This document shows, in pieces, positions 1-64,000 of a stretch of 64,000 nucleotides of DNA (position 1 is its first letter; every line of letters starts with the position of its first letter). Origin of the DNA: Pseudomonadota bacterium. Lineage in GTDB: Bacteria > Pseudomonadota > Alphaproteobacteria > Micavibrionales > UBA1664. Both the position numbers and the translations under genes were made by a program. The stretch is taken from assembly GCA_009926935.1 (NCBI GenBank), contig RFNZ01000003.1, positions 16,238 to 80,237 on the forward strand, read 5' to 3'. Under the pieces are notes generated by a model. It did no database searches. It was not told the DNA's origin and saw nothing but the letters and a program-made list of their open reading frames with translations.

Positions 1-2
1 GA

Positions 3-815
<813 letters not shown>

Positions 816-922
816 TTTTTATCCACAGAATTCTCATCGGAACTTTCAGGCAACGCCTTGTTAGAGCTTCGTTTTTCGCTTATTGCTTCAGGTAGTTTTT
901 GAAGTTGAACGGATCCCCGCTC

Positions 923-1840
923 GTGACAAGCCACCATATCAACTACGCAGCTTATGTTTCCCCTGAAAGCGTTGCCGGTAAAAGCAGGCGTCGTTTCAGC
1001 CTTCCTCTTGTTCTTATGGTTGCCGCCGGAACGCTCATGGTTACGCACCTGGTTGCACGTCCGTCTCTTGATCGTCTACAGCAAACGATTTTTGATGTGG
1101 CTGCGCCCGTTATTTCCTATGCACAGAAACCTATCGATCAGTTGCACGATCGCCTAGACTCTCTACTGGCGTGGGCTTCTATCCGCCATGAAAATGAGTC
1201 ACTGCGTGCAGAAAATGAAAAACTGAAAGAATGGTATCAGGCTGCCCTGATGCTCGAGTCTGAAAACAAGGCATTGCGCGATCTCCTTAATGTTGACAGC
1301 GAGCAGGCACAAAAATTTGTAACGACGCGCGTGATTGCCGATGGATCTTCCGCTTATGCCAAAAGTCTTGTGATTGAGGGAGGGCGCGCTTCCGGAATTG
1401 TCAAAGGGCAGGGTGTCGTCAGCCATGAGGGATTGATTGGCCGTGTGATCGAAGCAGGTTCTCGTACAGCCCGCGTTTTGTTATTGCAGGATATAAACTC
1501 ACGCATCCCTGTTTTGGTTGAGGGCAGTAATGAGCGCGCTATACTCGCCGGCACAAATGATTCCATGCCTGTTCTGGACCATCTTGCCGCCGATCATAAA
1601 GTAGCTGCGGGGCAGCGAGTCGTTACATCAGGCCTTGGCGGTCTCTTCCCGTTTGGTTTACCTGTTGGCGAAACCGTCCTTAATACTGATGGAAGTGTTG
1701 GCGTCAGGCTATATGCTTCATCCGAGCGCAGCCAGCATGTGCAGGTGGTTGATTACGGTATTAAACCGCTTTTGAGCGATCCTACCTATTCCGCATCGGC
1801 GTCCGCTGAGACCGACGTCGATTCTTTTGAACCAAACTAA
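923..1840 (+). CDS. mreC: Rod shape-determining protein MreC (start uncertain, GTG 923 chosen)
   Basis: N-terminal TM, coiled coil, GLIGRV and VVTSGLGGLFPFGLPVG motifs; follows mreB. Confidence 0.93.
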   Translation: MTSHHINYAAYVSPESVAGKSRRRFSLPLVLMVAAGTLMVTHLVARPSLDRLQQTIFDVAAPVISYAQKPIDQLHDRLDSLLAWASIRHENESLRAENEKLKEWYQAALMLESENKALRDLLNVDSEQAQKFVTTRVIADGSSAYAKSLVIEGGRASGIVKGQGVVSHEGLIGRVIEAGSRTARVLLLQDINSRIPVLVEGSNERAILAGTNDSMPVLDHLAADHKVAAGQRVVTSGLGGLFPFGLPVGETVLNTDGSVGVRLYASSERSQHVQVVDYGIKPLLSDPTYSASASAETDVDSFEPN

Positions 1841-1849
1841 GTTCCTGCC

Positions 1850-2371
1850 ATGGTGCCGGTTCCACTTGCCGCACGTGTCGCACCGGCGATAGCTTTTATT
1901 CTTTTGCTGGCACTGCTTTCCATGCAGTCTTTTACGCTCTCGAGCTTACTTACCGTTAATATGGCTCTTGTTCTTCATGCGCTTTATTTCTGGAGCGTTT
2001 TCAGGCCTAGAATTTTTCCGGCCTGGCTTGCTTTTCTTTTGGGGTTTCTGATCGATATCGTATCCGGCCGGCTTTTGGGACTTAATGCTTTTTTGTTTGT
2101 GTTTATCCAGCTCGTCATCCTGAGGCAAAGGCGCTATCTGCTGAGCCAGCCATTCGCTACGCAGTGGGGTGCATTTCTATTTTTAGCGCTTGTTGCGGAG
2201 GCGTTGCGTTGGGGGATCATGGCGCTTGTTGATACAGCCATTCTATCGCCGCTTCCCGCCCTCACATCTGCCGTTTGCAGTGCTGCTATTTATCCGATTA
2301 CCGCCCTTGTGATGCAGGCATGCCTTCGGGTAATCTCGCCATACACTTCATGTGATAGATTAGAAGGCTGA
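1850..2371 (+). CDS. mreD: Rod shape-determining protein MreD
   Basis: Hydrophobic 173 aa, LYFWSVFRP..AFLLGFLIDIVSG, position in mre operon. Confidence 0.9.
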   Translation: MVPVPLAARVAPAIAFILLLALLSMQSFTLSSLLTVNMALVLHALYFWSVFRPRIFPAWLAFLLGFLIDIVSGRLLGLNAFLFVFIQLVILRQRRYLLSQPFATQWGAFLFLALVAEALRWGIMALVDTAILSPLPALTSAVCSAAIYPITALVMQACLRVISPYTSCDRLEG

Positions 2372-4245
2372 TGGATAGCGATCGGGAACGCATCGTTTCT
2401 TTTACGCGGCGTGCGCTGGTGCTTGGCGGCGTCAAGGGTGCGCTTGTGGCTACGCTTGCGGCACGCCTCGGGTGGTTGCAGCTGGCTGAGGCGTCACACT
2501 TTCAGACGCTGGCTGAAAACAACCGCATCAATATGAAGCTTATTGCGCCCACGCGCGGGCTTATTTACGACAGAAGCGGTGCCAAGCTTGCAGAGAACAA
2601 GCAAGATTTCAGAGTTTTGATTACGCCAGAGCTGACTGACGACATGGAGGCTTCGCTCGATAAATTTTCTCGTATTCTGCCGCTCAGACCTTCCGAAAAA
2701 ACAAGCGTTCTGACTCGGGCCAAACAACAACCGCGTTTTGTACCTATCGAAATCATTGGAAATCTTTCGTGGGAGCAAGTGGCTGCGATTGAAGTCAATA
2801 TGCCGGATTTGCCGGGGATATCGATTGATGTGGGGCAGCGTCGTAATTATCCGGAAGGCCCCGCAACTGCACATGTTGTCGGGTATGTCGGTTCCGTTTC
2901 CAAAGACGACCAGACCAATGACCCTGTTCTCAGTCTGCCAGGCTTTCGTATAGGAAAAACCGGTCTTGAAAAAGAATTTGAAATTGATTTGCGTGGTATT
3001 GCGGGCACAAGTCGTATCGAGGTGAATGTGGCGGGGCGGACAGTCCGCGAGCTTACCCGCGATGAGGGGCAGGCTGGCGTCGATCTCACGCTTTCAATTG
3101 ATCTCGGGCTTCAGAAAAAAGTGCAGGAGGCGTTGTCTTCGGAAAAAAGCGCGTCCGCCGTTGTTATGGATGCGCACACGGGGGCTGTGTACGCGCTGGC
3201 TTCCAGCCCGTCATTCGATCCTAATCTTTTTACAACAGGCATATCGCAGGATGCTTGGGATGCGCTCAATAATGACGAGGCGAATCCTCTCAATAATAAA
3301 GCGGCCGGAGGCACGTATCCGCCCGGATCTACGTTTAAAATGATGACAGCCATCGCGGGGCTTGAAGCGGGTGTTATCAAGCCGACTACGCGTTTTTACT
3401 GCCCAGGGCATTACGATATAGGCGATCATCGGTTCCACTGCTGGAAACAAGGCGGGCACGGAAGCGTCGATTTAAAGGCAGCACTTTCGCAGAGCTGCGA
3501 TACTTATTTTTACAGTATCTCCCGTGACATAGGCATAGATAAAATTGCCGCAGTCGCCAGACGTTTTGGTTTGGGTGCCGTGCAGGACATCGAGCTTCCC
3601 GAAGAACGTAAAGGTACGGTGCCTGATCAGGCTTGGAAAATGAAAGAATACAAAAAGAAATGGGAGCCAGGTGAGACTGTTCTTGCAAGTATTGGTCAGG
3701 GCTATTTGTTATCCACGCCCTTACAGCTTGCTGTCATGACTGCCCGGCTGGTTAACGGCGGTAAGGCTGTTAAACCCTGGCTTATCGGCCGTGTCCACGA
3801 CCGCAAGGCGCCGAATGCCTTGCGCAGTTGGGGTGCCGTATCCGTACTTCCCCAGCATCTTGAAGCCGTGAAGGTAGGTATGGATGCCGTGGTCAATGAC
3901 GAGCATGGCACCGCGCATGCCTCAGCAATAAAAGTAGAAGGGCGTGAGATGGGCGGCAAAACAGGTACCGCGCAGGTTAAACGCATCACCATGCAAGAGC
4001 GCAGTGAGGGCGTTACAAAACAGGAAGACCAACCTTGGAAATTCAGGCACCATGCACTTTTCGTGGGGTATGCGCCCATGCATGCGCCACGTTATGTTAC
4101 GTGTGTGGTTGTAGAGCATGGCGGCAGCGGGTCAGGCGCTGCTGCACCGATTGCGCGTGATATTCTGACGGCTGCTCAAGAGATTTCTCCGGATACAAAA
4201 AATATGTTTAAGCCCGCTCCTGATAAAAAGGAAAATGAAGCATGA
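2371..4245 (+). CDS. mrdA: Penicillin-binding protein 2
   Basis: SxxK (GSTFK), SxD (SCD) and KTGTAQ motifs. Confidence 0.96.
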   Translation: MDSDRERIVSFTRRALVLGGVKGALVATLAARLGWLQLAEASHFQTLAENNRINMKLIAPTRGLIYDRSGAKLAENKQDFRVLITPELTDDMEASLDKFSRILPLRPSEKTSVLTRAKQQPRFVPIEIIGNLSWEQVAAIEVNMPDLPGISIDVGQRRNYPEGPATAHVVGYVGSVSKDDQTNDPVLSLPGFRIGKTGLEKEFEIDLRGIAGTSRIEVNVAGRTVRELTRDEGQAGVDLTLSIDLGLQKKVQEALSSEKSASAVVMDAHTGAVYALASSPSFDPNLFTTGISQDAWDALNNDEANPLNNKAAGGTYPPGSTFKMMTAIAGLEAGVIKPTTRFYCPGHYDIGDHRFHCWKQGGHGSVDLKAALSQSCDTYFYSISRDIGIDKIAAVARRFGLGAVQDIELPEERKGTVPDQAWKMKEYKKKWEPGETVLASIGQGYLLSTPLQLAVMTARLVNGGKAVKPWLIGRVHDRKAPNALRSWGAVSVLPQHLEAVKVGMDAVVNDEHGTAHASAIKVEGREMGGKTGTAQVKRITMQERSEGVTKQEDQPWKFRHHALFVGYAPMHAPRYVTCVVVEHGGSGSGAAAPIARDILTAAQEISPDTKNMFKPAPDKKENEA

Positions 4246-5390
4246 TCGGGCGAGAGAGCACCATTACCGTCCGTAGTGAGAGCCGTCGCTCGGGAATCTT
4301 TGGCCGTTTGATCGCGATGCCCTGGCTTTTTGTGCTTTCTGTTATTTTGTTAGCCGGGGTTGGTTTTGGGGCATTGTATTCGGCCGCCGGAGGTAGCTGG
4401 GAACGCTGGGCCGAGCCTCAGTTCATAAGATTTTGCATTGGTTTTGTAGGGATGATGTTTGTAGCCGTCCTTGATATGAAATGGATATACAGGTTTGCAT
4501 ACCCTTTTTGGTTTCTGTGTATTGGCCTGCTTTTTCTGGTTGAAGTCATGGGGGTCATTGGTATGGGCGCGCAGCGCTGGCTTGATCTGGGGTTTTTTAA
4601 TCTCCAGCCTTCTGATCTTACCAAAGTTGCCGTTGTTCTTGCGATGGCACGATTTTATCACGATCTTACAATTGACCAGATACGCCGATTAAAATCTCTG
4701 ATTGTGCCATTTGTCATTACGGCCGTACCCGCCGCCGTTATCATTTTGCAGCCTGATCTAGGAACGGCCCTCATGATTGTAATGATTGCTGCCGCCATGA
4801 TGTTTATTGGTGGTGCGTCATGGTGGTTGTTTGCAGGGGGCATAGCTGCTGTTGGGTCTGCTGCACCCATAGCGTTTCATTTCCTGCATGACTATCAGAA
4901 GAAGCGCGTCATGACGTTCTTGAACCCGGAAAGTGATCCTTTGGGCGCCGGGTATCACATTACACAATCCAAAATTGCGATAGGATCTGGCGGGCTGCAT
5001 GGCAAAGGTTATCTTGAAGGCTCGCAGGCAAACCTCAATTTTTTGCCGGAAAAGCATACAGACTTCATCTTCACCCTTCTTGCAGAAGAATGGGGCTTTG
5101 TCGGCTGTATACTTCTCTTAATCCTCTTTTCGTTTATTTTTTGGCAGGGATATCGAATTGCCTTTCGCTCACGCAGCGATTTTGGTCGTATGCTGGCACT
5201 TGGCCTTGTTACTAACTACGCCATCTATATCGTGATCAACATAGGTATGGTCACGGGTATTTTGCCCGTGGTGGGTGAGCCGCTGCCTCTTATATCTTAT
5301 GGGGGCACAGTCATGATTTCGACCCTGTTTGCTTTCGGTATGATTTTAAACGTGGCTGTCAATCGTAACCAGATGATACCAAGAGGGTAG
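4242..5390 (+). CDS. rodA: SEDS peptidoglycan polymerase RodA
   Basis: GAQRW, QPDLGT, FLPEKHTDFIF and LPLISYGG motifs. Confidence 0.96.
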   Translation: MIGRESTITVRSESRRSGIFGRLIAMPWLFVLSVILLAGVGFGALYSAAGGSWERWAEPQFIRFCIGFVGMMFVAVLDMKWIYRFAYPFWFLCIGLLFLVEVMGVIGMGAQRWLDLGFFNLQPSDLTKVAVVLAMARFYHDLTIDQIRRLKSLIVPFVITAVPAAVIILQPDLGTALMIVMIAAAMMFIGGASWWLFAGGIAAVGSAAPIAFHFLHDYQKKRVMTFLNPESDPLGAGYHITQSKIAIGSGGLHGKGYLEGSQANLNFLPEKHTDFIFTLLAEEWGFVGCILLLILFSFIFWQGYRIAFRSRSDFGRMLALGLVTNYAIYIVINIGMVTGILPVVGEPLPLISYGGTVMISTLFAFGMILNVAVNRNQMIPRG

Positions 5391-5391
5391 T

Positions 5392-6450
5392 ATGGCATCT
5401 TTGTTTGATCCGCTTAAAGCTGGGGCATTAACACTTTCCAATCGCGTTGTTATGGCCCCCTTAACCCGCGCCCGGGCGGGCGCAAGCCGTGTCCCTAATG
5501 ATCTTATGGCTGAATATTACGCTCAACGAGCATCAGCTGGCCTTATCGTATCTGAGGCAACGGCCGTGTGCCCCATGGGTTATGGCTGGCGTGATGCACC
5601 TGCCATGTATACGGATGCGCAGGAAGAAGGATGGTGCAAGGTTACAAAAGCTGTACACGATAAAGGCGGGCAGATTGTTTTGCAGCTTTGGCATATGGGG
5701 CGAGTATCCCACCCCGATTTTCTGGATGGAGCTTTGCCGCACGCACCATCGGCGATTGCTGCGGATGGGGAGCATAAATCCATCCATAAGCCGTATGTTG
5801 TGCCGCATGCGATGACGGTTGAGGAGATTGCCGAAACTGTGAAGGCTTATGCGGATGCAGCGAAGCGCGCTGTGCGGGCCGGTTTTGACGGTGTTGAGAT
5901 CCACGGCGCCAATGGATACCTGATTGACCAGTTTTTGCGGGACGGAAGCAATCTAAGATCAGATGATTATGGCGGCAGCATCGAAAAGCGTGCGCGGTTT
6001 ATGCTGGAGGTAACGGGCGCTGTTTGTGATGCCATAGGCGCTGATCGCACGGGTATCAGGCTTACGGCCATGAACGGATATAACAGCATGAATGACAGTG
6101 ATCTTGAGTCTGTCATGGTGCATGCGGCATCTGCCCTTCGGGAAGTCAAACTTGCCTATCTTCATGTCCGTGAACCAGCATCGGCATGTGTCATTATGCC
6201 GAAGATGAAGGCTGCATTTAGGGGCGTTGTCATAGGTAATGATGGCTATGACGGTAAAAGTGCTCAGGCAGCGATTGATTCAGGTATCTGTGATGCCGTG
6301 GCTTTTGGTGTCAAATACATCGCAAACCCTGACCTTGTTGAACGTCTGCGAGCGGGAGTGCCTTTAAATACGCCGGATTCGGCTACTTTTTATAAGGGCA
6401 CAACGCAGGGATATACCGATTATCCGAAGTACGCGGGCAAAGCTGCATGA
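5392..6450 (+). CDS. Old yellow enzyme family alkene reductase (NemA-like)
   Basis: NRVVMAPLTRAR and GFDGVEIHGANGYLIDQF motifs. Confidence 0.93.
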   Translation: MASLFDPLKAGALTLSNRVVMAPLTRARAGASRVPNDLMAEYYAQRASAGLIVSEATAVCPMGYGWRDAPAMYTDAQEEGWCKVTKAVHDKGGQIVLQLWHMGRVSHPDFLDGALPHAPSAIAADGEHKSIHKPYVVPHAMTVEEIAETVKAYADAAKRAVRAGFDGVEIHGANGYLIDQFLRDGSNLRSDDYGGSIEKRARFMLEVTGAVCDAIGADRTGIRLTAMNGYNSMNDSDLESVMVHAASALREVKLAYLHVREPASACVIMPKMKAAFRGVVIGNDGYDGKSAQAAIDSGICDAVAFGVKYIANPDLVERLRAGVPLNTPDSATFYKGTTQGYTDYPKYAGKAA

Positions 6451-7043
6451 CCGATTATCAGGTGATGTTGGGCAGCCTTAGTTCTGCAATCGCTATCGGC
6501 ATGATGGTGCCCTACATCCATTCCATTTTAAAAGGTTTTACAAGGCCGCATGTGTTCACATGGTTTTTGTGGGGCCTCGCGAATGGTATCGCCGGTGTTG
6601 CACAATTCATGGAAGGTGGCGGCCCTGGTGCCTGGACGAACCTTGTAGGCGGCGTCATGTGCTGGCTTGGTGCAGGGCTTGGCTACTGGAAATATGGTGC
6701 CAAGGATATCCGCCGAGCGGATTGGTATGCATTCATCGCTGCTCTTATCGGGCTTGCATCATGGGCGCTTACGAAAGATCCGTTGCTGTCTGTAGTCATG
6801 ATTACCGTTATCGACATGCTGGCTTTTTACCCGTCTTTTCGCAAAGGCTGGGAAAAACCGCATGAAGACAGGGTTTATCTGTTTCTTGTCAGTGATGTTA
6901 AGCACATTCTTGGGCTTGCGGCGCTAACAAGCTTTACTGTTACGACCGTTATGTTTCCTGCATCGCTGGTTTTGACGAACACGCTCTATATCCTGATGTT
7001 GCTATACAGGCGGCGTGTCTTGGCTGCTCAGGCTGCGGATTGA
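6447..7043 (+). CDS. Hypothetical multi-pass membrane protein (PQ-loop-like)
   Basis: About 7 hydrophobic segments, two PY/PxF..K.P half-repeats; ATGA overlap with upstream gene. Confidence 0.7.
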   Translation: MTDYQVMLGSLSSAIAIGMMVPYIHSILKGFTRPHVFTWFLWGLANGIAGVAQFMEGGGPGAWTNLVGGVMCWLGAGLGYWKYGAKDIRRADWYAFIAALIGLASWALTKDPLLSVVMITVIDMLAFYPSFRKGWEKPHEDRVYLFLVSDVKHILGLAALTSFTVTTVMFPASLVLTNTLYILMLLYRRRVLAAQAAD

Positions 7044-7372
7044 TCACGGAAGGAAATACTTTTTTCCTTCAGAAGGGCTTGGAGTTCGCCGCTTTCGTAC
7101 ATCTCGCGTATGATGTCGCAGCCGCCTACGAATTCCTCTTTGACGTAGAGCTGGGGGATCGTTGGCCAGTTGGTGAAATCCTTTATGCCTTGGCGGATTT
7201 CGGCATCAGGCAACACATCCACGCCTTTAAACGGCACTTGCAAGATAGATAGTATTTGAACGACAGCTGCCGAGAAACCGCATTGCGGGAAAACGGGCGT
7301 GCCTTTCATGTATAGAACGACATCGTTTTCAGAGAGGTCTTTTTTGATACGGTCGAAGACGGGGTTGGTCAT
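7028..7372 (-). CDS. grxD: Monothiol glutaredoxin Grx4
   Basis: PQCGFS and WPTIPQLY motifs. Confidence 0.96.
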   Translation of the reverse strand: MTNPVFDRIKKDLSENDVVLYMKGTPVFPQCGFSAAVVQILSILQVPFKGVDVLPDAEIRQGIKDFTNWPTIPQLYVKEEFVGGCDIIREMYESGELQALLKEKSISFRDQSAA

Positions 7373-7614
7373 TATTTTGTTCCTTCCGGTACTTTTGTAT
7401 GTATTTGCAATGCGTGTAAATCGGTGCCGAGTTTGCCTTGAAGGGCTTCCTGCACCATACGGTGCTGGGCGATGCGGCTGAGGCCACGGAAAGCCTCGGC
7501 CGTCACGATCGCGGCGTAATGCTCGCCATCGCCGCGTAAGTCTTCAATGCGTACATCCGCACCTGCGATACCATCGCGGATCATTTTTTCGATGTGGTCG
7601 GCTTCCATACCCAT
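7372..7614 (-). CDS. bolA: BolA family protein
   Basis: GDGEHY..F.GLSRIAQHRMV..LHALQI; adjacent to grxD. Confidence 0.93.
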   Translation of the reverse strand: MGMEADHIEKMIRDGIAGADVRIEDLRGDGEHYAAIVTAEAFRGLSRIAQHRMVQEALQGKLGTDLHALQIHTKVPEGTK

Positions 7615-7616
7615 GG

Positions 7617-9803
7617 TCAGTTCTTGCCAGCCATATAGTTTGGTAGCCAGCCTTCGTGAAGGTCGCGCAGGGTTTTTATTTCAACGCCCATAAGGGCGGT
7701 GCCACCGACTTTACCGAGTGTGATGTGCGGGGCCGTAATTTTTTCAGGCGTTGATGTTGCTACTACATAGCGGCCCTGGTCTTCACCGAACCAGAAGGCC
7801 GCTATTTCTGGGCCATCCAGTTTTGCGCCGATATTGGCGGCAAGTGCCATTTCAGCGATGGCCGTTAATACGCCGCCGTCGCTGATATCGTGGCAGGCGG
7901 ATACGAGCCCAGCCTCTATCAAGGTGCGGACGGCATCGCCCGTTTGTTTTTCGTGTTTTAAATCGACCGGCGGTACATCGCCGGCTTCCGTCCCGTGGAT
8001 TTCACGGGCGAAGAGGGATTGGCCGAGATGGGTTGTAGCGCCACCGATAAGAAGAAGCGTATCGCCTTCCTTATAGGCAAGGCCGACGGTTTTGCGTGCG
8101 TCATCTATCAAACCAACGCCCCCGATGACAGGGGTTGGTAAAATCGCTTTGCCGTTGGTTTCGTTATAGAGCGACACGTTGCCGGAGACGACGGGGTAAT
8201 CGAGCGCCAAACACGCCTCGCGCATACCTTCGATGCTCTCGGCGAACTGGCCCATGATTTCAGGTTTTTCAGGGTTACCGAAGTTAAGGTTGTTGGTGAT
8301 GGCCAAAGGCTTTCCGCCTGTGGCCGTTATATTCCGCCAGCTTTCTGCTACGGCTTGTTTTGCGCCCTCGCGTGGGTTTGCCTGTACGTAGCGTGGGGTG
8401 CAATCGGATGTAATGACGAGGGCCTTTTGCTTTCCGTCCAGCCGGACAACGGCTGCATCTGCTTGTGCGGGGCCGTATCTGGTTTCGCCGCGGACGATGG
8501 GGTCGTATTGCTCGTAGATCCATTTTTTGGAGGCGACGTCGGGGCAGGCGATGATTTTTTTGAGCGCCTCAACCAAGCCGCCTGCCGGGAGTGCCGTGTG
8601 CTGCGGATTGAGTGTCGCAGGCTTGGGTTGAGCTGCTGTTGGACGCACGTATTTGGGCGATTCATCAACCAGTGGTGGCACAGGAATATCGCACCATGTA
8701 CGGCCGTACATGTTGAGCGTGAGGTAACGGCGTTCAACCGTATGGCCAATCGTTGCGTAATCGAGATCCCATTTATCGAAGATTTTAAAAGCTTCGGCCT
8801 CCTTGCCTGGTTTTAAAATCACCAGCATGCGTTCCTGTGATTCCGAGAGCATGATCTCGTAAGGGACCATGCCGCTCTCGCGCATCGGGACTTTATCGAG
8901 ATCCATCACAAGGCCAATCTCACCTTTGGCCGCTATTTCAACGGATGATGAGGTGAGGCCAGCCGCGCCCATATCCTGAAGCGACACGATGCAATCGGTT
9001 TTCATGAGTTCAAGGCAGGCTTCAAGCAATAGTTTTTCGGTGAAGGGGTCGCCTACCTGTACGGTCGGGCGCTGGTCTTCATCACCTTCAGTGAATTCGG
9101 CGGATGACATGGTTGCGCCGTGGATACCATCGCGCCCTGTTTTGGAGCCGACGTAAACGACAGGTTGCCCTACAGATGCGCCGCGGGAGTAGAAGATTTT
9201 ATCGGTGTCAGCGACGCCGACCGTCATAGCATTGACGAGGATATTGCCGTTGTAAGCGGCATGAAAGTTTGTTTCCCCACCCACAGTTGGCACGCCGACG
9301 GCGTTGCCGTAATCGCCAATGCCTTTAACAACTCCCGCGATGAGCTGGCGAGTTTTAGGGTGAGATGGATCACCAAAACGGAGAGCGTTGATGTTGGCGA
9401 TTGGCCGTGCGCCCATCGTAAACACATCACGCAAAATGCCACCAACGCCTGTGGCTGCGCCCTGATATGGCTCAATGTAAGACGGGTGGTTGTGGCTCTC
9501 CATTTTAAAGACGGCGGCCTGACCATCGCCAATATCAATCACGCCCGCGCCTTCGCCTGGGCCTTGGATAACCCAAGGGGCTTTGGTGGGTAACTTGGCA
9601 AGCCAGTGGCGGGAGGATTTATACGAGCAGTGCTCCGACCACATCACCGAAAAAATGCCGAGTTCAGTGTAAGTCGGCTCGCGCTTTAAAATATTGAGGA
9701 TATGTTTGTATTCATCGGGCTTAAGGCCGAACTCGCCTGCGAGTTTTTCGCTGACCGCGGGTTCCTTGAAAGTTTCAGGTAATTTTTGCGCTGCTTGGGC
9801 CAT
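7617..9803 (-). CDS. purL: Phosphoribosylformylglycinamidine synthase subunit PurL
   Basis: [18 protein letters not shown] and QDMGAAGL motifs; start moved to ATG 9803. Confidence 0.97.
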
Positions 9804-9828
9804 GGTATCCGTTTTATAAAAATGTTTA

Positions 9829-9892
9829 ACCACGAAGCACACTAAGAGCACTAAGATACCGATCTCTTAGTGTTCTTTGTGATCTTAGTGGT
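9829..9892. repeat. Imperfect intergenic inverted repeat (27-bp arms) with 9-nt CAC.AAG periodicity
   Basis: ACCACGAAGCACACTAAGAGCACTAAG vs reverse complement ACCACTAAGATCACAAAGAACACTAAG (22/27 identical). Confidence 0.75.
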
Positions 9893-9905
9893 AAAAATTT
9901 ATTTA

Positions 9906-10568
9906 TCATCTCAGCACACTCGCGATGCCTTCGAAGAAGGGACTTGCTGAGGCGTTACCGAGTGTTTCATCCGTTGCGTCTTCAGGGTGGGGCATCATGC
10001 CCAGAATTGTTTTTGTTTCGTTATAAACACCGGCGATGTTGTCGGTCGCGCCGTTTATGTTTTCGAGGTAGCGGAAGGCGACTTGGTCGTTATCGTTCAA
10101 GGCCTTCAACGTATCGGCATCGACGACGTAATTGCCTTCACCGTGGGCGACGGGGACGGTTATTACATCGCCCTTTTTCATTTTGGATGTGAAGGTGCTG
10201 CTCGTGCCATCAAGGCGGAGCTGCACCGATTTGCAGATGAATTTGAGCGATGTGTTGCGCAGGAGCGCGCCAGGCACAAGCCGCGTTTCAACCAACATCT
10301 GGAAGCCGTTGCATACGGCAAGGAGGGGTGTGCCGCCTTTAGCGAGGCGTATCACTTCCTTCATTACCGGAGAATGTGCGGCGATGGCACCGCAGCGCAG
10401 GTAATCGCCATAGGAAAAGCCGCCGGGCAAGACGATGAGGTCGGGTTTGCCGATCTCTGTATCTTTGTGCCAGAGGAGCGTTGGGCGCATGCCTGATGTG
10501 CGCTCGATGGCATCAGCCATATCTTTTTCACGGTTAGACCCGGGAAATACCACAACGACGGATTTCAT
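9906..10568 (-). CDS. purQ: Phosphoribosylformylglycinamidine synthase subunit PurQ
   Basis: FPGSN, PGGFSYGDYLR, CNGFQ and MMPHPE motifs; GAGGTG RBS before ATG 10568. Confidence 0.97.
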   Translation of the reverse strand: MKSVVVVFPGSNREKDMADAIERTSGMRPTLLWHKDTEIGKPDLIVLPGGFSYGDYLRCGAIAAHSPVMKEVIRLAKGGTPLLAVCNGFQMLVETRLVPGALLRNTSLKFICKSVQLRLDGTSSTFTSKMKKGDVITVPVAHGEGNYVVDADTLKALNDNDQVAFRYLENINGATDNIAGVYNETKTILGMMPHPEDATDETLGNASASPFFEGIASVLR

Positions 10569-10821
10569 ATACACCTCTCAAGCCCCTTGTTTGTCACGTT
10601 TTGCGCCTATTTTACAAGTGTTAATTGGCTGAGCTTGGTGTCTAAATTGAAAAAAAATCAACCATTAATATGGCAATAATAACGTTTTTAAAAAATGGAT
10701 TTTACCAACAAGATTCTTGTTGGAAATGTGTTGGACGTGGTGCTAGCGTCATTCTGCTAGCAGACACGTGTAGGGCAAAAAAGAAACCGAGCTCGCCCTG
10801 CGGCTGAGTTGAACAGGCTAT

Positions 10822-10856
10822 AAAAAAGCACGACCCAATTAAGGTCGTGCTTTTTT
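10822..10856. terminator. Bidirectional intrinsic terminator
   Basis: AAAAAAGCACGACC-CAATTAA-GGTCGTGCTTTTTT. Confidence 0.85.
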
Positions 10857-10880
10857 GTTGAGGTGTGCTTTTAGGTTGAA

Positions 10881-11195
10881 TCAAGCTGCTTTTATCTGGA
10901 TTTCCGCCTCTTTCATGAATTTTACCATCATGGATGATACAGTGTCTGTGGCCTTGCCTTTGGCTACGAGATCGCCGGTGACCTTGGCTATAACATCGCC
11001 CGTACCAGCTTCTTTAAGGTTTGAGGAAACGACGGTGCCAGCGTAATTATCGGCTTCCTCGCCTGTCAGGCCCATTTCCTGTGCGGCCCAGAGCCCTAAA
11101 AGGCGGCTAGCTCGGGATTCGATGCGGAAAAGCATATCTTGATCGTGTGCGTATTTGTTTTCAAAGGCGGTTTCGCGGTTCTCGAGGTGGCTCAT
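10881..11195 (-). CDS. DUF1476 / ATP synthase zeta-inhibitor family protein
   Basis: RETAFENKYAHDQ..FRIESR..RLLGLWAA signature; divergent from purC. Confidence 0.88.
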   Translation of the reverse strand: MSHLENRETAFENKYAHDQDMLFRIESRASRLLGLWAAQEMGLTGEEADNYAGTVVSSNLKEAGTGDVIAKVTGDLVAKGKATDTVSSMMVKFMKEAEIQIKAA

Positions 11196-11266
11196 GGCAA
11201 GATTTCCCTTTCGTCTTGGGCCTGAATTCTCTAAAAGACACTTAGATTTGTAAAGGACAAAAGGCA

Positions 11267-12133
11267 ATGTCTCTTTTTTCGATTCCTACGCGCCGCCGCC
11301 AGATTTATGAAGGCAAGGCTAAAATCCTGTACGAAGGTCCTGAGCCGGGTACGGTTGTGCAGTACTTTAAAGATGATGCGACTGCTGGTAATGGCGCTAA
11401 AAAGGCGGTGATTGCCGGTAAGGGCATCCTCAATAACCGTATTTCCGCGCATCTGATGACGAGGCTTGAGGGGATCGGTGTGCCAACACACTTCATCAAG
11501 TCACTCAACATGCGCGAGCAATTGATACGTCAGGTTGAGATTATTCCGCTTGAAGTTGTAGTGCGTAATATTGCCGCGGGCTCGTTGTGCAAACGTCTCG
11601 GCCTTGCTGAAGGCAGCCGGTTACCGCGCCCTATTATTGAGTTTTATTATAAGAACGACGCGCTCGGTGATCCGATGGTCGCTGATGACCACATCTTTAC
11701 GTTCGGATGGGCGGACCCGTACGAACTGGAAGAGATGGTTTCTCTTGCTTACCGCACCAACGACTATCTGAACGGGCTTTTTGCCGGTGTTGGGCTCATG
11801 CTTGTTGATTTCAAATTGGAATTTGGCCGTATCTGGGGCGAGCAGGGCGAGCTGTACCTTGTACTTGCTGACGAGATCAGCCCTGATAATTGTCGTCTTT
11901 GGGACATCAAAACCAAAGAGAAAATGGACAAGGACCGCTTCAGGCAGGACCTTGGTGGCCTTATGGAAGCCTATCAGGAAGTTGCCGTGCGCCTTGGTAT
12001 TATCCCGCGTGAGGGCATCGTTCAGGGTGACAGTTTTAATGAAAAACTGGCTGCATCTCTTGAAGAAATAGAAAACGAGATGAGCCCGAACCGGACCATA
12101 CGCGCTATCAACAAAACCAAACCGATCAAGTGA
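11267..12133 (+). CDS. purC: SAICAR synthetase
   Basis: [29 protein letters not shown] and DKDRFR motifs. Confidence 0.97.
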
Positions 12134-12135
12134 CC

Positions 12136-12369
12136 ATGAAAGCCATCATTCACGTCTCTCTTAAAAAAGCCATCCTCGACCCTCAGGGGAAGGCGATTGC
12201 AAACGCCCTCAAATCAATGGGGTTTGATGAGGTTGAAGAGGCGCGACAGGGCAAAGTGATTGAGTTGCAGCTAAACGGCAAAGGTGATGAAGCCCGTCTT
12301 CGCGACATGTGTGATCGCCTGCTAGCCAACCCCGTGATAGAAGATTATCGCATTGAGCTTGTTGCGTAA
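12136..12369 (+). CDS. purS: FGAM synthase subunit PurS
   Basis: LDPQG..RQGK..LLANPVIEDY. Confidence 0.95.
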   Translation: MKAIIHVSLKKAILDPQGKAIANALKSMGFDEVEEARQGKVIELQLNGKGDEARLRDMCDRLLANPVIEDYRIELVA

Positions 12370-12976
12370 TCATCCGGCTATACGGCCATCGCTCGAGACG
12401 CTTGTCAAAACGGACAAGTATTTCAAAAAGTTTTTTAAACAAGATGACATAGAGGCTATTGAGCATAGGCACAGGCCATGCTCATACGAGGCATTTGCCC
12501 GGACGATTGTAGGTCAACAGCTTTCAACCAAAGCGGCAGCAACAATATGGGGGCGCGTGCAATTGTTAGCTGACCCGTTTGAGCCAAAAAAGATACTAAA
12601 ACTTAAAGATGAATCTTTGCGTGCTGCCGGTTTGAGTGGCCAGAAAGTTATCTATCTGCGTGGATTGTCCGAGGCTGTTCACTCCAAGACCTTTGAACCT
12701 GAAAAGCTTAAAAAACTCTCGGATGAAGATGTGATAGAAACGATCACGGCACTCAAGGGTTTTGGGCGCTGGAGTGCTGAAATGGTACTGATGTTTGCGC
12801 TTGTACGGCCGGATGTTTTTTCAGGTGGCGATTTGGGTTTGCGCGAGGGGCTTAAGCGAGTTTTAAAACTGCCGGAACGGCCATCTGAAAAAGAGTCTGT
12901 TGTGCTGGCTGAACGTTGGGTAGGCCATCGCACTGCGGCATCACTATTGTTGTGGCATTCCCTACAAAAAACTTGA
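12353..12976 (+). CDS. DNA-3-methyladenine glycosylase II (AlkA-like HhH-GPD)
   Basis: TIVGQQLS..AAATIW, HhH LKGFGRWSAE, DLGL; start uncertain. Confidence 0.88.
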   Translation: MSLLRNHPAIRPSLETLVKTDKYFKKFFKQDDIEAIEHRHRPCSYEAFARTIVGQQLSTKAAATIWGRVQLLADPFEPKKILKLKDESLRAAGLSGQKVIYLRGLSEAVHSKTFEPEKLKKLSDEDVIETITALKGFGRWSAEMVLMFALVRPDVFSGGDLGLREGLKRVLKLPERPSEKESVVLAERWVGHRTAASLLLWHSLQKT

Positions 12977-13008
12977 TATTATTTACATAATACAATATTG
13001 TTTCCAGC

Positions 13009-13341
13009 ATGAAATCACTGGCAGCAGGTGCTTTTTTTATTAGTGTCATGGTCGTCAAAGCGGCTGCGCAGGTTGGTGCGCCATCTGTTACAACCGAACT
13101 TATACCATCAGACCGCATGCCAAGTATTGAGTTTAGCTTGCGTGGCCCCAAAGGTGAAATTGGAGCGTATATTGCCGGGTGCCATCTCATCGGCTCTAAA
13201 TCTGCGTTTGAATCCTTGTTGAGCTATTTCTCTTCCATGTCACGTCAAGCAGGTCTTGATCCATCAATGTTAGAAACAACAACTATCCCTTTGGCTATTG
13301 AACAAGCAAAGAAGCTTTGTGGCCAAACGCCAAGCGTTTAA
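13009..13341 (+). CDS. Hypothetical protein with possible signal peptide
   Basis: Fills the gap between alkA-like gene and nadK; hydrophobic N-terminus ending AAA. Confidence 0.5.
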   Translation: MKSLAAGAFFISVMVVKAAAQVGAPSVTTELIPSDRMPSIEFSLRGPKGEIGAYIAGCHLIGSKSAFESLLSYFSSMSRQAGLDPSMLETTTIPLAIEQAKKLCGQTPSV

Positions 13342-14099
13342 AATCCAAATTGTTCAGCTAAAATGCGGTCTTCCAGGCTGTTGCCTTCGGCGAACAGGAT
13401 GGTCGCTGTCACTGATTTATCCAAAATAATTTCTGTTGATGTGACATCGTCAACTTCGTGGAAATCGGCGATGGCGTGGACCCCTCTGCGATCGGCGTCC
13501 AGCACATCGATTTTGACTTTGGCGTTATCTTCCAACAAGGCACCAGACCAGCGCCGTGGGCGGAACGGGCAAATGGGTGTGAGCGCCAGTAAATTGGCAT
13601 TGAGCGGCAAAATTGGTCCGTAGGCTGAAAGATTATAGGCTGTTGACCCCATGGGTGTTGCGAGCAATACGCCGTCTCCCACCAGCTGTTCCACCCGTAT
13701 TTTACCATCGACAGTTATTTTGAGTTTGGCGGCTTGTACGCCTGTGCGTGTAATCGATACTTCGTTGAAGGCGATGTGTTCGCTTACGCTGCCATCTAGC
13801 TTTTTTGCTTGCATGCGTAGAGGATGCACATGAACAGGGGAGGATGCCTTGATCGCGGTTTCAAGATTATCGCTTGATCCGAATTCGTTCAGCAGAAACC
13901 CATGTGTACCGCGATGCAGGCCGTAAAAAGGCTTACCAAGATGTACGTGCTCGTGCAGTGTACGCAGCAAAAAACCATCACCACCCAAGGTTACGATGAC
14001 ATCAGCCTCTTTTGGTTCCACTGCGTTAATAGTCTTGCGCAGCACATCCATTTCAGGGGTGTTGTCGCGCTTTTTTGAGGCCAGAAGTGCGATTTTCAT
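13338..14099 (-). CDS. nadK: NAD kinase
   Basis: LGGDG, NE and GDGVLLATPMGSTAYNLSAYGP motifs. Confidence 0.95.
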   Translation of the reverse strand: MKIALLASKKRDNTPEMDVLRKTINAVEPKEADVIVTLGGDGFLLRTLHEHVHLGKPFYGLHRGTHGFLLNEFGSSDNLETAIKASSPVHVHPLRMQAKKLDGSVSEHIAFNEVSITRTGVQAAKLKITVDGKIRVEQLVGDGVLLATPMGSTAYNLSAYGPILPLNANLLALTPICPFRPRRWSGALLEDNAKVKIDVLDADRRGVHAIADFHEVDDVTSTEIILDKSVTATILFAEGNSLEDRILAEQFGF

Positions 14100-14770
14100 G
14101 CAGCGATATCTTCGCCTTTGCCGCCGTGCGCCACAGACCACGCAACAGGGTCTTTCAGGAATAATTCAACGGATTCAAGCACGGCGTTATCAAAGCGTTT
14201 TTCATCCCGTGCGAGTGCTATCACATCCTGCCAGTTGCAAAGGGCAAGGGTGTTCATGCCTAAATCCTTCATTTCCTTTTTTGTGCTTTCATGGCCGTAA
14301 GTGAAAATCACGAAGACGGTATCGACGACAGCTTCAGCGGCGCGCAGGGCGTCGACAAAAACCTTTACACTAACGCCATAATTTTGAAGATCTTCCGTGA
14401 TAATCACGCGGTTGCCGCGTGCGATATTTCCCTCGATTTGCGAGTTTGTGCCAATGTTTTTTGGTTTTTTGCGTACATATATCATGGGCTTTTGCAAACG
14501 ATCAGCAATAAAAGCGGCATAGGGAATGCCAGCTGTTTCACCGCCTGCTACCACATCTATATCTTTTGCATTCTGTTTAATGGTTTCCGCTGCAAAATCC
14601 ATGAGTGTCGAGCGTTCTTTGGTAAAGGAAATCAGGCGGCGGCAATCAACATACACAGGGCCTTTGCGGCCTGATGTGTATGTAAACGGTGGGTCCGCGC
14701 TGATCAGGACTGATTTTGTATCCAGCAGGATGCGTGCTGTGTCGCGGGCAATTTGTTCACGTGTCGCCAT
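14096..14770 (-). CDS. pyrE: Orotate phosphoribosyltransferase
   Basis: FTYTSGRKGPVYVDCR, AGGETAGIP, YVRKKPK and ITEDL motifs. Confidence 0.93.
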   Translation of the reverse strand: MATREQIARDTARILLDTKSVLISADPPFTYTSGRKGPVYVDCRRLISFTKERSTLMDFAAETIKQNAKDIDVVAGGETAGIPYAAFIADRLQKPMIYVRKKPKNIGTNSQIEGNIARGNRVIITEDLQNYGVSVKVFVDALRAAEAVVDTVFVIFTYGHESTKKEMKDLGMNTLALCNWQDVIALARDEKRFDNAVLESVELFLKDPVAWSVAHGGKGEDIAA

Positions 14771-14826
14771 GGCTTATCTCCCTTAGTTTGGGTCACGGTC
14801 TTTGTAGCGTGGAAATGCGCTTTTGG

Positions 14827-15474
14827 CTACTGGCTAACCCACAAAATACGAGCGAGCCACAGTACATCGTTCATGGCGATAGTGCGGCTTTCATGGGCAG
14901 GGTTTAGTGATTTCAGCTCGATTTTTTGGGCTGTTTTTCGTGCGAGTTCCTTGGCCATGACTTCACCGTTTTTGGTTTTCATGACCACGCGGTCGCCTTT
15001 ACGAAGCTGGGCCGTAGGGCTTACCACGATGACATCGCCGTCGCGGTAAAGTGGCAGCATGGAATCTCCCTGAATCTCGAGTGCATAGGCATGATCGTCG
15101 ATGGATTGTGTGTCAGGAAAGCGAACCTCATCCCATCCGCTGCCAGCTGGAAAGCCTGAATCATCGAAATAGCCATCGCGGCCTGCTTGTGCAAGGCCAA
15201 TCAGAGGGATAGGCCTTACAGCACGCGAAGATACCGTGATTTGCCGCATTTCAACGAGGCCGATGAAATCCGTCATTGTGGTTTCAGTAACCGAGAGGAT
15301 CTTTGCGATACTCTCCGTCGAAGGCCAGCGGGGCTTGCCCTCCGGGCTGATGCGTTTGGAACGATTGAAGGCGGTTGGGTCAAGGCCAGCTCGCTTCGCA
15401 AGCCCTGATGTTGAGAAGCCCGTATTTTCGGCGAGTTTGTCGATGGCGATCCAGATGGCGTCGTGAGAGATCAT
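14827..15474 (-). CDS. XRE-HTH + S24 peptidase CI-like repressor (RogA-like)
   Basis: HTH STSGLAKRAGLDPTAFNRSKR..PRWPSTESIAKIL; Ala-Gly site (AQAG), catalytic Ser (GDSM) and Lys (MAKEL). Confidence 0.9.
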   Translation of the reverse strand: MISHDAIWIAIDKLAENTGFSTSGLAKRAGLDPTAFNRSKRISPEGKPRWPSTESIAKILSVTETTMTDFIGLVEMRQITVSSRAVRPIPLIGLAQAGRDGYFDDSGFPAGSGWDEVRFPDTQSIDDHAYALEIQGDSMLPLYRDGDVIVVSPTAQLRKGDRVVMKTKNGEVMAKELARKTAQKIELKSLNPAHESRTIAMNDVLWLARILWVSQ

Positions 15475-15502
15475 GTGAGGGGGTGTGTCTTCTAAAAGGT
15501 TC

Positions 15503-15554
15503 TAGGAAAACTGTCATATAGGAATCGGTTATCGTAAATAGGATATAATTCCTA
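15503..15554. promoter_or_regulatory. Tandem repressor operators TAGGA-N6-TCCTA
   Basis: Perfect TAGGA-TATAAT-TCCTA at 15539-15554; one-mismatch TAGGA-AAACTG-TCATA at 15503-15518; partial TAGGA-N8-TCGTA at 15519-15536. Confidence 0.75.
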
Positions 15555-15563
15555 AAATAATTG

Positions 15564-15608
15564 TTGACGCAGGCGTGTTGTTCGTTCAGTTTAGAACAAA
15601 ACAGGAAC
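15564..15608 (+). promoter_or_regulatory. Sigma70-like promoter with alphaproteobacterial LexA (SOS) box
   Basis: TTGACG(15564)-17 nt-CAGTTT(15587); GAAC-AAAACAG-GAAC at 15594-15608 matches GAAC-N7-GAAC. Confidence 0.72.
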
Positions 15609-15629
15609 AAAGCAACCCGAAAGTCAGCC

Positions 15630-16088
15630 ATGCCCAAACCACCACGCGCTCCCGTCCAGACAAGCCTTCATACCACAGTTCCTTTCGATACGACTGAGGA
15701 AGTCTGGTTCTGGTTTATACAGGCCAATGAGGCAAGGCTCGATGGTGCGCGCTTTACGGCTGTGCGCGGCAATGTCCGGCGCCCGTGCGAGCCCGTTGAT
15801 ATTTTGCGCATTCTTGATCGTTTGTATCGTTCGCGCCGCCTGATGATGGATCATTTGCGTGTGCTGCGCTTTTACGGCATACGGCAAATGCCGCCTGAGG
15901 GCTGGCGCAAGTCAGAAGCGCGGGCCGCAACATTATGGGCGGAAGCCATGCGCGCGCTTGAGCCCATTTTTGTCTCTAAGAAAATCATGAAAGACCCATT
16001 TGTACGCATGGTGGATGCACACCGTGTTGTCGTGCCTCTTTGGGGTTTGCCTCAGTCATCCCAATCCATGAATGAGGCATGTCCATGA
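15630..16088 (+). CDS. Hypothetical basic protein, first gene of virion cluster (candidate regulator)
   Basis: 152 aa Arg-rich helical protein (EEVWFWF..RPCEPVDILRILDRLYR); start moved to ATG 15630. Confidence 0.8.
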   Translation: MPKPPRAPVQTSLHTTVPFDTTEEVWFWFIQANEARLDGARFTAVRGNVRRPCEPVDILRILDRLYRSRRLMMDHLRVLRFYGIRQMPPEGWRKSEARAATLWAEAMRALEPIFVSKKIMKDPFVRMVDAHRVVVPLWGLPQSSQSMNEACP

Positions 16089-16453
16089 GTGCGTTTTATA
16101 TTGTTTTTTCAGGCAAGACCGATGTCTGGTGGCTGCGGCTTTTGAGACCAGGATTCAGGCATTGTTTTGCACTTGTGCGTGATACGGAGCGATGGATTGT
16201 CGTTGATCCGATGCTACACAAGATGGAAGTGCTGACAACCGCGTGCCCGCATGATTTTGATTTGCCTGCGTGGATGCGCGCACGCGGATACCGTGTTTTG
16301 CGTGTTCCGGTGCTTACACCGATGCGCCGTGCTTTGGCACCGGCCCCTTTTACATGCGTTGAAGCCATGAAGCGACTGATCGGCCTTCAGGAATGGCGCA
16401 TTTTCACGCCTTGGCAGCTTTATCGGCGCCTTGTCGCCCTCAATTCACAGTAA
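16085..16453 (+). CDS. Hypothetical phage protein, possible permuted papain-like fold
   Basis: PGFRHCF...FTCVEAMKR..TPWQLY; ATGA overlap. Confidence 0.75.
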   Translation: MSAFYIVFSGKTDVWWLRLLRPGFRHCFALVRDTERWIVVDPMLHKMEVLTTACPHDFDLPAWMRARGYRVLRVPVLTPMRRALAPAPFTCVEAMKRLIGLQEWRIFTPWQLYRRLVALNSQ

Positions 16454-16464
16454 GGAGAAAAATC

Positions 16465-16713
16465 ATGGGAAGCCTTTTTACAAAACCAAAATTGCCTGAC
16501 CCGGTCAGCTATGCGTATGTGCCGCCGGCCCAGTCGGCACCTGCACCTATATCAACGCCGCCAGCAGGCAGTGAAGCCGATCCGGATGTCGATCGTGCCA
16601 AGACGCTTGTACAAAAAAAGCGGTCCTTGCCGCAGACCATTGAAACGTCGTTTCGCGGTGTTCTTGCGCAAGCCGATTTTGTGCCTGCGCGCAAAAGCCT
16701 TTTAGGAGAATAA
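16465..16713 (+). CDS. Small pre-portal virion protein (T7 gp7.3-like position)
   Basis: AAGGAG RBS; Pro-rich N-terminus, C-terminal RKSLLGE, directly before portal. Confidence 0.75.
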   Translation: MGSLFTKPKLPDPVSYAYVPPAQSAPAPISTPPAGSEADPDVDRAKTLVQKKRSLPQTIETSFRGVLAQADFVPARKSLLGE

Positions 16714-16716
16714 AAC

Positions 16717-18195
16717 ATGAAACCATCATCAAATATCGTATCTGACGCGGCGTCAAAAATTTCCCAATCCTATGCACAGGCGCGCAGCCGTCGCGCTGTT
16801 TGGGAAGGTGTTTGGCGTGATTGTTATTCGTATGCGTTGCCTCATGCGGATGCATTTCAGTCGCGTTCTACCGCAAACCAGATTTTTGACGGTACGGCCA
16901 TGGATGCGGTTGACCAACTTGCATCATCACTTCTGGCTAACCTTACGCCTCCGTGGTCCTCTTGGTTTGGGCTCAAACCGGGGCCGGAGCTAAGTATTGC
17001 CGAAGCTGAATCACTTGCCCCACTGCTTGAGGGTGCGGCCCGTGTCATGCAGGCACATTTTGACAGATCGAATTTTGCGGTCGAGATGCATCAGGCCTTT
17101 TTGGATCTGGTTACCGCAGGTACCGGTACGCTTTTGTTTGAAGAGGCAGGTGTTGGGCAAATGGCGGCTTTTAAATTTTCGGCCTTGCCGCTTTCAACCG
17201 TCACGCTTGATGAAAGCCTTTCTACCGGACGTCTGGAAACAGTCTACCGCGAAACAAAAATGACGATTTCTGGTATCCAGGCACGTTTCCCAAAGGCCCA
17301 ATTGCCAGCGGCGCTTTTGCGTGAAAAAGACGATGATAAAACTTTTACCATCCTTGAAAGCGCCATACCTGACGCTGAGAAGCCTTTTATCGGGTATGTG
17401 GTTGTTTTGACAGAGCCTTATGAAACGGTGCTTCTGGAAACGCAAATACCAGCTTCGCCATTTATCGCTTTTCGTTGGGCTAAAGCCCCCGGTGATACTT
17501 ACGGGCGATCACCTGTCATGAAGGCGCTTCCGGATATCAAGACGGCCAACAAGGTTGTCGAGCTTATCTTAAAAAATGCGTCCATTGCCGTCACAGGTAT
17601 ATGGCAGGCGGATGATGACGGTGTTCTTAACCCCGCAACGATAGAGCTTACACCGGGGGCCATTATCCCGAAAGCCGTTGGCTCTGCCGGTTTGCGCCCC
17701 TTGGAAATGCCGGGCAGGTTTGATGTCAGTCAGCTTGTACTTGATGATTTGCGTGCTCGCATTCGTCATGCGCTTTTGACCGACCGGCTTGGCCAAATCG
17801 GCGATCGCCGGATGACGGCAACGGAAGTGCTTGAACGTAGTTCAGAGATGGCATTGCTTTTAGGCGCTACGTATGGCCGCCTGCAATCGGAGTTGCTAAC
17901 GCCACTTATCCAGCGCGGCTGGAACATTTTGCGTCGACGCGGTGAAGTGCCGGATGTGTCTATTGATGGGCGCACCGTGCAGCTGGATTACCGAAGCCCG
18001 CTTGCGCGTGCGCAGGGGCAGCGCGGTGTTGCCAATACCATCAACTGGGTCACGACTACCCTTGCCATGGGCGAGGAAGCCGCAAGCGCTATTGATCTTG
18101 CCGGTGCTGCCCGCTTTATCGGCGAAGCACTTGGCGTGCCCAGCGACATTATCCGCAAAGACCTGTCATCCATCACCAAGGAGAACCAAACATGA
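16717..18195 (+). CDS. Podovirus portal (head-tail connector, T7 gp8 family)
   Basis: D.TA.DAVDQLASSLLANLTPP..WF, RW...PGDTYGRSP, RMTATEVLER and GRLQSELLTPLI motifs. Confidence 0.92.
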   Translation: MKPSSNIVSDAASKISQSYAQARSRRAVWEGVWRDCYSYALPHADAFQSRSTANQIFDGTAMDAVDQLASSLLANLTPPWSSWFGLKPGPELSIAEAESLAPLLEGAARVMQAHFDRSNFAVEMHQAFLDLVTAGTGTLLFEEAGVGQMAAFKFSALPLSTVTLDESLSTGRLETVYRETKMTISGIQARFPKAQLPAALLREKDDDKTFTILESAIPDAEKPFIGYVVVLTEPYETVLLETQIPASPFIAFRWAKAPGDTYGRSPVMKALPDIKTANKVVELILKNASIAVTGIWQADDDGVLNPATIELTPGAIIPKAVGSAGLRPLEMPGRFDVSQLVLDDLRARIRHALLTDRLGQIGDRRMTATEVLERSSEMALLLGATYGRLQSELLTPLIQRGWNILRRRGEVPDVSIDGRTVQLDYRSPLARAQGQRGVANTINWVTTTLAMGEEAASAIDLAGAARFIGEALGVPSDIIRKDLSSITKENQT

Positions 18196-18455
18196 TTGAT
18201 TTTTTGAGAAAGTTTTTATCGAGCCCGCTATTGCAGGAGCCAAAAACAGTCGTCCCGCTGCGGGAAGATGCGCCGCGCATATTTGCCCGCGTTTTCGGCC
18301 AAGATGACGGGCAGCGTGTGCTTTCGTATTTGCGCGCCACTGTTAATGCCCGTTCGGCAGGGCCTGAATCCAGCGAGGCCATGCTTCGTTACATGGACGG
18401 GCAACGTGCCCTTTTGCAAACCATCCAAGGCCTTGTGGATCAGGGTCGCGGTTAA
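18192..18455 (+). CDS. Small post-portal protein (Bbp19-like)
   Basis: FARVF..DDGQRVLSYLR..LRYMDGQR, typical of the gene between portal and scaffold in podoviruses. Confidence 0.75.
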   Translation: MIDFLRKFLSSPLLQEPKTVVPLREDAPRIFARVFGQDDGQRVLSYLRATVNARSAGPESSEAMLRYMDGQRALLQTIQGLVDQGRG

Positions 18456-18471
18456 ACCACAGGAGAGAAAA

Positions 18472-19188
18472 ATGACTGAGACAAACCTACTTGCCGCGCA
18501 ACCCGTCGTTGCCGGTAAACCGAATGGCCTTCCAGACAAGTTCTGGGATTCCGAAACCAATTCAGTGCGCATGGACGATCTTGTGAAATCCTATTGTGCG
18601 CTCGAGAAAAAAATGTCAGCCGGTTTTTCTATGCCGGATGATGAGGAAGGGCGCATGAAAGTACTGCGTGCTCTTGGCGTGCCTGAGACACCGGATGCCT
18701 ATCAGGTTACTGTTAAGGACAATCTGCTCGAGCCGGATATGGAAGTGAACAAGCGCCTTCATGCAAAGGGTTTTACCCCTGAGCAGGTTCAGGAAGTTTA
18801 TGATCTGGCAGCGGACCGCTTGGTACCGATGATTTTGGATATTGCTGCTGAATTTCAGGCGGAACGCGAGATCGAGCGCCTTGTAGAAGCTTTTGGCGGG
18901 CCTGAGCAATGGCGAGAGGTTTCACGCCAGCTTCTGGCCTTTGGCCGCAAAAACCTTCCGCCGGCAGTCCTTGAAGGTCTTTCGGGTTCGTATGACGGTG
19001 TCATGGCCCTTCACCGCATGATGAAGGGTGATGCTCCTGCAATGCTTGATAGTGCCAAAGCTACGGGCGCTGTCACTGAGGCTGAACTGCAAAGTCTGAT
19101 GCGTGATCCTAAATACTGGCGTGACCGTGACCCTGCGACTATGGCTAAGGTTACTGACGGGTTTAAGCGGATATACGGCAAGAACTAA
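18472..19188 (+). CDS. Capsid assembly scaffolding protein
   Basis: KP..LPDKFWD..L.KSY.ALEKK, PETPDAY and LMRDPKYW motifs; AGGAG RBS. Confidence 0.82.
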   Translation: MTETNLLAAQPVVAGKPNGLPDKFWDSETNSVRMDDLVKSYCALEKKMSAGFSMPDDEEGRMKVLRALGVPETPDAYQVTVKDNLLEPDMEVNKRLHAKGFTPEQVQEVYDLAADRLVPMILDIAAEFQAEREIERLVEAFGGPEQWREVSRQLLAFGRKNLPPAVLEGLSGSYDGVMALHRMMKGDAPAMLDSAKATGAVTEAELQSLMRDPKYWRDRDPATMAKVTDGFKRIYGKN

Positions 19189-19192
19189 GAAT

Positions 19193-19220
19193 AAAAAACC
19201 CGCCATCTGGCGGGTTTTTT
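19193..19220. terminator. Bidirectional intrinsic terminator between scaffold and PilZ genes
   Basis: AAAAAACCCGCCA-TC-TGGCGGGTTTTTT. Confidence 0.88.
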
Positions 19221-19606
19221 TAAGCCTGCTGTTCAGATTCAGGTTTTAGGGCCATCGTGCTTTCTATGACTTTTGAGAAGGCGCTCTGGATTTTTTTCGG
19301 AACGTCGATGAATTCAAGGGCGACATTCACTTTACTGGCGCGGATGACGCGCGCTTTGACCGGAATTTCAGTTACGACATCGCTCAGTTTGAATTTCATT
19401 ACAACGCTGCATTCAGTGTTTGATTCAAACACTCTGCCATCAGCTTCAAACAGCACGCCGCATTGTGACCAGTCACGTACGGGATAATTGGTGCCATCCA
19501 CTTGAGCTACGCATATATCGGTCATACGGCGGGGGAAGCGGCGGCGCGTGGCTTCCTTGTTGTCGTTAATGGCGCTTTGCAGGCTTTTCAGGATTTTTTC
19601 GTTCAT
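19220..19606 (-). CDS. Stand-alone PilZ-domain protein
   Basis: RRRFPR (RxxxR) and DWSQCG (DxSxxG) c-di-GMP-binding motifs. Confidence 0.85.
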   Translation of the reverse strand: MNEKILKSLQSAINDNKEATRRRFPRRMTDICVAQVDGTNYPVRDWSQCGVLFEADGRVFESNTECSVVMKFKLSDVVTEIPVKARVIRASKVNVALEFIDVPKKIQSAFSKVIESTMALKPESEQQA

Positions 19607-19652
19607 GAAGCGCAATGTACCATTTTTGTATGGAGCCGGTCAAAAAAGTGTG

Positions 19653-19681
19653 TTGACAAACTAGGAAATTAATCCTAAAGT
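19653..19681 (+). promoter_or_regulatory. Sigma70 promoter of capsid operon with embedded operator
   Basis: TTGACA(19653)-17 nt-TAAAGT(19676); TAGGA-AATTAA-TCCTA at 19662-19677. Confidence 0.8.
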
Positions 19682-19914
19682 ACTTTTGTAAACACCACAC
19701 ATGCGCCTAAAAAGCGCGTGTTACGAGGGGGTTGGTGTTTCCCCCTCCATTTTATCTTCTTATCTTTTTTTTACAGGCGAGAGACAACGGGATGGCTATC
19801 GGGCCATCCCGCCTTTCGTTTTTTACCCGACTCATTGCCGCGGCTTTGCCTGCGAAAACAGTGTTCAGGGCCTCTCCCCCAAAACCAACTATCAACCAGA
19901 AAGGAAGGACAAGC

Positions 19915-20745
19915 ATGTCCATTTCTATCGATAACGCGTTCGTCAAACAATTCGAACGCGAAGTATTCGAGGCCTATCAACGCATGGGCTCGAAACTACG
20001 CCCGACAGTACGCAGCAAAAGCAACGTCAAGGGTTCCAGTGCCGTGTTCCAAAAAGTAGGTACCGGTACGGCCTCTACCAAATCAACACACGGTATGGTG
20101 CCTGTGATGAATATCAACCATACATCGGTTGAAGCCACGCTTCAGGATTATTACGCCGGTGACTGGGTAGACAAGCTTGATGAGCTGAAAGTCAACCATG
20201 ATGAGCGCCAGGTCATTGCAAATGCTGGTGCTTATGCCCTTGGTCGTAAGACTGACGAGCTTATCATCAACTCTCTTAATGCTTCGACCAATACGGTCAC
20301 CGATACGGCGCAAGGCCTGACCATCGATAAAATTCTTGAAGCATTCGAGAAGCTGGGCGCACAGGAGATCCCTGATGACGGCCAACGCACGGCGATTGTT
20401 GGCTGGAAGCAGTGGTCACAGCTTTTGGCTCTTAAGGAATTTGCGAATGCCGATTACGTGGGTTCAGAAGATCTGCCGTTTTCAGGCACGCAGGCCGTAA
20501 GATGGCTTGGCACGCTCTGGATGCCGCATGGCGGTCTTCCTATCAACAACACTACCGGTGTGCGTCGCTGCTTCTGGTACCACAAGACGGCTATAGGACA
20601 CGCTTCAGGCGCTGATGTCGAGACTGACATCACGTGGCATGGCGACCGTGCAGCCTATTTTGTCAACAGCATGATGAGCCAAGGCACTGCCCTTATTGAA
20701 GGTCAGGGTGTTGTTGTCATGACCTGTGATGAAACACCGGCATAA
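19915..20745 (+). CDS. Major capsid protein (podovirus-type, 276 aa)
   Basis: FVKQFE..V..AYQRMGSKLR, WVDKLDELK and A.ALGRKTDELII motifs; AAGGA RBS; position after scaffold. Confidence 0.88.
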   Translation: MSISIDNAFVKQFEREVFEAYQRMGSKLRPTVRSKSNVKGSSAVFQKVGTGTASTKSTHGMVPVMNINHTSVEATLQDYYAGDWVDKLDELKVNHDERQVIANAGAYALGRKTDELIINSLNASTNTVTDTAQGLTIDKILEAFEKLGAQEIPDDGQRTAIVGWKQWSQLLALKEFANADYVGSEDLPFSGTQAVRWLGTLWMPHGGLPINNTTGVRRCFWYHKTAIGHASGADVETDITWHGDRAAYFVNSMMSQGTALIEGQGVVVMTCDETPA

Positions 20746-20769
20746 CGAACGCAAAGAAGGAGAAAAACA

Positions 20770-21012
20770 ATGCCTTATAATTCAAACAATCTGAGCGTTC
20801 TCGCTTATGCCAACAACTTCACGCTGTGGCACTACACCACGACGGATTCATCTGTCACTGGTGCGGGGTACTTCAACAGTGCTTCCGACATGCTGCGCGT
20901 GAATGATCTCATTATTGCGAATATCGCAACGGGAGGCAGCCCTTCTACGATCTTCTATATCGTGACAGGTAATACGAACGGCGTCGTTACAGTAGCCACG
21001 TTTACTGCCTAA
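20770..21012 (+). CDS. Small beta-rich virion protein (possible head decoration protein)
   Basis: Strong AAGGAG RBS; WHYTT.D..V...GYFN.A..ML...DLI; co-transcribed with capsid before a terminator. Confidence 0.7.
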   Translation: MPYNSNNLSVLAYANNFTLWHYTTTDSSVTGAGYFNSASDMLRVNDLIIANIATGGSPSTIFYIVTGNTNGVVTVATFTA

Positions 21013-21072
21013 ACCTGATGATCTGCCTGCTTTTGCCCCTTTAGCGGCGGATTGTCGAGACTGTTGTGATGG

Positions 21073-21104
21073 AGGCGGACCGGTGCACTCGGTCCGCCTT
21101 TTTT
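21073..21104 (+). terminator. Intrinsic terminator after capsid genes (T7 T-phi-like position)
   Basis: AGGCGGACCG-GTGCACT-CGGTCCGCCT followed by T tract. Confidence 0.88.
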
Positions 21105-21130
21105 AATTCATTTAACCATGGAGTGATTAC

Positions 21131-21700
21131 ATGCCCCTAAACGATGTTGCTCTTGCCAGCCGTGCTCTTATTCGGATTGGCTGTAAACCTATTTCATCCT
21201 TTGCAGATGGTACGGCGGAATCCGAAATTGCCGGAGCTCTTTATGCGCCATCACGGGATGCGCTGCTTTCCGCTTATGGTTGGTCCTTTGCAACGGGGCA
21301 GGTAGCACTTACGCGCCTGACCGAAGTGCCGATGGCGGATTACCAGTACGCCTATGGCCTTCCCAATGATTTTTTGCGCGCTCTATCTGCCGGCAATGGC
21401 GGACGTGGCCGCGGCCTTGATTACCGTATTTCGCGCAACGTGCTGCATACAGATGCTGAAGAAGTTCTGCTGACTTACATTTTTCTGCCGGATGAATCCG
21501 AATTTCCGCCGTTTTTTGCTACCACTCTCATCGCGCGTCTGGCTGCAGAATTCACGATCCCTCTCACCGAAAGCACTTCACGGGCTGAAGTACTTTACAA
21601 GCTGTCTGAAGATGAGTTCAGAAAAGCTAAACAGATCGACGCCCAGCAGGATGCGCCTTCGCGGATCGAAAACTTCCCTCTTGTCGATGTGCGAGGATAG
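21131..21700 (+). CDS. Tail tubular protein A / adaptor (T7 gp11-like)
   Basis: RALIRIG..PISSF..RDALL..Y.WSFA..Y.LP.DFLR; 189 aa; position after capsid. Confidence 0.82.
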   Translation: MPLNDVALASRALIRIGCKPISSFADGTAESEIAGALYAPSRDALLSAYGWSFATGQVALTRLTEVPMADYQYAYGLPNDFLRALSAGNGGRGRGLDYRISRNVLHTDAEEVLLTYIFLPDESEFPPFFATTLIARLAAEFTIPLTESTSRAEVLYKLSEDEFRKAKQIDAQQDAPSRIENFPLVDVRG

Positions 21701-21703
21701 GTC

Positions 21704-23602
21704 ATGCCGATTGTCCAAAACATCAAAACGAATTTTACGGCGGGCGAGGTTTCGCGTCGGCTTTTGGGGCGTGGTGATTTGCGAGCCTATGAAAATGGCG
21801 CCCTTACGCTGCGCAACCTTTTTATCCATCCGACTGGCGGTGTTTCACGCCGATCAGGCATGCGTTTTATTGATACTGTGCCTGGCGGCGGGCGCCTTAT
21901 CGATTTTGAATTCAATACCGAGCAAACATACTTATTGGTTCTTACAACTGGTGCCTTGCGTATTTATCAGGATGACACGCTGGTCACTACACTTAGCGCT
22001 CCGTGGAACGTATCTCAAATTTCGTCACTTAATTGGACGCAAAGCGCGGATACGCTTCTGATTGTTCACCCAGATGTGCCGCCAAAAAAACTAACTAGAT
22101 CGGGCGCTGGAGTTTGGGCATTGACTGACTGGGTTTTTGATACGGCTACCAGCGTCAATAAAATTTACCAACCCATGTTCAAGTTTGCTGATGGTGCCAT
22201 TACCGTTACGCCAAGTGGTACAACCGGTAGTGTTACATTGACGGCATCCAGCAGTGTTTTTCTTGCGGGGCACGCTAACACGCGTCTTCGTGTTGGAGGC
22301 AAAGAAGTTTTGATTACATCAGTCGCATCCGGCACGGTTGTGCAGGTTACTGTAATTGAAACACTTGCCGGTACAACTGCTACAAAAGACTGGGAGGAGC
22401 AGTCATTCAGTGCCGTGCGCGGGTATCCTACATCTTGCGCGTTTCATCAGGACAGGCTTGTCATAGGCGGTAGCCGAGACTTGCCGAACAGGCTCTGGAT
22501 GTCGAAATCAGGCGAGCTCTGGAACTTTGATCTGGGCGAAGGGCTTGATGATGAATCCATTGAGTTTGCAATCTTATCCGATCAGGTGAATGCGATACGA
22601 AATGTTTTCTCAGGAAGGCATTTACAGGTTTTTACGTCGGGTGCCGAATGGCAAGTGACTGGCGACCCATTGACGCCGACAACCGTGCAATTAAACAGGC
22701 AAACGCGAGTCGGTAGTGTAGTTGACAGGTCAGTGCCGCCCGTTGATGTTGATGGCGCAACAATTTTTGTGGCACGCAATGGGCAAGAGCTGCGCGAATT
22801 TATATATACGGATGTAGAAGCCGCGTATCGTTCCAATGATCTTGCGCTTCTGGCGCAGCATATCATCCGTGACCCGATTGATCAGGCATTCGATAAGAAA
22901 AATAGGTTATTGCATCTGGTTCTTGCCGATGGCGGTATTGCTACATTAACGGCTTACCGGGCGGAGCAGGTAGCCGCTTGGACGTTACAGGAAACGGATG
23001 GCAAGGCCCTTTCTGTCGCGGCCGTAGGGGAGGTTATCTACCTACTGATCGAGCGTGGCGGCGTTTATACGGTTGAAGCTTTTGACGAAGCACTTTCCAT
23101 GGATTCGGCTCTTGCGGGCTCAAGCACAACCCCCAGTCTGACATGGTCCGGCCTCGGGCATTTGAACGGCAAAACGGTAACAATTTTGGCCGACGGTGTT
23201 CTGCGACCTAGTGCGGTTGTAAGTGGCGGCATCGTAACCCTTGCAACGCCGGCTACGAGCGTGCAAATCGGCCTTCCGTATACCCATGTGGTTGAGCCAC
23301 TACCGCCTAATGCCCTTTCAAACGGCGGCATTGTAAGGACGGCACGTTTGGTTGAAGCCGTTTTCCGAATTGAGAGCACTGCGGCATTACGTGTTGATGT
23401 CGGCCGTGGTTTGCGCGATGTGCCGCTACGCGAAGTTGGCGGGAGCTTGGATACGCCACCGCCCGAGGTTTCAGGTGACATCCGTGTGCGTGCCTTCGGC
23501 TGGCAACAAGATGGTACAAAGTCACTTTGGCGCATCGAGCAATCGGTGCCGCTGCCATTCACACTTCTTTCGGTAGCAACAAACATCAAAGCCAGTGAGT
23601 AG
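21704..23602 (+). CDS. Tail tubular protein B / nozzle (T7 gp12-like)
   Basis: NFTAGEVS..GGVSRR.G, TQSADTL..VHP, GYP..FHQDRL and LGHLNG.TV..LADG motifs. Confidence 0.85.
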   Translation: MPIVQNIKTNFTAGEVSRRLLGRGDLRAYENGALTLRNLFIHPTGGVSRRSGMRFIDTVPGGGRLIDFEFNTEQTYLLVLTTGALRIYQDDTLVTTLSAPWNVSQISSLNWTQSADTLLIVHPDVPPKKLTRSGAGVWALTDWVFDTATSVNKIYQPMFKFADGAITVTPSGTTGSVTLTASSSVFLAGHANTRLRVGGKEVLITSVASGTVVQVTVIETLAGTTATKDWEEQSFSAVRGYPTSCAFHQDRLVIGGSRDLPNRLWMSKSGELWNFDLGEGLDDESIEFAILSDQVNAIRNVFSGRHLQVFTSGAEWQVTGDPLTPTTVQLNRQTRVGSVVDRSVPPVDVDGATIFVARNGQELREFIYTDVEAAYRSNDLALLAQHIIRDPIDQAFDKKNRLLHLVLADGGIATLTAYRAEQVAAWTLQETDGKALSVAAVGEVIYLLIERGGVYTVEAFDEALSMDSALAGSSTTPSLTWSGLGHLNGKTVTILADGVLRPSAVVSGGIVTLATPATSVQIGLPYTHVVEPLPPNALSNGGIVRTARLVEAVFRIESTAALRVDVGRGLRDVPLREVGGSLDTPPPEVSGDIRVRAFGWQQDGTKSLWRIEQSVPLPFTLLSVATNIKASE

Positions 23603-23611
23603 GAGAAATAT

Positions 23612-24133
23612 ATGGGAACATTAGCAGGCATTGCCTCGGCGCTCTCGCCGATTTTGACAGGGGCAGGCATACCCGGTGCCGTTGTCGGGTTTGGAACACA
23701 ATATCTTAATCAACGTATTGCTAGGGATGATCTGCGCCGTCAGCAAGATCAGGCTCTTGTTCAATTGCAGAGCAAGCAAAGACTGGATGAAGAGCAGTCG
23801 GCCCAAAATGCAACTTTAGAAAAACAAAAAATTGCAAATGAAACAGCTGCCAATGAACTAAGACGAAGACAGGCACTAAAACGTGCTGTTGCACGGCAAA
23901 AGACCCTTTTTTCTGCGCAGGGACTGGGTGGCGAAGACGCAGGATCAAACGAAGCGGTTTTGCTTGGGCTTGTGAATTCGAGTGAGGAGGAAAGCGCCGA
24001 GACCGAAAGGCTCGCAAACCTACGACGCCAGACTCTTGATCAGTCTCTTTCACAGCAGAAGCAGAAAAATCTTTTGGAATCAACACAGCTAGCACAGCGC
24101 CAAAGCCTTGCTAGGTATATCCTGGAATCTTAA
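23612..24133 (+). CDS. Internal virion protein (gp14-like)
   Basis: Gly/Ala-rich hydrophobic N-terminus followed by Gln/Arg-rich coiled coil; follows tail tube B. Confidence 0.6.
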   Translation: MGTLAGIASALSPILTGAGIPGAVVGFGTQYLNQRIARDDLRRQQDQALVQLQSKQRLDEEQSAQNATLEKQKIANETAANELRRRQALKRAVARQKTLFSAQGLGGEDAGSNEAVLLGLVNSSEEESAETERLANLRRQTLDQSLSQQKQKNLLESTQLAQRQSLARYILES

Positions 24134-24162
24134 TTATGTTAAATCTATTTAACCATAATAAC

Positions 24163-24191
24163 TTGACACTAGGTCTATAAATACCTACAAG
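24163..24191 (+). promoter_or_regulatory. Sigma70-like promoter of RTX gene with TAGGT-N8-ACCTA palindrome
   Basis: TTGACA(24163)-17 nt-TACAAG; palindrome at 24170-24187. Confidence 0.55.
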
Positions 24192-24225
24192 TGCGGTGAC
24201 CGATTAATATTTTCAGGAGTTTGCG

Positions 24226-25701
24226 ATGTCGATTTACACCAATATTGCTGCCAATTCTTCAACTGTTTCCTTCATGCGCAATGATGGCGATAGCTATACC
24301 ACGTTCAATTACAACGTGGCCACCGGCAACGTGACATTGGGCCTTTATGGCGGGCTGAACGGCATTGGGCTTCCTGCCAATATGCACCGTACGATGACCT
24401 ATAATATTGCGACGGATACGGTTACCGCGATGACCCTTGTCACGGGTTACGGCTACCGTTACCCGATTACAACGACGCTTGGCGGCAGCGACGATGTTGT
24501 TCAGGGCATCTCCAAAAATGATCTGATTTATGCAGGTGGCGGGAATGACACCGTCAACACCAGCACGGGCAATGACATCGTTTACGGCCAGGAAGGCAAC
24601 GACATTATCAATGGTAGCAGTGCGCTGACCTCGCTTAATGGCGATCGCAATATGTTCTTTGGCGGCAACGGCAACGATACACTCGATGGCAAGACAGGCA
24701 ATGACTGGATGTTTGGCGGTAGCGGCCTCAATCTTTACAAAGATATGTCGGGCCATAACGTTGTGATTGGCGGTATCGATGCCGATACGATCAGAACCGG
24801 TACGGGCAACGACATTATCCTTGATGCGTTTGGCAACAATTCAGTGACATCCGGCGATGGTGACGATTTCGTTGTCATGGGCGCGGGTGTTGATGACATC
24901 AAGGTCGATGCAGGCAACGATACCGTTTATGCTGGCGGCGGCGATGATATCATCCGCGGGTTTGACGGTAATGACCTTCTCAACGGCCAAGAAGGCAACG
25001 ACGATATCTACGGCGGTAACGGCAACGATACCCTGTTTGGTGCAAACGGAAATGACTCGCTGAAAGGCGATGCCGGAAACGATGAGCTGTACGGCGGCGA
25101 AGGCGACGATTTCCTTTGGGGCTTTGGCGATAACGATATTCTGTACGCTGAAGGCGGTAACGATAACCTCGATGGTGGTGATGGCAATGACCTCCTGCGT
25201 GGCGGTGATGGCGCTGACTTCCTTCAGGGCGGGCGCGGCGATGATGCGCTTTACGGTGAAGCAGGTAACGATACGCTGCGTGGCGGTCTTGGTAACGATA
25301 CGCTTTATGCAGGGTTCGATACCGATATCATGAACGGCGATGCCGGTGATGATGTGCTGGTATCCAGCGGATTTGGCAAGGCCATCATGACGGGCGGTCT
25401 TGGCGCGGATACGTTCAAGTTCTTGGGCGTTGGCGAAGATTTTGCCGTAGTTAAAGATTTTAGAGGTAATGACAGCCTTGATATCTCTAACCTGCTGCAA
25501 GGGTTTGACCCGCTTCAGGATTCGATTGCAGACTTTGTCCGCATCAAAGATCGTGGCGGCAACAACTTCGACTTCAAAGTCAACTTTGACGGCCAAGGCG
25601 AGGACTTTGTGACTGTAGCCCGCGTGACCGGTGATTTGGGTGGACTTGCCCCAAGCACCTTGATGGCGCAAGGCCGTCTCATTGTTGATGATGGCGTATA
25701 A
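24226..25701 (+). CDS. RTX (hemolysin-type calcium-binding) repeat protein with type I secretion C-terminal domain
   Basis: Many GGxGxDxL nonapeptides; C-terminal GADTF..DF..D.LDISNLL.GFDPL.D.I.DFV; AGGAG RBS. Confidence 0.93.
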   Translation: MSIYTNIAANSSTVSFMRNDGDSYTTFNYNVATGNVTLGLYGGLNGIGLPANMHRTMTYNIATDTVTAMTLVTGYGYRYPITTTLGGSDDVVQGISKNDLIYAGGGNDTVNTSTGNDIVYGQEGNDIINGSSALTSLNGDRNMFFGGNGNDTLDGKTGNDWMFGGSGLNLYKDMSGHNVVIGGIDADTIRTGTGNDIILDAFGNNSVTSGDGDDFVVMGAGVDDIKVDAGNDTVYAGGGDDIIRGFDGNDLLNGQEGNDDIYGGNGNDTLFGANGNDSLKGDAGNDELYGGEGDDFLWGFGDNDILYAEGGNDNLDGGDGNDLLRGGDGADFLQGGRGDDALYGEAGNDTLRGGLGNDTLYAGFDTDIMNGDAGDDVLVSSGFGKAIMTGGLGADTFKFLGVGEDFAVVKDFRGNDSLDISNLLQGFDPLQDSIADFVRIKDRGGNNFDFKVNFDGQGEDFVTVARVTGDLGGLAPSTLMAQGRLIVDDGV

Positions 25702-25728
25702 AAAATAAAAAAATAGAAACACTTTTTT

Positions 25729-25753
25729 AAAGGGCCCTTTGGGGCCCTTTTTT
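25729..25753 (+). terminator. Intrinsic terminator after RTX gene
   Basis: AAAGGGCCC-TTTG-GGGCCCTTT-TTT. Confidence 0.8.
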
Positions 25754-25770
25754 ATTACTCAGGAGAAACC

Positions 25771-27807
25771 ATGTCCGATACACATATCAAAATACCCGAT
25801 GTTGTGCCGCTGGTGCGGTACACAGCCAACGGAACACAAACTGTTTTTGCGTATCCATTCCCCATCTTTGCATCCGAGGATATCGCTGTTTATTTTAACG
25901 GGGCGGAACAAGTATCCGACTTTACGGTATCAGGTGCGGGGCAGACGCTTGGCGGCAATGTTACGTTTACGGTCGCGCCTGCATCCGGTGTTGTGGTTGC
26001 GATTGAGCGGCGTGTACCGCTTGAACGCATGACGGATTTTTTGGAGGGTGGTGCGCTATCAGCAGTATCGCTTAATAACGAGCTTGATTACCTTACCGCT
26101 AGCGTGCAGCAACTCCAGCGTGATCAGGCGGATATGCTGCGCTTTGACGGGCTTGAAACGCCATCGCCGGTTGTGTTGCCTGTGCGGGATACCCGTAAAA
26201 ACCGTGCGCTTGGGTTTGATGCCAATGGTGACCTTACAACCTACCAGACCGGTAGTACGCTGGCCGCACCCACATACGCGCAAAGCGGTACGGGCGCTGT
26301 TACGCGTAATGTGACGGATAAAGTCAAAGAACGTGTTTCGGTTAAAGATTTTGGCGCTGTGGGGGATGGGGTTGCCAATGACACAACCGCCTTCCAGAAT
26401 GCTTTGGCGGCGCATAGCTCGGTGTTTGTGCCAGTTGGTACGTACCGTGTCACGGGTACGATTGTTTTGGGCGCAAACCAATGCCTTATCGGTGCTGGTC
26501 AGGGCAGTGTGATTGCGGCATCTGCCAATACATTTAACGTGATTGAGATGCGGGCGGGATATGCCACGCTTGCGGATTTGAAAATCACGGGCGGGGCTGT
26601 TGGTGTCAAGCTCTACGGCGTTACCGCGCCGTGTGTGCAGAATATTCTGCGCGACTTGGTGCTGTCTGGCGGCAATACCGGTATCCAGTTTGATGGGTAT
26701 AACGATACCAACAAACCCTGTTACTGGAACATGGTGGACCGCGTGCTTGTGTTATCACCGGCAACACACGGTGTGCATTTTACCAAAAGTGGGGCCGGAG
26801 ATACGCCGAATGCAAACCGTATCCAGAATCTGCGAGTGTACTCGCAGGGCGTGAACATCACGGGTAGCGGCATTTATGTGGAGCACGGCAGTCACGCTAA
26901 TCTGTTTACTGATTGTGAAGTAAACGTAAGCGGTACTGCGGCTGCGTGTGTGCGGGTGGGCACGAACGCCAACAAAACGCATTTTGTGAATTTGTATACC
27001 GAAAGCACAAATACGGTCCCGAATATACGGCTTGATGCGGGATCGCTTGATACCGCGATTTATAACCTCCATGCACAAAGCAACGGATCAGCCATTTATG
27101 ATTTATCGGGCGGGCAGTACACGGCTGTCAATGCCGGATATCCTTACAAATTTACGATGGGGAAGATTACGGTTGCCGATGCAAACTTAACGCTGCTGCG
27201 GCATGACACGGTGTTTGTGGATGCGGCTGGGGTTGCGACGATTGATATCACAACAGCACGGACGGTGCATCTTGTGGCCGCGACCAATGGCCAGATAACG
27301 ATGCGTTTGCCTGCGGCGTCGGCCGCGACGGGGGCTGTTTATACCGTCAAAAAAGTTGATAGCACCGGCAACATGGTGATTGTGACCGTTACAAGCGGTA
27401 TGGCGCCTGATGGGCGGGATGTGTATTTGGGCGGGCCGAATGATTACGTGACCGTGATGTCTAATGGGGCTTCGTGGTATGTGCTGTCATCCAACCGGAT
27501 GGCGGGGAACACGCGGTATCATGACGGTGCGGGTACGTATGATGTTGATATGGCGGTTGATACGTATCTTATGTCGTCGTTTGGCGGTGTTAAAACCGTA
27601 CGTTTGCCGCCTGCCAATGCCGCGAATGCGATTGGCCGGATTGTGCATATCAAAAAAATCGATGTATCGAGCAACGCTGTCAATGTGACCGTGCAGGGCG
27701 GCGGGAATATCGACGGCTCGTCTACAGCCGCGCTTACAGCGCAGTATCAATCGATCAGTGCGGTTTCGAATGGGGCGCAGTGGTTCCTTATCAACCGTTA
27801 TCCATGA
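25771..27807 (+). CDS. Tail fibre/tailspike: T7 gp17-like N-terminal anchor, pectate-lyase-like beta-helix, duplicated C-terminal domain
   Basis: YTANGTQTVFAYPFPIF..DF..G..LNNELDYL anchor; VSVKDFGAVGDGVANDT.AFQNA beta-helix start. Confidence 0.88.
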   Translation: MSDTHIKIPDVVPLVRYTANGTQTVFAYPFPIFASEDIAVYFNGAEQVSDFTVSGAGQTLGGNVTFTVAPASGVVVAIERRVPLERMTDFLEGGALSAVSLNNELDYLTASVQQLQRDQADMLRFDGLETPSPVVLPVRDTRKNRALGFDANGDLTTYQTGSTLAAPTYAQSGTGAVTRNVTDKVKERVSVKDFGAVGDGVANDTTAFQNALAAHSSVFVPVGTYRVTGTIVLGANQCLIGAGQGSVIAASANTFNVIEMRAGYATLADLKITGGAVGVKLYGVTAPCVQNILRDLVLSGGNTGIQFDGYNDTNKPCYWNMVDRVLVLSPATHGVHFTKSGAGDTPNANRIQNLRVYSQGVNITGSGIYVEHGSHANLFTDCEVNVSGTAAACVRVGTNANKTHFVNLYTESTNTVPNIRLDAGSLDTAIYNLHAQSNGSAIYDLSGGQYTAVNAGYPYKFTMGKITVADANLTLLRHDTVFVDAAGVATIDITTARTVHLVAATNGQITMRLPAASAATGAVYTVKKVDSTGNMVIVTVTSGMAPDGRDVYLGGPNDYVTVMSNGASWYVLSSNRMAGNTRYHDGAGTYDVDMAVDTYLMSSFGGVKTVRLPPANAANAIGRIVHIKKIDVSSNAVNVTVQGGGNIDGSSTAALTAQYQSISAVSNGAQWFLINRYP

Positions 27808-27819
27808 AATGGATTTTAG

Positions 27820-28137
27820 ATGCGAAAGAAAAAACAGGATGGAAATCTTGGCCCCGACATGCGCGCAAAAATTGCCGCAAGCCTTCCGGACGCCATTGAT
27901 TTTGCGATGCAGTCCTACCGAAAATTTTATGAACGGGAGAAGTATGAAGATGCCAAAGATTTTTCTGCCCACCATTCCGCCTGCAAAACGGCGATTGCCC
28001 ATATCGAGTTACTGTTGAAGCTCGCCGCGTGGGCAAAGTTGCCTGATGACGATACGGACCACGGCCTTGCGGCACTGCTGAGTGATGCCGAAGCGGAACT
28101 GAAACGCTACAACGCCGAAGAGGATGACGATGAATGA
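27820..28137 (+). CDS. Small helical protein, candidate terminase small subunit
   Basis: 105 aa with acidic tail; ATGA-coupled to TerL; positional inference only. Confidence 0.55.
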   Translation: MRKKKQDGNLGPDMRAKIAASLPDAIDFAMQSYRKFYEREKYEDAKDFSAHHSACKTAIAHIELLLKLAAWAKLPDDDTDHGLAALLSDAEAELKRYNAEEDDDE

Positions 28138-29579
28138 ACAAGAAAGACATCGCTTTCCCTTTGTTTCTTGCTGTGTGGAACCGCGTGCAAAAGCAGGGGA
28201 CGCCAGCCGTGCATTTACGCATCGCGCACTGGCTGATGGCGCGGTGGCGCCGCCAGGATGTGCGGTTGCTATTGATGGCGTTCCGGTCGTGCGGGAAGTC
28301 AACGATTGTGGGGCTTTTTGCGGCGTGGCTTTTGTGGCGCAATCCGGATCTGCGCATCCTTGTGCTTGCGGCGGACGGGATGCTTGCGGCCAAAATGGTG
28401 CGCAACACCAAGCGCATCATCGAGCGCCATCCACTCACAAAACAAATGCGGCCGGAAAAGCCGGATCAGTGGGCGGCTGATAGGTTTACGGTCAGGCGTG
28501 ATGGGGAGCTGCGTGATCCATCGATGCTTGCGTTTGGGATTGGGTCCAACATTACGGGTTCGCGCGCGGATGTGATTATTTGCGATGATGTCGAGGTGCC
28601 CAATACGTGTGACACATACGAAAAACGCGAGAATTTACGAGAGCGTCTTGCGGAGCTTTCATTTGTGCTGGTGCCAGGTGGTACACAAATTTATGTAGGT
28701 ACGCCGCATGCTTACGAGACGATTTATGATCCCGCATATCTTGAAGGATACAAGGATTTGCGCGTGCCGCTTTTGAATAAAGACGGGACGAGCGTATGGC
28801 CGGATCGTTTTACGGATGGTGATATCGATCGCTTGCGGCGTGCTGGCGGGCCGCGCCGGTTTGCCGCGCAAATGATGCTTGAAGCGGTATCTATTACCGA
28901 TAGCAGGCTCGATTGCGAGGCGTTGCAATGGTACGGCGATGAAATTGTGTACAGCGAAGCGCAAGGCAGGCCCATTTTAACACTCGGTGGCAAACGGCTT
29001 TTATCGTGTAGCGCGTGGTGGGACCCAGCCTTCGGGCAGGGTGGTGATGGCAGTGTTGTCGCGGTTGTTTTTGGGGACGAGGCGGGTGGGTATTGGGTGC
29101 ACCGACTTTTGTATCTGAAGTCGGATTCACGCAAGGCCGAGGATGAGGCCACACAGCAATGCCGCGCTGTTGTTGATGTGTGCCGCGAATTTTATGTGCC
29201 CTCGCTCACGCTTGAGATCAACGGCATTGGCCGTTTTTTGCCGGCGATATTACGGCGCGAGGCTGCGGGGCATTTTGCAGTTGTTGAATACAGTAACAGC
29301 AGGCCCAAGGATTTGCGGATTTTGGAGGCGTTTGACGGTGTGCTGGCCGCGCGGGCCCTCCGTGTACATGGAAGCGTTAAAGCGACGCCGTTTGCGGATG
29401 AGATGCGCGAATGGCGACCTGGCGGCAACAACCGTGATGACGGGCTTGATGCTGTTGCGGGGGCTCTCGCGCAGCAGCCGGTGCGTGTTGATTCGACCCC
29501 GCGCGGGGTAAGGCGGCCCGTGATGTGGAACGCACAAAACTGGCATGCGGCCAAAACAAATTTCAACGTGATGGAGTGA
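28134..29579 (+). CDS. Terminase large subunit (T7 gp19-like)
   Basis: Walker A AFRSCGKS, ITGSRAD, Walker B IICDDVE, motif III YVGTP, nuclease WDPA and DDGLDA. Confidence 0.92.
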   Translation: MNKKDIAFPLFLAVWNRVQKQGTPAVHLRIAHWLMARWRRQDVRLLLMAFRSCGKSTIVGLFAAWLLWRNPDLRILVLAADGMLAAKMVRNTKRIIERHPLTKQMRPEKPDQWAADRFTVRRDGELRDPSMLAFGIGSNITGSRADVIICDDVEVPNTCDTYEKRENLRERLAELSFVLVPGGTQIYVGTPHAYETIYDPAYLEGYKDLRVPLLNKDGTSVWPDRFTDGDIDRLRRAGGPRRFAAQMMLEAVSITDSRLDCEALQWYGDEIVYSEAQGRPILTLGGKRLLSCSAWWDPAFGQGGDGSVVAVVFGDEAGGYWVHRLLYLKSDSRKAEDEATQQCRAVVDVCREFYVPSLTLEINGIGRFLPAILRREAAGHFAVVEYSNSRPKDLRILEAFDGVLAARALRVHGSVKATPFADEMREWRPGGNNRDDGLDAVAGALAQQPVRVDSTPRGVRRPVMWNAQNWHAAKTNFNVME

Positions 29580-29583
29580 TGCG

Positions 29584-29841
29584 ATGGAAAATTTATTTTC
29601 TCAAGATTTGTTATGGTGGATCAAAGTTATTGAATTGCCTGCGCTTGCGGGCTTGCTTGCCCTTGTTATCAAAACGCGTGAAGAAGTCGTTGCCGGAAAA
29701 ATTGAATCCTTGCGGAACTTTGCAACTGTTTCCGCGATGCGGGAAGTAGAGCAACGGCTTGTATCGCATTTGCTGCGAATTGAGGCGAAGCTCGATAAAA
29801 CCGCGCTTAAAACGGAATCTCTTGTACGGGGGCGGCCATGA
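29584..29841 (+). CDS. Small single-TM protein of lysis cassette
   Basis: N-terminal TM plus coiled coil; ATGA-coupled to endolysin. Confidence 0.65.
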   Translation: MENLFSQDLLWWIKVIELPALAGLLALVIKTREEVVAGKIESLRNFATVSAMREVEQRLVSHLLRIEAKLDKTALKTESLVRGRP

Positions 29842-30272
29842 GTGATGCGGATATGGAACACGCGATTGATGTTTTGGCACGGACCCTTTGGGGTGAAGCA
29901 CGCAACGAAGGTACGCAGGGGATGGAGGCCGTTGCCTGTGTGGTTTTAAACCGTGTTTTGGTCGCTCAAAAAAGCCGTGGCGGGCATTACTGGTGGGGGG
30001 ATGATGTTGTGGGGGTGTGTCTCAAGCCATTTCAGTTTTCGTGCTGGAATGCGAATGACCCAAACCGCCCGAAGTTGATAGCGGTTACCGATAAAAACAT
30101 CCATTTTGCAACAGCGCTCAGGATTGCGCGCCGTGCGGTGCACGGAGTGCTTGCCGATATAACGGGCGGGGCCACGCATTATCATACCAAGGATATTCTG
30201 CCGCGCTGGGCGGAAGGGGAGGTGCCCGTGTGTACGATTGGGCATCATATTTTTTATGCACTGGAGGGATAG
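29838..30272 (+). CDS. SleB/Hydrolase_2 cell wall hydrolase (endolysin)
   Basis: LARTLWGEARNE..AVA.VVLNR, QFSCWN, GATHYH and IGHHIFY motifs. Confidence 0.9.
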   Translation: MSDADMEHAIDVLARTLWGEARNEGTQGMEAVACVVLNRVLVAQKSRGGHYWWGDDVVGVCLKPFQFSCWNANDPNRPKLIAVTDKNIHFATALRIARRAVHGVLADITGGATHYHTKDILPRWAEGEVPVCTIGHHIFYALEG

Positions 30273-30824
30273 ATGCTTGAAACTGTTCTGGCCCGACTAG
30301 GGCTGCCTTTACTGATGGATGTTGTGGGCGGGGCTTTGGGGAGAATTGATCATCCGATTGCTCAGGCAGCTTCCCGCGCCCTTGGTGAAACCAATGCGGC
30401 TATTGCACAAGGACTCATTTCTCCCGAGGCTGCGAAGGAGGCCAACAGACATCTTGAGCGTATGACGGAGCTACAGCAGCAGGCTGTCAATGTTGCGTTA
30501 TCGGAGGTCAATCAATCGCTCAGGGCGGAAGTTGCATCGAATGACCCTTATGTGCGGCGGATGCGCCCGACCTTCGGGTATTTGATGGCGGTTACATGGA
30601 CCGTGCAGATGCTGGCCCTTGCCTATGTCATTGTGTTTGATACTGCCAATGCATCAGTTGTGCTGGATGCGATAGGATCTCTTTCTGCCATCTGGACTGT
30701 CGCGTTATCCGTACTGGGTATTTACGTTTATAAGCGCAGTGAGGAGAAAACGGCGGCTGTTCAAAAAACTTTTGAAGCGCCTGTTATACCTAGACCGGAA
30801 CGCAAGCCACGTTATAACGACTAA
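30273..30824 (+). CDS. 3-TM holin (GTA_holin_3TM-like)
   Basis: E..S.D.YVRRMRPTFGY, then TM segments, then LGIY..KRS.EK. Confidence 0.8.
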   Translation: MLETVLARLGLPLLMDVVGGALGRIDHPIAQAASRALGETNAAIAQGLISPEAAKEANRHLERMTELQQQAVNVALSEVNQSLRAEVASNDPYVRRMRPTFGYLMAVTWTVQMLALAYVIVFDTANASVVLDAIGSLSAIWTVALSVLGIYVYKRSEEKTAAVQKTFEAPVIPRPERKPRYND

Positions 30825-31726
30825 CGGTTCATGAGGCGGCCGCGGCGCAGGGATTGCATCACGTATAAGCCCGCCGATACCACAAGAATACCACCCATCA
30901 CGGCTTTTTCAGACGGGACGTGATGGAAGATAAGCCAGCCGAAGAGCATGCCCCATACCATCTGTGTATATTGCAGCGGGGCGATTTGCGAGACGGAATG
31001 GGCGCGCGAAAAAACGGTCGAGATAAACATCATCGCAATTGCGGTCGTTGAGCCGTACAAAACCATGAGGCCCAAATCTGGCAGGGTGGGCATGATAAAT
31101 TTATCAATAGCGAGAGGCGCGTTAACGGCAATCATGACAGCGTGGGTTGCGAGGCCAAAGTTGGTTACAGGTTCATCCCCGCCTATGTGCCGAGCGAGCA
31201 ATGCTGCCGATGCCCCGAAGATGGAAACACCCACGGCTGCGATATAGCCGAGATTGAGGTTTTTAAATTCGGACCCCGCTATCACCAATACGCCCAGAAA
31301 CCCTATGAAGATGGCAATCCAGCGGCTTGAGGGGATTTTCTCCTTCAACAGAAAGAACGAGATAAGGGCAACCCAAATCGGGTTCATGAAAACGATGCCG
31401 TAAAAATCGGCCAGAGGCAGGTGTTTTAAAGCGTAGAAAACCAGCAATGTGCTTGTGGCGCCAATAGCTCCACGTACAAGTAACAGCGGCCATTTTTTGC
31501 TTTTAAAGGCATGGCGGGCCCCCCGCATGTTGAGTGCGATCCCGGCCATGATGATAAAGCCGACGATATTGATAGTTAGTATGATTTGCGATGCGTGATA
31601 GCCGCCTTGCAGCCATTTGGCGAGGGTGTCGCCTGCCGTAAATAGTATGTACGACAATAAAGCCATGCCAATTGCGAGGGCAGAAGGCAGGGTTTTTGTA
31701 TCATTGTTTTGAGCGTGAACGTTCAT
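30821..31726 (-). CDS. DMT/EamA family transporter
   Basis: Two EamA repeats (LLKEKI..RW..GFLGVLVI; IAPLQYTQMVW). Confidence 0.9.
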   Translation of the reverse strand: MNVHAQNNDTKTLPSALAIGMALLSYILFTAGDTLAKWLQGGYHASQIILTINIVGFIIMAGIALNMRGARHAFKSKKWPLLLVRGAIGATSTLLVFYALKHLPLADFYGIVFMNPIWVALISFFLLKEKIPSSRWIAIFIGFLGVLVIAGSEFKNLNLGYIAAVGVSIFGASAALLARHIGGDEPVTNFGLATHAVMIAVNAPLAIDKFIMPTLPDLGLMVLYGSTTAIAMMFISTVFSRAHSVSQIAPLQYTQMVWGMLFGWLIFHHVPSEKAVMGGILVVSAGLYVMQSLRRGRLMNR

Positions 31727-31768
31727 GCGATTCAGGGTACACTTTTCTTTCCAATAAATGGGGGCAAA

Positions 31769-32965
31769 GTGAAGGCACTTCATAGTTTTTTTCATTCGGA
31801 TGCGGCAGGCGGCGTTATCATGCTGGTGGCGGCGGCTTTGGCCATGCTTGTTGCCAACTCATCGCTGGAGCCGATGTATCATGCCTATCTTGCCCAGACT
31901 TTGACTGTCGGGTTTACCGACCCTGAAGGGCATGCGGTTGTCGCTTTTCAGAAGCCGTTGCTACTCTGGGTCAATGATTTTTTCATGGCGATTTTCTTTT
32001 TGTTTGCGGGCCTTGAAATCAAGCGTGAGCTTTTTAAGGGCGCGCTATCATCCTTAAAGCGTGCGGCTTTGCCGATTATCGCAGCCGCGTGTGGCATGGC
32101 GATACCTGCGGTTGTTTACTTGTTTATCAATCAGGCTCACCCTGAGTTTCATCACGGCTGGGCTATACCGGCTGCTACTGATATCGCTTTTGCCGTGGGT
32201 GTTGTTGCGCTTGCTTCTTCGCGTGTGCCGTCTTCCATCAAGGTGCTTTTGCTTGCAATTGCGGTCGTGGATGATCTTGGTGCGATGCTCGTGATTGCGT
32301 TGTTTTATAATAGCGATATCTACATGCCTGCGTTGACTGTTGCTGGTGTCATGACGGCAATCTTATTCGTGTTCAACCGGCTTAAAATCACAAATTATGG
32401 GCCGTATTTTCTGATTGCGTTCATTCTATGGGCGGCGATGTTCAAGGCGGGGATACACCCTACGATTGCGGGGGTCATCATGGCGTTTATGATACCGCTC
32501 AATAAGGATGTCCATGACCGTAATTGCCCGCTTGAGCGTTTGGCCGAGATGCTGAAGCCGTGGGTTGTGTTTGCCATTCTGCCTGTCTTTGCATTTGCCA
32601 ATGCAGGGGTATCGTTTGCGGGGATGGGGCTTGAGGCTTTGCTTCATCCTGTCACGCTCGGGATTGGCCTTGGCCTGTTTATTGGCAAGCAGATCGGGAT
32701 TTTTGGCTCTGTATGGGCCTGCGTGAAAACCGGGTTATGCCATATGCCGACGCGAGCAAGCTGGCTGCAAGTGTACGGAATGTCTGTTTTATGCGGGATC
32801 GGCTTTACCATGGCCCTCTTTGTGGGCGGCCTCGCCTTTGAAGGACACGGCATGGATGCCTACGTGCGTATGGGCGTGATGGCGGGTTCGGTCTTGTCGG
32901 CGGTTGTCGGATATGCGATTCTCTACTTCGCGGTCCCGCGTTCTTATGAGGAATTACCCAAATGA
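31769..32965 (+). CDS. nhaA: Na+/H+ antiporter NhaA
   Basis: WVND..MAIFF..GLEIKRE, GWAIPAATDIAF, AVVDD and LCGIGFTM motifs; GTG start. Confidence 0.96.
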   Translation: MKALHSFFHSDAAGGVIMLVAAALAMLVANSSLEPMYHAYLAQTLTVGFTDPEGHAVVAFQKPLLLWVNDFFMAIFFLFAGLEIKRELFKGALSSLKRAALPIIAAACGMAIPAVVYLFINQAHPEFHHGWAIPAATDIAFAVGVVALASSRVPSSIKVLLLAIAVVDDLGAMLVIALFYNSDIYMPALTVAGVMTAILFVFNRLKITNYGPYFLIAFILWAAMFKAGIHPTIAGVIMAFMIPLNKDVHDRNCPLERLAEMLKPWVVFAILPVFAFANAGVSFAGMGLEALLHPVTLGIGLGLFIGKQIGIFGSVWACVKTGLCHMPTRASWLQVYGMSVLCGIGFTMALFVGGLAFEGHGMDAYVRMGVMAGSVLSAVVGYAILYFAVPRSYEELPK

Positions 32966-34389
32966 AAAAGACACCTATTACCGTAGCACACGGCGACGGC
33001 ATTGGCCCCGAGATCATGGCGGCCACGCTGAAAATTCTGGATGCGGCAGGCGCGCCTCTTGAGATCACGACCGTCGAGGCGGGGCAAAAAGTTTATGAAC
33101 GCGGTATCACTACGGGCATAGAGCCCCACGCCATCGAGGCCATCCGCTCTACGGGTGTCTTGCTTAAGGCGCCGATCTTTACGCCTTCGGGCGGTGGCTA
33201 CAAATCGCTCAATGTCACGATCCGCAAGCTGATGTCCTTGTACGCTAATGTGCGGCCTTGCCAGTCGTATCACCCGTATATTGAAGCGCTGCACAAGAAC
33301 ATGGACCTCGTGGTTGTGCGCGAGAACGAAGAAGATTTGTATGCAGGCATTGAGCACCGCCAGACGCAGGGTGTCTGCCAGGCTCTCAAGCTTATTTCGC
33401 GACCTGGGTGCGAACGCATCATCCGCTATGCTTTTGAATATGCACGGGCCAACGGCCGCAAAAAAGTGACTTGTATGGTGAAAGACAACATCATGAAAAT
33501 GGTGGATGGGCTTTTTTACCAGGTTTTCGAGGAAATCGCCCCTGAGTATCCGGATATCCAGAAAGATCGTTATATCATTGATATTGGCGCTGCGCGTATT
33601 GCCTCGCGCCCGCAGGATTTTGATGTGATCGTTACCGAAAATTTGTACGGCGACATCATCTCGGATATCGCAGCTGAGGTCACGGGTTCTGTCGGGCTTG
33701 GTATTTCAGCCAATATCGGCGAGCAATGCGCGATGTTTGAAGCCATGCACGGTACGGCCCCTGATATTGCCGGGCGCGGTATTGCCAATCCATCTGGTTT
33801 GCTGCTTGGTTCGATTATGATGCTGACCCATTGCGGCCACGGTAAAGCTGCCGAAACCGTACACAATGCTTGGTTTAAGACCATTGAAGACGGTATCCAC
33901 ACCGGTGATATTTACCGCGAGACGACATCCAAACAAAAAGTGGGCACGGATGACTTTACAAATGCCGTCATTGCCCGCCTTGGTAAAAAACCCAGCAGCA
34001 TGAATCCGGTTTCGTATCCGGACGGCAAGGGTGGTATCAAAATACCAGCTCTCAAACCTGTCGTCGTTCAGAAGAAAGAATGGATCGGGGTTGATGCGTT
34101 TATTGAGTACAACGGCAAAGCCGACGACCTGGCCGAAAAAGTAAAACCGGCGCTGGCTTCTGGCCTTGAACTTTCGTTGTTGAGTAACCGCGGGGTCAAA
34201 TGCTGGCCCAAGGGTTCGAGTGGCACATTCTGTACCGACCACTGGTGTGCGCGTATCCTCGGTAAAACGGATACGGCCAAGCTTGTTGAGACCTTGCAAA
34301 AGCTTGAACAAGCAGGCGTTCCTGTTGTGAAAACGGAAAACCTTTACAGCTTTGACGGTAAAGACGGGTTTACAGCTGCCGCAGGCTAG
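32962..34389 (+). CDS. icd: NADP-dependent isocitrate dehydrogenase
   Basis: GDGIGPEI, GGGYKSLNVTIRK, NLYGDIISD and EAMHGTAPDIAG motifs; long C-terminal domain. Confidence 0.92.
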   Translation: MKKTPITVAHGDGIGPEIMAATLKILDAAGAPLEITTVEAGQKVYERGITTGIEPHAIEAIRSTGVLLKAPIFTPSGGGYKSLNVTIRKLMSLYANVRPCQSYHPYIEALHKNMDLVVVRENEEDLYAGIEHRQTQGVCQALKLISRPGCERIIRYAFEYARANGRKKVTCMVKDNIMKMVDGLFYQVFEEIAPEYPDIQKDRYIIDIGAARIASRPQDFDVIVTENLYGDIISDIAAEVTGSVGLGISANIGEQCAMFEAMHGTAPDIAGRGIANPSGLLLGSIMMLTHCGHGKAAETVHNAWFKTIEDGIHTGDIYRETTSKQKVGTDDFTNAVIARLGKKPSSMNPVSYPDGKGGIKIPALKPVVVQKKEWIGVDAFIEYNGKADDLAEKVKPALASGLELSLLSNRGVKCWPKGSSGTFCTDHWCARILGKTDTAKLVETLQKLEQAGVPVVKTENLYSFDGKDGFTAAAG

Positions 34390-34406
34390 GCGTATCCTTT
34401 GTTCTT

Positions 34407-34844
34407 ATGGGGTTGTTTCATAACATCATCGGACTTTTTAAAAAGCCTGAGCCGCAGGAAGCTGAGCATCGGGATATCCGTTATGCTCACCCTTCCCATG
34501 TGCCTGAGGGTAACAGGACATTGCGCGTTGCAAACGTTATGCGGCCCAAAACCATAGGCGGTTATGAAGACCGCGCGTATATCAGCAATCTTAGAAGTAT
34601 GGATTTTTTAAAATCCCTTACGTTTGCCTATCTTCAAAAAATCGGTGCCAAGGGCGCAACACCCAGCGATATCAACGAAGCTGTTTTGACGGGCGTTCTC
34701 GCAAGCACGGGGAGAACACCGCTTGAAATCGCTACGGCGCAGGTTCTTGAGTCGCTCAGGATGGCGCGCAGCGAGCTTAAGCGCGAAGGCAAAATAGAGT
34801 TTAATGCGATTGACCGTGTCTGGTATCCAAAGGAAAAACGATAG
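34407..34844 (+). CDS. Hypothetical protein with C-terminal winged-helix-like segment
   Basis: LRMARSELKREGKIE....VW resembles an Mrr_N-type wHTH. Confidence 0.6.
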   Translation: MGLFHNIIGLFKKPEPQEAEHRDIRYAHPSHVPEGNRTLRVANVMRPKTIGGYEDRAYISNLRSMDFLKSLTFAYLQKIGAKGATPSDINEAVLTGVLASTGRTPLEIATAQVLESLRMARSELKREGKIEFNAIDRVWYPKEKR

Positions 34845-34848
34845 GCCC

Positions 34849-35682
34849 TCAAGCTCCGGATGCTTTTAGCGTATTTGCCAGGAGGCAGGCGATGGTCATA
34901 GGGCCTACGCCACCCGGCACGGGCGTGATGGCACCAGCCACTTGTGATGCACCCGCATAATCCACATCTCCTTTCAATTTTCCGTTTTCCATGCGGTTGA
35001 TGCCGACATCAATGACAATCGCGCCGGGTTTTATCCATTCACCTTTTACCATTTCAGCGCGGCCAACGGCAGCCACCAGAATATCGGCCTCTTTGCAAAT
35101 GTCGGCCAAATTTTTGGTTTTGGAATGCGCGGTTGTGACGGTGCAGTTTTCCGCCAGAAGCAATTGTGCCATGGGCTTACCAAACAGAAGGCTGCGCCCG
35201 ATCACGACGGCGTTCAGGCCCGTGAGGTCCTGTTTTACTGACTTTATGAGCAGCAGGGAGCCTTGGGGCGTGCACGGCACCAAGCCATCGAGACCCGCTA
35301 CCAGTTTCCCGATGTTCGGTATCGTGAGGCCATCGACGTCCTTATTAGGGGCAATGCGCTGGATAAGAGGATCTGAATCAATGTGTTTCGGCAGCGGGAG
35401 TTGCAGCAGGATACCGTGGATGGATTTATCGGCGTTCAGTTCGTCGATCACTTTTGCGATTTCCTCAGTCGAGGCGGTTTCCGGCAAGCGGCGCTCGATC
35501 GAACGCATACCAACCTCAAGTGTGGCCTTTACCTTGTTGTTCACGTAGACGTGGGAAGCCGGGTCATCTCCCACCAAAATAACGGCAAGGCCAGGTTTTG
35601 TACCCAGACCGGCGACTTTTTCAGCAATGGATTTTCGGAGGGTGGAGGCAACGGCCTTACCGTCTATGATCGAGGCAACCAT
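34849..35682 (-). CDS. folD: Methylenetetrahydrofolate dehydrogenase/cyclohydrolase
   Basis: [26 protein letters not shown] and [12 protein letters not shown] motifs. Confidence 0.97.
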
Positions 35683-35691
35683 TTGTAATCC

Positions 35692-35970
35692 TTATAAGAA
35701 AACTATCGCTATCACGCGTTGCAGCAGCATCACGCCAAAAATCACGATAATGGGCGTGATGTCAATTCCGCCTATCGCGGGCACGTATCGGCGTAGCGGT
35801 TTCATGACGGGGTCGGTCGCTTTTCCCAATAATTCCAGCAGCTTGGTTGCTTGTGGGTTGGCGAGGTTCAGAACGCCGAAGGCGATAAGCCAGCTGATGA
35901 CAACATGTGCCACAATGACAAACGTATAAATATCGAGTGCTAAGATAAGAAATTGGCCGATGGTGTTCAT
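35692..35970 (-). CDS. YggT family membrane protein
   Basis: ISWL..TDP...PLRR.VPAIGGIDITP. Confidence 0.92.
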   Translation of the reverse strand: MNTIGQFLILALDIYTFVIVAHVVISWLIAFGVLNLANPQATKLLELLGKATDPVMKPLRRYVPAIGGIDITPIIVIFGVMLLQRVIAIVFL

Positions 35971-36050
35971 GACAAGTCTCCAAAAATAAACTAAATTTTA
36001 GCAAAAATAGCGCAGAATCAATATAACGCCAAATTGGAAGGTTTTGGGGC

Positions 36051-36734
36051 ATGTTTGGGTTGGAATACCTTGTGGCCACGCATTTGTTGCTTACGGCCAA
36101 TTCGGATGTCATTACTTGCCCTGTGCAGAAAAGCGCCCGTGTTGATGTGCGCTGGCGTAGCGAGCCCATAAAATACGACAACACCAAGACAACCGGTGAA
36201 TTAAACCGCCGCGATATCGACTCCGAAAACCCTTATGGCGTCCATGTTTCGACTGATGTCGGCGGGCTTATGAGCGGAAAAATGGAGTATAAATCGGGAA
36301 TACAGATTTCGACGGTGCGATATCCAACAAGCCGTGTTTCGTGCCTTTGGATAGATAAGGTGATTGTCGATATTGTTATCGATCCTACAATCCAGATCGC
36401 TTCAGAGAACGCAAAGGGCAGCTGCGAGTACAATGCCATTCTTGAGCACGAACACAAACACGTGGCCATAGACCGCAAAGTTGTTGTCGACCATCTTGAC
36501 CGTATCCGTAGCGCCACTGCCCATGCGGTTACCAAAGTAGGCATGGTTGGCCCCAAAGGGGACGAAACGGTCGAAGATTTCAAAAAGAAAATGACAGAAT
36601 ATGTGCAAGGAGCCATCAAAGGGGCGGCTGATACCATGTATGCCGATCGTGTAAAACGCCAGAAAGGCCTTGATAACAAGGAAGAGTACGACCGTGTTTC
36701 CGCTAAGTGCGATAAGAACGCGGAAAAGCAGTAA
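36051..36734 (+). CDS. Hypothetical exported zincin-like protein (DUF922-like)
   Basis: ILEHEHKHVAI HExxH motif; four Cys. Confidence 0.65.
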   Translation: MFGLEYLVATHLLLTANSDVITCPVQKSARVDVRWRSEPIKYDNTKTTGELNRRDIDSENPYGVHVSTDVGGLMSGKMEYKSGIQISTVRYPTSRVSCLWIDKVIVDIVIDPTIQIASENAKGSCEYNAILEHEHKHVAIDRKVVVDHLDRIRSATAHAVTKVGMVGPKGDETVEDFKKKMTEYVQGAIKGAADTMYADRVKRQKGLDNKEEYDRVSAKCDKNAEKQ

Positions 36735-37136
36735 TCATTTCTCCAGTAATTTTTTGATTTTTTCGATGCGCTTGTCTTTAGGCGTGATTGTTTGCGCTTT
36801 TGCGAGCAATCGTAGCGTTTCCTCACCGCCGCGCCCCTGTGCCAACCGAAGTGCGGCGAGCCTTATCATGGCATCGGCATCATCTGGATTTTTCGAGAGC
36901 CTGTTCATCATGGCGAATTCATCCAGCATCATCTGGCGGTAATCGGCTTCCGCTCCTTTGCCGATGTTTGTGGGGGCCGCAGGCAAATCGGGCCTGCCGT
37001 AAGCCATATACAAGCCAAGAGAGAGCAGTGCGCATGTAAATGCCGCCACATAAAAAACGCTACGTATACGGATGGGCGCTAAAACCCAGAGCAGTGTAGC
37101 CGCACAAAGAATGGCAGAGATGGCAAGTATTATCAT
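36735..37136 (-). CDS. Short CcmI/CycH-like protein
   Basis: Two TMs, LY...GRPDLP, one TPR-like pair (L.KNPDDA); last gene of ccm operon. Confidence 0.7.
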   Translation of the reverse strand: MIILAISAILCAATLLWVLAPIRIRSVFYVAAFTCALLSLGLYMAYGRPDLPAAPTNIGKGAEADYRQMMLDEFAMMNRLSKNPDDADAMIRLAALRLAQGRGGEETLRLLAKAQTITPKDKRIEKIKKLLEK

Positions 37137-37531
37137 TTGCGCCTCCGTCGTTTCAGCATGTGGAGAGACGCCATGGTGCAACCACAGGCCATTACGGCGA
37201 TGGGTATCAGCCAAAGCAGCCAGGTACGCGGTGTAAAAGGTGGTTCCAGAAAAACGTAGTCACCGTAGCGCGCTTGAAGAAAGGCGCGGATTTCATCATC
37301 GGTTTTACCTACGGCAATCTGTGTGCGAACGATGCGGCGCAGGTCTTTTGCGATATCGGCGTGCGATGCCTCGATGCTCTCGTTCTGACAAACAACACAG
37401 CGCAGAGTTTGAGAAAGAGCAACCGCGCGGGCTTCAAGGGCGGGATCTTTGAGACGTTCATCGGGGTGCGTGACTGCCCACGCGGAGGTTGTAAAACAGA
37501 TGAACAGCAGTGCGAAGACGAGTTGTTTCAT
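37133..37531 (-). CDS. ccmH: Cytochrome c biogenesis protein CcmH/CycL
   Basis: LRCVVCQNESI..RYGDYV motif. Confidence 0.94.
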   Translation of the reverse strand: MKQLVFALLFICFTTSAWAVTHPDERLKDPALEARAVALSQTLRCVVCQNESIEASHADIAKDLRRIVRTQIAVGKTDDEIRAFLQARYGDYVFLEPPFTPRTWLLWLIPIAVMACGCTMASLHMLKRRRRK

Positions 37532-38013
37532 TTCAGCGTCTCCAAAAAATCTTTTACTGATTTCTCATCACCAAACGGGCCTTGCTGGCGCGCGCGGATG
37601 ATACCCGAGGCATCCACCGCAAAGCTTTCTGGCACTCCGGTGATACCGAGTGTTATGCCTGCATCGCCTTTTTCATCGTATTTCACTTCGGCAAAAGGAT
37701 CGCCGCCGAGTTTCAAATATTTCGAGATGTTTGCCGTGCTGTCCTTATAGGCGATGCCTATGATTTTGATGCCGCTCTTGTGCATATCCAGCAGATACGG
37801 GTGTTCGATGGCGCATGGGGTGCACCAGCTGGCAAAAAGGTTGATGATATAAGGTGGTTTTGCCGTGATGCCCAGTTCGGGCGGGACAGGTTTGCCGATA
37901 AGCGGGCTGTCGATGGCACCTGACATGCGGGGTGTTGCCAGCCTGTCCATGAACATCGCGACCAGAAGCAGAATGAAAGCCAACGGCAGGATGGTGAGCC
38001 ATGATTTTTTCAT
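37528..38013 (-). CDS. ccmG: Thiol:disulfide interchange protein CcmG/DsbE
   Basis: FASWCTPCAIEHP and GVPES motifs. Confidence 0.9.
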   Translation of the reverse strand: MKKSWLTILPLAFILLLVAMFMDRLATPRMSGAIDSPLIGKPVPPELGITAKPPYIINLFASWCTPCAIEHPYLLDMHKSGIKIIGIAYKDSTANISKYLKLGGDPFAEVKYDEKGDAGITLGITGVPESFAVDASGIIRARQQGPFGDEKSVKDFLETLK

Positions 38014-39857
38014 GTGCGCTTCCTTCTGACCGAGTAGCCGAGCATGGCGACGCCCGACAGCGTGACCATCGCAAACCCTGCCCATAGGGCGGCCACGAAG
38101 GGATGGGTACTGACGCGGATGACCCATGCGTCAGGCCCTGCTTTCAAATCACGTTCGCCTAGCACTACGTATAAATCATCAAGCAAGGAGAGTTCGATGG
38201 CAGCTTCTGTCGTTTCGCTTTCGGAAACAGGATACCAGCGTTTTTGTGGGTGCAATGTTTCGTTGCCATATCTCAGCGAGGCTTCGTAGGCGCCGTAGTT
38301 GGGCCCGAATACATCGGTTACACCCTCAAAGGTCAGTGTATGGCGGCCAACGGTGATGGTATCGCCCGTTTTCATGACTTTGATATCTTCCTGCTTCCAT
38401 ACCATGGTTCCAAGCATGCCGATGACTGCGAGGCCAAGGCCAAAATGCCCAAGCGACATGGCTATGTTTTTAAGCGACATCGTGCGCAGTAGTGCCAAAC
38501 TTGAAACCATAAGCCAGACGGCACAGCCGAAACCGATGAGGGGCCATGCGCCATCAATCCCGATTGTGGCTACGGCCACAAGCGTAATGGCTGCGCAGAT
38601 GCCGAGCGGTTTTATGAAGGTGCCGCGGCCCATGCGCTTCCAAGGCAAAAAAGGACCGATACCCATGAGGATGAGCAGTGGTAAAGCCAGCATGACAACG
38701 GTTGCGTTGTAGTAAGGCGCGCCTACGGATATTTGCCCCAGTTCAAGGGCATCCATCACAAGCGGGTAAAGTGTGCCCGTGAGCACCGTTGCCGCCATGG
38801 TGACCAAGATAAGGTTGTTTGCGACAATCCCGCCTTCGCGGCTGACGGGCGTAAAGAGGCGGATAGTGCGTAAGCTAGGCGCACGCCATGCATACAGCGC
38901 AAATGCACCCCCGCAGTATAATGCGAGCAGCGCTAAAATAAACGTACCGCGCATCGGATCGACCGCGAAGGCGTGGACAGATGAAAGCACGCCCGAGCGT
39001 ACAAGAAACGTACCAAGAAGCGAGAGCGAGAAAGTGGCGACAGCAAGCAATATCGTCCAACGTTTCAAGGCCTCGCGTGTTTCAAGAACCAGAAGAGAAT
39101 GGAGGAGAGCAGTACCAGTGAGCCATGGCAGAAGCGATGCGTTCTCGACAGGGTCCCAGAACCACCAGCCACCCCACCCGAGTTCGTAGTAAGCCCATTT
39201 GGCCCCCATGGTGATGCCTGCCGTAAGAGCCAGCCATGCGATAGCAACGAAAGGTTTCACGGCACTGGCCCATGCGCGGTCTACACGCCCTGCGAGCAGC
39301 GCTGCCGCCGCGAGCGAAAATACGGCTGAGAAGCCGACATACCCCAGATACAAGGTAGGTGGGTGGAAAGCGAGCCCGAGATCCTGTAAGACGGGGTTGA
39401 GCGAGTTACCGTCAAACGGCACGTTTTCAGTGCGGGTAAATGGGTTTGAAGTGATGAGCGAAAAAGCGATGAACCCTGCCGAAAGCGCACCCTGAACACC
39501 AAGTGCTTTTTGGCGCAGCACTTCGTCTTTCAAGGTTGGCATCACGGCTATAAGCAGGCCGAAGAAGGCAAGCATGCAGATCCAGAGCAGCATCGAGCCT
39601 TCGTGGTTGCCCCATGCGCCCGCAATTTTATAGACAAGCGGTTTGAGCGAATGCGAATTGAGGATGACGTTCACGACCGAAAAGTCGGATGTCACATAAG
39701 CCCATTCGAGGCCCATAAAAGCGAGAGCACAAAGTACAAAAAGAGCGATAGCTGCGCGTTTGGCTACCAGGGGTTCACGGCCCAATCCTGCCCATGCCAT
39801 AAGCAATGCTACCGCAAGGGAGAGCGCGTAGATGAAGTGCGCGAGTTCAATTACCAT
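38010..39857 (-). CDS. ccmF: Heme lyase CcmF
   Basis: WGNHEGS, HPP, WAYYELGWGGWWFWDPVEN and SVHAF motifs. Confidence 0.97.
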   Translation of the reverse strand: MVIELAHFIYALSLAVALLMAWAGLGREPLVAKRAAIALFVLCALAFMGLEWAYVTSDFSVVNVILNSHSLKPLVYKIAGAWGNHEGSMLLWICMLAFFGLLIAVMPTLKDEVLRQKALGVQGALSAGFIAFSLITSNPFTRTENVPFDGNSLNPVLQDLGLAFHPPTLYLGYVGFSAVFSLAAAALLAGRVDRAWASAVKPFVAIAWLALTAGITMGAKWAYYELGWGGWWFWDPVENASLLPWLTGTALLHSLLVLETREALKRWTILLAVATFSLSLLGTFLVRSGVLSSVHAFAVDPMRGTFILALLALYCGGAFALYAWRAPSLRTIRLFTPVSREGGIVANNLILVTMAATVLTGTLYPLVMDALELGQISVGAPYYNATVVMLALPLLILMGIGPFLPWKRMGRGTFIKPLGICAAITLVAVATIGIDGAWPLIGFGCAVWLMVSSLALLRTMSLKNIAMSLGHFGLGLAVIGMLGTMVWKQEDIKVMKTGDTITVGRHTLTFEGVTDVFGPNYGAYEASLRYGNETLHPQKRWYPVSESETTEAAIELSLLDDLYVVLGERDLKAGPDAWVIRVSTHPFVAALWAGFAMVTLSGVAMLGYSVRRKRT

Positions 39858-40323
39858 CGCTGTTTTCATCCATCAGGGTTTTGAGGCCTTGTTCATGTGC
39901 GCGTTCAAGACCTTTTTTGACATCGGGCGGCATGTAATTTTCATCGTGCTTGGCGAGTACTTCTTTAGCGATGAATTTTTTTTCAGGGGCTTCGTATTTG
40001 CCTTCGGCTACGATGCCTTGTCCCTCGCGGAATAGGTCGGGCAGGACACCGCGGTAACTGACAGCAAGGTCGTTCACGCCGTCGGTTACGACGAACTCGT
40101 GCTTTTCACCTTTGTGCTTAAGCGTACCCGTTTTGACAAGGCCACCGATGCGCATGTGACGGCTCAGTTGCTGTTCGGTCAGGGTACCGTTTGCGATGTC
40201 GCTTGGGGTTTGAAAATAGGTGATTTTTCCTGAAAGGCCGTACAAGGCAAAGCCAAGCGCAACGGATAAGCCCAACAGCACGACAGCAATTGCGGTCAAG
40301 CGGGCGCGGGCACGCGGGGTCAT
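39847..40323 (-). CDS. ccmE: Heme chaperone CcmE
   Basis: LPDLFREGQG..LAKHDENYMP. Confidence 0.97.
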   Translation of the reverse strand: MTPRARARLTAIAVVLLGLSVALGFALYGLSGKITYFQTPSDIANGTLTEQQLSRHMRIGGLVKTGTLKHKGEKHEFVVTDGVNDLAVSYRGVLPDLFREGQGIVAEGKYEAPEKKFIAKEVLAKHDENYMPPDVKKGLERAHEQGLKTLMDENSDGN

Positions 40324-40463
40324 TTTTTTACGTCCTTGCCGAGTTTATGAAGCTTGCAGACGGCGGACGTCAAAAGGCCAGCAAAAACGATAAAGCAAAG
40401 GCCGTAAGCGCCCCAAACGTGCACTGCGTATTTGCCCATCCCTAAAACCGTTTCAGCATCCAT
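40320..40463 (-). CDS. ccmD: Heme exporter protein CcmD (47 aa, absent from ORF track)
   Basis: Hand-translated MDAETVLGMGKYAVHVWGAYGLCFIVFAGLLTSAVCKLHKLGKDVKK; lies between ccmC and ccmE. Confidence 0.85.
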   Translation of the reverse strand: MDAETVLGMGKYAVHVWGAYGLCFIVFAGLLTSAVCKLHKLGKDVKK

Positions 40464-40466
40464 GCT

Positions 40467-41186
40467 TTATATTCCTTTAACCGCTTTTTTGCGCGCGAGC
40501 ATCTCAGCTTTCAAACGCAGAATGACGATGATAGCGGCCAAGCATGTAAGGCCCACGGTCATCACCAGCAAGGGGCGCAGCATGTCGCCTGCCATTGCGG
40601 GGTTCATCATGCGCTTCAAGCTTGAGAGGCTCGAGGGCTGGTGAAGTGTATTCCACCATTCGACGGAGTACTTGATTATAGGCAAGTTAACGAGGCCGAT
40701 GACGGTCATCCATGCTGCTGCCTGGCCGCCCTGTTCAGGCCTGTCAAACGCATCAAGCAGGGCGATGGTCGCAATATAGATGAACATCAGCACCAGCACG
40801 GATGTCAGGCGTGCATCCCACACCCACCATGTGCCCCACATGGGCTTACCCCAAAGCATGCCCGTTATAAGGCACAGGGCTGTCGCGGCTGCGCCCACGG
40901 GCAGGGCTGCGCGCAAAAACAGTTCGGCTAAAGTGTGTTTCCAGACAATGCCGATGATGGCTGCTATGCCGCAGGCGGCGTAAATTGCCATTGAAAGCCA
41001 GGCAGATGGCACATGCACATACATGATGCGCACGGCGTCACCCTGCTGGTAGTCGGGCGGAGAGATGATAAGCGCATCGACCAGACCCACAGGCAGCAGA
41101 ATGATGCACAAGGTCGAAAGCAGCGGCAGTACAACTTTTGCCAGCTTTTCGAAATGCGCGGGGTTGGCGAAATACGAAAGGTTCAT
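40467..41186 (-). CDS. ccmC: Heme exporter protein CcmC
   Basis: YVHVP and WGKPMWGTWWVWDARLT (WWD domain). Confidence 0.97.
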   Translation of the reverse strand: MNLSYFANPAHFEKLAKVVLPLLSTLCIILLPVGLVDALIISPPDYQQGDAVRIMYVHVPSAWLSMAIYAACGIAAIIGIVWKHTLAELFLRAALPVGAAATALCLITGMLWGKPMWGTWWVWDARLTSVLVLMFIYIATIALLDAFDRPEQGGQAAAWMTVIGLVNLPIIKYSVEWWNTLHQPSSLSSLKRMMNPAMAGDMLRPLLVMTVGLTCLAAIIVILRLKAEMLARKKAVKGI

Positions 41187-41851
41187 GGTGTGGTTACCTT
41201 CATACGCACGATTGCGGCGGCTGCAAAGGGGGCGAGTGTGATGGCCGCGACAGTAAAGGCCGCCAAGAGCGAAAGGGGCATCACGGGCGACACGCCCAGC
41301 AGCGGGGCCGATGCTGCGCCTGCGCCGAAAATAAGGGGCGGCACGCCCAGTGGCAGCACAATGACGGCGAGAAGCGTTCCTGCGCGGCGTGAGCCCAAGG
41401 TAAGGGCGGCACCCAAAAGCCCGACTGCGGAAAAGGAGATTGCGCCAAGTGCAAGACCGGTGGCCAATTGAGGCAAATATTTAAATGCATCTGGTGACAT
41501 GGCGCTTGTGCAAATCAGGGCGGCCAATGCTGCGGGCAGGGTGGTAGCGGCTGCGTGTGCCGCCATTTTCATGGCCATGACGGAGGGTAGCGAGATTTTT
41601 GAAAGCAACAGGTCATCGAGTGTACCGTCGGCGGCGTCTGCTTCCAGCAAATCAGGGAGGCCCAGAAGCCCCGCCAGCACCAGAATAGCCCAGACAAGCC
41701 CTGGCATCAGTGTTTCAAGCTGTTCGGGGTCGGCACCTATACCAAAAACGAAGGCTGCCAGAGCCAGCACGAAGAAGAGCAGCGCCTGCATTTGCAGGCC
41801 GCGGCCGCGCGTCATACGGGAGAGAATGCGGGTAAAGATGACGCCGCTCAT
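41183..41851 (-). CDS. ccmB: Heme exporter permease CcmB
   Basis: D..DGTLD.LLL..K..AH and LLA..VLPL..P.LIFG; operon position. Confidence 0.88.
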   Translation of the reverse strand: MSGVIFTRILSRMTRGRGLQMQALLFFVLALAAFVFGIGADPEQLETLMPGLVWAILVLAGLLGLPDLLEADAADGTLDDLLLSKISLPSVMAMKMAAHAAATTLPAALAALICTSAMSPDAFKYLPQLATGLALGAISFSAVGLLGAALTLGSRRAGTLLAVIVLPLGVPPLIFGAGAASAPLLGVSPVMPLSLLAAFTVAAITLAPFAAAAIVRMKVTTP

Positions 41852-42411
41852 GCCGCCCCAACGAATTGCATGGTTTCAGCGTGTGGCCAGAGCTGCGGCT
41901 GGTGCGTGGCGATAACTGCGATGCCGCCGCTATCCGTGTGTGATTTGATGAGACTTAGCAGGGTTTCCATGCCCTTTGCATCCAGCCCGTCCGAGGGTTC
42001 GTCCAGAAGCCAGAGAGGAGGTTGCGATTGCAAAAGCCGCGTGAGCTTTACGCGCTGGCGCCAGCCTGTAGAGAGACGGTTGAAAGGGGTATCCAGTACG
42101 GTATCGACACCGAAGGGATCGGTTTTTCGTGTATCGATTGTGCCTGATAGGGCTGCGTGGAAGGCCAGATATTCGCGCGGTGTTTCGACGGATGGGGGTA
42201 CGGAGATTGCGGATATCCAATGAAACTCGGGTATATCCAGCTTGCCTGAAGCCGGTTTTAAAAGGCCCGCTAATGCCCGTAAAAACGAGGTTTTGCCTGA
42301 GCCGTTCGGCCCCTCCAGCAGCAGAACTACCCCGCTTTTGAGCGTGCGTGTGACATTCAGCGCCATCAGGGCGTTGCCGCGAGCCACAGTCAGGTTTTCA
42401 AGCAAAAACAT
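41848..42411 (-). CDS. ccmA: Heme exporter ATPase CcmA
   Basis: GPNGSGKT, LSTGWRQR, LWLLDEP and IATH motifs. Confidence 0.88.
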   Translation of the reverse strand: MFLLENLTVARGNALMALNVTRTLKSGVVLLLEGPNGSGKTSFLRALAGLLKPASGKLDIPEFHWISAISVPPSVETPREYLAFHAALSGTIDTRKTDPFGVDTVLDTPFNRLSTGWRQRVKLTRLLQSQPPLWLLDEPSDGLDAKGMETLLSLIKSHTDSGGIAVIATHQPQLWPHAETMQFVGAA

Positions 42412-42523
42412 GGTGTTGTTATAAAGGGTGCGGTGCCGCAGACCAAGCAAAAACCTGTTGACGTCCCGGCCCCTGATGTTTTTTGATCGTGGTAAATAAA
42501 AAAGAAAAAGACAGGGATTTACA

Positions 42524-43510
42524 ATGCAGAGTCTTTCTACCTACGATCCCGACTGGGAAGCCAAATATATTGAGCAACATGAACGCCTGCCTGCGATCTG
42601 GCGGCGTGCGGTCTCGGAAGTACGGCAGCAGGGCAAACTTAGCCGTGAAACACGGGCGGAATACATAGGTGTCCTCGATATGATGCGTCGTACGAGGCAA
42701 AAGCAGTTCCGTACACCTGCGGATGTTGCCAAGCGTGTTTTTAATATTGTTTCCGCAAGAGCGGCCCTTGCCGGTGAAAAAATCCCTTCATTTCCAAAGC
42801 CGGATGATTTTAGAAGCCTGCGTGAGGTGCGTGAGTTTCTTTACGAAAAAACCATGCAGATCAAACAAGCGCAGGCGGCGCGTAAGGCCAAATTCAGCAC
42901 TCAGGCGCTACCCGTGGCCCCGAAAGGCGAAGGGGTGGCTTTTAACGGTACTAATGATTTTGATATTTTTTCCATGGCATTTTTGGTGCCTGATGTTGGT
43001 GTTGAGCAGCGCAGTGTGCTTGTGAACGGGAAGCTTGTGCAAGAAACCTCTGGTAATGGCGAAGTCTTTATCCTGACCTCTGAGCGTGCCGATAATGCCC
43101 GGTACATCTGTATTTCTACCCGCCGCCATCCTGAAAAATTCGAAGCCCTGCTTCCACAGGTAGCAAGCGCGGTTTATGAACGCCTTTTTAAAGCCGAAGA
43201 CGCAGCCGACATGCAGTTTTTCGTGCATTATCCCTCGGGTTATGCCCGCGACGGTGCCGAGCAGTATTGGTCGTTTGACATGCGTCCGGATGCACGCGGG
43301 CAGTTTACTATCCACGGTCGGAAACCGTTGCCCATGGTGCCTTACGGTATTGCCAATAGGCGTATGAACGACGGCCAGCGGGAAAACGACACGGCTGTAA
43401 CCGAGCTACCCCGCGGGTATGACCCTTATATCGTTTCGTGGGCGGCGGGGTTTGAAGCGCAGCAGTTTGCCATTACCCAAGGCCGCCGCAACGGGCTTTA
43501 TTTGAATTGA
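42524..43510 (+). CDS. Hypothetical protein (328 aa)
   Basis: Long ORF filling the ccmA-acnA interval; no motif recognised. Confidence 0.75.
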   Translation: MQSLSTYDPDWEAKYIEQHERLPAIWRRAVSEVRQQGKLSRETRAEYIGVLDMMRRTRQKQFRTPADVAKRVFNIVSARAALAGEKIPSFPKPDDFRSLREVREFLYEKTMQIKQAQAARKAKFSTQALPVAPKGEGVAFNGTNDFDIFSMAFLVPDVGVEQRSVLVNGKLVQETSGNGEVFILTSERADNARYICISTRRHPEKFEALLPQVASAVYERLFKAEDAADMQFFVHYPSGYARDGAEQYWSFDMRPDARGQFTIHGRKPLPMVPYGIANRRMNDGQRENDTAVTELPRGYDPYIVSWAAGFEAQQFAITQGRRNGLYLN

Positions 43511-43621
43511 TGCGCCCTGTATTCGGGTTTTAACGGTTCTTTATCTTTTTTACGTGCATGGTACCCTTCCTTGTTGGCTGATTTGCCATCATTTTCGATA
43601 TTATTTTGAAGGATTTTACCC

Positions 43622-46306
43622 ATGGCCCGCACCGGACTTGATACGCTCCAGACACGTCGCACCCTGACCATTAACGGGAAGGAGTATGATTACTTCTCCA
43701 TCCCTGCGGCGGCTGAGAAACTGGGTGATATTTCACGCCTTCCTTATTCACTCAAGGTGCTGCTTGAGAACATGCTCCGGTTTGAGGATGGGCGTAGTGT
43801 TTCGGTTGAGGATGTCGAGGCCTTTAAAGGCTGGCAAAAAACGCTTGGCAAGACCGAGCACGAAATTGCCTACCGCCCCGCGCGCGTCTTGATGCAGGAT
43901 TTTACAGGCGTGCCCGCCGTTGTTGATTTGGCCGCGATGCGCGAAGCCATGATTGCGATGGGTGGTGACGGCAGCAAAATCAACCCACTTGTGCCGGTTG
44001 ACCTTGTGATTGACCACTCGGTGATGGTGGATGAATTTGGTTCGCCTTCTTCGTTCCAGAAAAACGTGGATCTGGAATTTGAGCGTAACCTTGAGCGTTA
44101 CAAGTTTTTGAAGTGGGGGCAGAAGGCCTTCCGTAACTTCCGTGTGGTGCCGCCTGGCACGGGTATTTGCCACCAGGTGAACCTTGAGAATTTGGCCCAG
44201 ACCGTTTGGGTTGACGAGGACGAGTCTAACAAAGGCCGTATGGTTGCCTACCCTGATACGGTGGTCGGGACAGATTCCCACACTACGATGATTAACGGCC
44301 TCGCTGTTTTGGGCTGGGGTGTTGGCGGGATTGAGGCTGAGGCCGCGATGCTTGGGCAGCCAGTCTCCATGCTGATCCCTGAAGTCATTGGTTTTAAACT
44401 GACCGGCAAGCCAAAAGAGGGTACGACGGCAACGGACCTTGTTTTGACAGTCACGCAGATGCTGCGCAAGAAGGGCGTCGTTAACAAGTTTGTCGAATTT
44501 TATGGCGACGGTCTTGATAACATGTCGCTTGCTGACCGTGCGACCATTGCCAACATGGCGCCTGAATACGGCGCTACCTGTGGCTTCTTCCCGATTGATG
44601 AAGAGACCTGCCGTTACCTTGAATTTACAGGCCGTGATACTGACCGCATTGAACTTGTCCGCCAATACGCCAAGGCCCAAGGCATGTGGCGCGAGGCTGG
44701 TTCAGCGGACCCTATTTTCACGGACACGCTTGAACTTGATATGGGCACTGTCGAGCCATCGCTTGCTGGCCCCAAACGCCCGCAGGATAAAGTGCTGCTT
44801 TCAAGCGCGGCACCTGAATTCAAAAAGCACCTTGAAACCGTTAAAGGCAAAGTGCCTGAAGTGGCTGTAAAGGGCGCTGATTACGCTATGCGTGATGGGC
44901 ATGTGGCGATTGCCGCGATTACATCCTGCACCAATACATCGAATCCATCGGTGATGCTGGCAGCCGGTTTGGTTGCGCAAAAAGCCAATGCGCTGGGCAT
45001 GAAAGTGAAGCCGTGGGTCAAGACATCGCTAGCGCCCGGGTCACAGGTTGTGACGGATTATCTGGTGAAAGCCGGTGTCCAGAAAGACCTTGATGCACTG
45101 GGCTTTAACTTGGTTGGGTATGGTTGCACGACGTGTATCGGTAACTCTGGCCCGCTGCCGGATGCGATTGCAGCGGCAGTGACGGAAGGGGACCTGAACG
45201 TGGTTTCAGTGCTATCCGGTAACCGGAACTTTGAGGGCCGTGTTAACCCGCATGTGAAATCGAATTACTTGGCTTCGCCACCGCTTTGCGTTGCGTACGC
45301 GCTCGCGGGTTCGATGCTGATTGACATCACCAAAGATGCGATTGGCAAAGATAAAAATGGCAAAGATGTCTTTTTGAAAGACATCTGGCCCACCAACAAG
45401 GAAGTGGCTGAAACGGTTGCCAAGGCGCTGACGCCTGCGATGTTCAAAACCCGTTATGCCGATGTGTTTAAGGGTACAAAGGAATGGCAGGCGATTACGG
45501 GGGCCGAGGGCCAGACCTACACATGGGAAGGCAAATCGACTTATGTTGCGAACCCACCGTACTTTATTGATATGCCGAAAAAGCCGGGTGCCGTGACCGA
45601 TGTGAAGGGGGCCAAGGTGATGGCGGTGTTTGGAGATTCCATCACCACCGACCATATATCCCCCGCGGGTTCCATCAAAAAGGATGGGCCTGCCGGTAAG
45701 TACCTGATTGCGCATGGTGTCACGCCCGCTGACTTCAACAGCTTTGGCGCGCGCCGTGGTCACCACGAGGTGATGATGCGCGGGACCTTCGCCAATATCC
45801 GCATCAAAAACGAGCTGTGCGGCGGTGTTGAAGGCGGGTTTGCCAAATACGCACCAACGGGCGAGCAGATGTCGATTTACGATGCTGCTATCAAATACAA
45901 AGCAGACGGCACACCGCTTGTGGTTGTGGCTGGCAAGGAATACGGCACGGGGTCATCCCGCGATTGGGCCGCCAAAGGCACCAATTTGCTGGGTGTGCGC
46001 GCCGTGATTGCGGAGAGTTTTGAGCGTATCCACCGGTCCAACCTTGTGGGGATGGGCGTGTTGCCGCTGGTCTTTAAAAATGGCCAGACACGCGCTGACC
46101 TGAAGCTCGATGGCACCGAGACCTTGGATATTACGGGTGTTGCTGCCGGCATTACGCCGCGCATGGATGTAACCCTCGCCATCACGCGCGCATCGGGCGC
46201 CAAGGAAGAGCACAAGCTTTTATGCCGTATCGATACGCTTGATGAAGTCGAGTACTTCAAGAACGGCGGTATTCTGCCTTACGTGCTGCGCGGTATTGCA
46301 GCCTAA
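43622..46306 (+). CDS. acnA: Aconitate hydratase A
   Basis: [34 protein letters not shown] and [10 protein letters not shown] motifs. Confidence 0.98.
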
Positions 46307-46323
46307 CAAAACGGATACTCAAC

Positions 46324-46355
46324 AAAAAAAGCCCCGCTTTGGCGGGGCTTTTTTT
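46324..46355. terminator. Bidirectional intrinsic terminator
   Basis: AAAAAAAGCCCCGC-TTTG-GCGGGGCTTTTTTT. Confidence 0.9.
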
Positions 46356-46356
46356 G

Positions 46357-47601
46357 TTACGGCTGTTTATCGATGATGGGTTTGGCTATGGGGTCCATTT
46401 TTCTAATGACGGGCGGCACAGTCGGGTTCATAACTTTTTCAACAGGTGCTATCTCGGGTTTGGCGATCTCTCTTACTGGTTCTGTTGATTGTGTCGTTAC
46501 TTCCTTGAGTGCTTCGATTTTAGGTCTTTCTATGGTACCGCCTTCCAAGCGCTTTTCTTCAGCTTGTTCGCGGATGTTGTCGCGGATCGTTTCAGCGCGT
46601 TCGCGCATCGTGTCACGAGCCGTTTCAGCTTTGCCGCGCAAAGTTTCCCGCTTTTGTTCGGCCTTGTCGCGGAGAAGCTCTCTCTTCATCTCGCTTTTTT
46701 CCTTGCGGTTCGGCGCGTTTTCTTTTGAATGACCGTCGTCTTGTGCGCCACCACTGGCTTTTTTCTCTTTGTACATTTTCAAGAGATCACGGCGAGTCAG
46801 TTTTCCTTTTAGCTCGGGATTGGCTGTCTCGATTTCGGTACGGATTTTTTCCATGGCCCTGAACTGATGGATTTTATGCCTTTCCAGCAGGTATTTCTGG
46901 CGTTGAGATTTTTCTACTTCAATTCTTTTTCCCACTATTTCCGGGCGTTTAAGGGCAACGGTGTTAACAGCGCGATCGATTTTTTGTTTGCCCCAAACCT
47001 TAACTGGGTCAGGTACAACGCCGCGACCACGCAGGGTTGTGCCCTGGCCTTTTTTCAGCACGGTTTTATTTTGTGCGCCCGTATCAATTTCCACTTCGCC
47101 GTCGCCTACCAATACGCCATATTCACCGTCCAGTTCACCGCCCCAAAAGCGTGTGCCACGGATGCCGATGGAGCCTGAGGGAATATTAACAGTCACCTCC
47201 GGATTTTCTTTTTTTGCGACTAGACCGCTAACATACAAAAATGCACCTTTCGCAACCGAGTAGGTTGCGTTGTTGTCTACACTGTTCGTGTCATCAAAAA
47301 AATACTCATCAAGGACGAGCTGACCGTTTTCCGAGAGGGTTAGCTCGGTCTGGTCAATCAGCATCACGTAAAGTCGTGATTGTGGCCCCGTTGTCAGCGT
47401 ATCGCCTGTACGCACCTGCGTGTTTACGGTTGCCGGCCTTGCCTCCTTGCCAGCCTGGGCCACTGTCGCTTCACCTTCCACTTCAAGGATTGTGCCGATA
47501 ATATCCGTGTCATCGGTGCCTGACTCCTGCGCCTGCGTGGCAGGAATAAAAGCAAAAAAGATTAAAGCCATGCAGGCTAGTTGCAGAGTTCTTATAAACA
47601 T
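46357..47601 (-). CDS. Secreted FecR-domain protein with charged helical C-terminal tail
   Basis: Signal peptide; GDTLTTG..SR and P.GSIGIRGTRF (FecR-like); 11-residue R..AE..R repeats. Confidence 0.82.
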   Translation of the reverse strand: MFIRTLQLACMALIFFAFIPATQAQESGTDDTDIIGTILEVEGEATVAQAGKEARPATVNTQVRTGDTLTTGPQSRLYVMLIDQTELTLSENGQLVLDEYFFDDTNSVDNNATYSVAKGAFLYVSGLVAKKENPEVTVNIPSGSIGIRGTRFWGGELDGEYGVLVGDGEVEIDTGAQNKTVLKKGQGTTLRGRGVVPDPVKVWGKQKIDRAVNTVALKRPEIVGKRIEVEKSQRQKYLLERHKIHQFRAMEKIRTEIETANPELKGKLTRRDLLKMYKEKKASGGAQDDGHSKENAPNRKEKSEMKRELLRDKAEQKRETLRGKAETARDTMRERAETIRDNIREQAEEKRLEGGTIERPKIEALKEVTTQSTEPVREIAKPEIAPVEKVMNPTVPPVIRKMDPIAKPIIDKQP

Positions 47602-47623
47602 GGAGCCTCCGAATAGTGTTGAA

Positions 47624-48304
47624 TTACTGGCTTTTTTTAGTAGCGCGCTTGTGGCCCTTATTGGCTTTGTCTCGTTTATTTTCTCTGCGATCTACGCGGT
47701 TTTCAGTACGGTCGCGTACATCTTCTTTTAGGTCTCGTTTGTCTTCACGGGCATCCTTGCGGTCTTCTGCACGATCACGCCAACCGCCATCGTGCTTGGC
47801 ATCACGTACATCCTCGCGACGGTCACGGACATCCTCTTTGCGGTCTACAACGTTTTCTTTGCGATCGCGTACGTTTTCACGGCGATCCCAGCGGTTTTCC
47901 CTACGATCTGCCAAGCCCTCTTGGCTTTGAATTCGCGTGCGGTCATGCACGTCTTCACGAACATCGCCAATTTGTTCGCGGCGATCGCGGATATCTTCCT
48001 TCATGTCGCGCACGTCTTCGCGGGCATCTGCACGATCTTCCGCGCGATCGCGCCAGCCGCCATCGTGCTGAGCATCGCGTACATCTTCGCGGCGGTCACG
48101 GATATCTTCTATTTTGTCTTTGATCTGCTCGTGCTTGTCACGCCAGTCTTCACGACGATCCTTGCGGTTTTCAATACGGTCCAGCACACGAGCTTTGACT
48201 GCTTTTTTTGTGGTCTCGGTCGTTTGGGTGTCCGTTGCATGCGCTGAAAAGCCACCCAGAATAAGAGGGAAGGCCAGAGCCAGTGTCAAAAAAGTTTTTT
48301 TCAT
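47624..48304 (-). CDS. Secreted Asp/Arg/Glu heptad-repeat protein (DRREDVR repeats)
   Basis: AGGAG RBS, signal peptide ending AHA, many 7-residue repeats and duplicated HDGGWRDRAEDR block. Confidence 0.85.
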   Translation of the reverse strand: MKKTFLTLALAFPLILGGFSAHATDTQTTETTKKAVKARVLDRIENRKDRREDWRDKHEQIKDKIEDIRDRREDVRDAQHDGGWRDRAEDRADAREDVRDMKEDIRDRREQIGDVREDVHDRTRIQSQEGLADRRENRWDRRENVRDRKENVVDRKEDVRDRREDVRDAKHDGGWRDRAEDRKDAREDKRDLKEDVRDRTENRVDRRENKRDKANKGHKRATKKSQ

Positions 48305-48329
48305 CGCGGTTACTCCTAGAGGATGGTTG

Positions 48330-49208
48330 TCAGGCAGTTTTTGCAAATTCCGTTGATTCCTCGACGAGGCTGATGACGTCGGGCCGCTCAGGTCTGTATG
48401 AAACCTCGTAAGCCTTTTCGAACTGTAGCAGTTCTCCATTGAGGCGTCCCAAACGCTTTTCGACAGCTTCCAGGGTTGGTGTACCCGGGCGCATGGCACC
48501 GCGACGTGCTTTCAAGAAGCCTGCTTTAACGGATAGCTGTACGAGTTCAAGCCATGCGGCTGCGTGCAGGAGGCATTGGTGCGGTTCGGCTATTGCTTTT
48601 TCACGACTTACGCGCTCGATTGCGGGTTCAACCGCAAAGTTGAAGGTGGTTGAGCGTTTGGGATTGCGGAAGATGAGGCCCACCCGCGTTTTTTCCATCA
48701 TTGCTCCGATGACCATGGCGATTGTGGTCTGGTGATCGATGGTGACTCCGCGACCTGCCATATTAAAGGCATTCTCGGCGATTGATACCGCCCGGTCGTA
48801 TTCATCGCGGTTGCGGGCGTCGCACTGTTCGATCACGTCGAGGAAAGGGTGGTATTCACCCTCTTTAAAAATTGGCCTGCCGCCGCTGTATACGGCGATC
48901 CAGCCCTGATCGTTGTACTGTTTTTCAAAGTCGGGAAGGGTCGCCTGCCAGTTGGGCCCCCAGCTGTAGCCCGGTGATCTGGATTGGATAGGGCCGTCAC
49001 GGTAATAGGTTTTCGCTATCATTGCGGCCATGCGCAAAGTCGTGTGCATGTTCTGGCCCCTTACGATCAGGCGTTCTTCACGCTGGCCTTTTTTGGATAT
49101 GAGGGGGAGGGCAATACGGTTGCCGACCGCGATCATAGGCTCATCATCGGGCGAGCCCTCGCGCAGGATAAATTTTTCACGCAACATGGTCGTGTTGAGC
49201 ATCAACAT
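48330..49208 (-). CDS. Hypothetical protein (292 aa)
   Basis: Long ORF with globular composition; no motif recognised. Confidence 0.8.
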   Translation of the reverse strand: MLMLNTTMLREKFILREGSPDDEPMIAVGNRIALPLISKKGQREERLIVRGQNMHTTLRMAAMIAKTYYRDGPIQSRSPGYSWGPNWQATLPDFEKQYNDQGWIAVYSGGRPIFKEGEYHPFLDVIEQCDARNRDEYDRAVSIAENAFNMAGRGVTIDHQTTIAMVIGAMMEKTRVGLIFRNPKRSTTFNFAVEPAIERVSREKAIAEPHQCLLHAAAWLELVQLSVKAGFLKARRGAMRPGTPTLEAVEKRLGRLNGELLQFEKAYEVSYRPERPDVISLVEESTEFAKTA

Positions 49209-49269
49209 GGCGACAAGAGTAGCGTATTCGGAGGAGGCTACAAATCAGAATCAGGCTGTCAGGAGGCTA

Positions 49270-50034
49270 TTAGAAGCCCATGGCCATTTTGGGGGCCATG
49301 CCCGGCTTTTGAACCATCGATACATCGATCGGTTTTTCATAGGCCTTGCCATTGCTTTGGAGAGCCATGTGTGGTTTTTCCTTAGCGGCGACCATGTATG
49401 TTTCCGTTTCGCCCGTCTGGCCGTTTGGCACAGTAACGCGGTGAGCATGAGAGACGCCGCAGCGTTTAAAAACAGCAAGTTCCTCGACGTTTTTAAGGTG
49501 AATTGCCATCTTGGCTTTAAGCATTTTACGCTTGTTCTCGCTGCCTTTGAGCTGGAGATGGCGTTTGCGCTTCATAGCATCGCGCAGGATAGAGGTTGAA
49601 GGTGTGGCCTTTGGTGCCTTTTCAGGCTCCTTCTTTTTGGACAGGCGGAACATCGAGGTTGCGCCCGCCTTCATGTCTTTTTTGTACTTTGGATCGTCCT
49701 TGCGGGCTTCTGAAAGGCCCATCAGGAAACCGGAGGCAAGATCAATACCTGTGGCGACAGAGCCCTGTGTGGCCATGCCAACGGCATCCATTGCCATATC
49801 CATGCCTATCTTGCCCATAGCGCCCATAATGATATCGCCAAAATCGCTATCAACTTCCACGCCCACATCGCGCAACATGGCAATGGCCGGCAAAAGCGGA
49901 TCTTTTGGGTCCTGGGGAAGTTTTGAGAGTTCCTTGTGAACATCCATGAACGCGTTCATCTCTTGCGAGAAGAGCCCTTCTACAGGCAGCTCGTGGCTGG
50001 TTTCGATGGAATTGATGCGCTTGGCTTCTGTCAC
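49270..50034 (-). CDS. Hypothetical Lys/Met-rich protein
   Basis: Long ORF; GTG start chosen after purine-rich RBS. Confidence 0.7.
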   Translation of the reverse strand: MTEAKRINSIETSHELPVEGLFSQEMNAFMDVHKELSKLPQDPKDPLLPAIAMLRDVGVEVDSDFGDIIMGAMGKIGMDMAMDAVGMATQGSVATGIDLASGFLMGLSEARKDDPKYKKDMKAGATSMFRLSKKKEPEKAPKATPSTSILRDAMKRKRHLQLKGSENKRKMLKAKMAIHLKNVEELAVFKRCGVSHAHRVTVPNGQTGETETYMVAAKEKPHMALQSNGKAYEKPIDVSMVQKPGMAPKMAMGF

Positions 50035-50163
50035 GGTCCCTGATCCTTTTATGATCTTTATGGGACTACAGTAGCGCAATTATGGTAAATACAAGGTTAA
50101 GATTGCCTAAGATTTTCGGCAAATACCCTGAAAATTGAGAAAATATGGTTTTTGGGTAAATTA

Positions 50164-50490
50164 CTAAAGTGAGCTTGAGCGTTCAATGATGCTGGAAACC
50201 CATGCGTTCAGGCTTTTGCCTGCCATGCGGGCGGATGCGGCGGCAGCCTTGTGTAAGTCGGGTGTGACGCGTACGACAAACTGGCCAGAAAATGGTTTTT
50301 CTGGCTCCTCGCCCCGTTGTTCGCAGTAATCAAGATAATCGTCTATAGAGTCTTTGAAGGCTTTCAGAAGTTCTTTCGCGGTTTTGCCCTGGAAGGTGAT
50401 GACATCGCGCGTGTTCATGACCTCGCCGTGGAAAATCCCCGCGTCTTCATCCAGTTCAAACTGGCCTATGTAGCCTTTGTATTTCATCAT
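50164..50490 (-). CDS. hicB: HicB family antitoxin
   Basis: YKGY..FHGEV..DVITFQG..DDYL..C..PEKPFSG.F.VR..LH..SLNAW. Confidence 0.93.
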   Translation of the reverse strand: MMKYKGYIGQFELDEDAGIFHGEVMNTRDVITFQGKTAKELLKAFKDSIDDYLDYCEQRGEEPEKPFSGQFVVRVTPDLHKAAAASARMAGKSLNAWVSSIIERSSSL

Positions 50491-50750
50491 GGTTTTACTC
50501 CTGCTTCCTCCAAGAAGCGGCGCATGGATTTAAGCGCGCCTTTATCCGTTTCCTTTTGCGGGTGCGGGCGGTGAAAAACCGCGCGGACCCCATTTAGGGC
50601 TATCCGTACCCGTGACCCCGCACCTTCCGATATATCAGCCCCCAGCGCAGCCAATAGCGTTTCAATATCCTTCCACGCCACGTCGGAACGCACAGGGTTT
50701 GCAAACACCCTTTCCAAAGTCTTCTGATGTTTACTCGATAATGATACCAT
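50487..50750 (-). CDS. hicA: HicA family mRNA interferase toxin
   Basis: W.DIE.LL.ALG..EG.GSRV..FHRPHP. Confidence 0.93.
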   Translation of the reverse strand: MVSLSSKHQKTLERVFANPVRSDVAWKDIETLLAALGADISEGAGSRVRIALNGVRAVFHRPHPQKETDKGALKSMRRFLEEAGVKP

Positions 50751-50759
50751 ATTTTGATA

Positions 50760-51410
50760 CTATTTTGTCAAGGTTCTATTTTTAAGACCTTCAAAAATCT
50801 CATTTATTTTTTCTTCGGTATCAATCATCTTTTCAATCATTTTTCGGATACCCCAATAAAAAGTTGTTGGAGCAAATTCTAAAGTATCCTCAGCGCTCAT
50901 CTCTATAGAATTACTACCAAAATCATGTTTTGGTTTTATAATTCGTTGGGATAATCCCTCGTTGCTCTCGATATGAGGTAGTAAAAAAGATACTGGTTGA
51001 GCATTACCGTTTTTTTTGAAACGAATATTCAGACTATGTGCTGCGGGGTTTCTAAGTGTTTTATAAAGTGCTTTAACAGCGTCTTCCCTTGTGATGCCCT
51101 TGGGTGTATCGAGTTCCCAAGGATAAAATTCTGTAAGAACGCCTTCGAAGTGTTTTTTGGCGCAGCCAGTTTCCCTATATTCCGCTGGTTTATATAAAGT
51201 AGAAGAAACTCCGGAGACGATACTCAAACACATCAAAGAGGCTGTAGTGTGAGGACAAACAGGGGGCATGCCTTCTGTCTCAAGCCATTTTGTTGAGAGG
51301 ATATAGTGAAGCTCTTTTAGCCAGTTCTCTTGAAGTGGGTTCAGTATCGCGCCAAGCTTTTGTTCCGCGTATTCCGTTATTTGAAGGCGTGGGTAACTAA
51401 ATTGTTCCAT
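50760..51410 (-). CDS. AT-rich hypothetical protein with HEPN-like Rx4H motif
   Basis: LYKTLRNPAAHS; visibly AT-richer than flanking genes. Confidence 0.7.
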   Translation of the reverse strand: MEQFSYPRLQITEYAEQKLGAILNPLQENWLKELHYILSTKWLETEGMPPVCPHTTASLMCLSIVSGVSSTLYKPAEYRETGCAKKHFEGVLTEFYPWELDTPKGITREDAVKALYKTLRNPAAHSLNIRFKKNGNAQPVSFLLPHIESNEGLSQRIIKPKHDFGSNSIEMSAEDTLEFAPTTFYWGIRKMIEKMIDTEEKINEIFEGLKNRTLTK

Positions 51411-51428
51411 TTTTCACCTGTTCAATAT

Positions 51429-51455
51429 CTGGATACCCGCCTTCGCGAGTATGAC
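51429..51455. repeat. REP-like short palindromic element
   Basis: CTGGATACCCGCCTTCGCGAGTATGAC (reverse GTCATACTCGCGAAGGCGGGTATCCAG), resembling the GTCAT-CCCGCGAAGGCGGG-ATCCAG repeat class. Confidence 0.65.
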
Positions 51456-51492
51456 GCGCGTGGGGTCGTACAGTTGAGAGTTATCTAGATGG

Positions 51493-53298
51493 TCACTTCT
51501 CATTCCCCATGCGCAGGGCTTCGATGAAGGCGGATTGGGGGATGTCCACCTCGCCGTATTGCTGCATCTTTTTCTTACCCTCTTTTTGCTTGTCGAGCAG
51601 CTTGCGTTTGCGGGTAATGTCGCCGCCGTAGCATTTGGCCAACACGTCTTTTTTGAGGGCTGAAATATCTTCCCGCGCTATAACCTTGGCGCCGATAGAT
51701 GCCTGAATGGCCACCTTGATGAGCTGCCTTGGGATGAGGTCCTTGAGGCGTTCGCAAAGCTGGCGGCCGCGGCGTTCGGCCTGCGCCCTATGGACAATCA
51801 TGGCCAGCGCATCCACGGGTTCTTGGTTCACCAGAATATCCATTTTGACAAGGTCGTCTTCGCGGAAGCCGTCGAGGTGGTAATCGAAGCTGGCGTAGCC
51901 GCGGGAGATGGATTTGAGGCGGTCGTAAAAATCGAACACGACTTCGTTGAGCGGCAGGCGGTACACCAGCATGGCGCGGTTGCCGGCGTAGGTCAGTTCC
52001 AGCTGTTCGCCGCGACGTTCTTGGCAGAGCTGCAAGAGCCCGCCCAGATATTCGTCTGGCACCAGAATGGTGGCTTTGATGAGCGGTTCTTCAATAGCCT
52101 TGATGCGCGTGACTTCCGGCATATCGACGGGGTTATAAAGTTCCATCGTTTCGCCGTTGGTCAGGTGGATTTTGTAGACCACGCTTGGCGCTGTGGGGAT
52201 GAGTTCAAGGTTGAATTCACGGCTGAGGCGTTCCTGAATAATCTCCATATGCAGGAGCCCCAAAAAGCCGCAGCGGAAGCCAAGGCCGAGGGCCTGTGAG
52301 GCCTCGGGTTCGTAATGCAAGGATGCGTCGTTGAGTGCCAATTTGCCCAAGCTATCGCGCAGGTGTTCGAAGTTGGAGGCATCCGCCGGAAAGAGCGAGC
52401 AGAAAACCATAGGGATGGACGGCTTAAAGCCGGGCAGGGCGGCGCTTGCCTGATTGCGTTCATCGGTAATGGTATCGCCGACTTTGGTATCGGAGATTGT
52501 TTTGATGGCGGCCGTTATAAAACCCATCTCGCCGGGTTTGAGTTCGTTCACCATCACGTGTTTTGGGGTGAATATGCCCACGCGTTCCACATCGCGCACA
52601 CTGTTGGTGTTCATGAAACGGATTTTCTGGCCTTTTTTGAGCGTGCCGTCAAAAACGCGCACAAGGATAACAACGCCCAAATAGCTATCGTACCAGCTAT
52701 CCACCAGCAGGGCTTTGAGCGGTGCGTTCGGGTCGCCTTTGGGGGCTGGCAATTGTGTAACAATGGCTTCCAGCAGTTTATCGATGTTGATGCCGGATTT
52801 GCCCGATACCTCGACTGCGTGGGTGGTATCGAGGCCGATCACATCCTCGATTTGCTTTTTAGTTGCTTCGACATCAGAGGCGGGTAAGTCAATTTTGTTG
52901 ATGACAGGTAAAATTTCGAGGTTGTTATCAAGCGCCTGATAGACGTTGGCGAGCGTCTGGGCCTCAACCCCTTGTGTTGAATCGACAACCAACAGCGCGC
53001 CCTCGCAAGATGCCAGCGAGCGGGATACCTCGTAGCTGAAGTCCACGTGGCCTGGTGTGTCCATGAGGTTCAGCTGGTACGTCTGTCCATCTTTTGCTTT
53101 GTAATTGAGGCGGACGGTCTGGGCCTTGATGGTAATGCCGCGTTCTTTTTCAATATCCATGTTGTCGAGCACTTGTTCCGTCATCTCGCGCAGTTCGAGG
53201 CCCCCGCAGCTTTGAATCAGACGGTCGGCCAGTGTGGATTTGCCATGGTCGATATGGGCAATAATGGAAAAATTGCGGATGCGGGACTGATCACTCAC
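51493..53298 (-). CDS. lepA: Elongation factor 4
   Basis: [31 protein letters not shown] and [14 protein letters not shown] motifs. Confidence 0.98.
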
Positions 53299-53371
53299 TG
53301 TAAAATCCTTATAAATCAAATCGCTCGCGGATTTTTAAGGCCCGCGAGCGTAAGATTCAAGGAAATTAAGG

Positions 53372-53536
53372 TTAGGACAATCCCGGCACTGCGGGGCTGT
53401 TGCCTTTTAGGCCCAAGCCTTGATCTGCATGGTTGACTTCAGGCATTAATCCTGGAATCCCTTCGTTGGCCAGCACTGTCATCGGTGATCCACTACCATT
53501 TACGGCGCTTGCTCCTAAGGCTACATGATCTTTCAT
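53372..53536 (-). CDS. Small hypothetical protein (54 aa, absent from ORF track)
   Basis: GGGAGAGAG RBS; MKDHVALGASAVNGSGSPMTVLANEGIPGLMPEVNHADQGLGLKGNSPAVPGLS; begins 11 bp after upstream stop. Confidence 0.55.
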   Translation of the reverse strand: MKDHVALGASAVNGSGSPMTVLANEGIPGLMPEVNHADQGLGLKGNSPAVPGLS

Positions 53537-53547
53537 GGTCTCTCTCC

Positions 53548-53901
53548 CTATGCTGCGTGGATGATCAGGGGCAGATCGACCCCGAACTCCACTTTCTTTG
53601 TTGTTGGATTCATTTGAATGATGCTTATGACGTAAGCATTGTGAAAATAGGCACGTAGCCTTGGGTCTACCGGGATCCCGAAGTTTCTTATATCGCCGTC
53701 TTCAAGTACGAAATCTACACGGCTTGTTTTGGTATCGTATTCGATCCAAGAAAGCGTACGCGTAAAAGGCTTATCGTGGAAAACGCATATATCTGCGTTG
53801 TCACTTACCCAAAGATTTAGGGCCATATCCATGTCATCGTATTTCGCTTGCGCTCCGCCGATGGGGGAGTTTGGAAACGGAGATGGTTGAACATTTACCA
53901 T
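53548..53901 (-). CDS. Hypothetical protein, paralog A
   Basis: C.FHDKPF...SW.EY...EDG.IRNFG.P shared with 53988-54311. Confidence 0.85.
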   Translation of the reverse strand: MVNVQPSPFPNSPIGGAQAKYDDMDMALNLWVSDNADICVFHDKPFTRTLSWIEYDTKTSRVDFVLEDGDIRNFGIPVDPRLRAYFHNAYVISIIQMNPTTKKVEFGVDLPLIIHAA

Positions 53902-53961
53902 AGAGATCGTTTTGCCCTGTTATCCGGTCTGGTTAGTTGCCTCTATCTCACCATACAAATC

Positions 53962-53976
53962 TTAACAAAAACTTAA
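53962..53976. promoter_or_regulatory. Putative CtrA box TTAA-N7-TTAA
   Basis: TTAA-CAAAAAC-TTAA upstream of 53901 start. Confidence 0.45.
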
Positions 53977-53987
53977 AATTATGTAAA

Positions 53988-54311
53988 TTAATGATAGGGC
54001 AGTCCTTGGATGACCAGGGGCACATCCTTGCCGCTGATGACCTTTTTGGTTTCAGGGTTTTTGTGGATGACATACGCCTTTTTGGCAGAGGCTACGGCAG
54101 GCTTGTATTTCTCAGGCAGAGGTACGCCAAAGTTACGTACCTCGCCATCCTCGGTCATGAACTCGATGGTGTTTGTATCGGGATTGTATTCCAGCCACGA
54201 AATGGGTTTTGAAAACGGTTTGTCATGGAAAAAGCAAACCTCACCTTGAGAGGCAACAAAAACGGTGATGGCCAAATGCTCATCCGGGTTTTTTTGGATG
54301 CTGCTCATCAC
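53988..54311 (-). CDS. Hypothetical protein, paralog B
   Basis: Same motif block as 53548-53901. Confidence 0.85.
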   Translation of the reverse strand: MMSSIQKNPDEHLAITVFVASQGEVCFFHDKPFSKPISWLEYNPDTNTIEFMTEDGEVRNFGVPLPEKYKPAVASAKKAYVIHKNPETKKVISGKDVPLVIQGLPYH

Positions 54312-55375
54312 ATGCCCCCTGTCATTTGAGGTTTGGGTGCCGCTTTTGGTGGTCCTGCAAGTGCCAACTGTTGTTTTGGTTCGGCTGCGGCTAGCGCTGG
54401 CTTGGATTGAGGAAAGCCTTCATCGGCATCATCATGCTCGCTGCTCAAGGCTGCGATGGTTGGGTCTACCTCCGGTTCAACATCTTCAGCTTCGCGCGAG
54501 AAAGTGGGTTTTGGGGCAACAGGCGCGGACCCTGCAGGCGCAGCTTCGCTTGCGGCAGTCAGTTGGCTTGTAGGGGCGTCTTTTTTGGAGATATCTTTTG
54601 CGAATTCCCGTTTGTTGTCGGGGCCGTCACGCGACATGTTGAATTCGCCCTCTGTCAGGTTTGTAAAGCTTGGTGAATTGTCGCCAAAATCGAGTTTCTG
54701 ACCTTTGCGGTCACCATTCATAAGCTCGTCATGTTTTTTTGTGAGCTGCTCGTATTCTTTTTTGGCTTCCTCGCCGTCTACTTTTTCGAGTTCGCCGGAT
54801 TCAGGATTGCGTTTGTAAACGCCTGGCATAAATGTTTTACCATCCGAGGATACGACCGTGTTATCGCCTACATAGGCGCTGTCTTTATCCATGATGATGC
54901 CTTTATGATCAAAACCGCTTTTCTGAGGCTCTGAGGCGTCATCAAGTTTTCCAATACTAAAGGTTGATGTTTCATCGGCGCTTTCTTGCCCTTTGGGGCC
55001 ACCTTCTGGCGCTTTTTTTGAAAATGCGCTCTTGATTTTTTTACCAAGGGCATTGAGAAACTTTTCTGTCCCGGCTTTCAAGGCACGCTGGAGCATGACT
55101 TCATCGCGGGCGATCATTTGGGCGATATCGGATTTCATGCCTGTTTCCATCAGCTGCTGGCTGCGCTGCTGGATTTGAAGAGATTCCATAGGAGTTAAAG
55201 GTTGCTGGCCCTGTTGCTCAGGCTTTTTCTCTGCGCCATCATTTGCGCTATCTGTGTTGTCAGGCGCATCATTAGCCTCTTCAGCAGGCGCAGGCGTGGC
55301 CGTCGCAACTTTGCTGGGTACTGCGGGTACACCTGGGGCTGGGGTGGCCATGGATCGGTTTCCTTCACCGTCCAT
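54308..55375 (-). CDS. Hypothetical acidic, largely disordered protein
   Basis: 355 aa Ala/Pro/Glu/Asp-rich ORF, ATGA-coupled to downstream paralog. Confidence 0.75.
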   Translation of the reverse strand: MDGEGNRSMATPAPGVPAVPSKVATATPAPAEEANDAPDNTDSANDGAEKKPEQQGQQPLTPMESLQIQQRSQQLMETGMKSDIAQMIARDEVMLQRALKAGTEKFLNALGKKIKSAFSKKAPEGGPKGQESADETSTFSIGKLDDASEPQKSGFDHKGIIMDKDSAYVGDNTVVSSDGKTFMPGVYKRNPESGELEKVDGEEAKKEYEQLTKKHDELMNGDRKGQKLDFGDNSPSFTNLTEGEFNMSRDGPDNKREFAKDISKKDAPTSQLTAASEAAPAGSAPVAPKPTFSREAEDVEPEVDPTIAALSSEHDDADEGFPQSKPALAAAEPKQQLALAGPPKAAPKPQMTGGM

Positions 55376-55418
55376 ATAAGCATCGAAATATTAATAATAT
55401 GTAAAATTATTAGATGGA

Positions 55419-57023
55419 TTAGTGCCTGAAATGCCGCATGCCGGTAAAGACCATGGCGAGGCCTTTTTCATCGGCGGCGGCTATCACTTCATCATCCCTG
55501 ACTGATCCGCCTGGTTGGATGATGGCGGTGGCACCAGCCTCGGCCGCGGCCAAAAGGCCATCCGCGAAGGGGAAGAAGGCATCGGAGGCTACGACGGAGC
55601 CAATGGTCATAGGCTGATCCAGCTTTTCTGTTTTGGCGGCTTCGGCACTTTTCCAGGCAGCGATGCGCGAGCTATCGATGCGGCTCATTTGCCCCGCGCC
55701 AATGCCCACTGTTGTGCCATCCTTTACGTACACAATCGCGTTCGACTTTACATGCTTGGCTACACGGAAGGCGAAGAGCATGTCTTCCATCTCCTTTGCG
55801 GTGGGGCTACGCTTTGTAACCACTTTTAAATCGGCTTTTGTGATGCGGCCTGCATCGGCATCCTGCACGAGATATCCGCCTGCGATGGTTTTGATGCTGA
55901 GGCGTTTTTGTGCGGGGTCAGCCATGCCGCCGGTTGTGAGGAGGCGGAGGTTTTTCTTTGCGGCAATAATCGCTTTGGCTTCTTCGTCTACTTCAGGTGC
56001 TATAATTACCTCCGTAAACACTTTCACCATTTCTTCGGCGGTTGCGGCATCGAGTCTGCGGTTCATGGCAACAATCCCGCCAAAGGCCGATACTGGGTCG
56101 CAGCGCAGCGCGTGGCGATATGCATCGTATAAAGACGCGTGGGATGCAACGCCGCATGGGTTGGCGTGTTTGATGATGGCGACGGTTGGTTCCTCAAACT
56201 CGGATACGAGTTCAAAAGCGGCGTCTGTATCGTTGAGGTTGTTGTACGAGAGTTCTTTGCCCTGATGCTGGGTTGCCAATGCCACGCCCGCGCGTTTTGT
56301 GCCATCGGCATAGAAGGCTGCTTTTTGGTGCGGGTTTTCGCCGTAGCGCATGGGTTGCGCGAGTGTGCCTGCGGTCACGATAACCGGCGGCATATCGGCG
56401 CCAAGTTGGCTACCAAACCAGCTTGAGATTGCGCCGTCATAGGCGGCTGTCGTCGCGTAAGCCTTCGCGGCCATCATGCGGCGTGTTTCGTATGAAATCT
56501 CGCCTTTGGTTTTATTCAGTTCCTCGACGATTGTATCGTAGTCGCTCGCGTTTGTTATTACGGTTACGAAGTCGTGGTTTTTGGCGGCGGCGCGGATCAT
56601 GGCTGGGCCGCCTATATCGATATTCTCGACACAGAGCGCGAAGTCACCGCCTTTTGCCACGGTTTCGGCAAATGGGTAGAGGTTGATGACGACGATATCG
56701 ATGGCGCCAATATTGTGATCTTTCATCGCTTTTGTGTGCGCTGCGTCGTCGCGGCGAGCCAAAAGGCCGCCGTGGACGGAAGGGTGCAGGGTTTTAACGC
56801 GGCCGTCCATTACTTCAGGGAAGCCCGTGATTTCCGATACGTCTTTGACAGGGATGCCTGCGTCTTTAATTGCTTTGTGTGTGCCACCTGTTGAGACGAG
56901 CTCGATACCATGGTCGGCCAAGGCTTTTGCGAGCTCTACCAACCCCGTTTTATCAGATACCGACAAAAGGGCGCGTTTGGGTTTGACGGAAGCTGTGTTC
57001 GTGGGGAAGGATTTTGTGACCAT
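55419..57023 (-). CDS. purH: AICAR transformylase/IMP cyclohydrolase
   Basis: [31 protein letters not shown] and SDAFFPF motifs. Confidence 0.98.
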
Positions 57024-57115
57024 GGCGTGGTTTTACCGCCAAGTGGCTACTGCGTCAAATGACAGAGGTCAAATAATCTCAAATTTCTGGCTTTTGAGGT
57101 TAGACACAGTAATGC

Positions 57116-57946
57116 TTACTTTGCGGGGGGTGGTGCATCAGAGTGTACGTAGACGCCGCGCTCGCCTTCCAGCGGTTTGAAAGAGTTTGTAATACCCAAG
57201 ACTGTTTCGGCACCACCTAAGAAGAGCGTGCCGTGCTTTGCCAGACGTTTTGACATTTTATCAAGGATTTTGCCTTTTGTCGGTTGATCGAAATAAATCA
57301 GGACGTTGCGGCAAAAAATACAATCAAAGGTGCCAAACTGGTCCATCGGATCAAGAAGATTGAAGTTTTGGAACTTCACCATCTGTTTGATGTCATCCTT
57401 GATGGTCCAAGTATCGCCGGTTTGGGTAAAGTATTTAACCAGCATCATGATGGGCATGCCGCGCTGGACCTCAAATTGCGAGTACTTACCGGCCTTCGCC
57501 TGATCAAGAATCTCTTTGGACAAGTCGGTTGCCAGAATTTCAAACTTGATGCCGGCCCATTTCGCGGCATTTTCTTTCATGGTAATGGCAAGAGTATAGG
57601 GTTCCTGCCCTGAGGAGCAGGCGGCAGACCAGATGCGGATGGTACAGTTGGGGCCTTTGGCCTTCAGAACGGCGGGCACTACAAGATCGCGGAACTTATC
57701 GAACGGCTTTTGATCGCGGAAAAACATGGTCTCATTGGTTGTCATCGCGTCTACGATGTCTTCCACGAGCTGCTTATCAGGTATGCCGCGCAGTTTGTCA
57801 GTCAGCGCAACCATATCAGGGATGTTCCATTTTTTGATAACGGGGGCGAGGCGGGACTCAAGCAGGTATGATTTATCGGTTGTGATGACGAGTCCGGATT
57901 TCTCGTAAAGCATGTTTTTGTATACGTCGAAATCTACGGTTTTCAT
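57116..57946 (-). CDS. cheR: Chemotaxis methyltransferase
   Basis: TTNETMFFRD, IWSAACSSGQEPY and CRNVLIYF motifs. Confidence 0.97.
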   Translation of the reverse strand: MKTVDFDVYKNMLYEKSGLVITTDKSYLLESRLAPVIKKWNIPDMVALTDKLRGIPDKQLVEDIVDAMTTNETMFFRDQKPFDKFRDLVVPAVLKAKGPNCTIRIWSAACSSGQEPYTLAITMKENAAKWAGIKFEILATDLSKEILDQAKAGKYSQFEVQRGMPIMMLVKYFTQTGDTWTIKDDIKQMVKFQNFNLLDPMDQFGTFDCIFCRNVLIYFDQPTKGKILDKMSKRLAKHGTLFLGGAETVLGITNSFKPLEGERGVYVHSDAPPPAK

Positions 57947-59083
57947 TTACAGCACCTTCTGCGCTATGTGGGTGCCGAGATCCTTGAGAGGCAGGACAGT
58001 ATAGCAAAGGCCCGCCATCGATACCGCGCCGGGCATGCCCCAGACAACGCTGGTTGCCTGATCCTGCGCGGCTACATGTCCGCCTGCGTTGACTACTTCC
58101 TGTGCGCCGAGCATACCGTCCGATCCCATGCCTGTCAGGATAACAGTCAGAATGTCTCTCGCATAGTAGGGGATGAGGCTGCGCAGCATAGGGTCAACGG
58201 CGGGTTTGCAAAAATTTTCGGCAGGACCATCATTCAACGTTAAAACAGGCGCTCCGGAATCGCTCTTTTTCAGAAGCATGTGAAGCCCGCCTTTGGCTAG
58301 ATGGGCGCGGCCGGGCAAAAGAGGCATTCCCTCTGTCGCTTCCACGCATGGGATGCCGGTATTGGAGGTTATGTGCTGGGCCAGCAGTGCCGTAAATGTA
58401 GGCGGCATGTGCTGCGTGATGACAATCGGGATATTTTTTATGCCTTTCATTGGCTTTAAAAATTCAAAAAGCGCCTGAGGACCACCTGTAGAAGAACCTA
58501 CGGCCAGAATGCGCGGTTTCCAGATAGCGGAAGGTGCTGGCCGCAGCGGGAATTTGGCACCTGCGGGTGGCAGGACAAATCCTGCAGCCGATTTTTGCGC
58601 TGGGTTGCTTTTTGCGGTTTCGTGGCTGATTTTGGCTTCGATTTCGGGCGGAAGCGGTTTTCCAAATGACCGAATGAGCTGGACCAGACTATTATGAAAG
58701 TCGCTGGATTTGTTGATATCGGTCGTGCTGGTTGGTTTTGGAATGTAATCGACCGCGCCTATGGCCATTGCCTTGAGTGAGATTTCGGCGTTGTCCAGCG
58801 TCAGGGTCGAACACATGATGATTTTGGCATCCGGGTGGGCTTTTATCATGTGCCCGAGAGCGGTTATTCCGTCCATTATCGGCATCTCGATATCCATGAT
58901 AACGACATCGGGCCTGAACTCGTTGTAATACTTCAGTGCTACTTCTCCGTTTTGGGCGGAGGCGACGACTTTAATGTAGGGGTCGCTCTCAATGATGCGC
59001 GTGACCATGCCTCGGATGACCGCTGAATCATCAACGACCATGACGCGTGTGGCCAGTGTTTCTGCGGTCCCTGTTGATGTCAT
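57947..59083 (-). CDS. cheB: Chemotaxis methylesterase
   Basis: REC domain plus GSSTGGP, QHMP and LTGMGSDG. Confidence 0.97.
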   Translation of the reverse strand: MTSTGTAETLATRVMVVDDSAVIRGMVTRIIESDPYIKVVASAQNGEVALKYYNEFRPDVVIMDIEMPIMDGITALGHMIKAHPDAKIIMCSTLTLDNAEISLKAMAIGAVDYIPKPTSTTDINKSSDFHNSLVQLIRSFGKPLPPEIEAKISHETAKSNPAQKSAAGFVLPPAGAKFPLRPAPSAIWKPRILAVGSSTGGPQALFEFLKPMKGIKNIPIVITQHMPPTFTALLAQHITSNTGIPCVEATEGMPLLPGRAHLAKGGLHMLLKKSDSGAPVLTLNDGPAENFCKPAVDPMLRSLIPYYARDILTVILTGMGSDGMLGAQEVVNAGGHVAAQDQATSVVWGMPGAVSMAGLCYTVLPLKDLGTHIAQKVL

Positions 59084-59122
59084 TTCCGGTTTATCCGTGC
59101 CGCGGTGCGGTTTTTGGGCGCT

Positions 59123-59488
59123 TTAGATAAGGCCGATTTGAGAGAATTTGGTTGCGACGATTTCGCCATCAAACGGTTTCATGATGTACTCGTTGGCGCC
59201 TGCCATGATTGCGCGCTGAATAAAGCTCATATCGTTTTCTGTTGTACAAAAAACCACTTTGGGCTGCTCGCCACCCGGCATGGTGCGCAGTTTTTCAAGA
59301 AACTCGATGCCGGACATATTAGGCATATTCCAGTCCAGCAGAATAGCGTCGGGCATCGCCTTCTGACAGGCGGCTACGGCAAATACTCCGTCCTCGGCTT
59401 CCTCGCAGGAAAAACCAAGATCTTCGATGATCCTACGCGCTACCTTGCGGACCACGCGGCTATCGTCAACCACCAGACACGATTTCAT
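59123..59488 (-). CDS. cheY: Chemotaxis response regulator
   Basis: Single REC domain VVDDS..LLDWNMP..KPF within che operon. Confidence 0.93.
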   Translation of the reverse strand: MKSCLVVDDSRVVRKVARRIIEDLGFSCEEAEDGVFAVAACQKAMPDAILLDWNMPNMSGIEFLEKLRTMPGGEQPKVVFCTTENDMSFIQRAIMAGANEYIMKPFDGEIVATKFSQIGLI

Positions 59489-59539
59489 CTTTTTATCCTC
59501 TTAGACCCAATCTCATCTTAAATTTTATCGTTCTATCCC

Positions 59540-59554
59540 TTAAGTCTGACTTAA
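59540..59554. promoter_or_regulatory. Putative CtrA box upstream of cheY
   Basis: TTAA-GTCTGAC-TTAA (one half overlaps cheW stop). Confidence 0.35.
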
Positions 59555-60045
59555 TGAACGCTGTGGTGCAGCAGCTTCCGGACATCAATCACTATCAGTA
59601 GCTGATTCTCGAGGCGGAAAATACCGCTCGCGACATCGCGCCATACAGAATCCAAAGTAGGAGGAACGTTCTCGAAGTCCTTGTTTTGCATGGAAAGAAC
59701 GTCGCCAACTCTGTCAATGATCAGGGAGTAAAGTTCATGTTCAAGCTCAACCACGACGCTCATGGTTTTTGCACCTTGAGGCAAATCAGGCAAACCCAAG
59801 CGGCAGCGGACATTGATGGCTGTTACGATCCGGCCACGGAGGTTGAGGGCACCGGCTACTTCAGGCGGGGCCAGCGGCACGCGGGTTACGGTTTGCTGGC
59901 GCAATACGTCCTGTACCTGTAGGACCGGGATGCCAAAAAGCTGGTTGTCGATCACGACCGTCAAGAATTCGGTCGTTTGAGGGCCTTCATCCAACTCGCC
60001 TGCGCGGCGTTTTCTAAATTTTGAGACTTCGCCTGTCAAACTCAT
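59551..60045 (-). CDS. cheW: Chemotaxis coupling protein
   Basis: TRVPLAP..VAGALNLRGRIVTAI. Confidence 0.95.
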   Translation of the reverse strand: MSLTGEVSKFRKRRAGELDEGPQTTEFLTVVIDNQLFGIPVLQVQDVLRQQTVTRVPLAPPEVAGALNLRGRIVTAINVRCRLGLPDLPQGAKTMSVVVELEHELYSLIIDRVGDVLSMQNKDFENVPPTLDSVWRDVASGIFRLENQLLIVIDVRKLLHHSVH

Positions 60046-62783
60046 GCGGCACCTCCGGCTGCGCTGCCATGTCTATGTTCTGCCAAGGTTTGTGAGAGCG
60101 TCGTGAGAAGTGTGTCACGATCAAATTTGGCAACGTATTTGCTGAAACCAACTTCACGCCCGCGATCTATATCGTTTTGAGTGGCGTGGCTTGTGAGGGC
60201 TACCATTGGCGTTTTCATCCAGCGACCCTGTTTGCGCACCGTCTGTGCAAATTCAAAACCACTCATTTCGGGCATCTCAATATCGGAGATGATGACATCA
60301 AACTCCTCGCCCTGTTCTTCCAGCTCCAGCGCCCTTAGTGGGTTTTCAGCTGCCGTGACTTCATATCCGGCGACAGAGAGGAGAGGAGTCAACATGTTTC
60401 GGAAGAAGGGACTGTCATCGACAATCAGCACGCGGCGGGCACGTTTCATATCCTCCCTGTCGAAATCCTCATCACCGTGGTCGCGGAACCAATCTTTGTA
60501 GGCGCCTTTGAGGAAGTGCCCTACATCAATGATTTCCGTTGCGTGACCACGGATGATTGCCGAGCCCAGAAAACCGGGTTTGTCTGAACTAATCTGGATA
60601 TTGATATAATCTTCCACGATGTCGATGATCTGGCCAACCATGAGCCCCATCGTGCGCGTGCCGTCCGAAAAGACAAGGGTAGGTTGCGTGCCATCTTCCG
60701 AAAGAGGCATGCTGTCGGAGAATTTGAGAAGCGGCATCAGAGAGCCACGATACTGAATGAGCATCTGGCCGTTCGACATTTCGATTTTTGGAACGCTTAC
60801 ATCCTCAAGTCGCGCCACAAGCGAGAGCGGAACGGCTTTGGGCATGGCGTCGTTTGCCGAGAAAAGCAGAAGTGATGTTTTAGTGCCGGCACGTGCTTGT
60901 TGGGCTTCTGTCTCGGCATCTTTTGCAGTTGTATCGGCAACGCTGATCTCGCCGGTGGCTTTGGCAATACCACCCGGATCAAGGATCATGATGACGCTGC
61001 CATCACCCAGAATGGTGTTGCCTGAAAAGAGTTCGATATCCTGCAGCATCTTGGCGACGGGCTTGACTACGATCTCTTCGGTATCGAATACGCGGTCTAC
61101 AATAATACCAAACACGTATGCGCCAACTTTGGTTACGATGATGTAGCGGTTGCCGCTGTTGCTACGCCCGTTTTTACCATTCGCTTTTGCAGGCGCGTCC
61201 GGGAGTTTTAGAAGTTTTTGCAATGTAACAAGTGGCAGAAGGTGGTTGCGAAGTCGGAAGACCGGCGTGCCGTTGATGTGCTCGATACGGTTTTCGCCCT
61301 TGTCGGATGCCATCACCAATTCTTGCACCGAAAGTTGCGGGATGGCGTAGCGCTCGCCTGCCGATTCAACGATGAGTGCGGAAACGATCGCAAGGGTAAG
61401 CGGAATTTTGATTGTAAAGGTGGAGCCTTGTCCTTCGACCGAATGTAGATCGATCGTGCCTCCGATTTTTTCGATGTTCGTGCGAACGACATCCATGCCG
61501 ACACCACGGCCGGAGACAGATGTTATTTTTTCAGCAGTCGAGAAACCGGCATCAAAAATGAACTGATGGATTTGTTTGTTGGACATGCCTGCGAGCTCTT
61601 CCGCAGTGGCGATGCCTTTTTCAATGGCTTTCTGTTTGATACGGGCTGTGTTGAGGCCGCGACCGTCATCCTTGATTTCGATGATGATATGGCCGCCCTC
61701 ATGGAAGGCGCGCAGTATGATTTTGCCGGTTTCAGGTTTGCCCGCCATTGCGCGGTCGGCTGGTTTTTCGATGCCATGGTCCCCAGAGTTACGGACCATG
61801 TGCGTGAGCGGGTCCTTGATAAGCTCAAGGACCTGTCTATCCAGTTCCGTTTCCTCGCCCATCATGACGAGGTCGATTTTCTTGCCAAGTTCGTGGCTCA
61901 GATCGCGGATGATACGCGGCAATTTTGACCATGCGGCCCCGATTGGTTGCATGCGTGTTTTCATTACGCCTTCCTGAAGGTCGGATACGACGTGATTCAG
62001 GCGTTGTAGCGGGGCTGCAAACTCGTTGTTCTGGGTTGTACTGCGCATAATCTGCAAGAGCTGGTTGCGTGTCAGAACCATCTCGGAGACGAGCGTCATG
62101 AGGTTTTCAAGCACCTCGACGTTTACGCGGAGCGTCTGGTTTGAAACCGCCGACTCCTTCGCTGTGTGATCCTCGGCGCCGTCTTTTGCGGCCTGTTTTG
62201 ATACTGGCGCAGCGGCTGGTGGTGTTGGTGCAGCAGCCGGTGCCTGCGGCGCTACCGTGCCGCCAGAAAGCGGCGCATTGAGCGCTGCTGCGATTGGATC
62301 AGCGGGAGCGGGGATGGAATCCCACAAAGCTTGTAGAGGGTCGGCGGGGGCTGCTTTGGGTGCCTCAGCTTGGGCAGGAGCAGCGGTGCCTGAGCCAGGC
62401 ATTGGTTTGCCTTCGTAAACGGCATCCAGTTTTTCGATGAGGTCGTTATCCGAACCCTCGGGTTCCTTACCCGTCGCTTCAATGTCGCCGATGATGTATT
62501 TGATACGGTCAATCGATTCAAAGATCAGCGTTACGTAATCCGGAGTTACTTCAAGCGTACCATCTCTGAAACGGCCCATGACGTTTTCGGCGCGGTGGGC
62601 AACTGTTTCAAGGCGAGGAAGCCCCAAAAACCCGCACGTGCCTTTAATGGTGTGCATCAGGCGAAAGATTGAGCCCAGGAGATTTTTGTCGTTCGGATTT
62701 TGCTCGAGGTTTACAAGCTGGACGTCGATTGCAGCCAATGATTCATTGGTTTCTGTGATGAATTCGACAATGAGATCGTCCAT
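60042..62783 (-). CDS. cheA: Hybrid chemotaxis kinase CheA (Hpt-kinase-CheW-CheW-REC)
   Basis: FRLMHTIKG, HMVRNSGDHG and SGRGVGMDVV motifs; C-terminal REC domain. Confidence 0.97.
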   Translation of the reverse strand: MDDLIVEFITETNESLAAIDVQLVNLEQNPNDKNLLGSIFRLMHTIKGTCGFLGLPRLETVAHRAENVMGRFRDGTLEVTPDYVTLIFESIDRIKYIIGDIEATGKEPEGSDNDLIEKLDAVYEGKPMPGSGTAAPAQAEAPKAAPADPLQALWDSIPAPADPIAAALNAPLSGGTVAPQAPAAAPTPPAAAPVSKQAAKDGAEDHTAKESAVSNQTLRVNVEVLENLMTLVSEMVLTRNQLLQIMRSTTQNNEFAAPLQRLNHVVSDLQEGVMKTRMQPIGAAWSKLPRIIRDLSHELGKKIDLVMMGEETELDRQVLELIKDPLTHMVRNSGDHGIEKPADRAMAGKPETGKIILRAFHEGGHIIIEIKDDGRGLNTARIKQKAIEKGIATAEELAGMSNKQIHQFIFDAGFSTAEKITSVSGRGVGMDVVRTNIEKIGGTIDLHSVEGQGSTFTIKIPLTLAIVSALIVESAGERYAIPQLSVQELVMASDKGENRIEHINGTPVFRLRNHLLPLVTLQKLLKLPDAPAKANGKNGRSNSGNRYIIVTKVGAYVFGIIVDRVFDTEEIVVKPVAKMLQDIELFSGNTILGDGSVIMILDPGGIAKATGEISVADTTAKDAETEAQQARAGTKTSLLLFSANDAMPKAVPLSLVARLEDVSVPKIEMSNGQMLIQYRGSLMPLLKFSDSMPLSEDGTQPTLVFSDGTRTMGLMVGQIIDIVEDYINIQISSDKPGFLGSAIIRGHATEIIDVGHFLKGAYKDWFRDHGDEDFDREDMKRARRVLIVDDSPFFRNMLTPLLSVAGYEVTAAENPLRALELEEQGEEFDVIISDIEMPEMSGFEFAQTVRKQGRWMKTPMVALTSHATQNDIDRGREVGFSKYVAKFDRDTLLTTLSQTLAEHRHGSAAGGAA

Positions 62784-62944
62784 AGGTACCCCTAGAGCCT
62801 TGATTTATCGAAATAAAGCGAACGCTTATCAAAGTGCATGGTACCTAAATTCGTTGCAGCTGACCATGCATAATGCGCGCGCGCATACGCAGTTATGATA
62901 ACCGCGTATTCCTTACTCAAACGTAACGATGATAGGGAAAATGA

Positions 62945-64000
62945 TCAGCTGGTTTTAGGTTGGTACTTAGGCTCGTCGAGTGGTTTGGCAAAGTAATAAC
63001 CTTGCCCGAGTTCAACACCCATCTTCTTGAGAATCTCGACATGCTCTTTTGTCTCGACACGTTCTGCCACCACGCCAACCTTGAGGTCAGCGCACATGCG
63101 TACGAGGTTTGCGATCATGGCCTGATCACGCTGCGAGTTAAGAATGTTCATGATGTACTGGCCGTCGATCTTGATCGCATCCACATGGATTTTGTGCAGG
63201 TACTGGAATGAGGCCGAGCCTGCGCCAAAGTCATCGAGCGCTACTTTGAATCCGTCTTTTTGTAAGGATTGTACGAAGTGATTCACTTTATCGAGGTCAG
63301 TTATCTGGCTGCTTTCCGTGATCTCAAAAACCATGCGCTTCGGAATATCGGATTTTAAATGTGGCTCCAGTTTACCGCGTAGGTTTTCGATGAATTTTTC
63401 ATTCTGGATCGAGATGCCTGAAAGGTTTACCGAGATTTTGACAGATTTAGGCGCCGTAAACACAAGGTAATTGATGACCTTGCCGCAGATGGCCAAATCT
63501 AGCTCGGGGCTAAGCCCTACTTCCTCGCAGAAGACGATGGCATCGTAAGGAGATTTCCCGCCTTCAAAGCGCACCAGTGCTTCGTAATAAGCTACGCTCG
63601 CATCTTCCAGCTTGACGATAGGCTGGAATTTGAGCTCGAAGCGGGACTGATGGATGATCTGTTTGAAGTCGGCAATTTTTTGGGCGTTCTGCGTAAGGTA
63701 ATTCTCAAAGCCGCCTTCGAGGTTGAGAATATTGAACGCACTGCCCTGTTTTTCGAACTGGTTGATTGTGTACATGACGGCGCGCGCGAGTTCTTTTTCA
63801 TTCAGCTTGCCGTCCGACATTTCTATTGAATTCGCTTTGGCGGTCACGCCTTTTTTCTCTGGGTCGGCATCGCGGCTGAGGGCCTCGATGTTTTTTTGGA
63901 TCATATCGGCTGAAATATTTTCACCGTGAACTACGCCAAAGCGTCCGTCGTCAAGCGCGGCTGCGGTGCGGCCATCTGCCGCATACGTACGTAGGAGCGT
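62945..64000 (-). CDS. EAL-domain c-di-GMP phosphodiesterase (5' truncated by window)
   Basis: FQPIV..YEALVR, EITES, ALDDFGAG, IKIDG and QGYYFAKP motifs; frame open to window end. Confidence 0.93.
   Translation of the reverse strand, partial: TLLRTYAADGRTAAALDDGRFGVVHGENISADMIQKNIEALSRDADPEKKGVTAKANSIEMSDGKLNEKELARAVMYTINQFEKQGSAFNILNLEGGFENYLTQNAQKIADFKQIIHQSRFELKFQPIVKLEDASVAYYEALVRFEGGKSPYDAIVFCEEVGLSPELDLAICGKVINYLVFTAPKSVKISVNLSGISIQNEKFIENLRGKLEPHLKSDIPKRMVFEITESSQITDLDKVNHFVQSLQKDGFKVALDDFGAGSASFQYLHKIHVDAIKIDGQYIMNILNSQRDQAMIANLVRMCADLKVGVVAERVETKEHVEILKKMGVELGQGYYFAKPLDEPKYQPKTS

What the first reader, a model, noticed from the sequence alone, without database searches (positions are those of the whole stretch)
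14827..30824. Candidate new gene transfer agent: a domesticated T7-like podovirus morphogenesis cluster
Seen: intact portal, scaffold, capsid, tail tubes A/B, gp14-like protein, tail fibre, TerS/TerL, endolysin and holin in T7 gene order within ~16 kb. There is no integrase, excisionase, replication, recombination or RNA polymerase gene, no tRNA or evident att repeat at the borders, and no frameshifted remnants. The left end runs into pyrE-nadK (56-bp gap), the right end overlaps a host DMT gene by 4 bp, and two host-type genes sit inside. Established: this profile (structural module only, embedded among core genes, host-regulated) defines GTAs such as RcGTA, whose particles are siphovirus-like, whereas this module is podovirus-like. 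Inference: a vertically inherited podophage-derived particle factory that packages host DNA, i.e. an independent GTA origin in this lineage.
Basis: partly seen in the sequence, partly recalled or inferred. Interest (0 to 1): 0.93.

Follow-up and report, generated by a model that had tools for sequence, protein, structure and literature searches.

The report
Domesticated T7-like phage particle module
A predatory Micavibrio-type bacterium carries an intact set of T7-like phage head, tail, DNA-packaging and lysis genes with no replication or integration genes, inherited with the chromosome and apparently switched on by DNA damage, so it is probably a new kind of gene transfer agent shared by many Alphaproteobacteria.

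Summary
Window 14827-30824 encodes an S24 repressor, three small unknowns, a T7-type portal, scaffold, capsid, tail tubes A/B, tailspike, T7-type TerL, endolysin and holin. No integrase, replication gene, tRNA or border repeat was found. 'TerS' and 'gp14-like' rest on position only.

Vertical inheritance is strongly supported:
- 61 of 80 related loci have the module next to pyrE.
- Element and flank distances correlate (r=0.88), and 16 of 29 tree splits are shared.
- dN/dS is 0.00-0.15, as for housekeeping neighbours.
- Base composition matches the host.

New here:
- The host SOS box (GAAC-N7-GAAC, also at recA and lexA) sits on the first promoter, conserved in 36 of 44 loci.
- A second palindromic operator marks the repressor and capsid promoters.
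- c-di-GMP genes are nested inside.
- In three genomes the cluster is split in two, and both halves stay intact.

Against 'origin in this lineage': the same replication-less module occurs in about 34 of 300 evenly sampled Alphaproteobacteria, none of which carries the RcGTA marker.

Packaging and transfer of host DNA are untested. The capsid may be large enough to hold the whole cluster, and several lineages have lost the module. Verdict: a domesticated podovirus module, probably GTA-like.

The parts
14827..15474 (-). CI/LexA-like repressor with an S24 self-cleaving protease domain; its N-terminal domain is unlike LexA's
   Evidence: PF00717, 4e-24. Only the S24 domain resembles host LexA: 37% over 76 aa, with the GDSM serine and the aligned lysine kept. 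It is present at the left end of the module in relatives.
15475..15629 (.). Divergent regulatory region: TAGGA repeats including the palindrome TAGGATATAATTCCTA (15539-15554), a -35 box TTGACG (15564-15569), and the host SOS box GAACAAAACAGGAAC (15594-15608)
   Evidence: Sequence. The SOS box is unique in the 64 kb and conserved in 36 of 44 orthologous regions. The same motif lies upstream of recA (3 copies) and lexA. Alignment; palindrome count.
15630..16088 (+). o175: first gene of the operon, conserved, all-helical, function unknown (candidate regulator)
   Evidence: Start inferred from the alignment. 27 invariant columns in 22 orthologues. Model pLDDT 80 with no PDB fold or sequence match. 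No Pfam, PHROG or NCBIfam hit.
16079..16453 (+). o124: conserved small protein with invariant His28, Cys29 and Cys93, function unknown
   Evidence: Alignment A1. Model pLDDT 88.9 with no PDB match. The Atlas gives viral hypothetical clusters at 0.96 and only a weak lead to an NlpC/P60-type hydrolase at 0.79.
16393..16713 (+). o106: small ORF, weakly conserved; the probable true start is the in-frame ATG at 16465, behind a Shine-Dalgarno-like AAGGAG
   Evidence: ORF list. AAGGAGAAAAATCATG at 16452-16467 (repeat family D10). Orthologues at 31-61% identity in some loci.
16717..18195 (+). T7-type portal (head-to-tail connector)
   Evidence: PF12236, 2e-130, covering the full length.
18268..19188 (+). 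Scaffolding protein
   Evidence: PF05396 Phage_T7_Capsid assembly, 8.6e-09.
19193..19220 (.). Bidirectional terminator-like hairpin between scaffold and PilZ
   Evidence: 12-bp stem with T-runs on both sides.
19220..19615 (-). Nested host-type PilZ-domain protein (candidate c-di-GMP receptor)
   Evidence: PF07238, 4.7e-05. RxxxR and D..C..G positions are at least 90% conserved in 64 orthologues. dN/dS 0.028-0.123. In distant copies the same slot holds GGDEF-EAL, MCP and His-kinase genes.
19653..19681 (+). Host-type promoter of the capsid unit (TTGACA-17-TAAAGT) with the palindromic operator TAGGAAATTAATCCTA (19662-19677) in its spacer and -10 box
   Evidence: Promoter scan, 10 of 12 matches. 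Conserved in 11 of 12 aligned orthologues. The palindrome occurs only twice in the window.
19732..20745 (+). Major capsid protein
   Evidence: PF19821, 6.9e-81.
20770..21012 (+). o80: small conserved phage protein
   Evidence: phrog_18004, 2e-14. Conserved at 43-97% identity in relatives.
21071..21101 (+). Strong terminator-like hairpin after the capsid unit; in G022 the cluster is split at this position
   Evidence: 13-bp stem with 8 GC pairs and a T-run. Split locus.
21131..21700 (+). Tail tubular protein A
   Evidence: phrog_394, 7e-43.
21704..23602 (+). Tail tubular protein B
   Evidence: phrog_376, 2e-147.
23612..24133 (+). o173: conserved coiled-coil-like protein in the position of the T7 internal proteins, and the only candidate internal protein
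   Evidence: No family hit. Alignment A2. It is followed directly by the fibre gene in relatives, for example G002.
24226..25701 (+). RTX-repeat protein, a lineage-specific insertion and not part of the conserved module
   Evidence: PF00353, 2.5e-52. No homologue at this position in the loci mapped. Followed by its own terminator-like hairpin at 25729-25750.
25771..27807 (+). Tail fibre/tailspike with a pectate-lyase-type beta-helix
   Evidence: PF12708, 8e-15. dN/dS 0.067-0.139.
27820..28137 (+). Candidate small terminase (by position only)
   Evidence: phrog_31793, unknown function, 7e-20. Overlaps the TerL start by 4 bp.
28134..29579 (+). T7-type large terminase
   Evidence: NCBIfam NF033889 termin_lrg_T7, 395.9 bits against a cut-off of 150. 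PF17289.
29584..29841 (+). o85: small phage protein
   Evidence: phrog_29007, 1.5e-12.
29838..30272 (+). Endolysin (SleB-type cell wall hydrolase)
   Evidence: PF07486, 2.8e-18. 49% identical to a Pelagibacter phage ORF.
30273..30824 (+). Holin of the GTA_holin_3TM family
   Evidence: PF11351, 1.4e-10, 42 bits against a cut-off of 24.8.

Best explanation
This is an anciently domesticated T7-like podovirus module carrying head, tail, DNA-packaging and lysis genes. It has lost replication, integration and its own RNA polymerase, and it is inherited with the chromosome under purifying selection.

Proposed control (inferred from the operators). In undamaged cells two repressors keep it silent. Host LexA sits on an SOS box over the first promoter. 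The element's own CI-like S24 repressor sits on a palindromic operator at its own promoter and at the capsid promoter. DNA damage activates RecA, both repressors cleave themselves, and host RNA polymerase transcribes several units from host-type promoters. Nested c-di-GMP genes probably add a second input.

Proposed output (inferred, not shown). Capsids are filled by the T7-type terminase with chromosomal DNA, since there is no replicating phage genome to package. Short-tailed particles are released by holin and endolysin. The most likely role is GTA-like transfer of host DNA to kin. Because the large T7 ejection proteins are missing, entry may depend on the recipient's ComEC/DprA uptake system.

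My odds: domesticated, selected, SOS-wired particle module about 0.85; the GTA-like function specifically about 0.45-0.5. The confidence given for this field is for the statement as a whole.
For: CONTENT
- Complete T7-order structural and lysis set, all frames open.
- No integrase, replication gene, tRNA or border repeat.

SYNTENY
- By my own count of the output, 61 of 80 related loci have the module next to pyrE. Eleven are too short upstream to tell and 8 lie elsewhere.
- Both flanks are conserved in 5 of 9 relatives examined over 32 kb.

CO-PHYLOGENY (32 loci)
- Element against flank protein distances: r=0.88, with 0 of 999 Mantel permutations as high. The element diverges at 0.81 times the flank rate.
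- 16 of 29 tree splits are shared, against a mean of 0.2 and a maximum of 2 in shuffles.
- Portal identity falls with taxonomic rank: 77-83% in the genus, about 64% in the sister genus, 48-65% in other families.

SELECTION AND COMPOSITION
- dN/dS is 0.00-0.15 for element genes and 0.010-0.168 for purC, nadK and pyrE in six close pairs.
- GC is 0.521 against 0.529 for the genome. Tetranucleotide distance is at the 80th percentile of genome windows, so the element is not an outlier.

REGULATION
- GAAC-N7-GAAC occurs once in the 64 kb, at the o175 promoter, and is conserved in 36 of 44 orthologous regions.
- Of 31 copies in the genome, 3 lie just upstream of recA and 1 just upstream of lexA.
- The TAGGA-N6-TCCTA palindrome occurs only at the repressor and capsid promoters in the window. 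It is conserved in 11 of 12 aligned capsid promoters.

SPLIT CLUSTERS
- G022, G028 and G008 hold the tail and terminase half at a second locus, with open frames.
- The palindrome lies upstream of the relocated half in G022 and G028.

OTHER
- Capsid and terminase are retained, so DNA packaging is part of the selected function.
- ComEC and DprA are present.
- No sequenced phage has a portal above 35% identity, apart from one unannotated 5-kb fragment at 53%.
- IMG/VR relatives show the same replication-less architecture, and 79 of the 80 listed contigs are 25.6 kb or shorter.
Against: - No particle, packaged DNA or transfer has been observed. No RNA run holds the locus.
- T7-type terminases normally cut at specific concatemer junctions (recalled). 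Random packaging is therefore an assumption.
- The capsid (337 aa) and scaffold (306 aa) are of T7 size (recalled). A T=7 head of about 40 kb could hold the whole 16-kb cluster. That would fail the formal GTA criterion that a particle cannot carry its own genes.
- Control by a CI-like repressor plus SOS is typical of prophages and PBSX, not of RcGTA.
- Without gp15/gp16-size ejection proteins the particles might not deliver DNA at all.
- The module is dispensable in places. G003, a 99% complete genome, lacks TerL and tube B entirely. Six loci with both host flanks visible carry internal deletions: G003, L068, L079, L093, L101 and L102.
- No close portal (48% identity or more) was found in three families of the order: f2 0/1, f7 0/5 and f8 0/4, where one f8 genome has only a 34% match.
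- In the f3 and f4 genomes examined (G022, G028, G023) the locus is not next to pyrE.
- The host genes used for the congruence test are physically linked to the element.
Confidence: 0.55

Rival explanations
1. PBSX-like killer particle or stress-lysis device. The SOS-induced particles kill competitors or prey, or the selected benefit is altruistic lysis. DNA packaging is incidental and no DNA is delivered.
For: - Repressor plus SOS control, as in PBSX and pyocins (recalled).
- No gp15/gp16-size ejection proteins in any copy mapped.
- A pectate-lyase-type spike that could bind foreign surface polysaccharide.
- The host is a predator, and RTX genes are inserted in or beside the cluster.
Against: - Portal, scaffold, capsid and terminase are under purifying selection as strong as the tail genes. 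A purely killing device usually sheds heads, as tailocins do.
- The same module occurs in non-predators such as Magnetospirillum.
- The fibre evolves conservatively (dN/dS 0.067-0.139), not under the diversifying pressure expected of a weapon.
Confidence: 0.2
2. An in-situ packaging platform, or a still partly selfish element. The terminase starts at a pac site inside the element and fills about 40-kb heads along the chromosome. Particles then carry the element itself plus neighbouring genes, in a pattern like lateral transduction, and not random host DNA.
For: - T7-type TerL, a type that is normally site-specific (recalled).
- The cluster (16 kb) is smaller than a T7-size head (recalled).
- No excision machinery is present, so packaging would have to start in place.
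- The module lies at different loci in different orders, so it has moved at least a few times.
Against: - Strong co-phylogeny and a fixed locus within the order.
- Split clusters remain intact. A self-transmitting unit should not tolerate a split.
- No pac site or terminal repeats were identified.
Confidence: 0.13
3. A helper-dependent defective phage or satellite-like element. It supplies its own virion but needs a co-resident or infecting phage for replication or activation.
For: - No replication genes are present.
- The leading ORFs o175 and o124 have relatives in viral clusters of the Atlas.
Against: - Known satellites keep an integrase and replication genes and borrow structural genes, which is the opposite pattern (recalled).
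- No integrase, att site or excision signs.
- Vertical descent over an entire order.
- No candidate helper phage was seen.
Confidence: 0.05
4. An inert prophage remnant that has not yet decayed.
For: Independent deletions in several lineages, and absence from some families.
Against: - dN/dS of 0.00-0.15 in all structural genes.
- 37 of 48 viewable loci keep capsid and both tube genes.
- Conserved operators.
- Split clusters remain intact.
- Host-like composition.
- Divergence down to about 55% identity with frames still open.
Confidence: 0.03

Closest known systems
RcGTA-type gene transfer agents (Rhodogtaviriformidae) of Alphaproteobacteria
   Same: - A chromosomal head-tail-lysis cluster without replication or integration genes.
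- Vertical inheritance and purifying selection.
- Integration with host regulation. Links of SOS and c-di-GMP to a GTA are reported for Dinoroseobacter (PMC6473078, abstract and search listing only).
- A holin of the same Pfam family, PF11351.
- A cluster that can be spread over several loci.
   Different: - T7-type portal, capsid, tail tubes and terminase, not the HK97-type siphovirus parts (as I recall them) of RcGTA.
- The RcGTA marker GTA_TIM was not found in this genome, nor in any of the 34 sampled carriers of the T7-type portal.
- A CI-like S24 repressor stands at the head of the cluster.
- The head is probably full size, not a 4-kb T=3 head.
- No evidence of CtrA or GafA control was sought or found.
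FpGTA of Faecalibacterium (PMC12946183; passages read)
   Same: [quoted passage not shown] It is the only such precedent I found.
   Different: - It is in Firmicutes.
- It consists of a 10.5-kb operon plus a 5.5-kb operon and packages about 8.4-8.9 kb.
- I did not compare the sequences.
- FpGTA has particle and packaging data. This element has none.
PBSX-type SOS-inducible defective prophages of Bacillus
   Same: - A repressor-controlled, DNA-damage-induced structural and lysis module with no replication genes.
- It is conserved in the species.
- PBSX packages 13.4-kb chromosomal fragments (PMC12946183, passage).
   Different: - PBSX is, as I recall, myovirus-like with a contractile tail, and it kills without injecting DNA.
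- This element has a podovirus tail and T7-type parts, and it is conserved across orders and not just within one species group.
T7-like (Autographiviridae-type) phages of Alphaproteobacteria and Pelagibacter podophages
   Same: - Gene order from portal to terminase.
- Portal 35%, capsid 49%, tube A 32% and endolysin 49% identical to Pelagibacter phage EXVC031P.
   Different: - Real T7-like phages of this class carry RNA polymerase, DNA polymerase, helicase and internal virion proteins (PMC10783043, passages). None of these is present here.
- Host-type promoters and LexA and repressor operators take the place of phage promoters.

Membership tests
Gene transfer agent / viriform (criteria as in PMC9662315, abstract and passages) | Phage-like structural genes in the chromosome, with no means of self-replication or integration | tested here: met
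   Pfam, PHROG and NCBIfam scans of all cluster and flank ORFs. No integrase on the contig. No att or terminal repeats.
Gene transfer agent / viriform | Transmitted vertically with the host genome and evolving in concert with it | tested here: met
   Synteny. Distance correlation r=0.88 and 16 of 29 shared splits. dN/dS 0.00-0.15. Host-like composition.
Gene transfer agent / viriform | Production controlled by the host cell | tested here: inconclusive
   The host SOS box at the first promoter is shared with recA and lexA, and c-di-GMP genes are nested inside. The element also keeps its own CI-like repressor. No binding or expression data exist.
Gene transfer agent / viriform | Particles package essentially random host DNA, with no preference for their own genes | not testable with these tools
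   Requires sequencing of DNase-protected particle DNA.
Gene transfer agent / viriform | A particle can hold at most part of the genes that encode it | not testable with these tools
   Head size is unknown. The capsid and scaffold are of T7 length (T7 sizes recalled), which suggests this criterion may fail for a 16-kb cluster.
Gene transfer agent / viriform | Delivers DNA to recipient cells | not testable with these tools
   ComEC and DprA are present, but they are common genes. No large ejection proteins are present in the cluster.
RcGTA-like cluster (Rhodogtaviriformidae) | RcGTA-type head-tail genes, for example the GTA_TIM-domain protein | tested here: not met
   PF13547 was not found in G000, while the Caulobacter control was positive. 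The portal, capsid and TerL are T7-type.
T7-like phage (Autographiviridae-type) | T7-order structural module: portal, scaffold, capsid, tubes A and B, fibre, terminase | tested here: met
T7-like phage (Autographiviridae-type) | Own single-subunit RNA polymerase and DNA replication genes | tested here: not met
   None among the window's ORFs. The genome-wide PF00940 search found nothing, but its control also found nothing, so genome-wide absence is not proven.
Temperate prophage | Integrase or excisionase, att sites and a replication module | tested here: not met
   The left flanks of the Magnetospirillum copies are also host genes. The ten largest insert ORFs in distant copies are signalling or cell-wall-binding genes.
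Tailocin | Tail only, with no capsid or packaging genes | tested here: not met
   Portal, scaffold, capsid and TerL are present and under purifying selection.

The most novel reading that the evidence does not exclude
This is a second major GTA family of the Alphaproteobacteria. It derives from a T7-like podovirus and was domesticated once, deep in the class, and it now occupies the lineages that lack RcGTA. DNA damage triggers it through LexA and a retained CI-like repressor, and c-di-GMP tunes it. It fills full-size heads of about 40 kb with chromosomal DNA. Having lost the gp15/gp16 ejection proteins, it releases DNA into the periplasm of kin cells for uptake by ComEC and DprA.
Probability: 0.3. 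Interest if true: 0.9.

Novelty: new variant of a known kind. Interest (0 to 1): 0.8.

Why it matters
- GTAs are known from only a handful of independent domestications. The one large alphaproteobacterial family, RcGTA, is missing from the deep-branching orders.
- A T7-derived, replication-less particle module that is conserved, selected and wired to the SOS response in those orders would fill that gap. It would offer a route of gene exchange for predatory Micavibrio, magnetotactic spirilla and many uncultured lineages.
- If the head is full size, the payload would be about ten times that of RcGTA.
- The module shows what a podovirus keeps and what it loses on domestication. It loses the RNA polymerase, replication genes and ejection proteins. 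It keeps the repressor and gains host promoters, a LexA box and c-di-GMP genes.
- The idea is directly testable, because cultured carriers exist. The related loci include Magnetospirillum molischianum DSM 120, Magnetospirillum sp. UT-4 and Telmatospirillum sp. J64-1.
- A practical point: prophage callers file these regions as viruses. IMG/VR holds 325 related contigs, which inflates prophage counts.

Tried and rejected
DEAD ENDS AND BLANKS
- Structure prediction gave no function. o124 (pLDDT 88.9) and o175 (pLDDT 80.2) had no PDB fold match with E below 0.7. Profile searches against PDB sequences also found nothing. The Atlas gave only hypothetical clusters and weak leads. NCBIfam added only the TerL name.
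- The look-up of sequencing runs listed two freshwater-metagenome DNA holders from one study, one of which may be the source sample. No RNA holder was listed. Read laying was not used, because contigs cannot show depth, ends or expression.
- The PF00940 (T7 RNA polymerase) search is uninformative, because its control genomes also gave nothing.
- The annotation of the closest cultured phage is all 'hypothetical protein', so it did not help to name o173 or the TerS candidate.
- No SOS box was found at the start of the relocated halves of the split clusters.
- No operator was found upstream of the G008 second locus, which begins near a contig end.

QUALIFIED RESULTS
- The palindromic operator in exact relaxed form (AGGA-N6-8-TCCT) is present in only 25 of 66 capsid upstream regions and 16 of 72 repressor regions of the Micavibrio-type set.
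- It is scarce in distant sets: 1 of 5 and 0 of 6 in the distant class set, and 9 of 74 and 3 of 51 in the IMG/VR and class-sample short loci (L109-L199).
- It may therefore be specific to this order, or more degenerate than my pattern.
- Genome-wide, the strict palindrome count of 5 is no higher than the shuffled mean of 4.65. Only its placement is informative.
- The lack of overlap between carriers of the T7-type portal (34) and of GTA_TIM (27) in the 300-genome sample has a nominal chance of about 0.04. I worked that out by hand, and related genomes are not independent, so it is a hint only.

LITERATURE
- Ten searches found no description of a T7-type GTA or of this cluster.
- The library lacks most subscription journals and supplements were closed. 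The ARL-13 transcriptome tables (PMC3189940) could bear on expression, but I could not see them.
- The Azospirillum report of mitomycin-induced particles with about 10 kb of random host DNA (PMC3899980, passages) is only a lead. Nothing ties those particles to this module.

CONSIDERED AND REJECTED
- Tailocin: capsid and terminase are present.
- Ordinary prophage: no integrase, att sites or replication genes.
- RcGTA homologue: the parts are different.

MY OWN ERROR
- I labelled L096 as Micavibrio-type in the portal tree. It is identical to L189 (G224), an out-of-order genome.

Full report
1. WHAT IS THERE

- The window is contig 13 (16238-80237) of a 2.04-Mb, 24-contig genome rated 100% complete. 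Titles of related records name Micavibrio and unclassified Alphaproteobacteria.
- Between pyrE (14096-14770, minus strand) and a DMT transporter gene (30821-31795, minus strand) lies a 16-kb block.
- Gene content, in order:
  - An S24-protease repressor on the minus strand.
  - On the plus strand, three small ORFs without family matches.
  - A T7-type portal (PF12236, 2e-130), scaffold (PF05396), capsid (PF19821) and an 80-aa phage protein.
  - Tail tubular proteins A and B (phrog_394, phrog_376) and a 173-aa unknown.
  - An RTX-repeat protein and a pectate-lyase-type spike.
  - A 105-aa candidate small terminase (phrog_31793, unknown function) and a T7-type large terminase (NF033889, 396 bits against a cut-off of 150).
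  - An 85-aa phage protein, a SleB-type hydrolase and a holin of the GTA_holin_3TM family.
  - A PilZ gene on the minus strand between scaffold and capsid.
- All frames are open.
- The flanks are housekeeping genes:
  - Left: purL, purQ, the ATPase zeta inhibitor, purC, purS, an HhH-GPD glycosylase and nadK.
  - Right: nhaA, icd, folD and ccm genes.
- There is no tRNA in the 64 kb and no border repeat. None of the genome's six tyrosine-integrase hits lies on this contig.
The caveat is that 'TerS' and 'gp14-like' are names by position only.

2. WHAT IS MISSING COMPARED WITH A REAL T7-LIKE PHAGE

- The closest cultured phage is Pelagibacter phage EXVC031P, with a portal 35% identical.
  - Of its 30 ORFs of 120 aa or more in the 28 kb held, only six have counterparts in the element: portal, scaffold, capsid, tube A, a fibre part and the hydrolase.
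- Tube B is followed by the 173-aa protein and then the fibre, in this window and in relatives. There is no room for gp15/gp16-size ejection proteins.
- The RTX gene is an insertion specific to this genome. In G002 the 173-aa gene abuts the fibre gene.

3. VERTICAL INHERITANCE WITHIN THE ORDER

- Distribution: the portal was found at E of 0.001 or better in 28 of 41 genomes, counting G000.
  - By my reading of the table, 24 relatives have a close copy.
  - Identity is 77-83% in the genus, about 62-66% in the sister genus and 48-65% in other families.
  - No close copy (48% identity or more) was found in families f2 (0/1), f7 (0/5) and f8 (0/4). One f8 genome has only a 34% match.
- Both flanks: in 32-kb neighbourhoods of nine relatives, the module sits between nadK-pyrE and icd-folD in G002, G003, G018, G024 and G030. 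G008 keeps the left flank. G022, G023 and G028 have the module elsewhere.
- Left flank (counted by eye): among 80 loci from species-representative genomes, 61 have pyrE next to the repressor gene. Eleven are too short upstream to tell and eight lie elsewhere.
- Distances: for the 32 loci holding purC, nadK, pyrE, portal, capsid and both tube genes, element and flank protein distances correlate at r=0.88. None of 999 Mantel permutations reached that value. The element diverges at 0.81 times the flank rate.
- Topology: FastTree topologies share 16 of 29 splits, against a mean of 0.2 and a maximum of 2 in 500 label shuffles.
  - 14 of 19 well-supported host splits recur in the element tree.
  - Three well-supported conflicts remain.
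- Caveat: the flank genes are linked to the element. This shows a shared history of the region, and the decline of identity with taxonomic rank supplies the link to the species tree.
- Selection: in six close pairs NG86 dN/dS is 0.00-0.15 for element genes.
  - Portal 0.028-0.066, capsid 0.039-0.080, tube B 0.036-0.117, fibre 0.067-0.139, PilZ 0.028-0.123.
  - The neighbouring purC, nadK and pyrE give 0.010-0.168.
  - Several comparisons failed and are marked n/a. Pairs involving G000 are saturated, with dS above 1.2.
- Composition: GC is 0.521 against 0.529 for the genome. Tetranucleotide distance is at the 80th percentile of 222 genome windows.

4. LOSS AND SPLITTING

- Of 48 pyrE-linked loci with enough sequence in view, 37 keep capsid and both tube genes and 11 do not.
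  - One of the 11, L053, is probably a view cut-off behind a large insert.
  - Six loci with both host flanks visible have clear internal deletions: G003, L068, L079, L093, L101 and L102.
- G003, a 99% complete genome, has no TerL or tube B anywhere.
- G008, G022 and G028 do have them, intact, at a second locus.
  - In G022, tubeA-to-hydrolase lies about 35 kb away. The break is at o80|tubeA.
  - In G028, capsid-to-holin lies on another contig. The break is at scaffold|capsid.
  - In G008, tubeA-to-holin lies next to DMT-nhaA on another contig.
- In G022 and G028 the break points coincide with the transcription-unit borders predicted in this window. G008's break point is not resolved (its capsid gene was not located).
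  - A bidirectional hairpin at 19193-19220.
  - A promoter-like site at 19653-19681.
  - A strong hairpin at 21071-21101.
- A cluster that is split yet stays intact cannot be a transmissible prophage. It points to selection on a function supplied in trans.

5. REGULATION

- The repressor shares only its S24 domain with the host LexA on contig 2: 37% identity over 76 aa, with the GDSM serine and the aligned lysine kept.
- The SOS box:
  - Between the repressor gene and the first plus-strand ORF lie TAGGA repeats, a TTGAC -35 box, and then GAACAAAACAGGAAC about 25 nt downstream.
  - GAAC-N7-GAAC occurs only once in the 64 kb (by chance a mean of 1.8 per window).
  - It is present in 36 of 44 orthologous regions, including the Azospirillaceae MAG and, in inverted form, Telmatospirillum.
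  - Of the 31 copies in the whole genome, three lie just upstream of recA and one lies about 50 bp upstream of lexA.
  - I recall GTTC-N7-GTTC as the alphaproteobacterial LexA box. In any case the motif is shared with this genome's own recA and lexA promoters.
- The palindromic operator:
  - TAGGA-N6-TCCTA occurs exactly twice in the window: beside the repressor gene (15539), and inside the capsid promoter between TTGACA and the -10 box (19662).
  - It is conserved in 11 of 12 aligned capsid promoters.
  - In relaxed exact form it is present in 25 of 66 capsid upstream regions and 16 of 72 repressor regions of the Micavibrio-type set, against a background of 1 per 13.6 kb. It is rarer in distant sets.
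  - It lies about 120 nt before tubeA in the G022 second locus, and twice about 200 nt before capsid in the G028 second locus.
- I infer dual repression by LexA and the element's own repressor, both relieved by RecA-stimulated self-cleavage, with transcription by host RNA polymerase. No binding or expression data exist, and no RNA run holds the locus.

6. NESTED SIGNALLING GENES

- The PilZ protein keeps an RxxxR motif and conserved D, C and G positions in 64 orthologues.
- In distant copies the same scaffold-capsid slot holds 5-12 kb of host-type genes. The ten largest ORFs comprise:
  - Four PAS-GGDEF-EAL proteins.
  - One MCP.
  - Two hybrid histidine kinases.
  - Two peptidoglycan-binding proteins.
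  - One metallo-beta-lactamase-fold protein.
- None of them is an integrase or a replication gene.

7. THE MODULE IS NOT CONFINED TO THIS LINEAGE

- Named carriers: Magnetospirillum (L105, L108), Telmatospirillum (L081) and an Azospirillaceae MAG (L106) carry the same repressor, o175, o124 and portal-to-holin order at other loci. Host genes lie on the left of the Magnetospirillum copies.
- Class sample: in an even sample of 300 genomes of the class, 74 of 301 (with G000) have a portal match at E of 1e-20 or better.
  - By my count, 34 have a near-full-length match at 50-61% identity.
- Distant families: five of those examined over 28 kb, from different families, show the same architecture.
- IMG/VR: 325 related contigs are held.
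  - The best 80 are 53-63% identical. All but one (94 kb) of the 80 are 25.6 kb or shorter.
  - Many start exactly at the repressor gene.
- Portal tree of 67 rows:
  - The pyrE-linked Micavibrio-order copies form one clade of 24, with SH-aLRT support of 84.
  - G028 is a long-branch outlier, and one row was mislabelled by me.
  - All five same-family pairs elsewhere in the class are sisters, with support of 97-100.
  - The backbone is unresolved.
- RcGTA marker: GTA_TIM occurs in 27 of the same 301 genomes. None of the 34 carriers has it. The nominal chance of that is about 0.04 by my hand calculation, and related genomes are not independent.
- The replication-less state is therefore shared across orders and probably arose before this lineage.

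8. WHAT IT MOST LIKELY DOES

- Shown:
  - A complete particle, packaging and lysis gene set.
  - Chromosomal descent.
  - Purifying selection on heads as much as on tails.
  - Host-type promoters and a host SOS box.
- Inferred:
  - SOS-triggered production of DNA-filled short-tailed particles, released by lysis.
  - Because nothing replicates, the terminase must load chromosomal DNA.
  - GTA-like transfer is the best fit.
  - With the ejection proteins gone, uptake may rely on ComEC and DprA, both of which are present.
- Rivals:
  - A PBSX-like killing or lysis device.
  - Site-started in-situ packaging that carries the element and its neighbours.
  - A helper-dependent element.
  - An inert remnant.
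- Two points weigh against a textbook GTA. The head may be large enough to hold the 16-kb cluster, and the control is prophage-like.

9. NOVELTY

- Ten full-text searches found no description of this cluster or of a T7-type GTA.
- The ARL-13 genome paper reports no phage, and in the passages I read it does not mention the cluster.
- The formal GTA classification lists three unrelated families (PMC9662315).
- A podovirus-like GTA-like element has been reported in Faecalibacterium (PMC12946183). The morphology therefore has a precedent, but in another phylum and with different genes.
- I rate this a new variant of a known kind, with high interest, pending proof of particles and packaging.

Noticed in passing
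window 24226-25701: An RTX calcium-binding-repeat protein (8 HemolysinCabind stretches) is inserted between the 173-aa gene and the fibre gene in this genome only, with its own terminator-like hairpin at 25729-25750. RTX-like hits also appear beside or inside the module in L045, L080 and L086.
   Followed up: partly
L139:5781-8165, L146:4918-7245, L130:6056-8410, L137:4788-6638; window 19220-19615: The scaffold-capsid slot repeatedly holds c-di-GMP genes. Distant copies carry PAS-GGDEF-EAL enzymes there, and the Micavibrio order carries a conserved PilZ receptor. This suggests a second-messenger input to particle production.
   Followed up: partly
phage record MT838907.1 (hit H1): An unannotated 5,084-bp 'Bacteriophage sp.' record from human faecal samples has a portal 53% identical to this one, far closer than any cultured phage. 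It may be a fragment of the same chromosomal module from a gut alphaproteobacterium and not a phage.
   Followed up: no
G000 contigs C18:67234-67275, C7:7973, C13:175612-175714, C2:37587: The genome-wide GAAC-N7-GAAC copies with A-rich spacers outline a small SOS regulon: three at recA, one at lexA, a facing pair on C18 and one on C7. The genes next to the C18 and C7 sites were not identified.
   Followed up: partly
G000 C2:37649-38344 and C2:39451-40302: The host lexA gene lies close to comEC, which is on the opposite strand.
   Followed up: no
G001:C127:18389-19843; G007:C4:20212-21666; G033:C19:8553-10031: Some relatives carry a second, distant T7-type portal (29-34% identity) at another place. 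These are probably unrelated prophages.
   Followed up: no
G096:C2:1262476-1280778; G292:C1:2131045-2132559; G305:C1:1124222-1125709; G296:C1:226502-227965: In four genomes from other families, the portal match comes in two pieces. These are candidate degraded or interrupted copies of the module.
   Followed up: no
L036 and other loci: NCBI's lineage for records titled Micavibrio places them in Bdellovibrionota/Pseudobdellovibrionaceae. The genome collection used here groups this genome with Alphaproteobacteria, and several related MAGs are titled 'Pseudobdellovibrionaceae' or 'Bdellovibrionales'.
   Followed up: no
L105:4200-10000: In Magnetospirillum sp. UT-4 about 5.7 kb is inserted between o124 and the portal gene. 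The insert includes a 627-aa protein with a weak PG_binding_3 match and several ORFs without family hits.
   Followed up: partly

Follow-up and report, generated by a model that had tools for sequence, protein, structure and literature searches.

A conserved palindrome as the predicted operator of a RogA-family repressor at a T7-like gene cluster of the Micavibrio lineage

A 16-base palindrome, TAGGA-N6-TCCTA (consensus TAGGAAT-WWWW-TCCTA), recurs beside a T7-like gene cluster in the stretch of DNA analysed here (the window, 64,000 nucleotides); the protein most likely to bind it is the RogA-type repressor encoded next to it. That it serves as the operator of this divergently encoded 215-aa HTH-S24 protein, through the mechanism proposed below, is in our judgement probable.

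Direct reading and a pattern search recovered the same sites that had been listed from the sequence alone, namely two perfect palindromes, O2 (15539-15554, TAGGATATAATTCCTA) and O3 (19662-19677, TAGGAAATTAATCCTA), and a copy with one mismatch, O1 (15503-15518, TAGGAAAACTGTCATA, with TCATA as its right half), which is proximal to the repressor gene; O1 and O2 are assigned to neither strand. O1 is immediately followed by one more TAGGAAT half-site (15519-15525), and the adjacency of O1, half-site and O2 suggests cooperative autoregulation as in lambda CI-type repressors. No further copy with up to one mismatch was found in the 64 kb window. The excess within the window is modest (3 copies against a shuffle mean of 0.58, with at least 3 reached in 2 of 100 shuffles). 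Genome-wide (2,043,699 bp; 2.04 Mb), three perfect palindromes compare with one occurrence of the reversed control pattern, and two of the three fall in the particle cluster, 4.1 kb apart. The three sequencing runs listed for the locus are all DNA, from a single freshwater study, with no RNA run among them.

O3 is located within the capsid-operon promoter, TTGACA-17-TAAAGT (19653..19681, plus strand; TTGACA at 19653-19658, TAAAGT at 19676-19681). The promoter scan recovered this promoter with the palindrome in its spacer and over its -10, as the sequence-only reading had described it. Since the operator fills the -35/-10 spacer and overlaps the -10, direct repression of the capsid operon by RogA is a well supported prediction. 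Downstream, a 5' leader of about 228 nt (19688..19914, plus strand) precedes the capsid start codon (ATG 19915), has a fold z-score of -3.3 and contains terminator-like hairpins at 19727-19744 and 19788-19811. Such structures occur in 12 of 25 orthologous capsid leaders against 3.2 in shuffles, a moderate enrichment; with a stricter terminator finder, limited to loops of 9 or less, leaders and shuffles were not distinguished (6 of 25 for the former, 4.1 for the latter). A search of Rfam with the capsid leader and the intergenic regions returned no family, only sub-threshold chance matches.

To our knowledge, RogA is the only GTA master repressor known outside Rhodobacter, and we know of it so far only from the unrelated gene transfer agent of Caulobacter. 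The repressor encoded beside the palindromes (14827..15474, minus strand) matches Peptidase_S24 over residues 90-210 (Pfam, 4.4e-24) and the phrog_4 repressor family over residues 12-214; its N-terminus matched no HTH model in Pfam, and the DNA-binding domain was set by family alignment. Aligned to lambda CI and UmuD, the protein retains the features of self-cleavage, i.e. an AQAG motif, the serine of GDSM and the lysine of AKEL, whose lambda CI counterparts we take to be A111-G112, S149 and K192. Across 26 aligned family members all three vary little or not at all, Ser and Lys being present in all 25 homologues. The genome encodes only two S24 proteins, this repressor and LexA, and the consensus scan did not locate the repressor's own promoter.

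In Caulobacter crescentus, RogA is described as the repressor of the GTA activators (PMC9632790; PMC11150451). According to PMC9632790, it is a protein of 213 aa with HTH and S24-like domains, present in 819 of 1,331 alphaproteobacterial genomes, and it binds in SPR to gafYZ promoter fragments carrying the inverted repeat GGAA-N4-TTCC. This is the RogA site that the sequence-only reading had named, correctly, and its geometry equals that of the inner GGAW-N4-WTCC of the present palindrome: the core of the conserved sites, GGA(A/T)-N4-(A/T)TCC, has an identical spacing. In the family alignment, the termini M-(I/L)-(S/T)-H and (L/V)-W-V-S-Q match the ends of C. crescentus RogA (CCNA_00080) as read from cloning primers, M-A-T-L-S-H and V-W-V-S-Q-stop (PMC13236601, supplement). 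By architecture, family alignment and matching termini, the adjacent S24 protein is very probably a member of the RogA family and, by termini, length, architecture and site geometry, probably an orthologue. A homologue from a Caulobacteraceae MAG is 55% identical to it.

The sequence-only reading had made the absence of the motif from orthologous promoters its point of failure, and the motif is conserved at both of them. Counting copies with at most one mismatch in the 300 nt upstream, 25 of 27 loci have one at the repressor orthologue and 24 of 28 have one at the capsid orthologue, where 200 dinucleotide shuffles gave means of 0.22 and 0.14, respectively, and a maximum of 2; because the relatives are kin of one another, these counts overstate the independent support. 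With the window's own locus included, 25 of the 29 capsid loci for which upstream sequence exists carry such a copy, and its position is fixed, with TTGAC 3 nt upstream in 21 of the 25 site-bearing loci (TTGAC-N-N3-site-(TA)NNNT). At other promoters the position varies (5' of the -35, in the spacer, or over the -10/+1), which is more in keeping with a site for a protein than with a part of the promoter itself. The TAGGAAAACTGTCATA-type O1 copy is kept across the genus (L007-L011).

The operator-bearing cluster extends over about 16 kb (14.8-30.8 kb on the map) and encodes portal, scaffold, capsid, tail tube, fibre, terminase and lysis proteins. On the plus strand, the early operon starts with o1 (15630..16088), a conserved gene for a 152-aa all-helical protein, followed by the small conserved ORFs o2 and o3 (16079..16713, with orthologues in syntenic loci), a T7-type portal gene (16717-18195; Pfam Head-tail_con, 2e-130) and a scaffold gene (18268-19188; Phage_T7_Capsid, 8.6e-09). 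The late operon (19915..30824, plus strand; Pfam and PHROG matches) comprises the capsid gene (19915-20745), o80, tail tubular A and B, o173, an RTX-repeat protein, a tail fibre/spike, o105, the large terminase (phrog_38, 2.8e-80), a cell-wall hydrolase and a GTA-type holin. Between the two operons is inserted a PilZ-domain gene (19220..19615, minus strand; Pfam PilZ, 4.7e-05), divergent from the capsid promoter, with a promoter-like TTGACC-18-TACATT on its side (19643-19614, minus strand); it is found in Micavibrio-lineage clusters and is absent from gut/rumen clusters. A search of the genome (100% complete) for the GTA_TIM and HK97 Phage_capsid families gave no match, and the Caulobacter control did match. 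The T7 RNA polymerase family had no match in the genome either, but its control likewise matched nowhere, so that this negative carries no information.

The product of o1 is a candidate transcription factor or antiterminator, a weak lead. Its AF2 model (pLDDT 87) aligns best in VIA-align with Q21 (6jnx_P, Z 5.9), AlpA (7xyb_G, Z 5.3; 80 residues aligned, 20% identity) and sigma region 4, all Z-scores being below 6 and hence within the chance range for helical proteins. No match to o1 was obtained in Pfam (E up to 5), NCBIfam, PHROGs or by tblastn against phages, nor with its structure against the PDB by Foldseek, nor with its profile against PDB sequences, AlpA and Q included; the protein atlas returned hypothetical clusters only. 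These weak resemblances to sigma-region-4 or Q-like helical folds, together with the constant presence of o1 beside the sites in the Micavibrio lineage, would suit an alternative in which a cluster product such as o1, or a different host factor, binds the palindrome and the repressor recognises something else. We regard this as very unlikely. The gene o1 also adjoins rogA in two Acetobacteraceae MAGs. AGGA-N6-TCCT-type sites (by a relaxed 8-base criterion and without a shuffle control) precede the repressor homologues of Hyphomonas, Rhizobium and Caulobacteraceae genomes as well, although no T7-like cluster adjoins these genes, and a search of five such genomes yielded no o1 homologue. Furthermore, families carrying a PRTase domain in place of S24 retain both the N-terminal DNA-binding part and the operator at the capsid promoter, i.e. 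the two stay together when the C-terminal domain is swapped, and the published SPR data (PMC9632790) have RogA binding fragments with an identical core. Recognition of the palindrome by the RogA-type repressor is therefore the reading we retain.

The promoter of the o1-portal operon is organised differently from that of the capsid operon. O2 ends 9 bp 5' of a TTGACG hexamer read at 15564-15569, the distance originally proposed, which belongs to a candidate sigma70-type promoter with a weak -10 (TTGACG, 17 nt, CAGTTT; 15564..15592, plus strand). The consensus promoter scan did not report this promoter; TTGAC(A/G)-17-TTTATT-like hexamers are seen at the orthologous portal-operon promoters. Over the predicted -10/+1 lies a conserved, predicted LexA (SOS) box, GAACAAAACAGGAAC (GAAC-N7-GAAC; 15594..15608, plus strand), to which the sequence-only reading had not drawn attention. 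The alphaproteobacterial LexA box is the direct repeat GTTC-N7-GTTC, and GAAC-N7-GAA(C/T) repeats occur upstream of this genome's own lexA and recA and of a dinB-like gene. Only three perfect AGAACA-N6-GAACA copies exist genome-wide, one being the portal-operon box and the other two lying upstream of the dinB-like gene.

The sequence-only reading was in part right: the operator-like motif, the link to RogA and the predicted repression of the capsid operon are supported, whereas direct repression of the portal operon does not follow from this promoter, since the operator is outside the core and a LexA box covers the -10/+1. This arrangement instead places the portal operon under predicted LexA/SOS control, additionally to RogA and perhaps mainly, and RogA at this promoter appears to be placed mainly for autoregulation. 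A stricter version of this view, in which O2 (centred near -52) activates or only autoregulates rogA, the early operon depends purely on LexA and RogA represses the late and unlinked promoters only, strikes us as a serious option that falls short of being probable. It would account for the distance of 6-9 bp upstream of TTGAC that the operator keeps in 15 of 28 orthologous loci, for the GAAC-N7-GAAC boxes over the -10/+1 in 16 of 28 orthologous intergenic regions, and for genus members with a rogA-o1 insertion (L009-L011), which have one set of sites near rogA and another beside the -35. In sister families (L020, L022, L023 and L026), however, the operator occupies the -35/-10 spacer of the early promoter and there is no LexA box. 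Direct repression of the early promoter by RogA, evident there from site placement, would accordingly be within the system's repertoire, and a site abutting an A/T-rich UP-like stretch could also repress.

Synteny, divergence and substitution rates indicate that the T7-like cluster is inherited chromosomally and vertically in the Micavibrio lineage, under purifying selection. It is flanked by PRTase and NAD kinase genes on one side and by nhaA and icd on the other, with the order NADK-PRT-rogA|cluster in Micavibrio-lineage loci and synteny across several families. Of 60 relatives, 32 carry repressor and capsid together, 6 only the repressor and 4 only the capsid, and 18 lack both. The cluster could instead be an ordinary defective or cryptic T7-like prophage with CI operators, conserved through recent spread and not domestication; we find this improbable to a high degree. 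Such an origin would be in line with a CI-like repressor (phrog_4), with the nearest phage capsids being those of pelagiphage podoviruses (up to 48.7% identity) and with the decayed copy of the cluster in one relative (L068). It is at odds with chromosomal flanks that are identical across genera and families (NADK-PRT, and nhaA where seen), with capsid and repressor identities that fall in step with relatedness from 92% to 64%, and with dS values above 1 combined with a dN/dS of 0.03-0.16, similar to flanking host genes. Moreover, Pfam and PHROG searches found no integrase, other integration or replication genes between the host genes, the repressor is at most 31% identical to phage CI proteins and had no relative in the viral_contigs search, and essential-looking parts are unlinked from the cluster. 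Two sets of features expected of a domesticated particle are found here: a gene content limited to structure, packaging and lysis, lacking replication and integration functions and lying between host genes, and vertical inheritance under purifying selection.

A genome-wide scan for further operators, which the sequence-only reading had suggested, did yield candidates for an unlinked regulon. With a PWM scan and inspection of neighbours, the operator was found upstream of two MuF-colicin-E5 toxin genes (Pfam Phage_Mu_F, Colicin_E5 and PG_binding_1 in both) and of a gene for a small phage-type protein with a jelly-roll fold. All of these genes sit behind leader terminators, a hint of antitermination. 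Dismissing the third genomic palindrome (C19) as a chance site was considered and rejected, its downstream gene being conserved together with an operator or a LexA box.

We propose that RogA dimers would bind O1 and O2 beside their own gene (autoregulation), would keep RNA polymerase off the capsid promoter by binding O3, which covers its spacer and -10, and would occupy equivalent sites at the promoters of the jelly-roll and MuF-toxin genes. The early operon (o1-o2-o3-portal-scaffold) would be held off additionally, perhaps mainly, by host LexA on the box over its -10/+1. Upon DNA damage, LexA would be removed and possibly RogA too, by RecA-stimulated self-cleavage, which is conceivable because the Ala-Gly site, Ser and Lys are kept. 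Late transcripts would then have to pass the leader terminators, possibly aided by an early product such as o1. The sites with their positions and conservation, the family relationship and the synteny are observed; site binding, RogA cleavage, the order of events and antitermination are what we infer from the sequences compared here.

Caulobacter RogA is the closest known parallel: the two proteins have 213 and 215 aa, an N-terminal HTH and a C-terminal S24 domain and matching termini, and are both chromosomal and widespread in Alphaproteobacteria. The inverted repeat, a predicted site in the present case, has the same core and spacing, and both proteins, the present one putatively, hold off a lysis-causing, phage-derived particle system. 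In Caulobacter, the genes repressed by RogA are gafYZ, which encode the activators of an RcGTA-type cluster (HK97-fold, siphovirus-like) unlinked to them, whereas the present repressor gene is the immediate neighbour of a cluster of T7-like, podovirus type and its predicted sites lie directly on structural-gene promoters. The present repressor also keeps the cleavage site, Ser and Lys, key LexA/CI cleavage residues that C. crescentus RogA is reported to lack (PMC9632790), a trait of that protein that does not serve to define homologues, and LexA boxes add predicted SOS control. With lambda CI/LexA-type repressors it shares an S24 domain with Ala-Gly, Ser and Lys and palindromes in the intergenic region that separates its gene from a divergent phage operon; it differs in its low identity to CI (31% or less), in an element that is not a prophage and in operators also present at unlinked chromosomal genes. 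In AlpR-AlpA, the programmed lysis system of Pseudomonas aeruginosa, the logic is alike: a small early factor is under the control of a LexA/CI-like repressor, and transcription from the target promoters must bypass intrinsic terminators downstream of them (PMC7969949; PMC9371919). AlpA is o1's second-best fold, within the noise range noted above, but o1 has no sequence-level similarity to AlpA or Q, and antitermination is deduced here only from the leader terminators.

A more tentative reading, which we think doubtful, takes RogA back to a T7-like temperate phage, whose CI repressor it would have been before the phage was domesticated early in Alphaproteobacteria. A functional particle system of podovirus type, in its original arrangement, would then survive in the Micavibrio lineage and in some gut/rumen alphaproteobacteria, and RogA-gafYZ of Caulobacter would be a later rewiring of an orphaned repressor. 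If so, Alphaproteobacteria would have a second kind of GTA, structurally unrelated to the first. DNA damage would induce it, acting through LexA and a RogA that can still be cleaved; leader antitermination would set its timing, and its particles would carry MuF-linked tRNase toxins. Beyond gene exchange, it could be a toxin- or DNA-delivering weapon of predatory bacteria. The predicted wiring of RogA to a T7-like cluster, its intact self-cleavage apparatus and the neighbouring LexA boxes bear on the signal to which RogA responds and on what it does more broadly across the 819 genomes, provide a testable link from DNA damage to particle production and suggest where this regulator came from. The compact regulon, made of operator, leader terminator, unlinked structural gene and MuF toxin genes, could bring to light domesticated phage particles of a new class in predatory bacteria.

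The toxin genes themselves resemble the MuF polymorphic toxins of temperate phages (PMC5576092), in which a MuF N-terminus is joined to a variable C-terminal toxin. In relatives, only the N-terminal 140 residues of the present toxins (~4-140) are conserved and the C-termini vary, with frames from 275 to 823 aa. In contrast to the temperate-phage proteins, they are unlinked from the particle cluster, carry a RogA-type operator and leader terminator, and accompany a T7-like head instead of an SPP1- or Mu-like one.

The palindrome TAGGA-N6-TCCTA occurs in the window as one copy with a single mismatch (O1, 15503-15518) and two perfect copies (O2, 15539-15554, and O3, 19662-19677); sequence reading and a pattern search both bear out the positions and mismatch states reported by the sequence-only reading. 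The excess in the window is modest, three copies against a shuffle mean of 0.58 with 2 of 100 shuffles reaching three, and the perfect form occurs three times in the whole 2.04-Mb genome (100% complete by markers) against once for the reversed control pattern, two of the three perfect genomic palindromes being located in the particle cluster. The claimed geometry of the capsid promoter was recovered by a promoter scan: TTGACA-17-TAAAGT, at 19653-19681, has a spacer occupied by the palindrome, which also overlaps the -10.

Conservation among 60 relatives of the same order provides the main argument for an operator. Of these genomes, 38 have the repressor and 36 the capsid (both genes in 32, repressor only in 6, capsid only in 4, neither in 18), and the two genes are separated by about 5 kb wherever they share a contig. 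Motif conservation in orthologous clusters had been set beforehand as a test, and the motif is indeed present at both orthologous promoters. On the repressor side, where 2 of 30 loci without upstream sequence were left out, a copy with at most one mismatch lies within 400 nt upstream in 26/28 loci (the misses are L031 and L035); on the capsid side, where one of 30 loci was too short, a copy lies upstream in 25/29 (the misses are L042, L051, L064 and L053, the last with two mismatches). Without the window's own loci and within 300 nt, these counts become 25/27 and 24/28, respectively, and 200 dinucleotide-preserving shuffles gave means of 0.22 (repressor) and 0.14 (capsid) with a maximum of 2, a comparison that is not to be read as a probability, the surveyed relatives being kin. 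Between families, the flanking sequence has diverged beyond alignment but the palindrome has not, and the operator consensus reads TAGGAAT-WWWW-TCCTA. Furthermore, the capsid promoter is nearly invariant, TTGACA being followed by 3 nt and the 16-bp site whose last TA begins the -10, with TTGAC at this fixed place in 21 of the 25 capsid loci bearing a site.

The sequence-only reading had named the product of the neighboring S24 repressor gene as the likely binder of this putative operator and likened the site to that of RogA, and conservation, protein termini, and site core all speak in favor of these proposals. PMC9632790 describes RogA (CCNA_00080) as a protein of 213 aa that combines an HTH with an S24-like domain, is encoded in 819 of 1,331 alphaproteobacterial genomes, and binds gafYZ promoter fragments with two GGAA-N4-TTCC inverted repeats; this agrees with the site given for RogA in the sequence-only reading, and its core and spacing are contained in the window's palindrome. 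The C. crescentus rogA cloning primers, given in a PMC13236601 supplement, translate to an N terminus MATLSH and a C terminus VWVSQ-stop, which are matched by the M(I/L)(S/T)H start and the invariant (L/V)WVSQ end of the repressor family. On the basis of these termini, the length and domains, and the site core, the window repressor very probably belongs to the RogA family and is probably an orthologue. While key cleavage residues are missing from C. crescentus RogA (PMC9632790), the Ala-Gly motif, the Ser of G-x-S-M and the Lys are kept in the window repressor and 25 aligned homologues, in register with lambda CI and UmuD.

Homologues of the repressor with 52-57% identity occur in Hyphomonas, Rhizobium, Acetobacteraceae, and a Caulobacteraceae MAG, and the family is chromosomal and widespread. 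Among the 36 homologue loci returned, T7-like genes stand beside the repressor in 11, two run out within o1 or o2 (small ORFs divergent from rogA), two from Acetobacteraceae have o1 only, and 21 have the repressor alone. AGGA-N6-TCCT-type sites lie just upstream of the gene at these 21 loci, by a relaxed 8-base criterion applied without a shuffle control, and by the same relaxed criterion the homologue of the Caulobacteraceae MAG has the upstream site CAGGAATATCGTCCTA. No o1 homologue was found in five searched repressor-homologue genomes, the window's genome encodes two S24 proteins, the repressor and LexA, and phage CI proteins share at most 31% identity with the repressor, all of which fits the repressor as binder; no relatives of it were found in viral_contigs. 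Some sister families have the N-terminal ~75 residues of the repressor joined to an orotate-PRTase-like domain of ~230 aa that replaces S24 (L033:1501-2433, L034:1501-2424, L035:823-1731), apparently by fusion with the PRTase gene following rogA in the window (14096-14770). The PRTase-fused families keep the capsid-promoter operator (L046, L047, L052, L054, L055, L062), and its retention despite the swap of S24 ties the site to the N-terminal domain of the repressor. In the window, rogA, the PRTase gene, and an NAD-kinase-like gene look like one operon.

Direct repression of both operons had also been proposed, and this is well supported, by operator position, for the capsid promoter; for the portal operon the proposal is incomplete. 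It missed LexA control there, and O2 lies outside the core promoter, ending 9 bp before the -35 (TTGACG, 15564-15569) and centered near -52. A distance of 6-9 bp between site and -35 recurs in 15/28 loci. A perfect GAAC-N7-GAAC at 15594-15608 covers the predicted -10/+1 of the portal-operon promoter and agrees with the alphaproteobacterial LexA box consensus, GTTC-N7-GTTC. The form AGAACA-N6-GAACA is perfect three times in the genome, once here and twice before a dinB-like polymerase gene, with one-mismatch repeats upstream of lexA and recA, which identifies 15594-15608 as the local SOS box. A gene for a reverse-transcriptase-domain protein of 516 aa (C18:67288-68838; L104:2789-4339) lies directly upstream of this LexA-box-controlled dinB-like gene. 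GAAC-N7-GAAC occurs in 16/28 of the orthologous intergenic regions, in many cases with two or three repeats in phase, and loci without it (e.g., L020, L022, L023, L026) have instead a RogA-type site in the -35/-10 spacer of the early promoter, so that LexA would control the early operon in this genus and RogA would do so in others. O1, the half-site TAGGAAT (15519-15525), and O2 appear best placed for autoregulation of rogA, with a possible effect on the divergent promoter; for rogA, the promoter scan returned no consensus match.

The capsid ORF as listed, from 19732, begins too far upstream. Orthologues align only from residue 50-60 on, and the start codon that has a ribosome-binding site, ATG 19915 (MSISIDNAF), leaves a leader of ~228 nt. 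The promoters of the capsid gene and of two unlinked kinds of gene, encoding a 110-aa protein and MuF proteins, are followed by a conserved ACGCC ... TGCGYC stretch (ACGCC/TGCGCC at the 110-aa gene) and a terminator-like hairpin before the ribosome-binding site; the early operon is without such a leader. By an RNAfold-based criterion, a terminator lies within 130 nt of the start of the 110-aa gene in 19/20 loci (shuffles: mean 1.8, maximum 4) and in the capsid leader in 12/25 (mean 3.2, maximum 7), and with a stricter terminator finder the capsid leaders were not separable from shuffles (6/25 versus 4.1). A second leader word, GGATAACGG or GACAACC, lies 100-200 nt past the capsid promoter in many families (L038-L048), at ~19775-19790 in the window. 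The structural model of o1 is all-helical and confident (pLDDT 87), with weak matches to the Q21 antiterminator (Z 5.9), AlpA (Z 5.3), and sigma region 4 domains. These features suggest, but do not show, a cascade from repressor to early factor (o1) to antitermination, in which relief of RogA/LexA would allow o1 to be made early and the late leader terminators to be bypassed by candidate antitermination. Known examples of such logic are lambda Q and AlpR-AlpA; GafZ of the Caulobacter GTA is another (PMC11150451). In two Acetobacteraceae MAGs (L077, L078), an o1 homologue with 36-40% identity is the sole divergent neighbor of rogA, with no particle genes within 8 kb, and this pair may be a remnant of the cluster arrangement.

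The genome-wide scan that had been proposed for unlinked regulon members recovered the 110-aa gene and the MuF genes. The third perfect palindrome, on C19, comes after a promoter-like TTGACA-17-CAATAT and before a strong T-run hairpin, which the 110-aa gene follows (C19:54726-55058; L004:14727-15059), between a wzc-like gene and recR. This gene is found in 23/41 genomes and follows the capsid in its distribution over families, and 14/20 loci have an upstream site with at most one mismatch, several others having LexA boxes in the spacer. The AF2 model of its product (pLDDT 89) is a small jelly roll with 40 matches of E at most 1e-3 among predicted tailed-phage proteins (top TM-score 0.76) and weak matches only in the PDB, its structural relatives being many uncharacterized tailed-phage proteins. 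A PWM built from 60 sites in relatives gave seven genomic hits above the best control hit (18.3): two cluster sites and one site each at the 110-aa gene, two MuF genes, nrdA, and dnaK. The paralogous MuF genes (C21:68096-68878, L127:3097-3879; C6:4241-5005, L130:2242-3006) combine PG_binding_1, Phage_Mu_F, and Colicin_E5 domains, both with a RogA-type operator and a leader terminator upstream; from their domains they look like MuF polymorphic toxins with a Colicin_E5 RNase domain, and small ORFs downstream could be immunity genes. MuF-domain genes with variable C termini occur in 13/41 genomes, and among 11 loci a site with at most one mismatch lies upstream in seven, a two-mismatch site in three and none in one, which sits just downstream of its genome's 110-aa gene. 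The operator-like sites C21:90857-90872 and C23:71116-71131 (PWM 21.8 and 20.2) precede dnaK and a gene for an nrdA-like ribonucleotide reductase, each by ~150 nt.

The ~16-kb cluster stands between host genes, ordinary alphaproteobacterial genes flanking it on one side (mreBCD, pbp2, rodA, pur genes, ATPase zeta inhibitor) and on the other (nhaA, icd, folD, ccm genes), and no integrase, polymerase, or primase was found between them. Its order is the S24 repressor (14827-15474, minus strand), o1, o2, and o3 (plus strand), a T7-type portal, the scaffold, a PilZ gene (minus strand), the capsid, a small ORF, tail tubular proteins A and B, an unassigned ORF, an RTX-repeat protein, a fiber/spike protein, a small ORF, the large terminase, a cell-wall hydrolase, and a GTA-type holin. 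The RTX calcium-binding-repeat protein (24226-25701, plus strand), with a type I secretion C-terminal domain, occupies the place that the internal core proteins have in T7, and no genes resembling gp15 or gp16 were recognized in the cluster. Shared flanks (NADK-PRT-rogA | cluster is the same across Micavibrio-lineage loci), cluster-gene identity that follows the relatedness of the genomes, low dN/dS, and the unlinking of several system parts (110-aa gene, MuF genes) favor a GTA-like, domesticated particle system over a prophage. In comparisons with the closest relative, where dS is above 1, the dN/dS values are 0.034 (capsid), 0.064 (portal), 0.018 (repressor), and 0.066 (o1), and 0.08-0.09 in the flanking genes. 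The nearest phage capsids are those of pelagiphage podoviruses (48.7% identity to phage Hodr, ~31% to the HTVC010P type), and the podovirus-like window cluster differs from RcGTA in the type of phage of origin. RcGTA hallmark families were not found in the window's genome, in agreement with PMC5721377, in which Micavibrio has only small RcGTA-homologue clusters. No description of a T7-like or podovirus-type GTA, or of a RogA-linked T7-like cluster, was found in keyword searches of the literature.

The PilZ-domain gene (19220-19615, minus strand) interrupts the structural genes and points away from the capsid promoter. Micavibrio-lineage clusters conserve it, gut/rumen versions lack it, and it may connect cyclic-di-GMP signaling with particle production. 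Gut/rumen alphaproteobacterial MAGs carry rogA-o1-o2-portal-scaffold-capsid-tail genes without pilZ, and the capsid-promoter operator is absent in 3/3 of them, the best upstream match having four mismatches, against its presence in 4/4 further Micavibrio-lineage loci; the second promoter is thus associated with the operon-splitting insertion of pilZ. A decayed cluster is seen in Micavibrio sp. UBA6145 (contig L068), where no tail or terminase genes stand between a capsid fragment and the genes for cell-wall hydrolase and holin, which follow it directly; rogA, o1-o3, portal, and scaffold remain.
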